Assembly (NCBI GenBank): GCA_052426225.1
Contig: JBNJNM010000008.1
Location: forward strand, 434,001 to 498,000
Origin: Zancudomyces culisetae HAW-14-8
Taxonomy: Eukaryota > Fungi > Kickxellomycota
Length of the DNA stretch: 64,000 nucleotides
Direction of reading: 5' to 3'
Below, in pieces: positions 1 through 64,000 of the stretch; the first letter of the stretch is position 1; every line of letters starts with the position of its first letter. The notes below the pieces were generated by a model. That model was given only the letters and a program-made list of their open reading frames with translations. It was not told where the DNA came from and made no database searches. The translations under genes and the position numbers were made by a program.

Positions 1-9
1 CCTTACTGT

Positions 10-1230
10 CTACTGGGCGGTGTCGTTTTCCTGTGTTGGTGTAATGCTGGAGATGTTGTGGCGTTTTTTTGGACAGTTGATGTTGAAATGGTCATTACCG
101 CCACAATAGAGACAGAGGTTGTTTTCGATACGGTATGCTCTTTGAGCAGGAGTAAGTGGTGGTCTTCTAGTCGATGAAGCGGTACTGAGATCCATTGGTT
201 GAGGTCCATCACTATTAGCTGGTGGAGTGGTAGATGGTGCAGAAACAGGTGAAGCAAACGGGTTGTAAGCAGTGGGTTTGGGTGGCATAGTTGCAGTGGG
301 GTTAACTGGAGGTTGACGACGTTGTGGATGGCTGAAGAGGCGGTTGTCGATCTGGATGGCTGTAGAGATCAGGGTATCGATGTCTTCTATTGGTTCTCTA
401 CGGTTGAGTTCTTGGGATACGTTGTACTTGAGACCGGATAGAAACTGTGAGATCAAAGGTGGTTGGTTCCAGTCAATTAACATCTGTAGGCGTCTAAACT
501 CGGTGGCATATGCGGCAACGGAAGTGGTTTGGCGGAGTTGGCGGATTGCCCTATCAGCATTCTCAATAGGGTTGGGATCACCAAAGGCACGAGTGATAGT
601 TTCTTTAAACAGATTGTAGTTGGAGAGGATGGCAGGACGATCAGACTCTGGAAGGTTTGCTTTCATGAGGTAAGGTTCCATGTAACTGAATGGTGTGCCT
701 GAGAGGTAGGAGATGGCATACAAGACTTTACTTGAGTCTGTGTTGAATTTATCGGGTGAAGCGGCAAAGACGAGGGCAAGCTGTGAAAAGAAGTTGGAAC
801 AGGCGGATGGTTTTCCTGAAAATGTGTCTGGGTGTCTGACTTTGATACTAGGTTCAGAAGTACTAGCAACTTTGGTGGCACGGTTTTCAGTTATATAAAG
901 TATGACTTCGTTCCTGAGGGTACTGAGCTGGTCCTGAAGGGATTGGATTTCCAACTGATTGGCCTGTATGGCGCTTTGGGTTAGCTGGTCTGAATTCTGG
1001 ATATCGGACTGGAGGTTGTTCATGGAGTCAAGGATGGTCTGGATGGACTTGGTAGTGTCTGCTTTGACCTTGTCATAAATTTTCTTGGATACTGTGGCAG
1101 GGTGTTCCTTGATGGCAGACTCGGCTTTTTCTACTCTTATTAGTAGTTGCTGGAGGGCTTCTTCAACTGTTGGCAGGGTCACGGCGGCTTTGTTGAGGAA
1201 TTCAACTTGTTCTGGGCTAAACGGTTCCAT
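10..1230 (-). CDS. gag: Retrotransposon Gag (PEG10/RTL-like capsid plus CCHC zinc knuckle)
   Basis: N-terminal coiled coil; PDTFSG..CSNFFSQL; KVLYAISYLSG; LRQTTSVAAYATEFRRL (major-homology-like); GPQPMDLS; CLYCGGNDHFNINC (CX2CX4HX4C). Confidence 0.92.
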   Translation of the reverse strand: MEPFSPEQVEFLNKAAVTLPTVEEALQQLLIRVEKAESAIKEHPATVSKKIYDKVKADTTKSIQTILDSMNNLQSDIQNSDQLTQSAIQANQLEIQSLQDQLSTLRNEVILYITENRATKVASTSEPSIKVRHPDTFSGKPSACSNFFSQLALVFAASPDKFNTDSSKVLYAISYLSGTPFSYMEPYLMKANLPESDRPAILSNYNLFKETITRAFGDPNPIENADRAIRQLRQTTSVAAYATEFRRLQMLIDWNQPPLISQFLSGLKYNVSQELNRREPIEDIDTLISTAIQIDNRLFSHPQRRQPPVNPTATMPPKPTAYNPFASPVSAPSTTPPANSDGPQPMDLSTASSTRRPPLTPAQRAYRIENNLCLYCGGNDHFNINCPKKRHNISSITPTQENDTAQ

Positions 1231-1279
1231 GGTTAAAATACTTAGGCTGGTGTCAGAAAATAATAAATATAATATTTTG

Positions 1280-1288
1280 ATCTAGTAT
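1280..1288 (-). promoter_or_regulatory. Putative self-priming primer-binding site
   Basis: Minus-strand ATACTAGAT starts 2 nt after the LTR end and is the exact complement of minus-strand ATCTAGTAT (1367-1359), ~30 nt downstream of the LTR TATA; there is no TGG tRNA-type PBS. Confidence 0.7.
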
Positions 1289-1484
1289 AGTGTCAAGATC
1301 TGGAGTCTGGAAAGTTATATTTATTATTATTAAAGTTTATTGTATGAATGTATACAAGATACTAGATACTGAATCCAAGACAGGAAAATTGTACCCTTTT
1401 TATACTTTTTTCCAGCCTTGGTTTTTGAACAAAATCACTATGAAAACTGCGGAATAGCTAAAAATGCAAGTTAAAGAAAAACGT

Positions 1485-1520
1485 GTTTGATTACTAATCA
1501 AATTGGATTAGTAATCAAAC
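1485..1520. promoter_or_regulatory. Inverted repeat with perfect 15-bp arms carrying two Yap1/AP-1-like sites in LTR U3
   Basis: GTTTGATTACTAATC-aaattg-GATTAGTAATCAAAC contains TTACTAA and TTAGTAA; TTACGTAA also occurs at 1566-1573. Confidence 0.5.
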
Positions 1521-1660
1521 AAAAATCAAACTCGAATGCTAATAAAATTAAACATGTGAAAATTATTACGTAAGAAAAATTAATAAATAATGTGAATTTT
1601 CGGTAATGTTCTAGAATGTTTCCCAACATTCTAAACATTACTGCGGAATAAAATCAGATG

Positions 1661-1690
1661 ATTCTAGAACGTTTTCGAACATTCTAGAAT
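1661..1690. promoter_or_regulatory. Heat-shock element array in LTR U3
   Basis: aTTCt aGAAc gTTTt cGAAc aTTCt aGAAt: six alternating nGAAn units with one mismatch; a degenerate second copy lies at 1608-1636. Confidence 0.65.
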
Positions 1691-2214
1691 CAGTTCATGA
1701 CAGAGTTGATAAAAACTGCAAGTTTTTCGGCACTGACTGCACCTCCGTCACGGATTGCTTCGTGCATGAAGTAATCCAAAGGTCTTGTAACGGCTGATAA
1801 ACGGTACTGGATGTCATATAACATCGCATCAGTACGTTTATTGTCACCTGATAACTTGATGTTTTCCTCTGGTGGTTCATAATCCATGCCAGAGTTTCTT
1901 GGGATGGCTGCGTAAAACTTCTTGCGTTCGACATCTGCCAGTGGTGTCCAAAAGAAATCCTGTTCAACTGTTGGTAGCGCCTTTTGCAGTTTTGGATACA
2001 TGACCAGGTCAGATGGTGTTGGTCTGGGAACCACGAAGTTTTCAACTGAATCATCGTCGACTGCATCAACGATTGATGGAGCAGTGATGTTTGCTGAATC
2101 ACTGATTTCTGATACTGACATGTGATCATTTGGTGCGGTTTGTTTTTCAAGAGCTGATAATCTCTCCAAAATCTGTTGCAAAACTTCAACTGTAACGTTT
2201 GCATTTTGACTCAT
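1690..2214 (-). pseudogene. ORF1/gag-like protein of a probable DIRS/tyrosine-recombinase-type retroelement, truncated by the LTR insertion
   Basis: Motifs YPKLQKALP..EQDFF..PL.DVERKK...PRN.GMDY.PP and DAMLYDIQYRLSAVTRPLDYFMH resemble, from memory, a repetitive ORF family of early-diverging fungi. The last codons and stop (VMN*) are supplied by the LTR. Confidence 0.55.
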
Positions 2215-4271
2215 TATTGAAAATTTAACTAATGACTTTTATAAATACTATGTATTTTTTACAAGCTGGTTGAGTACCTAGCGAAAGAAAAGATGGTAAA
2301 GATTCATCAGGAAACAGGGGACATCAGTTTATATATGGTTTAAATTTATTTTATTTAGTTAGTTTTACTTATTTTATAAAAATTATACAGTGATGTCTGT
2401 CATTACACACATCATTACGTATAAAGTTTCTAAATTTAAACACTCTTTTTATCGATTTAATTTTTTACCAAATTTTAAGGTAATGGATTAATCGATAAAA
2501 ATAGTATCTAGGAAAGAATTTTCGATTTATAATAAAGATTGGTACACACATAATTGTATCTGGATAAGTGAAGCATAATCGACTTTTTCAAACCTCTCCA
2601 AACAAAATCATTTCGATCAAATGGTGGGCTATCAAGTAGGTGTATTTGACAACCATCATTCCCGCATCGCCTATCCTTATAGTCGTCATAGTTATATGGA
2701 TCTACAATTTTGCGACTAAACCCCTGTTTTCCGCCAAGCAATCTCAAAAATTCAAAATTTTGCATTTTTTAAGTGTAGATATACGTTTGTATCTGTGGTA
2801 ATTATTGAGTTATTCAAGGTTTTAGTTTTATGTCTTTTTTTAAAGAATATTAAACTTTTATGAACGTATACTATTTTAAATATTTAGGTTTGAAAAAAAC
2901 GCAAATATATATGTAATTTTATAAGATTGCATGGTGAGTCTCTCCAATTACAAAAAAGAACCTAGCGTGATATATATTTATGTACCAAGGGCTAATGTGT
3001 TTCATAATTTTCTAACTGCTATTCACCAACGCTAACTTGTTGGGTAAAAAGTCGAGATATTAAAAATATTAGCTAAAAATAAACAAATTCTTGTGGATAT
3101 CCACTTGGAAATCAGCATCTACTGACCCATCCGTTAGGTCATGCCTGATTCTCTCATTGTTCTAAATACTAATGTTTAATGTCCTGTTTATTGACTCATT
3201 CGCTAATATAATGTTATTATTCGAAAACCAAATCACGCATAAAATTGTTATTCTTATTCTTAAACTCCTAGATAAACACAAATGAATCTTAGTATTAAAT
3301 GATGAATTGTAAACTGAATATACGCGGTTTTTGTCTTTGCAACATCACATGACATCGTGGTGTATTAAAAAAAGTCTATTCAAAGTAAGAGTTGGAATGA
3401 CCCAAACTGACAGTTTTGTTATCATTTTTTATTCGCTTATTGTATATGTATACAAATTGTTATCTCTCATGCTCAGTTACATGAATGGTTAATATTATGC
3501 GTATTGGTTTTGACATTACACACCACTCAGCTTTAAAAAATACCTACAAAAAATACGAAAAGATAAAGGAGACGAAAAAAATAGGGAAAATGATACTTTT
3601 TTTGAACTGAACTTTCAAAAAAATTAAATTAAACAATACACATCTGCCTTATAATGCGTATAACACCTTTATCACATATATTTTGTGTGTAACTCTATTT
3701 GAATCTAGTCCTTTAGAATCCCATGTTTTATTTTTAAATTTTCCACTCTGCCCGGTTTAATATTCACTTTGTACTTTTTACTAACATTGACTTTTGGATG
3801 TAGTTTTTAGTTAAATCTGGATTAAAGTTGATTACAAAATATTGTAAGCAACATATCAAAACTGGATAAAAATAAATAAGCTTAAAAAACAATAACATTA
3901 TAATGACTATACATTAGATCTATTAATTATACCTACTAATAACATCATCCTATAGTGTCCTTATCATTACTAAACAACACTTTAAAACCTTTGTTTTAGC
4001 GCGTGAAATGTTGTTTACAATATCATAAGACACGGATAGTTGTTCGTGACTAAAAACGGATAATTATAATTGATGATGTTTGGTAAGTTAAGTAGCTAAG
4101 AAAGCAGGGGTAAACAAAGAGCAAGAATATCTTAGTGTTTAGATAAGTAATGGTTTTGGTAACACTAAGGGGTCACAAGTCTAGACATTATGACATTATG
4201 GCTTTGCAACGCTTTTTATTAGGTATGATTTGGTACTTAATGTCATTTTAAAGGTGTTTATTTTTTGAATG

Positions 4272-4366
4272 AAACTGCTTACAAAAAACTGCTTACAAAA
4301 AACTGCTTATGAAAAACTGCTTACAAAAAACTGCTTATGAAAAACTGCTTATGAAAAACTGCTTAC
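4272..4366 (+). repeat. 14-bp tandem array, ~7 units of AAACTGCTTA(CA/TG)AA
   Basis: Read directly; two unit variants interspersed. Confidence 0.9.
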
Positions 4367-5002
4367 TAATACAGTTTCTTAAACACTAAGAACTAAAATT
4401 TCTATTTTTGAAATCCAAATTTAAAAGCCACACTGATAGAATTATGAAACGTGGTGATGGTGATGATGGTGGTGATGGTGGTGGGGGTGGTGGTGGGGAT
4501 GGGGGGTTATCTAGTTTCTCATAAGCTAAGCATCTGTTATCTATGAACCCGATCATAGATGCTTATTTGAAGATCTAACTATGATTATTTTCTTGCTATT
4601 ATTCATATAATCTATTAAATGGTTTCTAGATTACCCCTGGTCTGTATTCAAAAACAAGTAAATAAAACAGACTGTGAGAAGTTTAGTAAGTGGCGCAATG
4701 GTATGTGACTAAAAGTCTGAGTGTTCGCCCCTTTTTCATTGATCAGCATTGCTTTTCAAATTTATCGAGAAATACATCGATAAAAAGGCTATCTGAATTA
4801 GTGATATGACTTATTAAGCTCATTTTAAAGTTGACTGAAAATTCATAAAGTTAAAGTGTTTAATTAACTGAAAATCAAGTTAAAGACAGAACACCAGATA
4901 GTATATAAAAACAAAGAATAAACCGCATGTGTATAGATTATTACTGTTGACTTGAAGTTATTGCTTAAGTAATAAATCATAAAAACTCTACATATTAAGA
5001 AA

Positions 5003-5530
5003 ATGGCAAAGGTGATGATTATTCCGTTCATGGTTTTGCTCATCAGATTGATGTTTACCACGGCTCAATCTAATACAAGCTTTGATATTGCTGCAGGAAA
5101 TGACATGGTGTTGGAGCAAACGGGTATGCAAGTTATTAATTCAACACGTCCTTTAGGGCGTAGCATAAACAATCAAGCTACTAAATGTTTGTACGAAAAA
5201 GTGGGTACCTGCATAAACAACTTTTGTAGTTCTTATACATCGTTTGGATCAATTCAGGTATGGAGAACAAAGCTTTATGCCTGGTCAGAAAATGGTGGAA
5301 GCTTGTCAAACATCGATTTCCAAAACTTTATACGTGATCGCTTGATAAATAACCCATATGGTACATGTACAACTTATTGCATGTACAATGCAAGCAACCC
5401 ATCAATAAGAGTATGCGTTAAAGTGACTGAGATGTTTGATTGTGCAGGTGATTGCAGTACCGGAATCGACTTTGGAGGCTGTAATGTACAGTGGAATCGT
5501 AGCGCAAATACTTGTGACTTTTATTCATGA
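5003..5530 (+). CDS. Small secreted cysteine-rich protein (175 aa, 10 Cys), copy 1
   Basis: ATG-started intronless ORF with higher GC than its flanks; hydrophobic signal peptide (MAKVMIIPFMVLLIRLMFTTA); Cys-free pro-like segment, then 10 Cys; TATATAAA at ~4902. Confidence 0.85.
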   Translation: MAKVMIIPFMVLLIRLMFTTAQSNTSFDIAAGNDMVLEQTGMQVINSTRPLGRSINNQATKCLYEKVGTCINNFCSSYTSFGSIQVWRTKLYAWSENGGSLSNIDFQNFIRDRLINNPYGTCTTYCMYNASNPSIRVCVKVTEMFDCAGDCSTGIDFGGCNVQWNRSANTCDFYS

Positions 5531-5821
5531 GAGCCTTTTATTTGAATATTAGGATTTAGATCGTGTAGGAGTGAAGTTCCTAAATGAATGGAAAGAAATT
5601 GGTTAGATAAATATTATGTAGGATTATTTTTTAATAGCTTTATGTGATATTTATTTAATAAATCCATTGAGAAAAAAAGCCAGTATATCATATTTAATAG
5701 TACTTCATACCCCCACTTTTTTAAAAGCTATTGCTTGATCAGTTTTGATTAGGAAGTAACTCATTTTGAGACTTGTAGTTTATCGTAAATAAATTGTTGA
5801 AAAGAATGTCATTTTATTAAC

Positions 5822-5954
5822 TAATACAGTATGATATAATAAATACAGTATTTAGAACATAATACAGTATGATACAATAAATACAATACAATACAGTATA
5901 ATACAACAAAATACACTATAATACAATAAATACAATACAATATAACATAATACA
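5822..5954 (+). repeat. Degenerate (ATACA)n-type low-complexity repeat, mirrored at ~20757-20890
   Basis: aatacagtatgatacaataaatacaatacaatacagtataatacaac... Confidence 0.7.
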
Positions 5955-8900
5955 TTTAACCAACTCCAGTGCACTAAATTAATTTTATTTGTTTTTACAA
6001 TTTAGGAATCGTGTTGATATTTCAATTATACAGCGGTGTAGTATACCAATTTTAACGCTTTCCCATCACTTATAAGCTAAACCCAAAAAAACATCCAATT
6101 CAACTAAATCAACTAAATCAAAACCAGAATATAGATACTTGACCTTTTATATGATAAATTAGCACCAACACTCAACTGCCATTTTGTGACAACCCCTGTG
6201 TTTTTTACAGGGTATTCAGCTTGTCTATTTATAATGTATTCAACAATACCATCAGTTAACTCGCATATGTGACCATTATCTGTGGCCTACAATATCTACT
6301 TTTCATCACAATATATATAGAGTTTATCGTTTGAGATCCGCAGTGGTACTTGTTTTCCACCTTTACCAAACTTCAAGATAAGCGTATAGATGTGATTAAT
6401 ACTTATTGCATCAGCGCCAAAGTACATTCCCTCAATATTATCGTAATTGCAAGTGTTAAGGATTTGAGTTGACCACCAGCTTTATACTTTAAAATAAATT
6501 GTAAATCCAAAAGTTTAGTATATCAAACGTATATCGTTTTTTAATTTAAAGCTTAATTCTAGTTTGTTTTACTTGCACTATTTGAATATTTAAAGACTTG
6601 AATGTTATTTTACTTTTTTTAACTACAGTTTCTAATAACGTGTATACAATAAACTCCTAAAAAAATGACAAAGTTCTTCGAAATCGTAGGTTGACTAAGC
6701 TATTCAAACAAATCAATAAATTACAATTAGCTACAACAAACATAGCGTGTGTTTTTTTAAAAAAGAGCTGAAAAGTCAATTTTGCTGTTGGTAACCTTGG
6801 TATTAGATATTTTGACAAAATCATATTCCAAGTTGAATTTCCTGTTTGACTTCGCACCTTTATGCGGCGAATGATGTTGTGTGAGTGCTGAGTTAGTAGA
6901 CAAACATCATTTCTTGTAGAAAGCTATCTATTACAGGTTTTACTATAGGTACTAATTATTCGGCGCAAACAGAAACGCTTCCTAAACCCAATAAATGTAA
7001 CAAATCCATTAATTTTGCCTTGAAATTTTCCATTTCACGGACATAAACATTCAAACTGAATATGAAACACCCTAACTAGCAGATATATTTCAGTTAATCT
7101 ATGATAAGTATAATATAAGCCTATTCGCAGAACATCATCCAAAGCTTTCTTTTAGGTTGCTGACTAGAAACACTCTGCGGAACCAGCACTTCCTATTTTT
7201 TACCAGGGAGTATCACAATCTACTGTTTTTGTTGCTACTACATTTTCATTTGTGTGCGGTTTATAATATGTACACATTAAATTATGTAATGCCATCTGTA
7301 ATAAAATCTAAACATTTTTCATTTAAATACACTGTGATGAAGTAAACGCAATAAATTGCTTACATAATCGCCGATACATGAAAAATGCTTTTTCTTAAGG
7401 GTCAAATTATTTTTATAGCCAAAATGGAGGTTAATATGAAAGAACACAATGTTTTTTTAAATGGCCGCTCATTTTCAGTAATATAATAGAATTACATCAT
7501 TCATTCTTAACGCAGTTATTTATCACAACTTTGAATACGGATTTTGTAAATAAACATCAGAAGTTAGGCACAAGGTCGTCAGTTTCCGGCGAATTTAAAA
7601 AAACATTGGACTTTGTAATTTATGGCTTGGTTGGATTGTCAAAATTATTAATGACTGTACAAAGTTGAAAAATACGCTAGATTCACGGCCCCACGCCCAT
7701 TGCGTGTTCAAAAAAGCACAAATAGTAAAAATTAAGTACAAATTGAAGTGTGAGTCGTACCCACATACTGTGGTGATGAATACCAAAATGTGTACCACGT
7801 TCATTATTTATCAAGATTTAAAAACATTTTTATTAAACGTTAAAGATCTTTGTTTCATATTATGGTCGCATAGCTCAAAATAAATTAAAAACATCAACTA
7901 CACATCTAGTGGATTTTCTAAGTACAGTGTTATTGGTGTTCATAAACTCAATCATGCTATAGTATTTTCGAACTGTTTCATCAGTACTATTGCTAATAAT
8001 ACATCAATATTTACCGAAAACTCGTATATTTTTTCCTTATCATAATTAATCTATTCCAGAGCATTATACAATTGTCATTGTTAAAACTACAATCATAAGC
8101 ATATGGTATAAAGGTCGAGTTATTTGAACTATTGAGTATAATTTAATCGTAATCAACGACATTTAGAATAATATCGTATTGGCAGCTATATCATAAATAA
8201 TTTTAAATTAAACTGCAACTTTTGACTCAACGAGAGTTTATAAGTCTGATCAACATAATCTACTTTGAATCACCCACCCGCATTTAAGTCCACTTTACTC
8301 TTCTCACCGTTCTCACTCAACTTGTGTGTTTATCAATTATGAAACCATCACTAATTATATATAGTATAGATGACTAAAATCGTGCACAACAATAACAACA
8401 AAATCTTCATTTATTTTGATTAAAAAAAGTCTTTTGTTAGAATCATAAGGTAAAAGTGACGTAAACTTATATTGATAAAGCGGAGAATAAAAACAAGAGC
8501 GAGCCACAATATTTATTTTTAGTGAGAATTTGCAAGCAATCTAATTAGTTAGAGATGTATGACGTCGATTTAGAGATCAATATTTTCTCGGTTTTATTTT
8601 AGCGTAGATTTGTAAGTGCCTAATCAGTTGCAACGTTATATTAGCGACTATACTGAATATCTTTACACAGTGTAAAATACTTTCACTCAAAATGAACATT
8701 ACTTTAAAATATCTTTTTTATTCATTTTCTTATATTTTTCTTGTATTTTTAATATTTTTAATTACCTATATTTTACAAATCGCGCATATACTCAATATTT
8801 CGATATTTTAATGATCTACAACATAAAATCGTAATATTTTGATTAAATTGATACTGAAAAAAATATATCCTAAATATCTATCTAACTAATTCTCATTTGT

Positions 8901-10194
8901 TCCCCTAGGAGCTCCATAATCCACCAGGCTTTGAATCAATTTAATTACTCGCTCAAAACCTGGGTTCTTTAGAATCATGCAAAAATCTACCTTCTACAAT
9001 CTTATTGGTCGTAAGGTGTGTTAATATGTTTGAGAGCGCCCACACACAAGCCACCCACTAACTGACCTTTTCAGTTATCAGATGCTTTCCCAGATTTTCT
9101 AAATATTCACAGGGCTATCTTGTCGCGCTTCGATAAACCTCTCTACATAATCCAGAACTTGTCTCTTCTTTCCTTTACTCTTGATCCTATTATGACTTTC
9201 TCAACCATTCCTTTTTCTCTAATTTTTACGAATTCATTTTAACTTGAATTTATGGCTTGCCGACCTGAATAAGAAATATTCTAGTAGTATTGGACTATAT
9301 AAATCAAATAGTTAAACTCCCCATATTGTTAAAAATAAATAGCAGCGATACTTTGTTAGCCGTTACTTGTGTCATAATTATAATAGATAATAATGATATA
9401 TCAAAAATAATCTGGCCCTCGAGTGCTAAGCGTAAATTTTTATAAAATTCACCTAGCGTTATTAATATTTACTAATTCACATTTCTAATGTTGTCAAACT
9501 CAAGTAGTTTATTCAACCTGGTACTCTTTTTAGTTTTAAATCGTTAAATTTGTAGAAATATACTATAGCTTATTTTCATATTTCCTATATTTGAACTATG
9601 TTATATATCACTAATTACATGGGTACTGAATTGAGATAAGTTGCTTACACCAATGTCTGTCTTCCTAGCTTCATTCCATTACTACTACCTGCCTGAGAAA
9701 GTGTATTCCATTCAAGCATCATTTATTTATGTAATTTAAAAGTTTGTTTAATTATTACCTATTTTTACTCAAAAAACCCATTAATGACAATATTCGACGG
9801 TGTTTGGTATACGTTTTTCAAAATAATAATAACAGTTGTTTGGATCCTTTACTGATATACTTATTATCATTATTTTCAAATGCTGGTTATCAGGGTATTT
9901 GAAATATATCATACAAATAATCAATATCTTTGAGAGTAACAGCACTCGGAATAACAGGGATTACCTAAAACGCTAACTGTGCAATACATCAAAGAGCTAA
10001 GAAAAGTGTACTACTCAATGTACCGATATCTAACTTTTTTCCAAAACGCATAAAGATTCATTTATAAAAACAACTACACAATAGAGTATATCCCTCAAAT
10101 AGTACTCGGTATTAACTACTCAGAAAATAGAATACACTAATCTATACAAGCTCTGCTAAACTAATTGATATCCCAACTAGAAACACTTATACAA

Positions 10195-13100
10195 TTATGA
10201 CCGCTTCACTTTTTTATATCCTCCAGCATTATATTCACAAGACTCACTTAAATCATCATAATCCAGTTCGTCTGCAACCTCCATGATAGATTCAATATAC
10301 TCGCTTGTATCAGCACCATGTTTAACCAACAAATTAACCATTTCCATGCTTTCATGTTCAATTGCCTCTTCGAGCCCATAATCCTTTTCCAGTACCAAAT
10401 TTGGATTTCTTTCTAGCAATAGTTTCAGCATTTCCAGGTTATTATTTTCACAGGTCTCTATCACGCCACTTTCGTTCCCTTCTCTTATTTTTGCTCCCTT
10501 TTCAAATAACAATTTCAAAATCTCCAGATCGTTGATTTCACAAGCCCAGAGAACATAATTGTATTCAATATGTTTAAGAGAGCGGGTATTTTTTAAAAGC
10601 AACTTTACTGCTTCTATGTTGTTTTTTTCAATAGCGTGTTGGAGTAAAGAAGAATCGTCACCAATTTCAGGACAACAGGCTAGTATTAACTGTAATGTTT
10701 CAATGTTGTCTAGATTAATATGCCTTAAAAAGTCTGAATTACTTTTATTTTTTGCATCATGCTGCAATAATAACCCAATCATTTCAATTTTTTTTGTTTC
10801 AAGTGCTATATTTACAATGTCTAGGTTACTTTCAATTATAAACCCATTATTCAAAAACACCTTCACCACATCAGTGTTTCCCAATTGTACCGCAATTCTC
10901 AGTATTTTATAAATATCATCGAGATTGAACTCGTAAGTTAAAAATAATCCCAAAATTTCAGTGTTGGCTACTATAACAGCTGCTTCCACTCCATCCAACA
11001 GATCACTATTATGGATGGGTTCGCCCTTTTCAAGCAAGGCTTTGGTAAGGCTGTATTCATCCAACCTGTCAGTGTTTTGTTGATCCAAATGATTGATAAT
11101 TTTTAATTTTCTTCCCTTTTTTATGTTTTTTTTATTCCATTTTTTCAATTTTCCTAAACCATCATAATATTCAAGAATCGTTTTTACCAAGTCTATATCC
11201 CCGATCAAACATACACGCTCTAATTGGTATCTACAAATGTTCCCTAGAATGGCATTATTATCCATAAGATATTTGAGAGTTCTCTTGAGACCTAATCTAC
11301 ACGCGATTCTGACTCCATTACGCTCTGGATCACTCAAGTCAACTCCACTTTCTACCAACAGTTTAACCATGTCAAAGTTACCCAATAAACATGCCATTTT
11401 AATACACTCGTATTCTGGATTCTTGGGCACTACACCACCATTCTTGATCCAATGTTTCAACACCTCAATCTTATTTGACCTACACGCTTCTTCAAACCCA
11501 TCGGACCCTCCTTTCAGTTTTGCACCTTTACTGATAAAGTAATCTATCCAGTCAATATCACCTACTTTAAATGCTGTTCTCAAAAACATGCTGTTATGTA
11601 AATCAATATCCGCTCCATTTTCTACTATTATTTTTAGTAGTTCAAAGTTCCGGTTTACCAATTCTGATTTTACTAGCTCGTAATGTCTATCATTTAACAC
11701 TACGTTTTTTTCATCCATGAACTCGTTAATTTCATTGTATTCAGTATCGTCGAATGTGCTTTGCAGGTCATTTTTAGCAATATATTTGATAATTTCAACC
11801 AAGCTATCATAACAAGCTCGTGCAGTCCGATTAACACGTGAGTCACCTGAAGGATTTGTAAGATATAAAACGCATACGTCTGTAATATTTTTCTTTCCAG
11901 AGTTTATAATTTCTACTAAATTTTCGTATAAACCAACATTTCCAAGAACACTTTCATGTTCAAAATATATGTTTGTATTATTTTGGTTGTAATGTTGGTT
12001 TTCTATAATAAGACATAGTATCGTTTTGTTAAATCTTAGCCTAGTTTTGTCTTTGAACTGTCCTTCTGATGTTTTTGGTTTAACATTAGCCTTAACCTTA
12101 ACCTTATCTTTATTTTTACTAAAGAGCTTTGTTAGACGTTCAGCTATTTCGTAATTTTTGATACTACACAGGTTTTCAATAACATTTTTAACCAATAGCC
12201 CAACAGAAGCACCATTTTCCAATAACAACTGTAACATATCTACATCATCATTTTCGCTTGCAATTCTTATTCCTTTAAATTCAGATGATTTTAAATTTAC
12301 TCCAGACTCGATAAGTAATTTGGCAGAAATGATATTCCTACTTTTCACTGCCTCCTCTAAACAGGAAATACTCGCTGTACTTGGATACTTATTAACAATC
12401 TCTTGTGCCAACTCGTAGTCATTCTTCTTTACAGCCGTTTTCAATGCAACCTCATCTAAATCTCCCTCAAGTCTATCACTGTTTTTTAAAAGAAATCTTA
12501 TTAGATCGACACTAATGCATCTGTACGCCATTAATGTCAATTTTCTTATATTTTCCGAATTTAACTCCACTGTGTAAAAGCACATCTTTACTGTATCTTC
12601 CTTACTATGGTGTATAGCTGCATCAAAAGCTATCTGTGCGTGTTTACTACTAGAGTAGTTATCTTTGAGATATGACACAATTTCTTTTCTATCCAATCTA
12701 ATTGCGTAATATGTACATATAATGTAAATCAACAAATCCATCTCTTCCTGATATCCATATTCCCAAACAAATTCATTCAATTCTTCATCAAGTGCAGCAC
12801 CCTTAGCGTTCACAATCGATTCTAGCACCCGAAAAGAGATTTTTGTGTGTCTTTCAAAATCCAAAACTCTTATTAAAAACTCAAGGTTGTTCAAAACGCA
12901 GCTTTCGAGTGCAGCCTCCAATATACAACAGATCATAAATTTGTTACCAATACATCTAATATCTGTCCCAACAGCACCAGCTATGTCTGGAGGAAACTCA
13001 AACTTGGTGTTACAGATATCTATCAGCATTTCTATGTCACTTTCCCCAGCGATATCAAACATTTCGCACATCAAAATGCCTGATACATCGATGTTGGTTA

Positions 13101-13626
13101 TTAGCGGTTTAATACAAATAGAATCAGAAATCCTAATGTCTGTTTCCTCCTCTATTGATTCGTTATTCGCCGAAAACAATTTTCCAATATCAATATCTAG
13201 ATACTCGCCCTCGTTCATAAATAAAGTACACTTGTGCACAACCGTTGAAGTGTTCTTATCAATCACTACGTACATATTAAGCATTTTGTTTAGGACATTT
13301 TTCCACCTATACTTAAATGCCAAATTTAGAGCGGTTTCGTAGTCTAACTTGATTTTTATCAAAACCAACGCCCCAATGGCTTCATTGGTGTTTATTCTGG
13401 TGTATTTATCGAGTATAATTTCCAAATCATGTCGAAGATAATACTGAGGGTTATATAAGGTGAATTGAATTATGTAATTTCTAATAGTGTTCACCTGTTG
13501 TGAGGCATAATGCATATTTTTGTTCAAGAGTGATATCTGTGGGTTCAGGGCAAGTACAAATATGGTTGACAAGATACTTGCTGGAAGTTTGTTAAAAAGA
13601 TTGTTGCTATTGTTAATGGTATTCAT
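10195..13626 (-). CDS. Large intronless ankyrin-repeat protein (1143 aa) with an N-terminal F-box-like motif
   Basis: Many A(C/S)xxxxxxxxxxLLxxGA units (e.g. IASENDDVDMLQLLLENGA, ACLLGNFDMVKLLVESGVDL, AIEHESMEMVNLLVKHGAD); N-terminal LFNKLPASILSTIF; no signal peptide. Confidence 0.92.
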   Translation of the reverse strand: MNTINNSNNLFNKLPASILSTIFVLALNPQISLLNKNMHYASQQVNTIRNYIIQFTLYNPQYYLRHDLEIILDKYTRINTNEAIGALVLIKIKLDYETALNLAFKYRWKNVLNKMLNMYVVIDKNTSTVVHKCTLFMNEGEYLDIDIGKLFSANNESIEEETDIRISDSICIKPLITNIDVSGILMCEMFDIAGESDIEMLIDICNTKFEFPPDIAGAVGTDIRCIGNKFMICCILEAALESCVLNNLEFLIRVLDFERHTKISFRVLESIVNAKGAALDEELNEFVWEYGYQEEMDLLIYIICTYYAIRLDRKEIVSYLKDNYSSSKHAQIAFDAAIHHSKEDTVKMCFYTVELNSENIRKLTLMAYRCISVDLIRFLLKNSDRLEGDLDEVALKTAVKKNDYELAQEIVNKYPSTASISCLEEAVKSRNIISAKLLIESGVNLKSSEFKGIRIASENDDVDMLQLLLENGASVGLLVKNVIENLCSIKNYEIAERLTKLFSKNKDKVKVKANVKPKTSEGQFKDKTRLRFNKTILCLIIENQHYNQNNTNIYFEHESVLGNVGLYENLVEIINSGKKNITDVCVLYLTNPSGDSRVNRTARACYDSLVEIIKYIAKNDLQSTFDDTEYNEINEFMDEKNVVLNDRHYELVKSELVNRNFELLKIIVENGADIDLHNSMFLRTAFKVGDIDWIDYFISKGAKLKGGSDGFEEACRSNKIEVLKHWIKNGGVVPKNPEYECIKMACLLGNFDMVKLLVESGVDLSDPERNGVRIACRLGLKRTLKYLMDNNAILGNICRYQLERVCLIGDIDLVKTILEYYDGLGKLKKWNKKNIKKGRKLKIINHLDQQNTDRLDEYSLTKALLEKGEPIHNSDLLDGVEAAVIVANTEILGLFLTYEFNLDDIYKILRIAVQLGNTDVVKVFLNNGFIIESNLDIVNIALETKKIEMIGLLLQHDAKNKSNSDFLRHINLDNIETLQLILACCPEIGDDSSLLQHAIEKNNIEAVKLLLKNTRSLKHIEYNYVLWACEINDLEILKLLFEKGAKIREGNESGVIETCENNNLEMLKLLLERNPNLVLEKDYGLEEAIEHESMEMVNLLVKHGADTSEYIESIMEVADELDYDDLSESCEYNAGGYKKVKRS

Positions 13627-16600
13627 CGTGTCGTAAGTCGAATTATTGCTATTTCTTCTGTTCGACCTTATTAGTTTGTTAGTGTATTATAGTAAACAAT
13701 AAAGGTGAATAAGCTCCAAAATTAAAATCATGTTGGTTTTATATTACTTTCCTGATTTTTTTGATCTATTTATCCAAATTTTATACCAATTTCAATAGTC
13801 ATTTGCTGCGTAATTTGAAAAAATCAATATAGGTTTCAAATAATTGGGTACAATTCAGGATAAAGATATCAACCAGAAAAATTGGTCCAATTCCAATCCA
13901 GTAAATTATGCTTTTTTCGTGGATTTCAAGATGAATTAGCCAATGGGATCAAGATGGCTTCAAATTGACAACTCAAAAACTCATCCAGTTCCATTATCGC
14001 TCACCGAGCATAAACTGAGTATTACATCTGTCATTTTGGTCTGATTGTTTATTGAATGGTTCTTGGTGGAAATATATGTTGTGATTGTCAAAATAGTTTA
14101 TAGTTTGTTATTAGATGTGTATAGTACATTAATGATATGTATTAATTCAGTTTTGGTACTATGTTTCAAGTTATCAACACACGTTCAATCAGTTGATTAA
14201 ATTTTTACTGAGAAATAAAATAGATCTCAGTTCAGCAACCAAACAATTTTCAAATAGAATATATAAACATAAAGTTAGATAAAGTTTATGAGTTTAATAC
14301 TTGCGTACTTTTATCACTAGCTAAATGAATCCAACCCAAATTAAAAAAGAGTACCAGAAAAAATGTCAAATATAAAAATAAACATGATTCCTGCCAATGA
14401 GTTGACTAAAATATTTATTCTTCTGTTCAATATCAGAGTTTATTCAGTTGGCGGTGATATGTAATGCACCTAATACCCAAAAATGCAATATCAATTATTT
14501 CATATTGAGAATTATGTTTGAATCAACATAGAATCGGCTTTTTACTCTGATTTGTATGGATTTATGAGAAATATACATTCTAGCAATTAAATAAAGTATC
14601 AGGTTACTAGTACTATAGTGAATCTAAAAGGGTAATACAATAGGGTGCTAGAGTTGGAAATAGAGAATAGCTTGAGAAATATACATAAAATTTGATCCGA
14701 TCGGTGATAATATATGTGCGAATACCACGTTTATTGGTGAATATGGGATACTGAAGATGGATTTGACGCCTTGGATATTATGAATAATAAAAAAAGCAGT
14801 GCTCAACATATAGGCTGTAGCTGCAAATTTGTGAGGCAGCAGAATAGTTGAAAGGTATCAACAGGGTTATCTCTCAACAGACATGCAATTTAAATATAAA
14901 TTTACTACCGAAAAGATATAAAACTATACAAGAATACAATAAACCATTCGGCTATTTTAATTGGTGATCTCAGCTCCTTGATATATTGATACCCAGTATC
15001 AACTTGATTGTATATTTAGAAATGACCACAAGAATAGCTGATCTAAAAGGTTACTTCGAGTTGGCGAAACATAAAGTGGGAATATAAGTTAATAAGTTAA
15101 TAAAACTTTATAATGCTCTGGCATAGTGGTTAAAACTAAATACCGAGTAATGAAAATAATATAGATTTTGTGTGGATCATGTAAAAATAGAAAAAGTAAT
15201 AGATATTGGAACCAATTTTACAATGTTGTGTGGACCAGGGATGTAAAATATTAATTTTATATGTGATACTGATATAGTAAAGATAAACTTTATAAGGTAT
15301 GATTATCCATACAATAAGCGTATTATTCATACAAAATATCTGGGGTAAACTCATAATTTTGTTAACATTAATGAGTCTATGCTTAAAAAATACACTGGAA
15401 CGTGAAACTACTAATATTCTTGAATTGAGTAACGTAACTTTGAGTACATGGTGGAAAAAAAAAAGCAGAAAATGAAATACTTGAGATTATGGATTTACTT
15501 GTAGTGGTTAACCTAACAACACATAAGCAGATATACGATATTTTATAAATAATATATGAGTGGGTGCATAGGGAATATTAATCATTTAATTTCAAAAACA
15601 GATGTAAAATCATTAAACATTAACAGTTTATTTATAAAAAATGCAACTAAATCAGAAATATTGAGATTCTAAAACACTTGTTTTGTCGGGGCTAGAAAAT
15701 AATAGAATGGTTGGAATATGGGTACAATATTTGTATAAAAGAAGGATATGGAATTAATAATCCGAGAAAATGAAATTACCTGGTACAAAAATGTGTATCG
15801 CTGAGAGAAAACAAGAAAACTGTTTTTGGCTTCTTTCAGTTGGACAGGAAAACACCCAATTAGTTAAATTATTAATCAAAAATAGAATCAACATCTCGAG
15901 CATAATGTTATAAATTGGGCTGCAAAGCGATTAAGTTGGAAATTGTATCTTTATGAATCCATGATAGTTGTAGGTTCTAGCAACAAACCAGTAAAAGTTA
16001 ATAATCCAGTATGTAAACAGAGTGGCCATAGAGTTGCACAGGTATTGATAAAAGATAGTAACTGGTTTTTTTCTCCTTTGTGGGTAGAATAACTGAGCTT
16101 AAATGTTTTTTCAGAAGGATGCTATGTGAATACATGGGCTAGTTATCGTCACATTGACTACCCATTAAAGCTATTAAACCTATTAAACTCATGAAAACCA
16201 CTAGTGTACGAAACACCTGAATCAAATAACTAACCAAGCAGTTTCTGGAAATCATATCAATACAATTGATTTATTGAGCAAAAATTTACTATTATCAATA
16301 TACTAGCGGGGTCACTATCTATTAGTGAGATACTTTATATAACCACTTCATCAGATACTACATGTCACTATATCGCAAAATCTCTGATTAACTTGTTAAG
16401 TTTTTGTTTGCAGTGCTAATTTCTTTTATTGAAGACGTTTGAAAGCCTAATACAATTTACTAGATTTTTCTCCACCGTTTCACCCTATATCCCATTTTCT
16501 TTTTTTTTTGTTTAATTCAATTTCGCTGTAATCTATTGACTACCAACATGAGATTGAAAGTTAATAGTAAAGGTAGCAGAAAAAATAAATAGAAAAAGAT

Positions 16601-19600
16601 AAATAAGAATTAGAACTTTAGACAGATATGAAACGTGTCAAAATTTCTAAACAATATCTATATAGTATTCTGCTGCTTTAAAGAATGTAAACTAATAGGG
16701 ATATTTTTTTTTCGTGGTATTGTTGTTTTTATTCACTTGTTACTTTATTCATTGCTCACGCACTTTATGAAATCATCAAGCACATATATATTGATTTTGA
16801 GCTTGCTAAAGTTCACATTAGACAGCTCAATAAGCAGTCTATTAAGCTTGTCCACTTTTTGTGAATTTTTCTTATTTGACCTTCTTGCACCTCATTTAAT
16901 TAATTTCTAACCCAGTCTTCAGGGGACGCTTCCACTTCAATTATGACTTTTTGAGCACACAGGTGTTTCCTCAATAGACATGCTAGGTAAAAGCATGTAT
17001 CATTTTTACCATTTAATCCAGAGCCCCATATATCATATGTCATATGCCCAATTACACAGAGTGTCCCAATGATTAACCACACTCTCTTTTCTATAATACT
17101 ATTATCATAACTGTATCTGGTTCCATTATAACTCTGTATAGTGTTGCTGTGCAATGCATTCAACTCAACTCAACTCATCATGGAATTTGGTCGTTTGTTG
17201 AGCCTATTGTGTAAGTTGTAATTTGATATTGATATAGCCAAAAATGTCCTCAAGTACGTGTGCTTCCAATATCCACACTTCTTGCATTTCAACTTTTTAC
17301 CACTGGTTCAAAACCTCTACGGGAACCACAATTCTCATATTTAGATTCAATAATAATTTTCTGGTTTTCCCAGTAATTTGCGGGCAAAACCCCAATTTCT
17401 TGAAGGATTGATCTACAATAGATACACTATCTATCTATATGACCATACTAATTCAAGATAATTTTAAACACTAAATGTTTTGTCGCTTTGATACGTATGC
17501 AGTTTATAATTTAGATAGATTTAGGTTCGTTGTAGCCCCCAACCTATTTCAACAATACAAATTGTTGAACTAACCAAAAAAAAAGTAAACTAAAACTACA
17601 AGGGAAAAAAAGACCAGCTTAACATAACACCAACGGCCATAAAATTAATACTACAAAAAAATTTAGACATATACTTATAACATTGTTCCCATCGTATTAC
17701 CATAATGAACTTTTGTTTCTAAAATGAAACTAGAAATCAGTGACTTTGTATATATATATTTTTGCTAATACCACTAACTTTTAGTCTACTCACAACTTGA
17801 TATGTATATTGACGTAATGGTTTGGTTGCACTTTTTATTTTTTTCAGTATCAATTTCAATCAAAATATTACGATTTTATGTTGTAGATCGTTAAAATATC
17901 GAAATGCTGAGTATATGCGCGATTTGTAAAATATAGGTAATTAAAAATATTAAAAATACAAGAAAAATATAAGAAAATGAATAAAAAAGATATTTTAAAG
18001 TAATGTTCATTTTGAGTGAAAGTATTTTACACTGTGTAAAGATATTCAGTATAGTCGCTAATATAACGTTGCAACTGATTAGGCACTTACAAATCTACAC
18101 TAAAATAAAACCGAGAAAATATTGATCTCTAAATCGACGTGATACATCTCTAACTAATTAGATTGCTTGCAAATTCTCACTAAAAATAAATATTGTGGCT
18201 CGCTCTTGTTTTTATTCTCCGCTTTATCAATATAAGTTTACGTCACTTTTACCTTATGATTCTAACAAAAGACTTTTTTTAATCAAAATAAATGAAGATT
18301 TTGTTGTTATTGTTGTACACGATTTTAGTCATCTATACTATATATAATTAGTGATGGTTTCATAATTGATAAACACACATGTTGAGTGAGAACGGTGAGA
18401 AGAGTAAAGTGGACTTAAATGCGGGTGGGTGATTCAAAGTAGATTATGTTGATCAGACTTATAAACTCTCGTTGAGTCAAAAGTTGCAGTTTAATTTAAA
18501 ATTATTTATGATATAGCTGCCAATACGATATTATTCTAAATGTCGTTGATTACGATTAAATTATACTCAATAGTTCAAATAACTCGACCTTTATACCATA
18601 TGCTTATGATTGTAGTTTTAACAATGACAATTGTATAATGCTCTGGAATAGATTAATTATGATAAGGAAAAAATATACGAGTTTTCGGTAAATATTGATG
18701 TATTATTAGCAATAGTACTGATGAAACAGTTCGAAAATACTATAGCATGATTGAGTTTATGAACACCAATAACACTGTACTTAGAAAATCCACTAGATGT
18801 GTAGTTGATGTTTTTAATTTATTTTGAGCTATGCGACCATAATATGAAACAAAGATCTTTAACGTTTAATAAAAATGTTTTTAAATCTTGATAAATAATG
18901 AACGTGGTACACATTTTGGTATTCATCACCACAGTATGTGGGTACGACTCACGCTTCAATTTGTACTTAATTTTTACTATTTGTGCTTTTTTGAACACGC
19001 AATGGGCGTGGGGCCGTGAATCTAGCGTATTTTTCAACTTTGTACAGTCATTAATAATTTTGACAATCCAACCAAGCCATAAATTACAAAGTCCAATGTT
19101 TTTTTAAATTCGCCGGAAACTGACGACCTTGTGCCTAACTTCTGATGTTTATTTACAAAATCCGTATTCAAAGTTGTGATAAATAACTGCGTTAAGAATG
19201 AATGATGTAATTCTATTATATTACTGAAAATGAGCGGCCATTTAAAAAAACATTGTGTTCTTTCATATTAACCTCCATTTTGGCTATAAAAATAATTTGA
19301 CCCTTAAGAAAAAGCATTTTTCATGTATCGGCGATTATGTAAGCAATTTATTGCGTTTACTTCATCACAGTGCATTTAAATGAAAAATGTTTAGATTTTA
19401 CTACAGATGGCATTACATAATTTAATGTGTACATATTATAAACCGCACACAAATGAAAATGTAGTAGCAACAAAAACAGTAGATTGTGATACTCCCTGGT
19501 AAAAAATAGGAAGTGCTGGTTCCGCAGAGTGTTTCTAGTCAGCAACCTAAAAGAAAGCTTTGGATGATGTTCTGCGAATAGGCTTATATTATACTTATCA

Positions 19601-20220
19601 TAGATTAACTAAAATATATCTGCTAGTTAGGGTGTTTCATATTCAGTTTGAATGTTTATGTCCGTGAAATGGAAAATTTCAAGGCAAAATTAATGGATTT
19701 GTTACATTTATTAGGTTTAGGAAGCGTTTCTGTTTGCGCCGAATAATTAGTACCTATAGTAAAACCTGTACTAGATAGCTTTCTACAAGAAATGATGTTT
19801 GTCTACTAACTCAGCACTCACACAACATCATTCGCCGCATAAAGGTGCGAAGTCAAACAGGAAATTCAACTTGGAATATGATTTTGTCAAAATATCTAAT
19901 ACCAAGGTTACCAACAGCAAAATTGACTTTTCAGCTCTTTTTTAAAAAAACACACGCTATGTTTGTTGTAGCTAATTGTAATTTATTGATTTGTTTGAAT
20001 AGCTTAGTCAACCTACGATTTCGAAGAGCTTTGTCATTTTTTTAGGAGTTTATTGTATACACGTTATTAGAAACTGTAGTTAAAAAAAGTAAAATAACAT
20101 TCAAGTCTTTAAATATTCAAATAGTGCAAGTAAAACAAACTAGAATTAAGCTTTAAATTAAAAAACGATATACGTTTGATATACTAAACTTTTGGATTTA
20201 CAGTTTATTATAAAGTATAA

Positions 20221-20580
20221 AGCTGGTGGTCAACTCAAATCCTTAACGCTTGCAATTACGATACTATTGAGGGAATGTACTTTGGCGCTGATGCAATAAG
20301 TATTAATCACATCTATACGCTTATCTTGAAGTTTGGTAAAGGTGGAAAACAAGTACCACTGCGGATCTCAAACGATAAACTCTATATATATTGTGATGAA
20401 AAGTAGATATTGTAGGCCACAGATAATGGTCACATATGCGAGTTAACTGATGGTATTGTTGAATAAATTATAAATAGACAAGCTGAATACCCTGTAAAAA
20501 ACACAGGGGTTGTCACAAAATGACAGTTGAGTGTTGGTGCTAATTTATCATATAAAAGGTCAAGTATCTATATTCTGGTT
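20221..20580 (+). pseudogene. Degenerate ankyrin-like gene remnant inside the IR arm (mirror at ~6122-6481, minus strand)
   Basis: Manual translation ...ATDNGHICELTDGIVEYIINRQAEYP...KWQLSVGANLS with in-frame stops; two extra stops (TAC>TAA, TGG>TGA) occur only in the right arm. Confidence 0.35.
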
Positions 20581-21180
20581 TTGATTTAGTTGATTTAGTT
20601 GATTTAGTTGATTTGAATGTTTTTTTGGGTTTAGCTTATAAGTGATGGGAAAGCGTTAAAATTGGTATACTACACCACTGTATAATTGAAATATCAACAC
20701 GATTCCTAAATTGTAAAAACAAATAAAATTAATTTAGTGTACTGGAGTTGGTTAAATGTATTATGTTATATTGTATTGTATTTATTGTATTATACTGTAT
20801 TTTGTTGTATTATACTGTATTGTATTGTATTTATTGTATCATACTGTATTATGTTCTAAATACTGTATTTATTATATCATACTGTATTAGTTAATAAAAT
20901 GACATTCTTTCCAACAATTTATTTACGATAAACTACAAGTCTCAAAATGAGTTACTTCCTAATCAAAACTGATCAAGCAATAGCTTTTAAAAAAGTGGGG
21001 GTATGAAGTACTATTAAATATGATATACTGGCTTTTTTTCTCAATGGATTTATTAAATAAATATCACATAAAGCTATTAAAAAATAATCCTACATAATAT
21101 TTATCTAACCAATTTCTTTCCATTCGCTTAGGAACTTCATTCCTACACAAACTAAATCCTAATATTCAAATAAAAGGCTC

Positions 21181-21708
21181 TCATGAATAAAAGTCACAAG
21201 TATTTGCGCTACGATTCCACTGTACATTACAGCCTCCAAAGTCGATTCCGGTACTGCAATCACCTGCACAATCAAACATCTCAGTCACTTTAACGCATAC
21301 TCTTATTGATGGGTTGCTTGCATTGTACATGCAATAAGTTGTACATGTACCATATGGGTTATTTATCAAGCGATCACGTATAAAGTTTTGGAAATCGATG
21401 TTTGACAAGCTTCCACCATTTTCTGACCATGCATAAAGCTTTGTTCTCCATACCTGAATTGATCCAAACGATGTATAAGAACTACAAAAGTTGTTTATGC
21501 AGGTACCCACTTTTTCGTACAAACATTTAGTAGCTTGATTGTTTATGCTACGCCCTAAAGGACGTGTTGAATTAATAACTTGCATACCCGTTTGCTCCAA
21601 CACCATGTCATTTCCTGCAGCAATATCAAAGCTTGTATTAGATTGAGCCGTGGTAAACATCAATCTGATGAGCAAAACCATGAACGGAATAATCATCACC
21701 TTTGCCAT
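21181..21708 (-). CDS. Small secreted cysteine-rich protein (175 aa), copy 2
   Basis: Protein identical to copy 1; one synonymous difference seen (Ala GCC at 5281 vs GCA at 21430). Confidence 0.85.
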   Translation of the reverse strand: MAKVMIIPFMVLLIRLMFTTAQSNTSFDIAAGNDMVLEQTGMQVINSTRPLGRSINNQATKCLYEKVGTCINNFCSSYTSFGSIQVWRTKLYAWSENGGSLSNIDFQNFIRDRLINNPYGTCTTYCMYNASNPSIRVCVKVTEMFDCAGDCSTGIDFGGCNVQWNRSANTCDFYS

Positions 21709-22338
21709 TTTCTTAATATGTAGAGTTTTTATGATTTATTACTTAAGCAATAACTTCAAGTCAACAGTAATAATCTATACACATGCGGTTTATTCTTTGT
21801 TTTTATATACTATCTGGTGTTCTGTCTTTAACTTGATTTTCAGTTAATTAAACACTTTAACTTTATGAATTTTCAGTCAACTTTAAAATGAGCTTAATAA
21901 ATCATATCACTAATTCAGATAGCCTTTTTATCGATGTATTTCTCGATAAATTTGAAAAGCAATGCTGATCAATGAAAAAGGGGCGAACACTCAGACTTTT
22001 AGTCACATACCATTGCGCCACTTACTAAACTTCTCACAGTCTGTTTTATTTACTTGTTTTTGAATACAGACCAGGGGTAATCTAGAAACCATCTAATAGA
22101 TTATATGAATAATAGCAAGAAAATAATCATAGTTAGATCTTCAAATAAGCATCTATGATCGGGTTCATAGATAACAGACGCTTAGCTTATGAGAAACTAG
22201 ATAACCCCCCACCCCTACCACCATCACCATCACCATCACCATCACCATCACCACGTTTCATAATTCTATCAGTGTGGCTTTTAAATTTGGATTTCAAAAA
22301 TAGAAATTTTAGTTCTTAGTGTTTAAGAAACTGTATTA

Positions 22339-22433
22339 GTAAGCAGTTTTTCATAAGCAGTTTTTCATAAGCAGTTTTTTGTAAGCAGTTTTTCATAAGC
22401 AGTTTTTTGTAAGCAGTTTTTTGTAAGCAGTTT
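22339..22433 (-). repeat. 14-bp tandem array, mirror copy in the right arm
   Basis: Same unit number and variant order as 4272-4366. Confidence 0.9.
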
Positions 22434-24955
22434 CATTCAAAAAATAAACACCTTTAAAATGACATTAAGTACCAAATCATACCTAATAAAAAGCGTTGCA
22501 AAGCCATAATGTCATAATGTCTAGACTTGTGACCCCTTAGTGTTACCAAAACCATTACTTATCTAAACACTAAGATATTCTTGCTCTTTGTTTACCCCTG
22601 CTTTCTTAGCTACTTAACTTACCAAACATCATCAATTATAATTATCCGTTTTTAGTCACGAACAACTATCCGTGTCTTATGATATTGTAAATAACATTTC
22701 ACGCGCTAAAACAAAGGTTTTAAAGTGTTGTTTAGTAATGATAAGGACACTATAGGATGATGTTATTAGTAGGTATAATTAATAGATCTAATGTATAGTC
22801 ATTATAATGTTATTGTTTTTTAAGCTTATTTATTTTTATCCAGTTTTGATATGTTGCTTACAATATTTTGTAATCAGCTTTAATCCAGATTTAACTAAAA
22901 ACTACATTCAAAAGTCAATGTTAGTAAAAAGTACAAAGTGAATATTAAACCGGGCAGAGTGGAAAATTTAAAAATAAAACATGGGATTCTAAAGGACTAG
23001 ATTCAAATAGAGTTACACACAAAATATATGTGATAAAGGTGTTATACGCATTATAAGGCAGATATGTATTGTTTAATTTAATTTTTTTGAAAGTTCAGTT
23101 CAAAAAAAGTATCATTTTCCCTATTTTTTTCGTCTCCTTTATCTTTTCGTATTTTTTGTAGGTATTTTTTAAAGCTGAGTGGTGTGTAATGTCAAAACCA
23201 ATACGCATAATATTAACCATTCATGTAACTGAGCATGAGAGATAACAATTTGTATACATATACAATAAGCGAATAAAAAATGATAACAAAACTGTCAGTT
23301 TGGGTCATTCCAACTCTTACTTTGAATAGACTTTTTTTAATACACCACGATGTCATGTGATGTTGCAAAGACAAAAACCGCGTATATTCAGTTTACAATT
23401 CATCATTTAATACTAAGATTCATTTGTGTTTATCTAGGAGTTTAAGAATAAGAATAACAATTTTATGCGTGATTTGGTTTTCGAATAATAACACATTATA
23501 CTAGCGAATGAGTCAATAAACAGGACATTAAACATTAATATTTAGAACCATGAGAGAATCAGGCATGACCTAACGGATGGGTCAGTAGATGCTGATTTCC
23601 AAATGGATATCCACAAGAATTTGTTTATTTTTAGCTAATATTTTTAATATCTCGACTTTTTACCCAACAAGTTAGTGTTGATGAGTAGCAGTTAGAAAAT
23701 TATGAAAACACATTAGCCCTTGGTACATAAATATATATCACGCTAGGTTCTTTTTTGTAATTGGAGAGGACTCACCATGCAATCTTATAAAATTACATAT
23801 ATATTTGTCGTTTTTTTCAAACCTAAATATTTAAAATAATATACGTTCATAAAAGTTTAATATTCTTTAAAAGAAGACATAAAACTAAAAACCTTGAATA
23901 ACTCAATAATTACCACAGATACAAACGTATATCTACACTTAAAAAATGCAAAATTTTGAATTTTTGAGATTGCTTGGCGGAAAACAGGGGTTTAGTCGCA
24001 AAATTGTAGATCCATATAACTATGACGACTATAAGGATAGGCGATGCGGGAATGATGGTTGTCAAATACACCTACTTTGATAGCCCACCATTTGATCGAA
24101 ATGATTTTGTTTGGAGAGGTTTGAAAAAGTCGATTATGAACTCACACAACGAATACTGCTTACAGGCACCACCATCATACAATAACGTTATTTATAAAGA
24201 GAAATCATAAAGAAAACTCTTGTGTTTTTAGTACTGATCAATGCTACATGCTCAGTGGCCTTGAACTAGGGTTTTTTTTATGTTTGGTATATTTTAATAA
24301 CTCGTGGTTCACTAGATTGACAGTTCGACAAAAAAACTTGCTCTGAATATTTTTTTTAGTTAGTAATAAAAGAAAATTACTGAGATGTTAAAACAATATT
24401 ATTAAACTTCAACTTTTATAACAGGATTTATAGTACTATTATTTTTAATGAGCCTTTACTATGTTGGTATTCAGCTATTATTTTTTTGAATTATTAATTT
24501 AATAATGAACATTTCGTAAAACCGCAAAAGTATTAACTCTACTCTGTTCCTCTAAGAACTCCATAACCACCTAGCATTAGTTCAGGAAAAATATATTTTA
24601 TTTAAAGAAAGAAAGTGGTGGATCAAAAGACATGTACCGCGTGTATTATTCAAACCAAAAGTATAGCCACTTGTATATTTTTTTAATTTGTAAAAACTGA
24701 GGTTTTGGTCATTATTAACTGTCATCCACTCTAGCCATCATTTTCCTACCCTATTTCTGTTCAATGTGTTTCATCATAGTGAGATACAAAGTATTCTATT
24801 AATGGTGAAAATTAATTTGTTTTCCAGCTGCTATTAACACATAGATTACAAACATATCACCGATCGGTCGGATATATCAATTACATTTTTATACTTATTT
24901 GTAGTGAAAAGTTAATTAAACATCAACACATAGATCAAAAAAGTCATTAACAACT

Positions 24956-26071
24956 CTAAAATAGTAAAACTAACATTGAAGATAATAGCATCACTAGTGT
25001 AAACCCAGTACTCTGCAAAATAGTTGAGGCGGAAGTGGAACTACTATGATCCCCACCAGTGTTTTTATCGGTATCTGTGTTTGTATCTGTATCTGTGTTT
25101 GTATCTGTATCTGTGTTTGTATCATTAATTTTTGAATAGTCAGGTGAGGGTCGTGCAGTTGTATCCAGTAGGTACGATTTCTCAATTCCTGTAACTTTTA
25201 CAATCCAGTCAATGTAGCTGTATACATGAGTATAATAATTCGTTTTAGCATCTTCCGGAAGAATAGTTGCACCACTCCCAGATCTACCTGTATTACTCGC
25301 GATACCAACAAGTAAATTAACTTTGTTATTCACGTATGTCAAGGGGCTTCCACTATCACCATTTGCTAAACCTTTATCATTGTTTACTAGTGTACAAACA
25401 ACATTTTTGTTATTATCTGACCAGTTGGCATTGGCGTCTTTACAAACACTTGAAGAAGAAGGCGACTGTGCAATTCTGTTTAGTTTTTTATCTGGTAAAT
25501 CCGATAGTCCAGTCGAAGTGAGATCCCAACCTGCTGTAACTAGATTCATATCATCCGTTACACTTCCACTGTAAATCGCTACTGGTGTGGCAAATATTTT
25601 TGGTATTGTAGTGTTTAACTCGATAGCTGCTATGTCATTTTCTAATGTCACAGGTGAAAAATCGGGATGAATATGCACTCCACGCGTTATAATGTAAGCC
25701 ATGGGACTAAAACTTGATGCTCCTGTTCCGATAAAAACTCCTGTAGCGTTAACATATTTTGTGAGCTCACCGTTCTTGTCTGAGAAACAGCTAGCTGCAG
25801 TTATTACTATTTTATCAGATATTAATGAAGCATGACACATTCTAGGAGCATCTCCTACGAACGCACTCACGACTTGAATATATGGAAAATCCTCTCTCTT
25901 TGCTGATTCCCCATTTAGTATTCTCGCATAGTTAAGATCGCCTGATCCGTTTTGCGGCATGAGTGGATCCAAACCTACATTATCAACTGAGGCGGCATGT
26001 GCAACAGCAATACCTCCAAGTGATAATGTTGTAACAACATGTTTACGGAAAATTTTATTGTTTAATTTCAT
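24956..26071 (-). CDS. Trypsin-like (S1A) serine protease homolog, secreted and probably GPI-anchored; catalytic His replaced
   Basis: First ATG at 26071; signal peptide; R|ILNG activation site; TAASC (normally TAAHC); NDIA; GDSGSP; DT/NT-repeat stalk; Ser-rich region and hydrophobic C-terminal tail. Confidence 0.9.
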   Translation of the reverse strand: MKLNNKIFRKHVVTTLSLGGIAVAHAASVDNVGLDPLMPQNGSGDLNYARILNGESAKREDFPYIQVVSAFVGDAPRMCHASLISDKIVITAASCFSDKNGELTKYVNATGVFIGTGASSFSPMAYIITRGVHIHPDFSPVTLENDIAAIELNTTIPKIFATPVAIYSGSVTDDMNLVTAGWDLTSTGLSDLPDKKLNRIAQSPSSSSVCKDANANWSDNNKNVVCTLVNNDKGLANGDSGSPLTYVNNKVNLLVGIASNTGRSGSGATILPEDAKTNYYTHVYSYIDWIVKVTGIEKSYLLDTTARPSPDYSKINDTNTDTDTNTDTDTNTDTDKNTGGDHSSSTSASTILQSTGFTLVMLLSSMLVLLF

Positions 26072-27725
26072 TATTATTATATATCTAGCCTTGTATTTGT
26101 CTTTTGTTAAAACCAATTATGAACAAGTATAATTAGATGTTTTAATACGGAATAACGTGGAATTAAAAAAGAAACACACAGATTTGTTCGGCTTATATAG
26201 TATTTCCTACATAATCACAAATGAAATCCATCTAGATCTTACAACTGATTAGAGTCAGAAAAGAACAAAACTTTATGAAACCATTAGTATAGATGAAAAT
26301 CAGATTATTTGCTGGAATTGCTAAATCATGTTTACCATCTTTGTTTCATGCAATCAGGCATACTGGACGCGTATTTTTTTTTGTAATTTCGAGCAATCAA
26401 ATCTCAATTTCTAGCAGAGTTCGTAGATTATAAAATACCCATCTTTGCAGATTATTTGTAATATACGTAGATTACTGTAAATATCTGTTGGCCAAACAAA
26501 CATCTGGCCAATAATATATACCAAGTGATGAGAAAAATATGTTTTGAGAAACACCAAAGCTCAAAACCATGTAATACCCGTATCTCAGAGCAAATAAAAA
26601 TCATCCAAAAACGGATAGATCTACTGAATAAGTGCACTGGTAATCTTAAAACTTGTCAGTACTGGTAGTTGTAAAAAACGCTAATGCATAGAAAGAAAGA
26701 TGAGCTGTTTTTTTCAGCCTTTGGCTTTATTTTTCAAGAGTACATACCAGTCAGGTGGTATGATATGTGCCACACATTTGATCGACGCTTGTTTCAGTCT
26801 AGTATTGAAGGGTATTCAAGAGGATAGCTAGTGTTATGGTGTTTATGACAGTCCGATTCTGGTACATGTAATATTTGTTAATCCTGTATTTACAAGAGTT
26901 TTTTGTATTCTTGTTTCCATAGATACTAAATTGCTTCCTTTTTTTCTCGTTCAATTTATAAACAGATACTACATAAAACTACAAAAACCCCCTAAATAAT
27001 ATCTGCCTACCCAATTTATTTCTATCTCTACTATGAACTCCATGCTCACCAAGTGTTAATCCAGTGGGATTATTTCTGCTCTGAGCCAATCCAAGACCAT
27101 TAACTTGACTTGGTAAATTATTTTCATTGAATTAGAGTGACCATGAGAGCCTACATCGTATTCAAATGTAAATCAAACAGCTGTTTATTTATTCGAACTG
27201 CGTTAATAATGGTGGAGTGGGCTTTGTTATTATAACTTACTGAAAACACATTGATCATGTTGTTTATAAACCGGGTTGAATGGGATATATACACATGTAA
27301 ATGCTGAATGAAAATATTATTCAACCTGAGTTTATTGATTTTAGTATTTCCTACTATTATCATTTAACAAACTATTCTTGAGGTCAGCTATTCTTAATGA
27401 ATCAAAATCGTCCCGATTTAACACTGACATATTTCACAACACATTGGATATATCATTTAAGCATTTAAGTACCCCTGGAGAATAGAATAACTTCAAAACA
27501 AAAATACTACTCAAATTGTAGTAAAAAAAAGGATACTAATAAAAAATAAACAAAAAAATATCAAGAGCTCAGAGTAAAATGGTCTTGGTTTTATTTATAA
27601 CCGTCTGTTATTCTCACCAGTTAGAAAAAAGTATGAACCTTTCAATGATGTCAAAGTAAAAATAGTAAACACACCAACTAAAAACATGTATTGTGCGACA
27701 CACAACATGACTACTCTATCGCTTT

Positions 27726-28121
27726 TTAACATTTACATCCAGATTCACAGTGGCATTTCTCGCCTTTACTCTCCTTGCATTCACAGGTTGCTTGTTCACA
27801 CTTACATGGGCGCCCACATGTACAACCTTTACCATCTCTGCACTGACATATACTTTTTCCTTCGCACTTGCACTCATCCTCCTTGCAGATACACTTTTTA
27901 CCTACTGAACACCTACAAGAGACACTGACCCCCTTATTTTCAGCACAGTTGCACTTTTCAGATTCACAACAACATTTTCCTTCAGAGGTGGCTGAACAAC
28001 CTTGTCCCTTCTTGCAGCAGCATTCACAATTTCCAGCCTCACATGAACACCGACCTCCGGGCGTATCTCTGCACTCTCCAATATCTTTGTTGTAGCAGGC
28101 CTTCTTGTCGCATGAACTCAT
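27726..28121 (-). CDS. Long metallothionein-like protein (131 aa, 33 Cys)
   Basis: ATG at 28121; repeated CxC and two CCC motifs; K/E/G/S-rich; one aromatic residue; no signal peptide; TATAAATA at ~28275-28268. Confidence 0.8.
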   Translation of the reverse strand: MSSCDKKACYNKDIGECRDTPGGRCSCEAGNCECCCKKGQGCSATSEGKCCCESEKCNCAENKGVSVSCRCSVGKKCICKEDECKCEGKSICQCRDGKGCTCGRPCKCEQATCECKESKGEKCHCESGCKC

Positions 28122-30333
28122 TTTTGTTTCCTTTATTCTGGTTTGTATTGGTCTATTAGCCAAGCTTATTGGTATTATTGTTTTCTTTTTGTATTTAGTA
28201 TGGAATACTAGATGGTTTTATGATTAATACTTTCTTGTTTTTGTTTTTTTTGAGAAAAGTTGTTGACTATTTATACTTTTTTCTTCATTTCTGTTTTTCT
28301 TTGTACACACTCAAGACTTGAATTGTATTTTTATAAAAATAGAAACTTATAAAGTTGAAAAAGTGCATTACACATCTGAGTTGCTTTTACCAAAAATCAA
28401 GTGAGTATATGATTACAAATCATCTAGATACAGTTCTCTTTTTTCATTATATTCATTAAAGTTGCATTTACAAATCCCATCCTGATGCCCAATAGCAAAA
28501 ATGGATCCACTAATATTTTAATTGATTTGTTTTCCTAACTGCTTTATACTTCTGTCATAAGACTTACCACTGCCATTTCTTCTTCCTCCCCATGTCTTAT
28601 TTTCGAGTTGCGCTTATTCTGCTATTCGCTACTTTTTAGAACATATCACCGCCGTTTTTTCTCTGAGTACATTTTTTTGGTCATCATAACTTTTATGAAA
28701 TAACAGTTTGCTTTTTTACAAATATATAACCACATTAAACTCTGGCATTAATCCCTCTTTTACTGCATATGTTCCCCCTCCTAAATAAAAACTATTTTAA
28801 AAAGGATATCGTTTCAGCATATTTTTACTCAACCTTTTCCATCACTTTCTCCAACAATATCACTAACCCGTTAGGTTTATGCCAGATGAATTCAAACTTA
28901 CTATGGAAACTATCGGATATTGTTTGTATTGAGCATATTAACTCCTAAAGCGAGAAACAAAAAATAAAAACTGGCAGAGTTCTAAATTTTTTTTCAGAAA
29001 TGATTTTTAAAAGCGTTAATTTGTTTGGCGTTATCGTTTTAGAACACCGAGTCGTAATTCTTCTACCAAACCACGTTTATTCTCTTAATGTCGGTTTGTT
29101 TGTAGATAGGCACTTCTTCTAACATCAAAACGCTATTGAAGTTCCTTCTCGATTATTTTCCCCTTTATTCGAGCATCCACTAAAGAGTTTTCATATGAGG
29201 GTATTAGGGCTGCTTAATACTAGCTCGTTCTTTTGGCTTCCGTTTTTTTTTCTTTTCTCCGTTTTCTTTTTTTTCGGGCGCTTATCAAATAGCAGAAATG
29301 GCTCAAAAGCTATTGTTCTATATTAACCTTGGAAACACCGCCACAAACCAATGTTCTTTGTTTCTCAATAAATGAGGTAAAAAGTTAGTTCAATAGAATC
29401 AAAAAGGCTAGAGATAAAATGTGTTTGACGACATATTACTGTTCACACACTCATACACTTTTTATTATAAATGTTTATTCTATTAATCGTGCTATATCTC
29501 AGTTGCTTAAAAATGTTTATAAAATGTCTATTTACTGAAGTACCTATGTATCTCTTAATACATACAGGATAAATAATGTATCAACCAATTATTTTATACT
29601 TTTTACACAGTCTTTTCTTAGTTCTTTCCTCACTATATTTAGATCATTGACGATTACTAACTGAATCTTTTGGTTCATGCTAATTACTAAAACTTAATCC
29701 GTTCATCACTCTGTCACGATATACAACCCCCTATTTCTTTTACACTAACTATTTGTTTTGTACAATAACTTTACCAAACGAATATAAAGCAACCCAAAAG
29801 TTACAAGACATAAAACACTAGCAAGGAAATAATCCTGTACATAGTATACCCGATAATTCGCTCTTTACCTGTATAGATAGTCCATACCCATATAATATTG
29901 TTTCAGGCATATTAAAATGAGTACCACCTCATCTTACACCGCTTTGTACACTTGACTTGATATACCATCAGTATCAGCTACCTTGTTAGTTGTAATATTT
30001 AACACTTTTGTAATTGCTCATGCCACTTGTTGAATGTACATTTCAATATCCTGACACTTATTCAAATTCATCCCATCTTGCTTGATAGGATAACTCCAAT
30101 ATTAATTTATTTATTTTCTTTAGCGCAACCTAAACATTTTAAATGATATAAACAAACATGTGCTATATTGTATCAAAATATATCCACTCATCTACTGACA
30201 ATCCCTCCTATTGACTTTCTAACACGCCTATAAAAACAAAATAATGATAAAATAAAAATAAAAAGTAAATACAATTTTGATAGTCCTTTATTTAGTATTT
30301 GCATAAACTCCCACTACATCAAACTAACCCGAG

Positions 30334-33300
30334 CTAAATAAATGTTCGAAAGTCTGTCAAAAGTGTTTCCAGCAATTTCGTATCAACACGAATAACGTTC
30401 TTTATGCTTGATGTATTCGATAAACTCTTAACTAGCATCAGTACATCTATTGAACCACGACAACTATCACCAACCAGTGGTTGCGCCGAGACGACTGAAT
30501 TAAAATGTTCTGATAATAAATGCAAGTATTCATCAAATATAATGCTAAATATATCAACTGATGAGTCCAAAATAGATGCAGTTCTCTTATCGCCGATAAT
30601 ATTATCTGAGATACATTTGTTTATGATTCCTGATAAATCTGATGATTCTAATGACTTGACTGTTGTATTTCTGCGTGGTGTATGCATCAAAGATGATGGC
30701 TTGCTAGTGTTTATTATATCGATAAACGACATTACAATTGCATTGAAGTTGTTTACCAATGTTGACAAGTCGATACCACATTTTAATAAAACCTCGCAAA
30801 TAAATGATTTTTGGTTGGGCAAGGAGGTATGCTTGAATTTGTATATACCAAGTAATACGATCAATATATCTATAGGGAAGCTCGATCTTGAAGGATATAA
30901 TTCTGTTGCTAATGAACATAGTTTGCTTGTAACTTTTAAAGAGTTGTTTTCTGAGAATATCAAGTGTGAATATATCTGGATCAACTGCTCAGCATCATAG
31001 TAGTTTGAAAAGCGGTAAATCATCAGAATTTGATCTATCAAGTTAAGGGGTGATGCAAAATCGTTGAACAGGGTGTTTATATCCAAAAACTTTTTGTTCA
31101 ACTGTTGAACCTTTTCTTGTAAATTATTGACTTCACAATAATTCAAAATTTCCAATTGTATAATGGCTGCTTCTTTCTTGGCATTTAATTCTTCAAGACT
31201 TCCATTCAAAGTAGAATCATTTGATGATTTGATACAATTTGCAGCTATACTTAGCAACTCGATTCTGTTATTTAAACCCATTGAGCTTGTTTCATCTGAT
31301 GCCAGCTCCTCAAGCACTTTTGATGCTTCACGAAATTCTGAATTATATACTAAATATTTCCATAAAAGCAGTTTCCTATCCACCATATTGCCACTTTCCA
31401 AGTACCTCCGTACTGACAAACTGTTGTTCTCGATCAGATACTTTTCAAATCTGTTTGAAACCTTACTTTTTCCCAACAAATAGTCACAAAACTTTGTTTT
31501 AAATTCCTCATTATCCCCATTCAGTATTTCGCTAACCAATTGTTTACTTTCTTCTAAATGTGGTTCAATGATTTTGATTGCCTTTTCATAACACTGATTC
31601 TGCCATATCTTATCCGACTCTCCTACTCCACTCTGTAAACATAAATATACTGCACTGTTTTCGTGTCCTATACTAACCATCTCATCTATAACATACTCAA
31701 ACCTATCATTTCCTAAAAGTTTGGCACTATCCTTAAGCAATTGTGCACTTTCTTCCACCAATGCTTGTACCTCTTTAACATTCCTGCTAATACTTCCTCC
31801 TTGTTTCTCTGCAAATATTCCCTTTGCTACAGCCAAGTATTCAAGTGCTCGAATCAATTTCAATTCTCTGACGTTGATATAATCGCTACACTTTGATTCT
31901 AAACTTTGACTTATCCGAAGCCCATCATTGGTTGCAGTTGTAACACTACTAGTCATACTGATTAGCATTTGCATAATGTTCTCTTTTGTTTCTTTGTTTG
32001 ATACTAGTTCTTTAAAACTAATTGCTTGTAATCTCTCCATTTCTTTGGTTTGATTAGCTAGATTCTTGTTTTTATCAATGATTTCTATAAAATCAATGCT
32101 CTGAATTATCATATTATTGACTATTCTCAATGCTTGCATAAACTCTCCTTGAATACTCCCAAGTTTGTTCCCATCTGTTATTATATCTTGTAATCCATTT
32201 AATTTGTTTTGAATCGCTTTTAGTTTTGGCATATCTGTACCATTAAACACTTTGCTTTCCCAAATGCCCATAACAAGCTCTGCTATATACTTTGCTATCC
32301 CTTCAACCTGGGGTCCCAAATTTCCACTATATACTCCTTCGTAATTCCCATAAAATATATCCTTTACACTTATCAAACTTTTGTATCCGACTCCGCGTCT
32401 TTGTCTCTCTATCTCCTTCATGGTTATAATCTCTACCATCATTTTCAACAGCTCTGTTACTCCAAATTCTTCTACCAGCCTTACCACCACTCTATCCTGT
32501 GCATTTCCGCTACTTATAATCCATATCACCATATCCAACGTTTGTTTCTTATTCAAAATCACCACCCCATTATTGGTCAGGATACCGTACTTATAATTAG
32601 GAATCATTTCTACCACATCCCATGCCGCTCCAAATAGTTTTGTAATAAATCTATACTCAACTAGGCTTGTTTTACCATTACTAACAACATGTTGTCTCAT
32701 CTTAATTGGATCCTCAAACCCAGATATCAACATTGACTCTGTTCCTTCCAATGCTGCACATATAAACTCTTTGTTTCCCACAAATCCCCGGGATATATTT
32801 CGATCCTCTTGATCTAATCGAATATGAATCAGTTCCAATGTCTTTGGTTGCTGCCGTTGTTGGCCATTACTATAGATTCGGTCCATTCTTGAGTATACTG
32901 AGAAATATATTCGATCTCCCTTTGATGTTAACCCTACCAGGTTTATTTTGTTGTTTCCGTTTATAGTAAACAGTTTAATGATTTTAAAATTCTTTGCATT
33001 TTTCCTTGCAAATACTGGACACATTATTGACCCTGTACTATAAATGTTTTCATTTTTTATCACCATATTATACTCATCTCTGTTGTTTCCCAAATATACC
33101 AACTCAATACTACTATCCTCTCCTAGTTTATATAGTATTCCTCTATCATCATCCAATAAAAGTGATGCTGTTGTAACTTTGTTATTTATTTTAAACATTG
33201 CTGGGACATAACTTTCTATCATTGTTTGACTTTTGTTGATCATTCGTATCTTTTTTGTAAGCCATCCTTCATTAGCTTGGTACTCAATTTCATATACATT

Positions 33301-33900
33301 TCCATCCGTCCCTCCCAAAAATATTCGTCCATTTTTGCTACCAACTATCGAGGTTATTCCTATGTTGTTGGTGTTTATTCTTAAATTTGTTTCATATAAT
33401 TTGATTTCTCCTGATTTTCCTGTGCCCCCATGTTCCTTGTACTCAAGTGCAAGCAAAAATACTTCCAAAGGCGTCACAATTACCAAAACATGTTTGATTT
33501 CTTCACCAAACACTCCCTGCTTTGCTGGGACAAGCCCCACACATGTTATCACTTGTTCCTGATCTTCATATGTATATACCTCTTTCCCCTCCTCATATTC
33601 CCACAAAAATAATCTATGATCAATGGTAATATACGCCCGTTTAATCTGTGGAAATAGTCCCATAAAACATCGGCTTTCTTTTAAGTCGTATTTGTTGATT
33701 ATTGATTTCGGAAGTTGAGTGATTTTTTCTGTTTTAAAGCCTTCCCAATTGTATGCCAATGGTTCTGAGTAATCACAAGAACTGGAACTAGTGAGAAGTA
33801 CATCCAAATTTGGTTCTTTTCGTTTTTCTTCTACAGCTTGGTCCACAATCCTTCTTCCCACTTTAAGCCATTCTTGTGAGATATTAACATTTGTATCCAT
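30334..33900 (-). CDS. NUP170: Nucleoporin Nup155/Nup157/Nup170 family
   Basis: MGLFPQIKRAYITIDHRLFLWEY; VGLVPAKQGVF; LVIVTPLEV; GRIFLGGTDGNVYEIEYQ; C-terminal LxNRIELLSIA helical region. Confidence 0.92.
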   Translation of the reverse strand: MDTNVNISQEWLKVGRRIVDQAVEEKRKEPNLDVLLTSSSSCDYSEPLAYNWEGFKTEKITQLPKSIINKYDLKESRCFMGLFPQIKRAYITIDHRLFLWEYEEGKEVYTYEDQEQVITCVGLVPAKQGVFGEEIKHVLVIVTPLEVFLLALEYKEHGGTGKSGEIKLYETNLRINTNNIGITSIVGSKNGRIFLGGTDGNVYEIEYQANEGWLTKKIRMINKSQTMIESYVPAMFKINNKVTTASLLLDDDRGILYKLGEDSSIELVYLGNNRDEYNMVIKNENIYSTGSIMCPVFARKNAKNFKIIKLFTINGNNKINLVGLTSKGDRIYFSVYSRMDRIYSNGQQRQQPKTLELIHIRLDQEDRNISRGFVGNKEFICAALEGTESMLISGFEDPIKMRQHVVSNGKTSLVEYRFITKLFGAAWDVVEMIPNYKYGILTNNGVVILNKKQTLDMVIWIISSGNAQDRVVVRLVEEFGVTELLKMMVEIITMKEIERQRRGVGYKSLISVKDIFYGNYEGVYSGNLGPQVEGIAKYIAELVMGIWESKVFNGTDMPKLKAIQNKLNGLQDIITDGNKLGSIQGEFMQALRIVNNMIIQSIDFIEIIDKNKNLANQTKEMERLQAISFKELVSNKETKENIMQMLISMTSSVTTATNDGLRISQSLESKCSDYINVRELKLIRALEYLAVAKGIFAEKQGGSISRNVKEVQALVEESAQLLKDSAKLLGNDRFEYVIDEMVSIGHENSAVYLCLQSGVGESDKIWQNQCYEKAIKIIEPHLEESKQLVSEILNGDNEEFKTKFCDYLLGKSKVSNRFEKYLIENNSLSVRRYLESGNMVDRKLLLWKYLVYNSEFREASKVLEELASDETSSMGLNNRIELLSIAANCIKSSNDSTLNGSLEELNAKKEAAIIQLEILNYCEVNNLQEKVQQLNKKFLDINTLFNDFASPLNLIDQILMIYRFSNYYDAEQLIQIYSHLIFSENNSLKVTSKLCSLATELYPSRSSFPIDILIVLLGIYKFKHTSLPNQKSFICEVLLKCGIDLSTLVNNFNAIVMSFIDIINTSKPSSLMHTPRRNTTVKSLESSDLSGIINKCISDNIIGDKRTASILDSSVDIFSIIFDEYLHLLSEHFNSVVSAQPLVGDSCRGSIDVLMLVKSLSNTSSIKNVIRVDTKLLETLLTDFRTFI

Positions 33901-35945
33901 CTTCAGGGTATGTTGATGGGTTGGTGTGTTGGTATGTTAGTTTGTGTATCTGGCTTTGCACTTGCACTTGTACTTATCTTGACTTTTGTATATTAGATGT
34001 TATCAGGATTTGCGCTTATATTTTTCTTTGTGCTCTCGTATTTCCTTTTGTTTCCACCTCCGTTGGTCGCAATAATCTGATCCAGGTACTATTTTTTTTA
34101 CCTTTTGATGTTTATTATTCACGCTTTTGTGTTTGAGGTAAAAGAATTAGAGATTTGTATTCAAAGGAATGAATATGAAAATCCACAAAGAATCTCGCGT
34201 TTTTTCCTAGTAAAACCAAAAAACAGCGCAAAAAAAGAGGGACAAAAAGCAGCAAAAAAAAACAAAAAAGTATAAACAACGGCTTTTTATTGGCGGAGCT
34301 CGTAAAAACAACAACCTACAAAAAAAAATTTTTTTTTCTCCAGTTCAAAATACACAACATTTTCTCTGCTAAGGCTATTTTTTCTCTTTTCACAAATATA
34401 CTAATCCAAATACTGAGTTACAGACTTCACCTGACTCCAAGAGCCAAAATGACATTACTCCTAATTAACAACCATACATTTGATAGCACTAATCTATTGT
34501 ATTGATGTGATGTGATGTGATATGCAATAGTTGGATATTTAGTGTGTATAGAATGTAAATCAGTAATTATTAAAAGGGAAGTGTAAGATGATGCGTTATA
34601 TGTCTTATTCAATAATTAGTACTCATAATATCTTGTATTCATTCCCATCCATCCGTCTGCATTTATCAAACTGTATCTAATAACACACACTTATAGCCTT
34701 GTAGAAACCCCTATTACGCTCTAAACTCATATCTACACATCCATGATGCTAGCTTGTATAAAAATCAATATAGACGTTAAATACTATATAATTTCTAGTG
34801 TATTATTTGGTATATACAGCCGATCCTATTAAAATTACCCATACTTTTTTTTAATCGAATACAACACACTGCAGCAGAATTGTGTAGTAGAATATATTAT
34901 TCTACTGTATATACACATACTAACTATGCTATCTACTTGCAGGCAGACATTCATAATAACAAACATTATAAAAACCCAACAATTCATACATGAGCCATTG
35001 TATTCTATACTCTATCCTCTACCCTCTACCCTCCACCTTATACTTTTAAACTCAATCCACTACACAATTGCTATCTTTTCGCATTTGTTAACTATTCCAC
35101 ACGTTTCCTGAACGCATAGCTCAGAGCTCCAACTTTTTCGCATTTATTTTTGGTCATCTTTATAATAAGCGGTGCATAGCATACTATGTATAAGCGGAAT
35201 TTGGTCATACAAAATGCATTTATTAGTACAAATGATACATTTTGTCATTTCCTGCGCAAGATACTGGTTTATAGTCATTAGGAAAAACGCAGGGAAAGTG
35301 GCAAGTCGATAAAAGTGTAATTCAAGGTAAGTGTGGTGAGCAGTATTTCGTCACTGGGTCTCGATGAAGTTACCAATATCACCCTTCAGCATTTTTATTT
35401 CTTTTAATGATCAGTAACAACCTTCTTTAAAGCATGTTAACCATTTTTCTAGGATCACATTTCTACCAGAATATACATTTAAAGTTGCAAACATTATTTC
35501 TCTTCATCCTCAACACTAAAGTATTTTCAAGTCATCGCAAAGCCCCCTGATTGATAATTTTTGCTTCTACCTTGGTTCACATTTTTTACTCTGGTCATAT
35601 GAACGTTGCCCCCCACCAAAATTCAAAATCTTTGTGAATATTTTTGTACTTTTAAGATCATGTTCTCATTTTTAAGCACTTCAATTTTTATAAAACCTTG
35701 TGAATAATAAAATCAAGAAATACAACATGGGTATGTAGAACAACTGAATAGCGGCGTGTGATGATTTATACTTTACTAGCTTAGGAATAGTAGGAAGTAA
35801 TGCGTTCACACTCTAAATAACTCATAATTACTCCCCTCCCGTTTGCCTGGTTTTCAACTATATAATAGCTTTTAGTTTTAACCGCTACTGTTATAACTAC
35901 TTTCATAATTTACTAGTATTACTTTTAATATATTAATTTGTATAA

Positions 35946-38900
35946 ATGTTTAATACATATATTAACACAAAAGATAATGACAGTGTTCAAACAGTTGAAC
36001 TGAATACTGATAGTTATGAAGGCAAGGCTAAGTCGGAAAATATGAGTCTGGGTTGTTTAGAGCCAAGCGAGGTGCATACTGAAAAGATAATGACCAATAA
36101 CACCTTACATCGAAACAAGTACAAGCTAACAGAAAAAGGAATCCTTGTAAAAAGATATAGCAACACTAATTCAATACCTAGGCCAAAATCATTAAGTAAA
36201 GCTTTAGACCTACGTCCACTGCAAAAGATGGACGAGGAGAAGTCAAGCGATGAGGAAGAAGAAGAAAGTCAGGGGTTTTTGGGTACAACGATAAGTTCTG
36301 TTTTTGGTACGATGCGGGGTGGAACTGGAATGTGGGTACGTAAGAAGAAAAAGTCGAAAAAAGGCAACGAAAATCCTCTTTTTACGCTTGGGTTTAGTGC
36401 CCCTTTTTACTACTATCTAAGACGGATAGAAGAGTCAAAGGAGCCTGTAGTGTTATTTAGTGCTGTAAACGTTCAAATAAAGAGAGCTCAGGGTATTGAA
36501 GATGTAAAAAGCGGGGTTGGGTTCAAAACAATAAATATATATGTGGAATATGGTGATTTGAAGTATACCGTTCACAAAAAAGTGACTGATTTTGTCAAAT
36601 TATACTCAGCAATGCGACTTCTGTGGTTCGTAGGAAAAGCACCATCTTTGCCACACTTCCCACTACAAGAAATGTACGACGTAGAACTGAAGTGGCTGAG
36701 AGGCATGCAGGATAAAGAATCTAGTATTTTGGATTTCTATACAAGTTTAGACGAATTGGTAACTGGCTTGGAAATTTTTTTGCAAAAGCTGTTGGCCAAA
36801 ATGAAAATAAAACCATCGGGAGAGCTGTGCGCGTTTCTAGAATTAAGTGCAATGTCACTACAGAAGGATCTTGGATGGAAAGGAAGGGAGGGGTATATGC
36901 ACTGGGAAACAAAGCAAAAGTTAAATGGTGTGTGCATTCCAATTAATATAAATAGAGGAAGCAAATTGCAATGGGTGGTGGTAAGAGAATCATTTGTAGC
37001 TATGTGTGATTACATCGGTTCTACAAACCCAAGTGAGGTTATATTGTTTGATTCCCAATTCAATGTGACTTACAAAGAAATGACATGGAAACCAAGGGAC
37101 AAATACCAGCTTTTAATTGAAAACAACATCAAAATAGTCAAACTATCAAGTGATAATGAGGGGTTTGTTTTAAAAATGTACGATAGTATAATAGAGGCAG
37201 TTCAGCTTGGGGGTTTTAAAAAGAAACATAGATTTGGATCATTTGCACCAGAAAGAACCGGTGTGGATGCACAATATTTTGTAGATGGTGGTGAGTATTA
37301 TTGGACGCTGTGTGATACACTAGAGGCAGCAAATGATAGTATTTACATAGCTGGATGGTGGATATCACCAGAAATATATTTGAAAAGACCATCATCTGAT
37401 CATGAAGATACAAGATTGGACAGATTGTTAAAACGAAAGGCAGAAGAGGGAGTCAAAATATACATACAGATATACAAGGAGGTGAAAGTTTCACTTCCGA
37501 TAAACTCTGCATATACCAAAAAGAAATTGGAGTCCCTGCATAGAAACATTGTGGTTCAGCGCCATCCTGATCATTACGCGGGAGGAACAGTATTCTGGAG
37601 TCATCACGAAAAAATAGTGGTTGTTGACAATAAATATGCATTTGTTGGCGGTATCGATTTATGCTTTGGTAGATGGGATAGCTTTCTACATAGAGCGAGC
37701 GATAATATGACGGGAAATGTAGATATTTCCGAGGAACTTAGAAAGTTTATTATCACCAAACAGATACACGATGGACAAGATTACTCCAATCCCAGAGTAA
37801 AAGATTTTACACAGGTACATGAATATGAAAGGACATTGGTGGATAGGAAGATGACTCCTAGGCTGCCATGGCATGACCTACATGTTGTAGTCAATGGACA
37901 GGCGGCACTCGACATAGCAAGACATTTTATTAACAGATGGAATTTTACAAAGAAAACCAAGTACATACTTCGGAAAAACATGCCTTTGATATACCCAATC
38001 AGGGAACTTTCATACCTGGATACACCAATACCTGTGAAGAGCGAGTATGTTAATAGAGCTATGAGAAATGGAAACAAAAAAGTAGGAAAATGTAAAGTAC
38101 AAGTAATTAGGTCGTCGTGTGAATGGTCTACTGGTAGTGTTAAAGAGAACTCAATACATACAGCATATTGTACACTTATAGATAATGCAAAGCATGTTGT
38201 ATATATTGAAAACCAATTTTTTGTATCAAATGCAAGCAACTCAGATTGGGTTGTTAAGAATAGAATAGCACAAGCAATGGTCAATAGAATTATTAGAGCA
38301 CATAAAGAGAAAAGCAAGTTCAAGATAATAGTATTAGTTCCGTTATACCCAGCATACACAGGAGATGTTTCATCAAATGAATCAACAACAATGAGGATAA
38401 TAATGGCCAAGCAATATCAGAGTATATGCAGGGGGCAATATAGCATCAAACACATGCTTGAAGCAGAAGGAATCAAAATGGAGGATTATATCATGTTTTA
38501 TGGATTGAGGAACTATGATGTGATAATTAGTTCCGGTGAAGGCGAGCTTAAAAATGCAGGAATTGAAATGTTAGCAGAAATAGAAACGCCTTCAATTGTA
38601 CCACCAAGTCCAGTTCTTTTATCCCAGCCTCCACCTTCACTTCCGCTTGCAGCACAATATCCGCCCTTACCCCCACCAATTGGGAAAAAGATTCAAGTCA
38701 GGCAGTTGCAAGAGACAAACAACGCTGAACAACCTCTACTCCTACTCAACAGGCACAAACCATTTACTCAATTTCTAAACAAACACAACGTCATTTCAGA
38801 GAATTATATTGCATTCAAAGCAAAAACATTTTTTAATTTTTCAAAGGGATCGCCCGAGAGTTTCCACACCAGCTCGGATAGTAGTGTAGATAAAAGTAGC

Positions 38901-39971
38901 AGTGAATCGCCAGTTGATGGGGCGGTGGGTAGCGAAGAAGGATCAGGTACTCCAGAAATAAATTTGGCGGATGTAGAGGACTACGATCGACCAAAGCGGG
39001 ATATATTCCTGAATGCTGGTGTAGAATTCAATCCAACTACACCTAGATCAAATAGCTCCATGTTGGAGGGCGTTTTACCGAAAAGTAAATCGCCACGTGG
39101 TTGGTACAAGAAAAAAAGAAGTAGGACAGCCTCTGGAAACTATTTCTTTCTGGTTAATAGCATCCTGAATGGAGAAAAAGGTACAGAGAAAGCCCCACTA
39201 GCTCTGTCCAAATCTAGATTCCAGCGCTTAAGAGATATGCCATTACATAGAAGAGGATTCAGTTTACAAGAAAAGGTGCCGGATGTGACTCAGTTGCTTG
39301 ACAATATTTCTGTTGATAAGAAACCACCCAGTTCTGTCGTCAGCTTGGTAGCAGAACAGGTTTACGTTCATGCAAAAATGATGATTGTGGATGACAAAAT
39401 AGCGGTCATTGGTTCGGCAAATATCAACGACCGTTCGATGGCCGGAAATCGTGATTCTGAAATTGCCGTAATAATTGAGGATGGTGACTGTGTAGATTCG
39501 TTTATGGATTCCCAGCCATATCAGGCAACAAGGTTTGCTCATGGCTTAAGGATGAAGTTGTGTCACGAGCATTTGGGATTGGCATTTGATGAGGAATCGT
39601 TTTATCAGAATCCCAACTTTTTCAGCCATAGTAAGGCAGTAATGGATCCATTGTCCAACGAGTTTTTGGAACTATGGGATGGGTCGGCAAGAAAAAACCA
39701 CGAAATATTCAAAAAGGTGTTCAAATGTACACCAGATGGTTCAGTCAGAACTTTTGCAGATTATAAAAAGTTTGTTCACCCTGCACATCTAAAAATACCA
39801 TATGGACATTCAGCGCTCCAACTAATTGAAACCGACAAGGAATTGTTGGAGAGGCTGGCACCAGTTAGTGGACACTTGGTTCCTTTTCCTCTAGATTTTT
39901 TGGCTGGTGAAAATTTAGAACCCAAAATCAACCAGCCTGACTATTATCTCCCCATTGATGTCTACATATAG
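35946..39971 (+). CDS. PLD1: Phospholipase D1 (PX-PH-PLD, Spo14-like)
   Basis: Two HKD motifs (HHEKIVVVD, HAKMMIVD..IGSANINDRS); HRFGSFAP; WWISPEIYL; IYIENQFF-like VYIENQFF; PRLPWHD. Confidence 0.96.
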   Translation: MFNTYINTKDNDSVQTVELNTDSYEGKAKSENMSLGCLEPSEVHTEKIMTNNTLHRNKYKLTEKGILVKRYSNTNSIPRPKSLSKALDLRPLQKMDEEKSSDEEEEESQGFLGTTISSVFGTMRGGTGMWVRKKKKSKKGNENPLFTLGFSAPFYYYLRRIEESKEPVVLFSAVNVQIKRAQGIEDVKSGVGFKTINIYVEYGDLKYTVHKKVTDFVKLYSAMRLLWFVGKAPSLPHFPLQEMYDVELKWLRGMQDKESSILDFYTSLDELVTGLEIFLQKLLAKMKIKPSGELCAFLELSAMSLQKDLGWKGREGYMHWETKQKLNGVCIPININRGSKLQWVVVRESFVAMCDYIGSTNPSEVILFDSQFNVTYKEMTWKPRDKYQLLIENNIKIVKLSSDNEGFVLKMYDSIIEAVQLGGFKKKHRFGSFAPERTGVDAQYFVDGGEYYWTLCDTLEAANDSIYIAGWWISPEIYLKRPSSDHEDTRLDRLLKRKAEEGVKIYIQIYKEVKVSLPINSAYTKKKLESLHRNIVVQRHPDHYAGGTVFWSHHEKIVVVDNKYAFVGGIDLCFGRWDSFLHRASDNMTGNVDISEELRKFIITKQIHDGQDYSNPRVKDFTQVHEYERTLVDRKMTPRLPWHDLHVVVNGQAALDIARHFINRWNFTKKTKYILRKNMPLIYPIRELSYLDTPIPVKSEYVNRAMRNGNKKVGKCKVQVIRSSCEWSTGSVKENSIHTAYCTLIDNAKHVVYIENQFFVSNASNSDWVVKNRIAQAMVNRIIRAHKEKSKFKIIVLVPLYPAYTGDVSSNESTTMRIIMAKQYQSICRGQYSIKHMLEAEGIKMEDYIMFYGLRNYDVIISSGEGELKNAGIEMLAEIETPSIVPPSPVLLSQPPPSLPLAAQYPPLPPPIGKKIQVRQLQETNNAEQPLLLLNRHKPFTQFLNKHNVISENYIAFKAKTFFNFSKGSPESFHTSSDSSVDKSSSESPVDGAVGSEEGSGTPEINLADVEDYDRPKRDIFLNAGVEFNPTTPRSNSSMLEGVLPKSKSPRGWYKKKRSRTASGNYFFLVNSILNGEKGTEKAPLALSKSRFQRLRDMPLHRRGFSLQEKVPDVTQLLDNISVDKKPPSSVVSLVAEQVYVHAKMMIVDDKIAVIGSANINDRSMAGNRDSEIAVIIEDGDCVDSFMDSQPYQATRFAHGLRMKLCHEHLGLAFDEESFYQNPNFFSHSKAVMDPLSNEFLELWDGSARKNHEIFKKVFKCTPDGSVRTFADYKKFVHPAHLKIPYGHSALQLIETDKELLERLAPVSGHLVPFPLDFLAGENLEPKINQPDYYLPIDVYI

Positions 39972-40260
39972 TTGATTTATCTCTTAAATTCAGATTTCTT
40001 ATAGTTATAATTGTTTTATGATGATCATTAAATTAGTGTTTTAGATGCTAATATACTTTTTTTTTTTGGCGAAAATTGTTACTCTTTTTTTTGTTAATTA
40101 GCTATAAAAGTCAAGAATTCTTTATTTCACTTTTATTCTGTGACTTCCGAGATCTGTCCATAAAGCTTCGTGAAATAAATATTTTGGAAAAAAATATACG
40201 TGTTTTTAGAAATCTTAGATTTTTATAAATCCTTAGTACATTATCGAAATAAATACCAAG

Positions 40261-41799
40261 ATGGAAGACAAAAGTAAAGAATCGGAAACCACATATCCTA
40301 AAGAAAAGGTATTGCCGCTAATTCTCAGGTAACTTGCAACTAAATGTGTCTACTTAAGAAAAAATAATATGGATAGGAATTTACATTCTGTTCTTTTTAC
40401 TATATAATAAAAAACGATACTTAGTTGATTAATCGTTAAATTGTTACTGAGTAGCCAATTGACGAGTTATGGATATGGAAACTTGGCAACAGTACTAGCA
40501 ACGCATACAAACACGCCTATGCGTTCGGACAAGAGCGATGAGCTTTCCAAGCTCCTATATCTTGGCGAAGAAAAAAGAAAGTATGAGGCGAAAAAGGGAG
40601 ATGGTAAAAGAGCGAGAGCAGAATCAGACTTTGAGGAGAAAGATGAGAGAGATGGGGTTGATGAATTTGAGTCTGGCGAAGAGGAAGGCGAGGAATTGTC
40701 AGATGTCGAAGAGGAGCTTTTTGGAAAATCTACGAGACAAGGAGAATCTGCACCGGACATATTTGATCGAGATGAGAAAGATTTTTCAGGTAAAAGCACG
40801 TTAATAATAGCACGGTTTGCACATACTGATGATATGAATAAGTAAGGTTTAACTTGTCTAATTACAAAAATAGAACCACCAAAAATGAAGCTGAAATTTC
40901 AAAGCACACACAAATCCTCGGCAACAACTGCGGTATTTTCCCGAAATGGAGAGTATTTTGCGACAGGTTCATCCGATTCTACGCTAAAGGTGATTTCAGT
41001 GAATAACATTCGTACTCAAAACGAAAAAAGAAAACCAGTAATTAGGACGCTTTACGACCATCGAGAAGCAATCAACAAAGTCGCTTTTCATCCAAATGGG
41101 CTGGTGTTGGCGAGTTGTTCAGAAGATTGTAGTGTAAAGTTTTTTGATTTGACACTTGCGATGGGAAAGCGATCATTTAGATTTATTAATGATAGCAGCC
41201 CAATAACAAGTATTGATTTTCATCCAACTGGGGAATTTCTTTTAGCCAGCAATGGGAATCGCGAAATAAAAATATATGATGTCAAGACGCTGAACTGTTT
41301 TGTACCAAGACAAAAGAGTGACGCCAGAAGTACACGTAGCATTCGCAGTTTGAAATACAGTAATGATGGGCGGCTGTTTTTTAGTTCGGCAGGAAGTACA
41401 GTGAGCGTTTGGGATGGAGTGAATGGAAATATTATTGAAGAAATCGATCTAAATGATACTGTAAACAAGCTGGAAATGTCAAAAAGCAACAGGTATTTGC
41501 TCGCGAGCTGCAACAAGAGCACAAAGCTAGTCGACATCTCTTCCAAAAAGACAGTTATGGAGTACAACTTTGGCTCCAAGCCCAAACAAACATTCTCGGC
41601 GTTTTCACATAATGAAAACTTTGTTTTCACAGCATCAGCTAATTCAGATACAATAATGTGCTTTAATAGCAAGACAGGGAATATGATGACTAAATATACG
41701 GGAAGTTCATACGGATTCTTGGATATTGCGGCATCACCCACTGAGAATTCTTTTGTTACTTGTTGCCAAGATAGTTTTATACATTACTGGTCCGCGTAA
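40261..41799 (+). CDS. CSTF1: Cleavage stimulation factor 50-kDa subunit; join(40261..40328,40455..40789,40874..41799)
   Basis: GT-AG introns restore one frame; N-terminal LILSQLTSYGY dimerisation motif; WD40 region with ATGSSDSTLKV and PVIRTLYDH..VAFHP..LASCS. Confidence 0.9.
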
Positions 41800-41904
41800 A
41801 TAGCCGGCCATAATTAACTTTTTTTATAATGTTATTGTTACTGTTACTTTTTTTTTATGTTTCCATGTGTGTGTGGGGGGGGGGGGGGGGCATTTGAGGA
41901 ATAC

Positions 41905-44462
41905 TCATTTTCCTATACAAAACTGTGAAAATAAACTATCCAAAACCTGCTGAGTATTTATGAGTCCTGTTATCTTGGATATACTATTTGCTGCCATTCT
42001 AAGTTCTTCTGCCGATTCTATTAGCTGACTACTATCAGATTCTATTATTGTTTTTATACAAGTATTCCCACGGTTTAGAGTGATGTAAACAGAGGTTATT
42101 GACATAAAACGAGTCAACTAACTGAAAAACGCGCGCGAGTTCGACTGGAATTATAGAATAGAAAAATATCCTACCATTAAACTTTTTCAGGTGTGCAATG
42201 CCTTCCCGAAGAATCTCTCTGTGCCTTATGTTTGCCACTATCCTGGATCCGCTGTCTGACTTTTCGATCCTAATATTCATCAATTTTGGTGATTATTTCC
42301 AAGAGTTCATCACTCTTACAATATTTAAAGACGTTTTAATTTTCAGCACTAGCTCTTCGATTTACTATCTCTTGAATTCAAATCAAAAGATGTTGACGTT
42401 GACTGCAGAAAAAAGTAAAACGGAAAACGGGATAAGTATTATTACCTCTCTTTTATCACTCTTTTAAGATCCGATGTCCATTCGTTCCAGTTGTAGCCAT
42501 TTAAACACGATATAACCCATCTGCTATCCCTTACGTCCGCATTGACCTTATCGGCCTTATTGTACAAGATGTAGCTATTATCCATTTTTAGTACTTTATT
42601 CAGTTTTTCATCATAGCTCTCCTGCCCTGCTTCAAAAACAACCAAATTGATATCAGCTCTTGTCGATAAATCCATTGCACGCTTCATGCCCTCAAGTTCA
42701 ATAGTGTCCTGCGAAAAATACAACATTGAAGATTCATCCTCCAGTTTTGGTTGACTCTGTTTACAGCCTGGTTTTGATGGTTTTTGTGTTTGAAGTTCAT
42801 GGATACCCGCTGTATCATAGAACCGCACCAAATGACCATCAATTTCGAGGCTTATTTCTAGTATATCCCTCGTGGTGCCTGCTATTTTGCTTACAATAGC
42901 CACATCTTCATTAGCCAATTTGTTTAAAATAGATGACTTTCCAACATTTGGAGGTCCCAAGATCGCAACTTTTACTCCTTCCCTAACGATTCTTTCATAA
43001 TCAGCCGTTTTAATGTGTTCTTCAATACTTTCTATTAGCCCTGCTATTTCTACTTTACCTAATATACAATTTACACAGAATTTATAAATGTCTAAACCTC
43101 AGTGTAAGCTGATGTAGAATGTATACAAATATATATGAACACATGCTGCCTTACCATCCTGAAATATTTCCCACTCGCTTTCAATGTCTTCATCGTCACC
43201 AAACTCAATAATTGCTTCGATTTGCGCCATGACTTTTATTATTCGCTCCCTCCAATCTCCATATAGTTTTCTCACCTTGCCCTTTTTTTATGTACATCAT
43301 CAAATAAATTAATTAGAACAAGAACCAGCATCACTTGACTCAGAATAAAGGCAAGAAATAAACGCAGTGAAATTCAGTTTACAAAGACCTCCAATTGTGT
43401 ATCAATGCAAGTATTTCTTGGATACACCTATAAGAGGGTTGAGATAATGGTTGCTAGAAGGGTGTTTGCATACATTACCTCTGCCTGGTGCAATGCTAGT
43501 TGTCTCTGTGTTTTCGTTTCGGCATTTATTAAATCCAAGACCCCTTCAACCTCCGTTAAATCCATTTTATTGTTGTAAAACGCTCTAAAAATCCATAAAA
43601 TTCTCTGTTTGCTTCAATATCGCCATTATCCATTGCTTATTTTTAAACTCAAATACAATATATACATATATATATAGATAAAGTAAATAACAAGACCTAC
43701 CGCAAAGTAAATTCACCAGGTTCTGCTGTTCGGACACCACTGGCAGCCGTTGATATCGATTCTAATACAGCTTTGGTCACAGCAGTTCCACCATGCGTAT
43801 GTATCTCGACCATATCTTCACCTGTATAGCTGTTCGGCTCTAAAATAATGCGCTTTAACTTTATTACGCGCTTCTTACTATAAAGTATATAGCACCAAAG
43901 TGCGTATATCCATAGAAATACTATTATTAACTATCGAACTTACTTTGAAAGTGTATGACTAGGCCAATATCAATCACCTCCTTTTCGTCTCTACTGTTCA
44001 AGATCGCCTTTTTGTATGCTTTCCGGGGTTCTAACGATACAAAGTCACCACCACCTCCCTTTTTCGTGGTACTTTTGGTTATCTTGTTTAAAATCTAAAT
44101 CGAATACAAGTCATTAAGAGTTAATAGAGTTTGGAATACTTTAGTAGTGTGAAATTTGTCTTGTTCTTCAAGTATTCACACAGTTTTTTTTAACTTTTTT
44201 CTCGGCAAAATATTCTGTGGTAAAATTTAAGAATATAAAATCCATATACAGTATAGAAAAGGCGCAGTTTACGTACATTAATGCTCTGGGTACCCGAAAC
44301 TCGAATTACTGCTATTGCTGATTTTGCAGGACTTGTTGACAGCGCATAGATTGTATCAGTGTTGGTGTACAAATTCCTTTTATCTACTAAAAACCGATTC
44401 GTTTTTGTACCATACAAAATATGTTTAAAAGAAAACCCATTTCTTAGTATTCTATAGCACAT
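41905..44462 (-). CDS. MSS1: Mitochondrial tRNA modification GTPase (MnmE/GTPBP3), ~8 exons
   Basis: [18 protein letters not shown]; [15 protein letters not shown]; AEPGEFT; GPPNVGKSS; GTTRD; DTAG; NKAD; C-terminal FCIGK; exons separated by GT-AG introns. Confidence 0.95.
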
Positions 44463-44806
44463 TTTCTTTTCTCCCTTCTCTCAATTCTGTTGTCAAGATG
44501 GTCTACTGTGTTAATTTTTCTCTTTTAATTTTCAAAGCATCAAAATCCAAATAATGAGGAGATGCTTTGTATTTGATGAATCGAAAAAAAAAAATATTCT
44601 CAATCAAATAAATGTCTCACTTTGCTTGAAGATTCGCCTAACACTCTAGAGCAAATCTTCGAGCCAGTATTAAACGAAGAGAGTGTTGGGTGAAACAGAT
44701 TAAAGTCGTTTTTATTCATTTACGAGTTAAACCACCACACAAAACACAAAACACAAAACACAATTCCAAATGAAATGACACAAATACAATATAAGTAAAC
44801 ATAGAA

Positions 44807-46903
44807 CTATAGTTTTTTTAAAAGCTTCGCAGCCTTCTCATCACCTATATCCTTAACCAATAGTAGTTTCCTGGCCTCAAGGATACGCAGCTCCGCTTCT
44901 GATTTATCTACAAGCTTCTTCAATTCTAAGAGCGGAACAATTCGTTGTTGAATCTCTTCAAAGCGATCACAGATTCCGGCAGTAGGCATCAGTGGTCGAG
45001 GCCATGCGATTCCCTGACATAAATTCACTCCTAAATGCTTGAGAACCATCTGTACCTGGTCAAGCCGGAACTTGGGAATAGTAGTGATTTTCTCGCTCCG
45101 CAAGAACGCGCCACTTGGAAGCTTCAAATCACGCTTGGGAATCTTTGCATATTTTTCAGGAGTTGTGGGTAATTTAACGACTTGGCAGTCTACAGGAACC
45201 AGAGAAGTATAACTATCAAGGTTGATCAGGTCAGACGGATTGATGGGCTTTCCATCAGGAGTTCTGAGCACGGTCGCGGCTTGTGGAGTTATTGGCGTTG
45301 TAGAAGCTGCTGAATCTGCAGATGAACCCATTTTGGATGATGATTTTAGGTGGAAGTTTGCAAGGCTTGCCAAAGCAGTAGACTCGGAAGCATTTGCTGT
45401 GGGTGTCATAGTGCCTGGTGTTTGCTTTTTCTAAATTAACGAGAATCGATAACTCATTAGTTAAAGTTAACACATTGACCATATAATAAATGATATACAA
45501 ATAAATAAATAAATAAATAAAAAAGTGGGGGTGAGAGGGAGGAGTAAATACCTCGGGAATAGGCTCTGAAGCAAATGGGTCGGCTTTGATAAAACTTGGC
45601 GGTCCATTCTCCTTGAAAAATGTAAACGATCGTAAAATATTCTCTCTTTCAGCTGCAAGAGAAAACTTGATGGCCTCAATACGCTCGAGCTGCGAAAATA
45701 GCCTGGCTTCCTCCTCAACTTCATCAAACGATCGGCTGAACAACCCTTCCAACTTGCGTTTTCGATCGAGTTCTTTTTCTTTTTCAAAAAGTGTCAGTTG
45801 AAGAGCCCGTTTTTGAGCAGCGAGGCTTGTATCGCTCTTTAAAATGTTATATTTCTTTCGTAGCACAAGGGTTTCGATCATTTTTCTAAGAACCCCATAA
45901 TATCTTGTCTTCAAATCTTCCATTGTGCGGCTACTTGACCCAAATGAGTATTGGTCGTGGATAACAATAAATCTCAAATCAAATTGCCGGCACAATGAAA
46001 ACAGATACTCGGTTTCCTCAATCGTCCAATCAGGATCTACAGTTACAGTGAGATTTATAGGGGTGGGGTGATTGTTTTTAAATTGTTTGCCGTTAATGAC
46101 AAAAATAGTTAGTATTGAGTATGAAATATCTCTTTTAGTATTATTACCTTCGAGATATTCTGCGTATTCTTCCTTTGTAAAACTTGGTATGTTTAGCTTG
46201 GAATTGTACTTTGCGTAAAAATAATCTAAAATCATTTGAAAAAAAGAAAAGGAATAAATATTTGTGTATGCACCAGCAAAACAACAAAATGATGGGAGAA
46301 TAAGAATAGTTACCATTTTGGTGTTCCTGATCCTGCTTGACCCAATGATTGAAGGTCATGTTATCTTTTCTCGCAGTGCTTTGGAATCCCTTGAAAATCC
46401 TAGTTTGTGATTTATTTTAACACTTGCTTATTTAACCGGCGTCTCCATTCTCTTCCCCAATCCAAAAATTAAAAAATCAAACTAGATGAAAGAGTGAGTT
46501 TGTAAATGAAAAATGAAAATGAGAGTGAGAATTTACCATTTTTGTGATTTTCCTTTGAATTTTGGTTTGGCCTTTACAGTCTGGATAGGAATCGACAAGT
46601 CAGAAACATTTTCTTGACTGAAAAGATTAAAAAGTTCTCTATTGATACCAGCTACAAAACAATAAGAGGATTAGCTGTAAGAAAATAAATTAAAAAAAGG
46701 AATGCTGCATCAAGTAATGTGTATAATAAAAATGAGTATGAAATCCAATTGAACCAAAGTGGGATGAGAGGAGAGAGAGGAAATGATGGTAAATAAAAGG
46801 AATTCAAAATACCTGGTTTTTTTAGTGGCTTTGTAGAAGACGTTTTACGAACAGTTTTTTTTGGAACTGGTGCTTCCAGAATCTCGTCTAGATCGTTGTC
46901 CAT
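44807..46903 (-). CDS. SWC4: SWR1/NuA4 subunit Swc4 (DMAP1), multi-exon
   Basis: GINRELFNL; ARKDNMTFNHWVK; AKYN..IPSFTKEEY; SANT domain DWTIEETEYLFSLCRQFDLRFIVIHD..RTMEDLKTRYY; C-terminal MPTAGIC. Confidence 0.9.
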
Positions 46904-47059
46904 GCTTATGTTTAATATGTAGTCTTTAATTTGATTGATAAATATACTCAAGAAATAAAATAAAGAAACAATTTATTTAAATCGCAGGCTATTTAAACGC
47001 GAAAAAAAAATAGTAGCAAAAAGAAAAAAATTAAATAAAAACTGGTTGATTAATGCAGG

Positions 47060-50000
47060 CTAAGAAGAGTCTTCATCGCTATCATTGCCGTCCTCATCCT
47101 CATCCTCATCCTGATCCTGATCCTGATCCTGATCCTGATCCTCACCCTCATTTGCACTTTCAGCACTAGAACTGACATTATTATTATCATCATCATCATT
47201 ATCGACATCCATATGTGTGCCAGTAGAACCCGACTGATGCTGGTAAACTAGTTTGCCAAGAGAATCGAGTCCGCTAACAAAAAAGGTGTTGCCCTCTTTG
47301 TCATGATCGATATCCATGCCATCCTTTTGTTGTCCAGAAGTGACAGAAGATGAATAAAGCTCATTGGTATCGTTGTATTCAGATGAAGGCAGCAATAAAT
47401 CGTAGGTTTCGTTTTTAACCAAAGTTAAATTGGCAGATTCGCGACCATTTTCCAAAAATGGAGCAAAAAAGTTGGAAAGGGAAGGGTAGGAAAGGAACAG
47501 GTCTTTGTGGCAAATAACGTAGAGCCCCAGCCGAGCTCTGGAAAAGGCGACAAGTAATCTGCGGACGTCACGTAAGTAGCCAATGGTGCGAGTTTTGACT
47601 AGCGAGAGGATAACGTAGTCGTTTTGGAGACCTTGGTACTGATCCACAGTCGAAACAGTGGGGAAATACGCTTTGTTTTTGACCCTGACGTTCAAAATAT
47701 CGAGAATAAGCGATTTCTGGCCATTGTAAGGCGTGAGAATAGAGATCTTTTGTGGAGGGTAACCGATAAGTGCCATATACTGGAACAAGGCAACCGCATA
47801 TTCTGCTTCAACTACATTAACAATGAAGTGTCGAGAAGGCTCGGATTCGCCACGGTTGTGTTTTGATGGTGAGATGTTGATCAGCTGGAAGTTGTAGGCA
47901 AAGCCAGGGTTTCGTCTATAATCAAGCAAGCTAGGAAGGGTATGCAAATCAAGTAGATTGGGGTATTTCCATCTAAACAGGTCGGCTAGTTGTGGTCGAC
48001 AACGCGCCTGTCTATCCAGCATTATATGTGGGTTTTTCAGCCTGATCAGCCGTGCAAATAAAGACTGGTCAAGATTTGTAGCCTTGGCCAGCTCTAGGTT
48101 TTTGATGACTGGTGGTAGCTGATAAGGATCACCGATCAGCACGATTCTCTTTGGGCCACAACTACTATTGACGTTGGCATTGTGAGTATTCTGGTTAGTA
48201 TTTGCCTGAATGATGCAGCTCAAGAACGTTTCAATTTCGGTCAGCTGTGCTGCCTCTTCAATAACCACATTCTCAAACGTGAAACCCAGCCTTATAAAGT
48301 TAAAGTAGTTTATGGCTGCATGCGAGCTGGTCATTGCTACGATCCTTGCTGTGTTTGTCAACAAGTAATTTGATCTGTCGCCGCTAGACGGCAACAGCTC
48401 AAAGGGTCTAATCGTCTCCAATTCCACAAAGACCGATTTTATGCTATTAAAGAGCTTTTTGCACTTTTTTAGAATCTGTTTGTTGTCGCTGCACTCTTCA
48501 AACAAATCAATATTTTCAGCAATTGGCTCTCCACTGGAATTTGCTGCAGCTTCACGCGTGAAAAACAAGGTGAATGGAAATTGAGATATCAATTGGTCAC
48601 GAGACATATTTACATCAACACTGCTAATAAACAAATTCCACTTTGTCACCACCTTCGAAACATAGAAATAGCTGGCAGTTTCACAGGTATAAAAAAAGTC
48701 GCTGTCCTCAATCAAAGCCTTTGACAATCTATCGACTAGTGCCAACAACTCTAATCTTCTTTCCAAAAACGAATCAACTCGACCAGACTTGGTGTAGCTT
48801 TGGGTGGCATTCAAATCATATTCGCCATGTCCAAGCCGCAGCAAATGGCTTTGATTGATATTCAAGTCAATCACCTTCTCAAATATCTGGTTAAGCGCGT
48901 TATTGCTATGAGTAATCACCAGCGTCTTTTGTGTCGGATAAGAGTGATACAGGTTGTTAATCAGTTGCACCGCCACATCTGTCTTGCCGGTTCCTGGTGG
49001 GCCTATTATTAGAGTTGGTGTTTGGTTATTATCTGACATGCCTGACTTGATGGCCTTGATTTGGATAGGAGTAAACCGGATTCTATTTCGCTTTAAATGA
49101 TCATAAACTGACACTGATGAAGATGACAAAGAAGCTACTGTTGATGTAACCGAAATATTTCTTGTCTTTTCATTGAATTCCAGTGTCCAGTTAGAGTGGT
49201 TCCAGTCCCTTTTCTTGTTGCTTTTTTCATCAAATACGACCTGGTAATCCGGGAATGACTCCAGCAAGTGCTGTTTATCCACAAACGTATCCACAAAATT
49301 CAGTTTTGCCCCTTCACTACCGCTCTCATTCGATTTTTCGCTAGCAGTAATCCCAATAATCCGATTTCTAAACCATTCTGGGATCGGCAACCGCTCATAA
49401 TTCTTTAGTGCCCCAATAGTCGCTTCCAACACCGATTTAAAGCTATTGCTTTGAGGATTTCTTCGCACCAATAGATTGTATTTAAATTCATCACCGTGCC
49501 CTGCCACATCCCCACCACCATCAACCTCATCATCAGTCCCATCGCTGCTATTGTATTCGTGCGTTTGAGAAAATGCTGTTGGATCAATCTCGGCTATAAT
49601 GCTGCCCCAACCCTGCTCCTTTGTTTCTGCTGTAACAAGTTTATCATTTGCATCCAAAAACCTCAACACTTGACATCCTCGCAACTTTTTAATATTAAAC
49701 ATGTCTACCTCCACCAAGAATATATGATCACCCGCCTTTAACTCCGAGTACCATTCCTGCCTAACGCTGTTCATATACTCTCCTGTCAATGCCACCCTTA
49801 TCTGCACTTCTGTTTTGCTAAGCACATCTTCACCTATTCTCCTTTTCCCCATCCCTACCACAGCTATCTCTTTTATTTTCACCCCCATTCTGCTCCATCC
49901 CCCGAAAACTGTCTCTCTCGGCTGAAGTACATCTATGTATCCTGCCGTAGTATCTATCCGTTGTGGCTTCATTTGGCGGATTACTTGCATTATGTCTTGT

Positions 50001-51574
50001 TTGATGTCATAAAAGCTTGCTTGTCTATACACTTGATAGTTCCTAACTAGGTAGTCTCTAAGACTCAAAAATTGTTGATTCAGCTTGTTCCCTATATATC
50101 TCTTCCCTTCATCGCTTTCTTCATCCTCAACACCCCTCCCACCTTTATCCGTCTTCATGTCCTTCTCTGTTGGATAGTACCCCTGGCTCTCCATTTCTCT
50201 CACCCTATCGATCCCCTTTATCTGATATTTCCTAGCTATCACCTTAATTCTAATCTTCTCAACATCGATATTTTCCAACTCTGTATCAATTAACACGTTT
50301 TCCTTTTCTATTTTTGCCATTTCCAGCACAGAAGCTCGTTCTTCAACTGACATACTCTCCAGCTCTGCCTCCAACCTTTCAGCCGCTCCAAACTCTCTAA
50401 TACTGCTTACAGCCAGTCTTCGACTTCGTTCTTTACCATCACTGCTTCCAAATATTTTTATTTGCAGTTCATTGATTGATTTGTATTTGCTCTTTTCGAT
50501 CTCCAGCTTGCTAAGCTCTCTCCCCGTTATATCCTCTATAGGAAATCCTATGAAGTACTCCAACTGTCGTACGACTTTGATCAACCTATCGTGATTTCTC
50601 CTGTTTTTCATTAATGGGCTTTCCATAATTATTGTTGTAAGACCAAATTCGCTCAGTATGGTGTTGAAAAATCGTCTGGTCGACAGCTGTCCTATCAAGT
50701 CTATCACAAATTCGAGCACCTTTTCTACATACTTTAGTACCTCCTCCTCGCTGTCCTTTTCTGGAGTCACATACATACATCTAACAAGATCTCTTGTTAT
50801 TTCCAACAACAACCCTGCTTCCATATCTTTTTGCATCCTTTCCTCTGAACTTTGCTCCTTTCTTTTCTTCTCCTTGTGCTTCCACAGTTTTTTCAACCCT
50901 TCTTGGTTGCCTATTTTTTCCTTTCTCTTTTCTTTACTGAGCACTCCTCGCCATACATCCATTCCCACTATTTTTGCCACTTCTTTTCTAATACAATCCA
51001 CCTCCAAACTCAGTATAGTCTTCTGCAACACGTTTAGCAATTTTCTTCTTTTCCACATATCATTACTTTTTTCTTTCAATGTTCTATAGTAATACGCATA
51101 GTATTGCTCCATAAACTTTGATATTTTTTCCTCCCCTCCCTCGGCCTTCCGCATTTCTTCCCAATCAAGTACTTTTTCTTCGTACTTTTTCGAAAGCACT
51201 GCTATCATTGTCAACATAAACTCCTCATTAACAGCTGACTTTTCGTTTGCTCCTTTTCCATCTCCAAAGAATCGCCATAGATACTATTTCATTATTCGAT
51301 ATTGTGTTAATACCATTATTCTCACCATTTTTTTTCTTCAATCGTTTTATTAAAAGATTATCTATTATATTTAAACAATATGTACCTTTTCAAAAAATTC
51401 TGACAATTCCAATCTACCCAGCTTTTCCTCATCTCGTGTTAAAACCCAGCCTTTATAAACTTTCTCGACAACCTTGTCGTCAAAATGGACATTCTGACCT
51501 TTCCAATGTTTGCTCGACAACTCCTCCAACCCATCCCCCCTTTGTTTTTTGCTACCTCTTCCTTCTTTGACCAT
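47060..51574 (-). CDS. AQR: Intron-binding RNA helicase Aquarius (Cwf11); join(51386..51574,47060..51283)
   Basis: LELSEFFEK|YLW across an intron; KLNQQFLSLRDYLVRNY; RRNPQSNSFK; GPPGTGKTDVAVQ; THSNNALN; TVDQYQG; VAFSRARLGLY. Confidence 0.96.
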
Positions 51575-52224
51575 TTTACAAAATTTATTTATTTGTGAGC
51601 AAGCTCCTGTACTATTTTTTTCTATTCGTGTATTTAGCGTACTAAAAAAAATTTTAGATTATTGAATACTAGTATTTTATTTGCCTGAAAATCAATCTTT
51701 TCAATTCCTCGAAAGCAATATTCAAAATCAAAATCGGTTTTCGTGTTATTTCATCCCAGCTCAGAACTACAGTTAGAAAACTCTTGTAATGATAGCATCA
51801 ATGCTCTGCAATAAACAAGCAGATAACCAGACGTAGCTGAATGATAACATCCTTTTCGCTGGGTTGTATAAAGCTGGAAATAACTGGCATCTAAAACAGC
51901 AAAACTCACAAGAATAAAAAATCTTTGGTAGAGCTGGGCTATTACCAGACCACCCAGAAACGTTTGTCAGGCGTTTTCCTTTAGTATAGTTATATTTAAT
52001 ATACAAAAATAAGTACATATGAATAGGGTATCACGGGATAAATTCTAGGTATATCGGAAACTTGCTATCATAGTATAATCCTGTGAATATGGCATGGGTC
52101 TATCAAGACCTTTTAAACTCTCGAAAATTAATTGTGAAAAAAAAAAGAATCAAAGAAAAAAATAAGACAGATACGCTCCATGACACAGTGCTATTATAAA
52201 TATTACACGTGATGTACAGCTGTA

Positions 52225-52711
52225 TTATAACACTTCCTTTTCAAATTCCACGATTTTTCTCAGATTGTCAGGATGTGTTCGCTTCATCAAATCTCCAATG
52301 CTCATTTTATCCTTGTATTCCTCCAAAAATTCTCGAAGTGTCATGTTTCGTATTTCCTCTGGTATCTCTCGTATTCCTTTTTCAAAAACATACTGCAGTT
52401 CCATGACATTAATTTTGTGTTTTAATTCCACCTCATATATTTTTGCGTTTACTATTTTTTATACACCAAAGCGGTATTATAAAGTAGAACTATTGGGATG
52501 TCGAGTAGAATTTAGATACTCTATTTAAACGTTAGATAAAATCCACTTTTTTGTATTATATTAAATTGAACTATTGTAATTAAAGAAGTTTAAGTTTACC
52601 TTCAGAATCAAAATTTGTATAAATAGAATTAAGATCCCTAGTATCGACATCGAAATCAATCTCAAACTCTGAAGATTTCTGCTTTAACGAATTCGAGTCA
52701 CAAGTAGACAT
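52225..52711 (-). CDS. Nbl1/Borealin N-terminal-domain protein, 112 aa; join(52600..52711,52225..52451)
   Basis: Splicing GTAAAC..TAG gives NFDSEVNAKIYEVELKHKINVMELQYVFEKGIREIPEEIRNMTLREF, matching the Borealin/Nbl1 pattern FDxEV...IPxxIRxMTLxEF. Confidence 0.75.
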
Positions 52712-54094
52712 TATTGATGGTATTTACGGGTGTATATTTCGATTTGGGTTGTTCTTTTTATTTATTTTTTTCCTTTTGTTGGCTGTTTATTTTAGCTAAT
52801 AGTAATAATAATATATGCTTAATTTTAATATCCTTATTCAAGGTACTAGCCTAATCAATACAACTAAACGAGCCAAAAAAAATAGCAACAATAATAAAAA
52901 GCACTAGTGTAATTGGCAGTTAGGCTTTTGTTTGCAGCCATTAACAACTCTGTTTACGATGATTTTTCAATTTCTACGCCGATTTGTCCAGTCATGTGTA
53001 TAAAATACTAGAAGCCACGGATCATTTGGTGAACTGGCAATTATCCAAAAAAAAAAATACGGTTAGCCAATAGCGTGTAGACCTTTACTGTTCATTTCAC
53101 TGCTTAACTGATCCTATCATACAAATTTTCTTAGAAGGACCAAAATACAAAGTACAAGACGCAAGACTCAAGACTCAAGACATAAAGTGCAGAGTATACA
53201 CAATAAACAAAGTATAGTAACCTTGAGAGTAACTACCAACACTTATCGCTTCATTCATTCTTTATGAACATATATAAATGCAAGAATTGTGGTTATCTTA
53301 GCATTTTTTCTGTATAATCATAAATATTTAGTGCCATTTCTTGATTTAAGCATATTTTTAGCACCAAAAGAAACCTATAGACATTTATAAGAAAACTGTG
53401 TATACCAAACAGCAAAAAACGATTAATGGTAATGACATTGTTGAAGTTGGGTTGGAGCGATCTTTTTGGCAACTATATTTACCTGTATTACTGCTAGAGA
53501 AGCATGGATATGAAAGTATCAAACCGGTGAAAAATACTATTACTCGATGTACATAATATTAAGAACAACCATTATACAAAAGTTGTAGAAAGTGGGGAAG
53601 CTAATCGGATGCACCCAAATGAATTGTTTTAGCTTCACCACTATCCATCAACAAGGCCAACATGTTAAAATGGAAACCAAAGATTCTACATACGACATAA
53701 ATGCTGTGCAGATAATTGTATACATAGTTCGAGTCTGGATTCTGTACTGAACTTCAACAAGGATGCCAGTGTAGTGCTTAATTGAAGGAAAAAAAAGTTT
53801 GTTAGATCACGCCAAAAAAATGAATAGTTGGAATCGAATACTTGGGGAATTAGATTGGATAGAAAAGAAGGGAGAAACACTTGGCTTTTATTTTTGATTT
53901 GCAATTTTATTATCCAAGGCTATTTTTTTTTCGAAACCCAATTCTTTCTGCTCTCAGGAAAAACTATTTAACCCAAGAAATATACTTTTCAAGAGTATTC
54001 ACAATTTTTAACTAAATAGAACCAAGGGATTACTTTAAAGGAAAATTTAAAAAAATATAAAAGATAAGAATCAATCATAAAAATAAATACAAAA

Positions 54095-57000
54095 ATGTTA
54101 AAATCACCTCGAATTTTAAACAGAAAACTAGTCCCAAAGAATGTTAAGGTTAGCAAAACAGCTTTGACCCGAAATTTTTCCGCAATTCCCGCTCACATAA
54201 AAATAGCCAAGAGTAGTGCTCAGTCAAACAAAACTAGTATTTGTCACCAATACAATGGAGCCAGGAGAAGTTACTCGATAGAACTAAGCCAGGGAGGATT
54301 GGCAAAGAAAGCAGGGGCAAAAGCAGGATATATTAGAAAGGAGTATACGGTTGGCCAGGTGATTGAGGGCTTTGAGGTCAAAAAAGTGAAAAAAATTAAA
54401 GAATATGATATTGATGCAGTCATACTAGAAGATACAAGAACAGGAGCTCAGTGGTTACACTTGGGCAAAGACGACAGTAACAACGTGTTCAGCGTGGGCT
54501 TCAACACTTCCCCAAGCAACAGCAAAGGTATTCCGCATATCTTGGAACACGTGGCGCTGTGTGGGAGCAAAAATTATCCTGTACGTGATCCATTTTTCAA
54601 AATGCTCAATAGATCTCTATCGACATTCATGAATGCTTGGACAGCACATAACTACACACAGTATCCCTTTTCCACGCAGAATATGCAAGACTACCAAAAC
54701 TTGCAAGAGGTATATTTGGATGCTGTCTTTAACCCCTTGCTCCGAAAAAAAGATTTCGAGCAGGAAGGATGGCGATTGGAAAAGACAGAAGAGGGGCAGG
54801 AGGCAAAAGATGGAAACAAGTTTGAGATTAAAGGAGTGGTCTACAATGAAATGAAGGGTGTGTTTTCAGATGCCGATAATGTGCTACAATCAAAGGGTGA
54901 TCAAAGTTTTTTCAAGGGAACTACATACCAATACGAAAGTGGAGGAGAGCCAATGGAGGTACCAAAGCTTGGATATGAAGAGTTGGTAGAGTTTTATAAA
55001 ACACATTATCATCCAAGCAATAGCAAGTTTTATTCTTACGGAAGCTTTGAATTGGAACCACAGTTAAAGCGTGTGAGCAAAATTCTAGGCAACTATTCAC
55101 GGCTAGAGCCACATAAACAGCAAGACTTGGATAACATCAAGCACAGCGTTGAAAGAGAAGGGGGCGAATTTTTTGTTGAGATTGAGGGGCCAGTTGAGAG
55201 CGCAGAGAGCGTAGAGAAACAAAATAAATATTCAGTGAGCTATCTGATGAACGAAGTCAACAATACTTATGAAACTTTTGTGGCAGGGCTATTTTCAACA
55301 TTGCTGTTAAATGGTACATCTGCACCGATGCACAAGGCGCTGATAGATAGTGGGTTGTGTGCAGACTACTCGGCAAACAGTGGATACAACAATCAGACCA
55401 GAGAAACATCGCTGACAATTGGGTGCCAAGGCGTGTCACGACAGGACTTGGAACGCATAGACCAGGCAATTACGCAGACAATTGAGCAGGTGCATCGTGA
55501 TGGGTTTGAACCCATGCGTATAGATGCTGCAATACACAGTCTCGAATTGATGGTCAAGCATGATAGTGCGCATTTTGGAATGAACGTTATGAAGAGCATA
55601 AACGCAAGCTGGTTTTTGGGGAACAAGAATCCTATCGAGCTGATTGAATATGAAGAAAACTTGAATAAAATTAAGGAAAAACTGGCAGTTAACCAGGATA
55701 TCTTTAAGGAACTTATTGAAAAATATTTACTGAATTCTCAACACAAAATGAAGCTACTGATGAAGGCCAATCCTGACTATTCAGCCAAACTTGAAATACA
55801 GGAGCAAAAACTGACTGCCCAAGTTATTGAAGAGTACTTGGCGTCCCAAAAATCGAAGCAAACTAAGCAAACCGAACAAGAAGACGACGAAAAGGATGAG
55901 GAATGTCTTCCCTCTCTCAAACTTAGCCAGGTTGACAAACAAACTACTAGATATGTGCTGGATCATTGCAGCATCAACAAAGTACCTGTACAAACAAGAA
56001 TCACTCCCAAGACAAACGGAATCAGCTATGTCACAGCACTTCACAGTCTCAACCAAGGATCTGTGCTGGATAGTGAGCTTATCCCATACTTGACACTGTT
56101 CTGTGATAGTTTGACATACTTGGGTACTCGTGACAAATCCATGGCTGAACTTGAAACTGAAATCAACCTGCGAACCGGTGGATTCTCAATTTCACCATAC
56201 GTAGCATCGGATTATGCTGATCCAAATAATGATGTGCAGTTTGGAATATCTATTGGCTCCAACTGTCTGGATGCTGATGTAGCACATATGTACAGATTGT
56301 ACGGCGAGTTGGTAGCAGAAACCGACTTTGAAAAACATGCCACACGCTTGCAGACCCTTATCACAGCGAGTGCAGCTGGTGCGTTCAACAAAGTTGTAGG
56401 TAGTGGACATGGGTATGCAATGAACTTGGCAGCAAAAGATTTGGACCACGAAGCACATTTCAATTATCTCACAAGTGGGCTGGGGCAGGTGCAATTTATT
56501 GGCCGCTTGAGTTCTGCCAACATCGACGACGTTGTGTCAAAACTCAAACAGATCCAAAAGGCTGTTCTGGCCAGTAGCATCAAGGTTGCCATCAATGTAT
56601 CTACCGAAACTGCTGCTGATCAAAACACCCAACAACTATCTAAGCTATTGACTTCGGCCTTTGCAGCACGTTCGGCTGCCTTTGGCAATGAGAGCACTAA
56701 TGTCAGCTGGTTTGTTCCCAGTCCAAACTCAAACACTGCATTCAAACTGCCTTTTGCCACCAACTTTGCAGCGCGTGCGATCAAGACTGGTCCAACATAT
56801 TCACACCACGACTCGGCTGTACTACAGGTTCTGAGTAAACTGTTGGGTCCCAACCACCTGCACCCACAGATCCGTGAGCTCAACGGAGCATACGGGTCAG
56901 GGTGCTTGTTTTCGCCCATTACTGGTCTGCTATCATTCTTTTCGTATCGCGATCCCAACCCACAATTCTCACTTTCGACTTTTGATCGCTCCCACACTTT

Positions 57001-57343
57001 TGTTTCGTCCTCTAAGGATGCAATCGCTGCAAAGCTACTAGACCAAGCCAAGCTGTCTGTCTTTAAAGACATCGACTCGCCCATCGCCTCGTATCAACAA
57101 GGAAAGACCTACTTCCGCACCGGAATCACTGATGATATGCGCCAGACTCGACGCCAAGCCATTCTTGATGTCACCACAGCTGACATATTAGCCGCTGCTG
57201 AGACCTACATCAACCCCGCAAACCTTCCCCTCTCCTGTGACGCAGCCATATGTGACAACGCTAGCTTCGAATCAATTGTTAGCAACAGCGATGGCAAGAG
57301 TAAATGGAAATCCATTGACCTTTCTCTTTCTCTCCAACCTTAA
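54095..57343 (+). CDS. CYM1: Mitochondrial presequence protease (M16C; Cym1/PITRM1)
   Basis: Basic N-terminal presequence; GIPHILEHVALCGSKNYPVRDPFFKMLNRSLSTFMNA (HxxEH); KGVVYNEMKG; IRELNGAYG; SYRDPN. Confidence 0.97.
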   Translation: MLKSPRILNRKLVPKNVKVSKTALTRNFSAIPAHIKIAKSSAQSNKTSICHQYNGARRSYSIELSQGGLAKKAGAKAGYIRKEYTVGQVIEGFEVKKVKKIKEYDIDAVILEDTRTGAQWLHLGKDDSNNVFSVGFNTSPSNSKGIPHILEHVALCGSKNYPVRDPFFKMLNRSLSTFMNAWTAHNYTQYPFSTQNMQDYQNLQEVYLDAVFNPLLRKKDFEQEGWRLEKTEEGQEAKDGNKFEIKGVVYNEMKGVFSDADNVLQSKGDQSFFKGTTYQYESGGEPMEVPKLGYEELVEFYKTHYHPSNSKFYSYGSFELEPQLKRVSKILGNYSRLEPHKQQDLDNIKHSVEREGGEFFVEIEGPVESAESVEKQNKYSVSYLMNEVNNTYETFVAGLFSTLLLNGTSAPMHKALIDSGLCADYSANSGYNNQTRETSLTIGCQGVSRQDLERIDQAITQTIEQVHRDGFEPMRIDAAIHSLELMVKHDSAHFGMNVMKSINASWFLGNKNPIELIEYEENLNKIKEKLAVNQDIFKELIEKYLLNSQHKMKLLMKANPDYSAKLEIQEQKLTAQVIEEYLASQKSKQTKQTEQEDDEKDEECLPSLKLSQVDKQTTRYVLDHCSINKVPVQTRITPKTNGISYVTALHSLNQGSVLDSELIPYLTLFCDSLTYLGTRDKSMAELETEINLRTGGFSISPYVASDYADPNNDVQFGISIGSNCLDADVAHMYRLYGELVAETDFEKHATRLQTLITASAAGAFNKVVGSGHGYAMNLAAKDLDHEAHFNYLTSGLGQVQFIGRLSSANIDDVVSKLKQIQKAVLASSIKVAINVSTETAADQNTQQLSKLLTSAFAARSAAFGNESTNVSWFVPSPNSNTAFKLPFATNFAARAIKTGPTYSHHDSAVLQVLSKLLGPNHLHPQIRELNGAYGSGCLFSPITGLLSFFSYRDPNPQFSLSTFDRSHTFVSSSKDAIAAKLLDQAKLSVFKDIDSPIASYQQGKTYFRTGITDDMRQTRRQAILDVTTADILAAAETYINPANLPLSCDAAICDNASFESIVSNSDGKSKWKSIDLSLSLQP

Positions 57344-57588
57344 TTTTCTTCTCACCATATTCACTTTTCTCTTTTTTCTCCCACTTTTTGTGGTCATTTA
57401 ATATTTCTACTGTCTTAATTTGTTACCAACCCTTATCCATTAATAAACACATTAAAGTATTAAATAAAATAAAATAAAAAGAAGCTAAGTAGCATTCCAG
57501 TCTACATCAACTATTTCTACGATAACTATCCCAACCCCTCCTCCCCATTAGCCCATTTAGCTTGCGATTCCATTTACCCTCTTTGCTC

Positions 57589-60141
57589 TTAATCATCATC
57601 GTCTTCATAGAATCCGCTAATCGAGTGGTTAAACATCACCGCATCTACAAATGCCTTGTTTTTCGGGTTTTTGGCCATCTTATTCAAATTACTATCCTTA
57701 ATCTCCTGCTTGGCCAGCCGTTGCTTCAATCCACGGCGCGCCATCATCCGTTCCACTCGCGTCTGTCGAGTATTGTAATCTTCATCATTATCTGCAGAAT
57801 ATTCTGTTATGTACTGCCCCCTCATCCGCTGATCTCGTGTTCCTGCTTTAGCCATTCTTCCACTTGTCAAATCATCTATCAACTTTCTAACCTGTTTGTC
57901 GTCTTTTTCAACATCGTATTCCAAGTGCTTTTTTGCCAATTCTATCCTCTCTTTCGTGTTTTCTCCCTGGACCCCGGCTTTCCCTTTATCATCATGGTCT
58001 ATCATCTCGTCTTCTCGTAACAACCTATCCTCTTCATCTTCTTCCAACCCTTCATAATATTTATCTACCTCCTCGTCCTCGAACCGCTCTTTCTCTGTTT
58101 GCACCCTTCCGAATCTCTGCCCCATAATCCCATCCATATGTACCTCCTTTTCAATTTCCTTTTCTCCCTCGTCACCACTACTCTCGCTTCCAAGCTCAGC
58201 CTCTTGCTCAACAAACTTGCTCCTTTTTACTTTTTCTTTTTTTTCTCTTCCTGCTACTTCTTTTCTTTTTACCAATCTCCCTCCTTTTCTCCTAGACTCA
58301 CCCTCTTCTAATTCTCTGAAAACCATACTTGGAATATTATCCTCAGGCGTATCCTCCAACATTTGCGTGGGAATTGTTGCCACCTCCTCACCATCTTTCC
58401 TGCTTTGGCTATTTCCTCCAACTCTACGCCTGATACTTATTTTTACACTTTCCTCGTCGTCATCGTCGTCATCGTCGTCATTTTCGTTGTCGTCACCGGC
58501 ACTGACCCCCTCTCTACCCTCATCCTCCTCCTCTTCTTCTTGTTCCTGCTCCTCCTCTTCTTCACTATCACTAGCCTCATCATCTATCAAACTCTTGTAA
58601 TTTTCGTCGTCTTTGAATTCATCAAAGCCTCCTTTTGTACTCTTATGATGTTGTGGTGTGAATAGCATTGAGTCTTGTGTATCCATATCCATCATTTCAC
58701 CCTCTCCCCCTTCTTCGTCTTTCTCTTCTTCCGCATCTTCCTCTTCCTCTTCCTCTTCCTCTTTCTCTTCCTCTTCCTCATTTCCCTCACTGCTTTGTTT
58801 ATTTTTCGATCCTTCCAAGTTCTCCTCCATATCATTGTCAACATCATCCTCTTCCTCCTTCCCCTTTTTCTCATCATCATTACCCCTGACGTCACCCTGC
58901 TCAGTTTGACTATGTTGTGTCATCACTGCTTCCCATAGGATTTTGCTCAACTTTTTCATCCCCTTTGGCCCATCAATGCCTCTTGTAAGGATCTCATCCA
59001 TACTATTTATTTTCTCTCCACCTGCATGTTTTTGAGTCATCTTTTTATCATCTCCAGTTCTCGCTAGTTCTACATTATCTTTTTTCGCAACTTCTATAGT
59101 TTTCACCTTCTCTTCACTTGTATTTATAGACTTGAATTCCTTTTTTACCTTGATACTACTATTTGTGATTTCCAATTCCATGTAGTCTTCATCTTCCATT
59201 GCGTTACTAGCGTTATTTCCATTATCAACACCAGTGCTACCAATATCACTAATATTTTTTTGCGACCCGAGTATCGATTTTTCTTTGACTATCTTATTCC
59301 TGTTTCTTAGTCGTGCTAGGAACCAGTTGATATCCTTTTTATCAACCTTTGGTTCTATATTAATCGACGAGCTTCGCAATATTCTTTCCGTTTCTTTCCT
59401 CATTTCTTCTATTGCCTTTTTACTCAGTTTTTTGGTCTTTTTTCGTGCCTCTTCTCTATCTTTTGCACCATCTATGATAATCTCTACGAGTTGTTTTTCA
59501 CCATTTTCTGCACCACCTATACCAATATTTCTATCTTCAATACTCAGTGGATGCGGATTCTGAGGTTTATAAACCCCCTCTGCACCATTATTGTTGCTGT
59601 CGAGTTTATCAGTTCCCAACCTCCCTGTGATACCGCCATCCAACCACGAGTTAAATACATCAACTGCCATTTCGTTATTTTGAACTTCCTCTACTTCTTT
59701 TAATTTTTGTTTGTCCAAAGAGCTGTCATCAACCTTTATCTTTCCCACAGAATCAGCAACGTTTCTGATTTCTTTCCCAATATTTCCCCCCTCAAAGTCC
59801 ATCGATATTTCTTCAAATCCTGAAAATTCTTCCCCTATACCCATATCTTTTGCTGTACTCTCATCGTATGTATCCCTATTTGGTTTTTCGTACTCCTCTT
59901 CACTATCACTTTCGTCACTGTCTAGCAAGCCGCCAAGTAGTCCTCCCAACAGTGATTTATTACTTTTATCACCAACCTCTCTACCTACTCCCGCTTCTTT
60001 GAATTCCTCGAACACTTTCCACTTGTAGTTTTTGTTTGAATCTGCATTTTCCGATTCTTGTACCACCTTTTCCTCTTCCTCCTCTCCTTCATTGCCATTT
60101 AATGTGAAGTTTTCCTCCCAGTTATCTTCCACCCTACTCAT
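57589..60141 (-). CDS. MRC1: Mrc1/Claspin-like replication checkpoint mediator
   Basis: Very acidic low-complexity protein; C-terminal SKFVEQEAELGSES..EMIDHDD..DDKQVRKLIDDLTSG..MAKNPKNKAF resembles the MRC1-like domain; internal KKAIEEMRKETERILRS. Confidence 0.75.
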   Translation of the reverse strand: MSRVEDNWEENFTLNGNEGEEEEEKVVQESENADSNKNYKWKVFEEFKEAGVGREVGDKSNKSLLGGLLGGLLDSDESDSEEEYEKPNRDTYDESTAKDMGIGEEFSGFEEISMDFEGGNIGKEIRNVADSVGKIKVDDSSLDKQKLKEVEEVQNNEMAVDVFNSWLDGGITGRLGTDKLDSNNNGAEGVYKPQNPHPLSIEDRNIGIGGAENGEKQLVEIIIDGAKDREEARKKTKKLSKKAIEEMRKETERILRSSSINIEPKVDKKDINWFLARLRNRNKIVKEKSILGSQKNISDIGSTGVDNGNNASNAMEDEDYMELEITNSSIKVKKEFKSINTSEEKVKTIEVAKKDNVELARTGDDKKMTQKHAGGEKINSMDEILTRGIDGPKGMKKLSKILWEAVMTQHSQTEQGDVRGNDDEKKGKEEEDDVDNDMEENLEGSKNKQSSEGNEEEEEKEEEEEEEEDAEEEKDEEGGEGEMMDMDTQDSMLFTPQHHKSTKGGFDEFKDDENYKSLIDDEASDSEEEEEQEQEEEEEDEGREGVSAGDDNENDDDDDDDDEESVKISIRRRVGGNSQSRKDGEEVATIPTQMLEDTPEDNIPSMVFRELEEGESRRKGGRLVKRKEVAGREKKEKVKRSKFVEQEAELGSESSGDEGEKEIEKEVHMDGIMGQRFGRVQTEKERFEDEEVDKYYEGLEEDEEDRLLREDEMIDHDDKGKAGVQGENTKERIELAKKHLEYDVEKDDKQVRKLIDDLTSGRMAKAGTRDQRMRGQYITEYSADNDEDYNTRQTRVERMMARRGLKQRLAKQEIKDSNLNKMAKNPKNKAFVDAVMFNHSISGFYEDDDD

Positions 60142-61070
60142 TCTTCTTTTCCTCCTGTTTTTCCTTTGGTTTGAACCACCAGTTGATTCTCGTACTTTTT
60201 TTTGTCGATTTAGAGTATTTTGACAGTTATAGTATACGATATCAACAACTTTTGGCTGTTACTCTGCATTTACCGACTGTTTGATATACTTGTCTTCTAA
60301 TATTAAATATAATAAACAAGATTCATTGAAAACTATTTGTCCAAAATCTAATTTCGATGTTCTGTTTTTCACTTCTGATAATATTTTCGTGTGGATTTCG
60401 CCAAATTTAATCCAATAGTTCCATTTGTTTCTATTTACTTTTTCTTTGAACCAGAAAAAATAAACAACTTTCAAATAATTCACCCCTTTTCGCACCAAAT
60501 AAAAAAGCAAGTGTAACAAGAATTATTAACAATTCCACCAGAGTCTATGAGAGAGCTCTTTTAGTATGTTGGGTATATATCCGAAAATAAGTAAATACCT
60601 GCTTATACTTTGGGTATAAACAGTACGCACTTAGTAAATACCTTGGAGACAATTAGTGGTAGTTCAACACATTCCGTCAAAGCCAGAGACAAGATTGCTG
60701 TTATGATTCAGTATACCGAATCATATATATGATGTTTAATCCACTCTACTGGATATTCACACTAATTTACACCTGTTTTAACAGATTTTGATAATCGCTT
60801 TTATTTTAGGAGCTGGGAAAAAACAGATTATTGTAATTCCTACTAGTTATGCATATTATGGGAATATTATACGAGAGGGCTCTGTACCCTTGATAGGGAA
60901 TGACTATCCGATTAACGTAATATTATAAAAACGAACTACCAACTTTAATACAAATAATAGCATTTATATGAAATATAAAAATATATAGTAAAAGAATTAA
61001 ATTTCCAGATAACTACATAATATGATTATTAAAGCTCTAGCTATCTAATCTAAAAAACGCACAAACACAC

Positions 61071-61170
61071 ACACACACGCACACATACATACACACACGC
61101 ACACATACATACACACACGCACACATACATACACACACGCACACATACATACACACACGCACACATACAT
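61071..61170 (+). repeat. 20-bp tandem repeat x5 (ACACACACGCACACATACAT) within a CA-rich tract
   Basis: Five exact units read directly. Confidence 0.92.
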
Positions 61171-61200
61171 ACACACAAACACATGTACACTTGGATCCAA

Positions 61201-61425
61201 TTAAACCAACCCTTTATATACATTATATGAAGCTATGGACCCTCCGGACCGCACCCATTCAAATACGAACAGATACTTCATTCGGTAGTATGTTGATGGT
61301 GTACTGTATTTAACTTCTATTTTGGAGCTACTGACCTCTAGATTTTTCAGAGCTTTCTCGTGCGCAGTCTTGTGACCTGCTAAGGGTTGATGTTCGTTGT
61401 TTTTGGTGCTCCTAGGTTCTTCCAT
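61201..61425 (-). CDS. Hypothetical small protein (74 aa)
   Basis: ATG-started ORF with higher GC than its flanks and an A-rich leader, in an otherwise empty 2.4-kb gap; no family recognised. Confidence 0.35.
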
Positions 61426-62582
61426 AGCAAATTTTTGTTTGTTTTTCTATCTCGATTTTGGTTCTGTATGTGATTCTTTTTAAGCGCTGTATCTGGTTAT
61501 TTCAACTTATCTTTCATACATTGATTTTGCTGACTCTATGCTTTAAACGTTGCAATTAAGGTTGCAAATTATTGATGATAATAGTTCTGGTCGTATTTTA
61601 TTTTTTGTGTTACTTATTCAAGTTTATAAATAGCGGAATATACGATACAATATATAATTTTATTTTCCCTGCTAATACATAGTTATGTATGTTTGAAAAA
61701 TATTTCATATGTAAGTAAGGCTTCACGAAAAATGCTACGTGAACAGTATATACCTCTCCCAGTGCGCTATTTTTTTTGTATCTCTTTTGTATTTATTGGC
61801 TTATTTTACAACAGAATGTATTCATTTTTTTCGGAGAAAATACCTTTCTATGTGGTTTATTAAAATAATTGTATCTGCCATTTTATATAAACTTATAAAT
61901 ATCAATGTATGGGAGTAAGTGTTTGTGAAAGACTTTAGATGTATTTTCCGCTCTCATTGGGCTTGCGTTCCAACTCACAAAAACATTTATTTGAGTAAAT
62001 ATAATCATTTTTTATGCGATTTTACCCTGGGCTAGTAAATAAAGATTACTTTGACCCAACATTTCAGGTATTAAGTTATACCAGCTAACCAATTTTCTAA
62101 GATCTGTGCACCAACAAAGAATACTAGCCTTGTTTATTATTACTATCACATTAACATATTTGTGATCAGAGCCAGAAACACCTAATACATTCAAAAACAG
62201 TTGTTAAACCTAATGGTAAATTAATAATAAAAAAAGTGAATTGAAACGGCGTAAAAAACGCATTCTCAAAAGAAAACGAATCTGATGCTCAAGGGGTCGA
62301 TTTCAGTCCTGTTGTATCTGTCGTTAACATCGTCTTCATCACAAGTGGCACATTTCTGTAATATACTGCTTCCTACCGCCATCAATATATTTTACCAGTC
62401 TGTATAATTCCTCTAGGTGCTCCCTCTCATGTATGTACACTGTCGTTCTTTATTGTGTACATTGAATTACATGCAAAATAAAAAGTCTAAACGATTCAAA
62501 AAATAAGAAAATAAAAACAAAGAAATAAAGAAACAAACAAGATGTCAAGTTCTTGCATCACGCACTAAATTCGATTGTCATC

Positions 62583-63529
62583 TCATAATTCAGAGGACAT
62601 TGTGTAATCATACTCGATAGTTGGCAGGACCGTGCTAATAAACTTCAAGAAAATAATAAGATATTGTTCAACACGAACCTCACGATCGCCCTCAATACTC
62701 ATTTCAATAATTTTCTTCATTACATTTGCATGTTTGCACGGATGAATACTGGCCTGTTGAGTAGGTAAATGTGGATGAGGTTCGATAGTAACCGTCTTTT
62801 TGGCATGTTCCTGGCTTATATCCTCAAAAATGTCTTTTGATGATAAAGGAATGTCGTCCTCATCATATCCACAGAGCCAAACCCGGGGCGTTTGATAGTA
62901 TTTATCGTAGGTAATGCTTATATCATATGTACGCGTCCTCAAAATATTTGTATTTTGCTTTACACCTGCCTCTTCTCCATCGGATTCTATATTGCAGTAG
63001 TCTTCAATGTCTGGGATATCCTCGATGTTTTGTGATTCCTCTTCGATTTCGTCGATTTCTTCAATTTCGTTTGCGGCTTCTGGTACATGGTCTGCATAAG
63101 TCGAAATCCATTCTCCATCATTCTCCTCTTTTTCTGCGCCAATTTCCATCTGTTTGACCCGTCGAAGGCAAGGTACCTTTTTTGTTATCAAAAACTGCTT
63201 GTCTCTTGGCAGGTAATCCTTAGTTTTGCCCTTTACACCTGTTTCCCAATGCCAAGTCGGGCATTTGAAGACCAAGTAATCTCCTGCTGCTATAAACTAT
63301 ATTTGCCCATCCAAGAAGGGGAGCGTGGGGAGACGAATAAGAAAAAGGATTAGCGTTTAATACTATTTTTTCTTTAATTTCGTTTTGAAATACCGCTATA
63401 TAATACTCAAAAATTAGTAAAAATTACCTCTTCAGGAGTCAGAACTCCGGTTTCCTTGAATTTCGAGTTTTTGAGCAGCGGGTTAAAGTATTCTCTTACT
63501 CCATGAATAAGCGAATTCAGTGTGGTCAT
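62583..63529 (-). CDS. ATG3: Autophagy E2-like enzyme Atg3; join(63428..63529,62583..63296)
   Basis: SKFKETGVLTPEE|FIAAGDYLVFKCPTWHW; YLPRDKQFLIT; TRTYDISITYDKYYQTPR; catalytic HPCKHA. Confidence 0.97.
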
Positions 63530-64000
63530 TGTCTTGTAAATTCAAAATCTATAGAATATACGAATATGTGTTTTTTATAAATATATATTATGTGCAACTA
63601 TAATAGTTTTCTCTTTTTGGATATTTTTTTAAAAGGCAAGTTTTAGTGTTACTCAAAAAAGTGAATTCAATAATCGTCATTATAAATTCTCAATTTATAT
63701 TCGCTCTTAATATACACATTTTTTAATGCTACGTTTGTTCTGGATATGGAAAAGTTAATTGGAGATAATAAAGTTTGAGATGAGGGACCCCCATCTTCAC
63801 CTATCCACAAATAAATAATTTCCCACATATATGTGTGTTTTCAATCTTTTGATAATTAAAACGTATCAGGTGATAATGCTGTTCAAGAAAAGACCAATAA
63901 CTGTGGTTATTTTATGTTGGAACGGCCATATGAACACAAGATGAGCTATCATTTCCGAAGGGCTGAAAGGGATCCAGGGCAGACCTGGGTGTGAGACAAT

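Follow-up and report, generated by a model that had tools for sequence, protein, structure and literature searches.

Zancudomyces culisetae, an early-diverging fungal symbiont of the mosquito gut whose reproduction is apparently mostly clonal, carries on contig 8 of isolate HAW-14-8 what is very probably a large, old, gene-bearing chromosomal palindrome, which arose by inverted segmental duplication and whose arms have been kept alike by arm-to-arm gene conversion. The window analyzed here is the whole stretch of 64,000 nucleotides at positions 434,001-498,000 of contig JBNJNM010000008.1 (C8) in the HiFi assembly (48x) of this isolate; positions written as C8:n refer to the whole contig, and all others to the window. 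The palindrome spans about 55-65 kb in total and consists of two high-identity arms of about 17.5 kb each (22-23 kb including an outer pair of phospholipase-D (PLD) genes), which flank a spacer of 8,970 bp. It is located mid-contig, 434 kb into a contig of 2.15 Mb, and no telomere visibly adjoins it. The structure is of a known kind, a palindrome maintained by gene conversion, ordinary though clean; it is neither a mobile element nor a proven switch.

Anatomy of the palindrome

The features of the locus are as follows (strand in brackets where one applies).

1..2573 (-), right-hand part of a retrotransposon nest that interrupts the left arm; the whole nest is C8:425709-436573, equal to window -8291..2573
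2568..2573, CATAAT, the 6-bp target-site duplication, right copy; left copy at C8:425703-425708
2574..8865, inner segment of the left arm (the entire left arm in the initial annotation), delimited by self-BLAST
5003..5530 (+), secreted-type gene of 175 aa with hydrophobic N-terminus and 10 Cys, orphan, left copy
8866..17835, spacer of unique sequence, 8,970 bp
10195..13626 (-), gene for an ankyrin-repeat protein of 1,143 aa, with at least 40 copies in its family
17836..35324, portion of the right arm with high identity to the left arm, 17,489 bp without interruption
21181..21708 (-), secreted-type gene of 175 aa, right copy
24133..24138, empty target site in the right arm, counterpart of the insertion point of the nest in the left arm
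24956..26071 (-), trypsin-like gene, right copy; left copy at C8:423793-424890
27726..28163 (-), small ORF of 145 aa, present in both arms, with 82-85% amino acid conservation in a paralogous block on C21
30334..33900 (-), Nup133, 1,188 aa, right copy; left copy at C8:415968-419534
35946..39971 (+), phospholipase-D gene (PLD1/Spo14-type), 1,341 aa, right paralogue

Self-BLAST confirmed the inverted repeat reported in the initial annotation: positions 2574-8865 match 24138-17836 with 98.84% identity over 6,309 columns, including 50 mismatches and 14 gap openings. The description of the locus as a 21.6-kb cassette with 6.3-kb arms was not upheld, as these repeats are the inner part only of arms that continue beyond the nest. 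On its far side, C8:414831-425708 is the reverse complement of window positions 35037-24133 (99.13% identity over 10,905 nt). Over the whole of the ~17.5 kb, the arms differ at 137 of 17,336 columns, which corresponds to 99.2% identity and 0.79% divergence. The inner boundaries of the inverted repeat are sharp, as are those of the 17.5-kb block, and diverged collinear arm homology reaches further outward to window position 39985, where the homology of the PLD pair stops.

The nest measures 10.9 kb and is composed of a DIRS-like outer element, with RT, RNase H and Dam-like methyltransferase domains and 277-nt inverted termini, and of a chromovirus with 412-nt LTRs that is held inside it. The outer "end" at position 2574 is the edge of this nest, and therefore the apparent 6.3-kb left arm is an artefact of transposon insertion; a young insertion hid two thirds of the palindrome. 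It had been observed that the locus contained no transposase or recombinase and no target-site duplication at its outer ends; the absence of a recombinase stands, while the sole duplication, CATAAT, is the nest's own. Repeat ends that coincide with a transposon edge deserve comparison with the other arm.

The arms share the block order PLD, Nup133, small ORF, trypsin-like gene, secreted cysteine-rich gene and ~3 kb of non-coding DNA. Every arm gene is intact in both copies. The left PLD paralogue (C8:408593-412777) encodes 1,394 aa. The two arm copies of Nup133, which differ by six synonymous changes and one non-synonymous change, are the only two copies in the genome. The right copy of the trypsin-like gene has a serine at the position of the catalytic histidine, and the 145-aa ORF has no Pfam match at E<=10. 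As annotated, the secreted-type ORF of 175 aa is intact in both arms and each copy is oriented toward the spacer; the genome holds just these two copies, whose proteins are identical and whose coding sequences differ at one synonymous change. Between HAW-14-8 and a second isolate, COL-18-3, the ORF differs at 2 of 528 nt, and its flanks are 96.3-97.4% identical. The secreted protein matched no Pfam entry at E<=10 and no toxin family or other family, and an exhaustive HMMER search of 1.84 billion representatives returned only the COL-18-3 orthologue and the protein P0131. The latter was rejected as a spurious relative: it is BLTP1-like with an exactly repeated 37-residue unit, the match is weak per unit and does not preserve the cysteines, and the repetition inflates the score. 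In the ESM Atlas, the COL-18-3 orthologue has a poor model (pLDDT 0.38) with meaningless structural neighbours (TM of ~0.31).

The spacer was correctly described as a unique core with one intact gene, its one long ORF being that of the ankyrin protein. The F-box attributed to this protein was absent from the Pfam results for residues 1-200 at E<=10, and the whole protein matches only ankyrin families. The gene is intact and constrained between the isolates (pN/pS 0.40). Its full-length paralogues, at least 40, are dispersed over the genome, none of them beside a copy of the secreted gene, and the recurrent neighbour of the family is the trypsin-like gene family. In paralogous copies on C9 (95.5%) and C21 (74%), the sequence runs uninterrupted across the right junction (17835|17836); the left junction (8865|8866) is a derived breakpoint with no evident microhomology beyond 0-2 bp. 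No coding signature was found in the ~3-kb conserved inner arm and right spacer (16.9-20.6 kb), because the C21 paralogue matched equally in all six frames, and Rfam and tRNA scans found no RNA genes in window positions 1-41000. Inverted-repeat regional centromeres of the S. pombe and C. tropicalis type have a gene-free central core and inverted repeats that lack essential genes. This interpretation was rejected for the present locus, whose spacer has an intact constrained gene and whose arms hold Nup133 and PLD.

Gene conversion between the arms

Three tracts of high identity stand out within the arms and the PLD pair.

29392..32448, tract of 3,057 bp with zero arm differences, covering the 3' two-thirds of Nup133 and ~0.9 kb downstream
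37050..39034, main conversion tract within the PLD pair, at least 99% identity between flanks of 27-80% identity
~39400-39715, second, short PLD conversion tract

About 24 differences would be expected in the 3,057-bp tract (P ~3e-11), and a tract of such length was reached in 0 of 20,000 simulations. It takes in the ~0.9 kb of non-coding DNA as well as synonymous sites, and we interpret it as the product of recent gene conversion; an assembler that over-corrects near-identical repeats might in principle also generate such a stretch. The PLD pair, an old layer at the outside of the palindrome, is a mosaic: the proteins are 99% identical over residues ~350-980 (~630 residues), and 23%, 65%, 49%, and 77% identical in other segments. 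In the diverged segments, the paralogues nevertheless resemble each other more than either resembles Smittium PLDs. No PLD orthologues surfaced in a word search of COL-18-3, where they are probably fragmented.

The comparison with COL-18-3, an independent Illumina assembly, provides a third line of evidence. Contig L030 of this isolate spans the same left junction and contig L029 spans the right junction, contigs of this shortness yielding both junction types from either spacer orientation. The derived left junction is thus common to both isolates. In the inner 1 kb, the HAW-14-8 arms (L and R) differ at 7 sites (0.68%), the COL-18-3 arms (Lo and Ro) at 36 sites (3.5%), and L and Lo at 29 sites, where L029 could partly be a collapsed consensus of several copies. 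Eleven sites show the pattern L=R versus Lo=Ro, compared with 1+1 sites of the orthology type, and across 6.5 kb, 101 differences from COL-18-3 are common to L and R, which differ from each other at 57 sites. The HAW-14-8 arms are thus more alike than orthologous arms across isolates, though the left junction predates the split, and these site patterns point to concerted evolution. The divergence between the isolates varies along the sequence (0.6% to 4.6% per 500 bp), which makes simple distances a weaker argument than the site patterns. Taken with the zero-difference tract and the mosaic PLD pair, the concerted evolution relative to the second isolate bears out the early suggestion of a self-homogenising locus. 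The COL-18-3 spacer is structurally different: the overlap of L029 and L030 (14731-16625) shows only 93.4% identity, and each contig terminates in retroelement sequence. RIP-like or repeat-specific mutation was also considered and was rejected. The arm differences comprise 92 transitions vs. 28 transversions (19 transitions at CpG-type sites), the unique spacer between isolates shows 110 vs. 53 (20 at CpG-type sites), and the two spectra are not significantly different (P=0.11 and 0.72).

The locus very probably began with an inverted segmental duplication, by which a second, mirror-image copy of the block came to lie downstream of a member of the ankyrin family and the new junction 8865|8866 was formed. 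Non-crossover homologous recombination between the arms has since repeatedly overwritten one arm by the other, and this conversion holds ~17.5 kb per arm at the present identity; the PLD N-terminus, the promoter region and some other segments escaped conversion and diverged. The retrotransposon nest was inserted in the left arm later, leaving the apparent 6.3-kb arm. We infer one single ancient duplication instead of two steps. The origin may also have been two-step, with an old inverted PLD pair followed by a later duplication, as would be compatible with the ~1-2 kb without alignable homology that separates the 17.5-kb high-identity block from the PLD block. Arm recombination may occasionally be resolved as a crossover, and the spacer would then flip.

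Alternative explanations

A recent static inverted segmental duplication, too young to diverge and without gene conversion, would agree with an arm divergence of just 0.79%, with the background-like mutation spectrum, and with the sharp boundaries of the 17.5-kb block. This explanation is nevertheless very improbable, since the breakpoint 8865|8866 is also present in COL-18-3, where the arms differ by 3.5% in the inner 1 kb as against 0.68% in HAW-14-8, the HAW-14-8 arms share 11 changes against both COL-18-3 arms, the zero-difference tract is hardly compatible with chance, and the PLD pair alternates between identical and strongly diverged segments. The plain inverted segmental duplication that had been offered as the conservative reading was therefore right as to category, but the structure is some three times the size, is old, and has not remained static. 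Chimeric long reads can produce palindromes, and the locus might then be an assembly artefact, such as a foldback join within a chimera or an inverted haplotig misjoin; its probability is slight in the extreme, as a 9-kb unique spacer separates the arms amid a 2.15-Mb contig, the arms carry 137 differences and a 10.9-kb insertion in one of them only, and both arm-spacer junctions recur in the independent Illumina assembly of another isolate. In the flip-flop MAT loci of methylotrophic yeasts (Ogataea, Komagataella), inverted repeats of ~2 kb surround the MAT genes, the segment inverts by homologous recombination, and one copy sits in silencing chromatin. The present locus is similar in that inverted repeats bracket a segment, with an inversion that we only infer, and is different in having no ~2-kb repeats, no MAT genes, and no placement in silencing chromatin. 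With a length of 17 kb and 99% identity, the inverted repeats are good crossover substrates, as a programmed switch in which spacer inversion alters expression would need; we still regard such a switch as highly improbable. The gene families found in the arms and spacer are ankyrin, trypsin-like, Nup133, and PLD, plus orphan ORFs, with no site-specific recombinase and no mating-type-like gene among them; the arms and spacer contain no dedicated recombinase ORF, the only nearby recombination enzymes being those of the nest retroelements, and the locus is mid-contig with no telomere visibly adjoining. Each gene is fully contained in an arm or in the spacer and has flanks of kilobase scale, so that a flip would alter no gene or promoter junction. 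There is no evidence for a programmed function of the palindrome.

The two remaining alternatives concern its content. A two-part effector locus, in which the arms supply a secreted cysteine-rich toxin and the spacer supplies its intracellular F-box/ankyrin partner or immunity protein, could account for the conservation of the secreted ORF between isolates and for its maintenance as two identical copies. The pairing was contradicted by the distribution of its supposed partner, which is one of at least 40 scattered full-length paralogues, has no F-box, and recurrently adjoins the trypsin-like family and not the secreted gene; together with a secreted protein that matches no toxin family, nor any other, this leaves the toxin-and-partner proposal with little more than a nominal chance, similar to that of the switch. 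Foldback-type and composite non-autonomous transposable elements are characterized by terminal inverted repeats, and part of the arm sequence recurs elsewhere in the genome. The element proposed on this ground is the least probable of all the explanations and was rejected: its supposed ends are edges of a retrotransposon insertion, the homology runs past both of them, and the arms carry the single-locus housekeeping genes Nup133 and PLD. A genome-wide search for further arm copies, also proposed initially, did recover partial paralogous blocks on C9 and C21, but these differ in extent and have no common ends, and no further whole units were found.

Relation to known palindromes and implications

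The palindrome maintained by conversion matches the gene-converting palindromes of the Y/X type in its long near-identical inverted arms, unique spacer, concerted evolution, and discrete tracts. Like this locus, the mammalian Y/X palindromes (P1-P8, X) have gene-bearing inverted arms around a unique spacer, arm identity of >99% upheld by multi-kilobase arm-to-arm conversion tracts, and persistence over evolutionary time, and rare spacer inversions have been documented in P6 (PMC3723533; PMC8981503). In contrast to them, the Zancudomyces locus is autosomal-type, its arms are smaller (17-23 kb) and less identical (99.2% vs. >99.9%) and carry housekeeping instead of testis-type genes, and one arm has a young retrotransposon nest. 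The long inverted repeats of Candida albicans often contain ORFs, serve as recombination substrates, and cause inversions and other rearrangements (PMC6591007); they are likewise fungal genomic inverted duplications with ORFs that provide substrates for homologous recombination. The Zancudomyces arms are much longer than most of these repeats, and while rearrangements were observed directly in C. albicans, in Zancudomyces it is conversion that is documented and inversion that is presumed.

Palindromes are not mentioned in the paper describing the HiFi assembly, and the phenomenon therefore appears to be undescribed for Harpellales. By analogy, Z. culisetae might keep gene-bearing palindromes genome-wide as self-repair devices that preserve or co-evolve gene pairs through intrachromosomal conversion, with spacers flipping at measurable frequency, although we consider so general a role unlikely. 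In that case, the two Nup133 copies, the only ones in the genome, would be among the gene pairs here, along with the orphan secreted protein, and spacer flipping would create structural polymorphism between isolates. Palindromes are open to genome-wide study from existing data (HiFi 48x, ONT 844x), and, because the nest is only 6.3 kb from the spacer, this locus is convenient for measuring spacer inversion with ordinary HiFi reads.

Structure and gene content of the inverted repeat

Zancudomyces culisetae is a Harpellales fungus that lives in mosquito guts. The PacBio-HiFi assembly of isolate HAW-14-8 comprises 26 contigs totalling 27.18 Mb, including two designated as mitochondrial, and the paper describing it does not use the word palindrome or mention inverted duplications (PMC12611240). 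Read coverage in that study is 48x for HiFi and 844x for ONT, and it also produced RNA-seq data. The genome searched here comprised 27.09 Mb in 25 contigs. To the window, 40 kb on its left were added and the entire stretch was self-aligned; coordinates on its contig, C8, equal the window number plus 434000, and window numbers of zero or below lie left of the window.

In self-BLAST, 2574-8865 aligned with 24138-17836 at 98.84% identity (6,309 columns, 50 mismatches, 14 gap openings), which reproduced to the base the inverted repeat described in the initial annotation. The outer ends given there are not true ends: on the far side of a 10.9-kb insertion the left arm continues, with C8:414831-425708 being the reverse complement of window 35037-24133 (99.13% over 10,905 nt, self-alignment). 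Since the arm continues past the insertion and an empty site is present in the right arm (24133-24138), the 6.3-kb arm originally recognized is the portion of the left arm between a young insertion and the spacer. The features are as follows.

C8:414509-442865 minus the nest: left high-identity arm, ~17.5 kb (self-alignment)
Window 17836-35324: right high-identity arm, ~17.5 kb (self-alignment)
Window 8866-17835: spacer between the inner arm edges, 8,970 bp
C8:425709-436573 (window -8291..2573): retrotransposon nest splitting the left arm, 10.9 kb
Window 24956-26071: trypsin-like gene; left copy at C8:423793-424890

Across 17,336 aligned columns the two arms show 120 mismatches and 17 indels (0.79%). 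Outward of them, 1-2 kb without alignable homology are followed by a collinear inverted pair of phospholipase-D (PLD) genes, whose homology ends at window 39985 and C8:408580, 14 bp after the stop codon; the total span is ~65 kb, or ~54.5 kb once the nest is subtracted. Both arms contain genes for PLD (1,394 and 1,341 aa), Nup133 (1,188 aa in both arms) and a secreted protein, a trypsin-like gene and a 145-aa ORF, every copy being intact, and the only two Nup133 copies in the genome both lie at this palindrome. The locus is a well-supported, real palindrome of an already known kind. Minisatellites with 14/42-nt and 49-nt units were also found in the arms (4272-4366 / 22339-22433 and 5822-5954 / 20757-20889), the second of which is ~0.6 kb longer in isolate COL-18-3.

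The outer element of the nest is DIRS-like, because it encodes reverse transcriptase, RNase H and Dam-like methyltransferase domains and is bounded by 277-nt inverted termini. Nested inside it is a chromodomain element of the Ty3 type, whose 412-nt LTRs share 99.76% identity. The hexamer CATAAT was found at each of the two nest edges, and the spacer lies only 6.3 kb from the nest edge.

Homogenization of the arms

Gene conversion between the arms is supported at the sequence level by three independent lines, namely an identical tract, a mosaic PLD pair and a second isolate, and the suggestion that the locus is self-homogenising was thereby borne out. The tract, 3,057 bp at window 29392-32448 and its partner, contains no arm difference where ~24 were expected (Poisson P ~3e-11; length reached in 0 of 20,000 simulations). 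Selection was ruled out as its cause because ~0.9 kb of the tract is non-coding and many of the sites it covers are synonymous.

The PLD proteins are 99% identical at residues ~350-980 and 93% identical at ~1130-1250, and elsewhere show 23%, 65%, 49% and 77% identity by segment; in the DNA, a ~2-kb tract of at least 99% identity is flanked by stretches of 27-80%. Even where they have diverged, the two remain far more similar to one another than to the PLDs of Smittium or Coemansia (25-45%), so the duplication is lineage-specific yet old, exceeding the age of the isolate split many times over. Synonymous divergence between the isolates is 3.05%.

The second isolate, COL-18-3, was represented by an Illumina assembly (GCA_001969505.1), in which contig L030 (LSSK01000586) joins the spacer to 1 kb of arm over the same left junction, and contig L029 (LSSK01000198) joins arm and spacer over the right one. 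In the inner kilobase, the COL-18-3 arms differ at 36 sites, the HAW-14-8 arms at 7, and the HAW-14-8 left arm and its COL-18-3 counterpart at 29; 11 sites group the arms by isolate, and each orthology-type pattern occurs at one site. Over 6.5 kb, both HAW-14-8 arms share 101 differences from the COL-18-3 contig and differ mutually at 57 sites. The shared left junction, together with arms that are mutually closest, amounts to concerted evolution: the duplication predates the isolate split, yet the arms are each other's closest relatives.

Arm differences are mostly transitions, about one fifth of which fall at CpG-type sites. Because between-isolate differences in the unique spacer have the same spectrum, a repeat-directed mutation process was rejected, and the arm differences reflect ordinary mutation. 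The COL-18-3 spacer occurs in two versions over window 14731-16625 (on L029 and L030), which are only 93.4% identical and each end in a retroelement, so this spacer is either rearranged or locally duplicated.

Origin of the palindrome and orientation of the spacer

Several observations bear on which arm-spacer junction is derived. A partial copy on contig 9, subtelomeric and 95.5% identical, is unbroken across the right junction (window 20940 to 14121), as is a paralogous block of 74% identity on contig 21. The right arm and spacer contain a trypsin-like gene followed by an ankyrin gene on the same strand, an order found at ten other loci, and the leftmost 1.3 kb of the spacer resemble sequence found 3' of other ankyrin paralogues. 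Together these show that the right junction is ancestral and that 8865|8866 is the breakpoint produced by the inverted duplication. Contig 9 in fact carries two partial arm-plus-spacer copies (C9:1335433-1342154 and C9:1375754-1379260; 95.5-96.8% identical, 40 kb apart), which lie amid retroelements ~55 kb from a contig end with irregular TG-rich telomere-like repeats. The palindrome locus has thus also seeded a subtelomeric copy.

A single duplication is the favoured, inferred origin of the PLD pair and the 17.5-kb layer alike; conversion would then have spared the N-terminal and promoter parts of PLD, possibly because selection favoured their divergence. Alternatively, the two layers may have arisen in separate steps. 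An assembly artefact was rejected, since a 9-kb unique spacer separates the arms, 137 differences and a one-sided 10.9-kb insertion distinguish them, the locus lies mid-contig, and an independent assembly contains both junctions. The foldback-like mobile element once proposed was likewise discarded: what looked like repeat ends results from the insertion, housekeeping genes lie in the arms, and the genome has no second complete copy of the unit. Nor did the idea of a secreted toxin with an intracellular partner survive, as the secreted protein has no Pfam family and no functional link to the ankyrin gene.

Neither a recombinase nor a mating-type gene occurs at the locus. A spacer flip would alter no gene, because every gene is wholly inside one arm or the spacer, and the junction contigs are identical whichever way the spacer faces. 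Known crossover substrates include long, 99%-identical inverted repeats. Inversions have been documented for the Y palindrome P6, where they are rare (PMC3723533), and for inverted repeats of C. albicans (PMC6591007), which makes occasional flipping of the spacer plausible.

Secreted, trypsin-like and ankyrin genes

Each arm contains an intact 175-aa ORF oriented toward the spacer, and the two proteins are identical, their coding sequences differing by one synonymous change, in agreement with the twin inward-pointing secreted genes of the initial annotation. Its N-terminus is hydrophobic, and ten cysteines and four N-glycosylation sequons are visible by eye. The genome encodes no paralogue, and the protein's sole relative in two large protein searches was the COL-18-3 orthologue, a hypothetical protein of Z. 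culisetae; a second match in the exhaustive one of these was dismissed as a repeat artefact. Between isolates the coding sequence is 99.6% identical, whereas its flanks are 96.3-97.4% identical (P=0.05), so the ORF probably represents a genuine orphan gene under constraint. Immediately downstream lies a 107-nt dispersed repeat (window 5572-5678 and 21033-21146) with at least 30 copies genome-wide at ~80% identity, one of them exactly at the border of a contig-9 partial arm copy; the repeat is possibly a short non-autonomous element.

The trypsin-like protein has TAASC in place of TAAHC at the catalytic-histidine motif, retains the Asp and GDSG-Ser motifs, and ends in a hydrophobic tail; four residue changes and one in-frame indel of a 6-residue repeat separate the copies in the two arms. 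Ten of 22 close trypsin-like paralogues have a same-strand ankyrin ORF at a distance of 0.6-2.3 kb, and the two families appear to have been co-amplified. Examples of such pairs are window 24956-26116 and 10195-13626, C20:41923-47163, C21:2153659-2158902, C9:447102-452149 and C23:220141-225801.

As originally noted, the spacer has a single intact gene: its one long ORF encodes a 1,143-aa ankyrin-repeat protein, in which the F-box also reported was not detected. The family has at least 40 full-length paralogues (49-61% identity), and a between-isolate pN/pS of 0.40 indicates moderate constraint on this member. The COL-18-3 orthologue has an internal stop within the first ~117 codons (L030:3439-3790), and the protein annotated there begins later (1,026 aa). 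Two pairs of same-length ankyrin paralogues with near-equal scores, C21:2069687-2073046(-)/C21:2097874-2101233(+) and C20:43750-47163/C21:2153659-2157072, one of them inverted and 25 kb apart, may represent additional recent duplications or palindromes.
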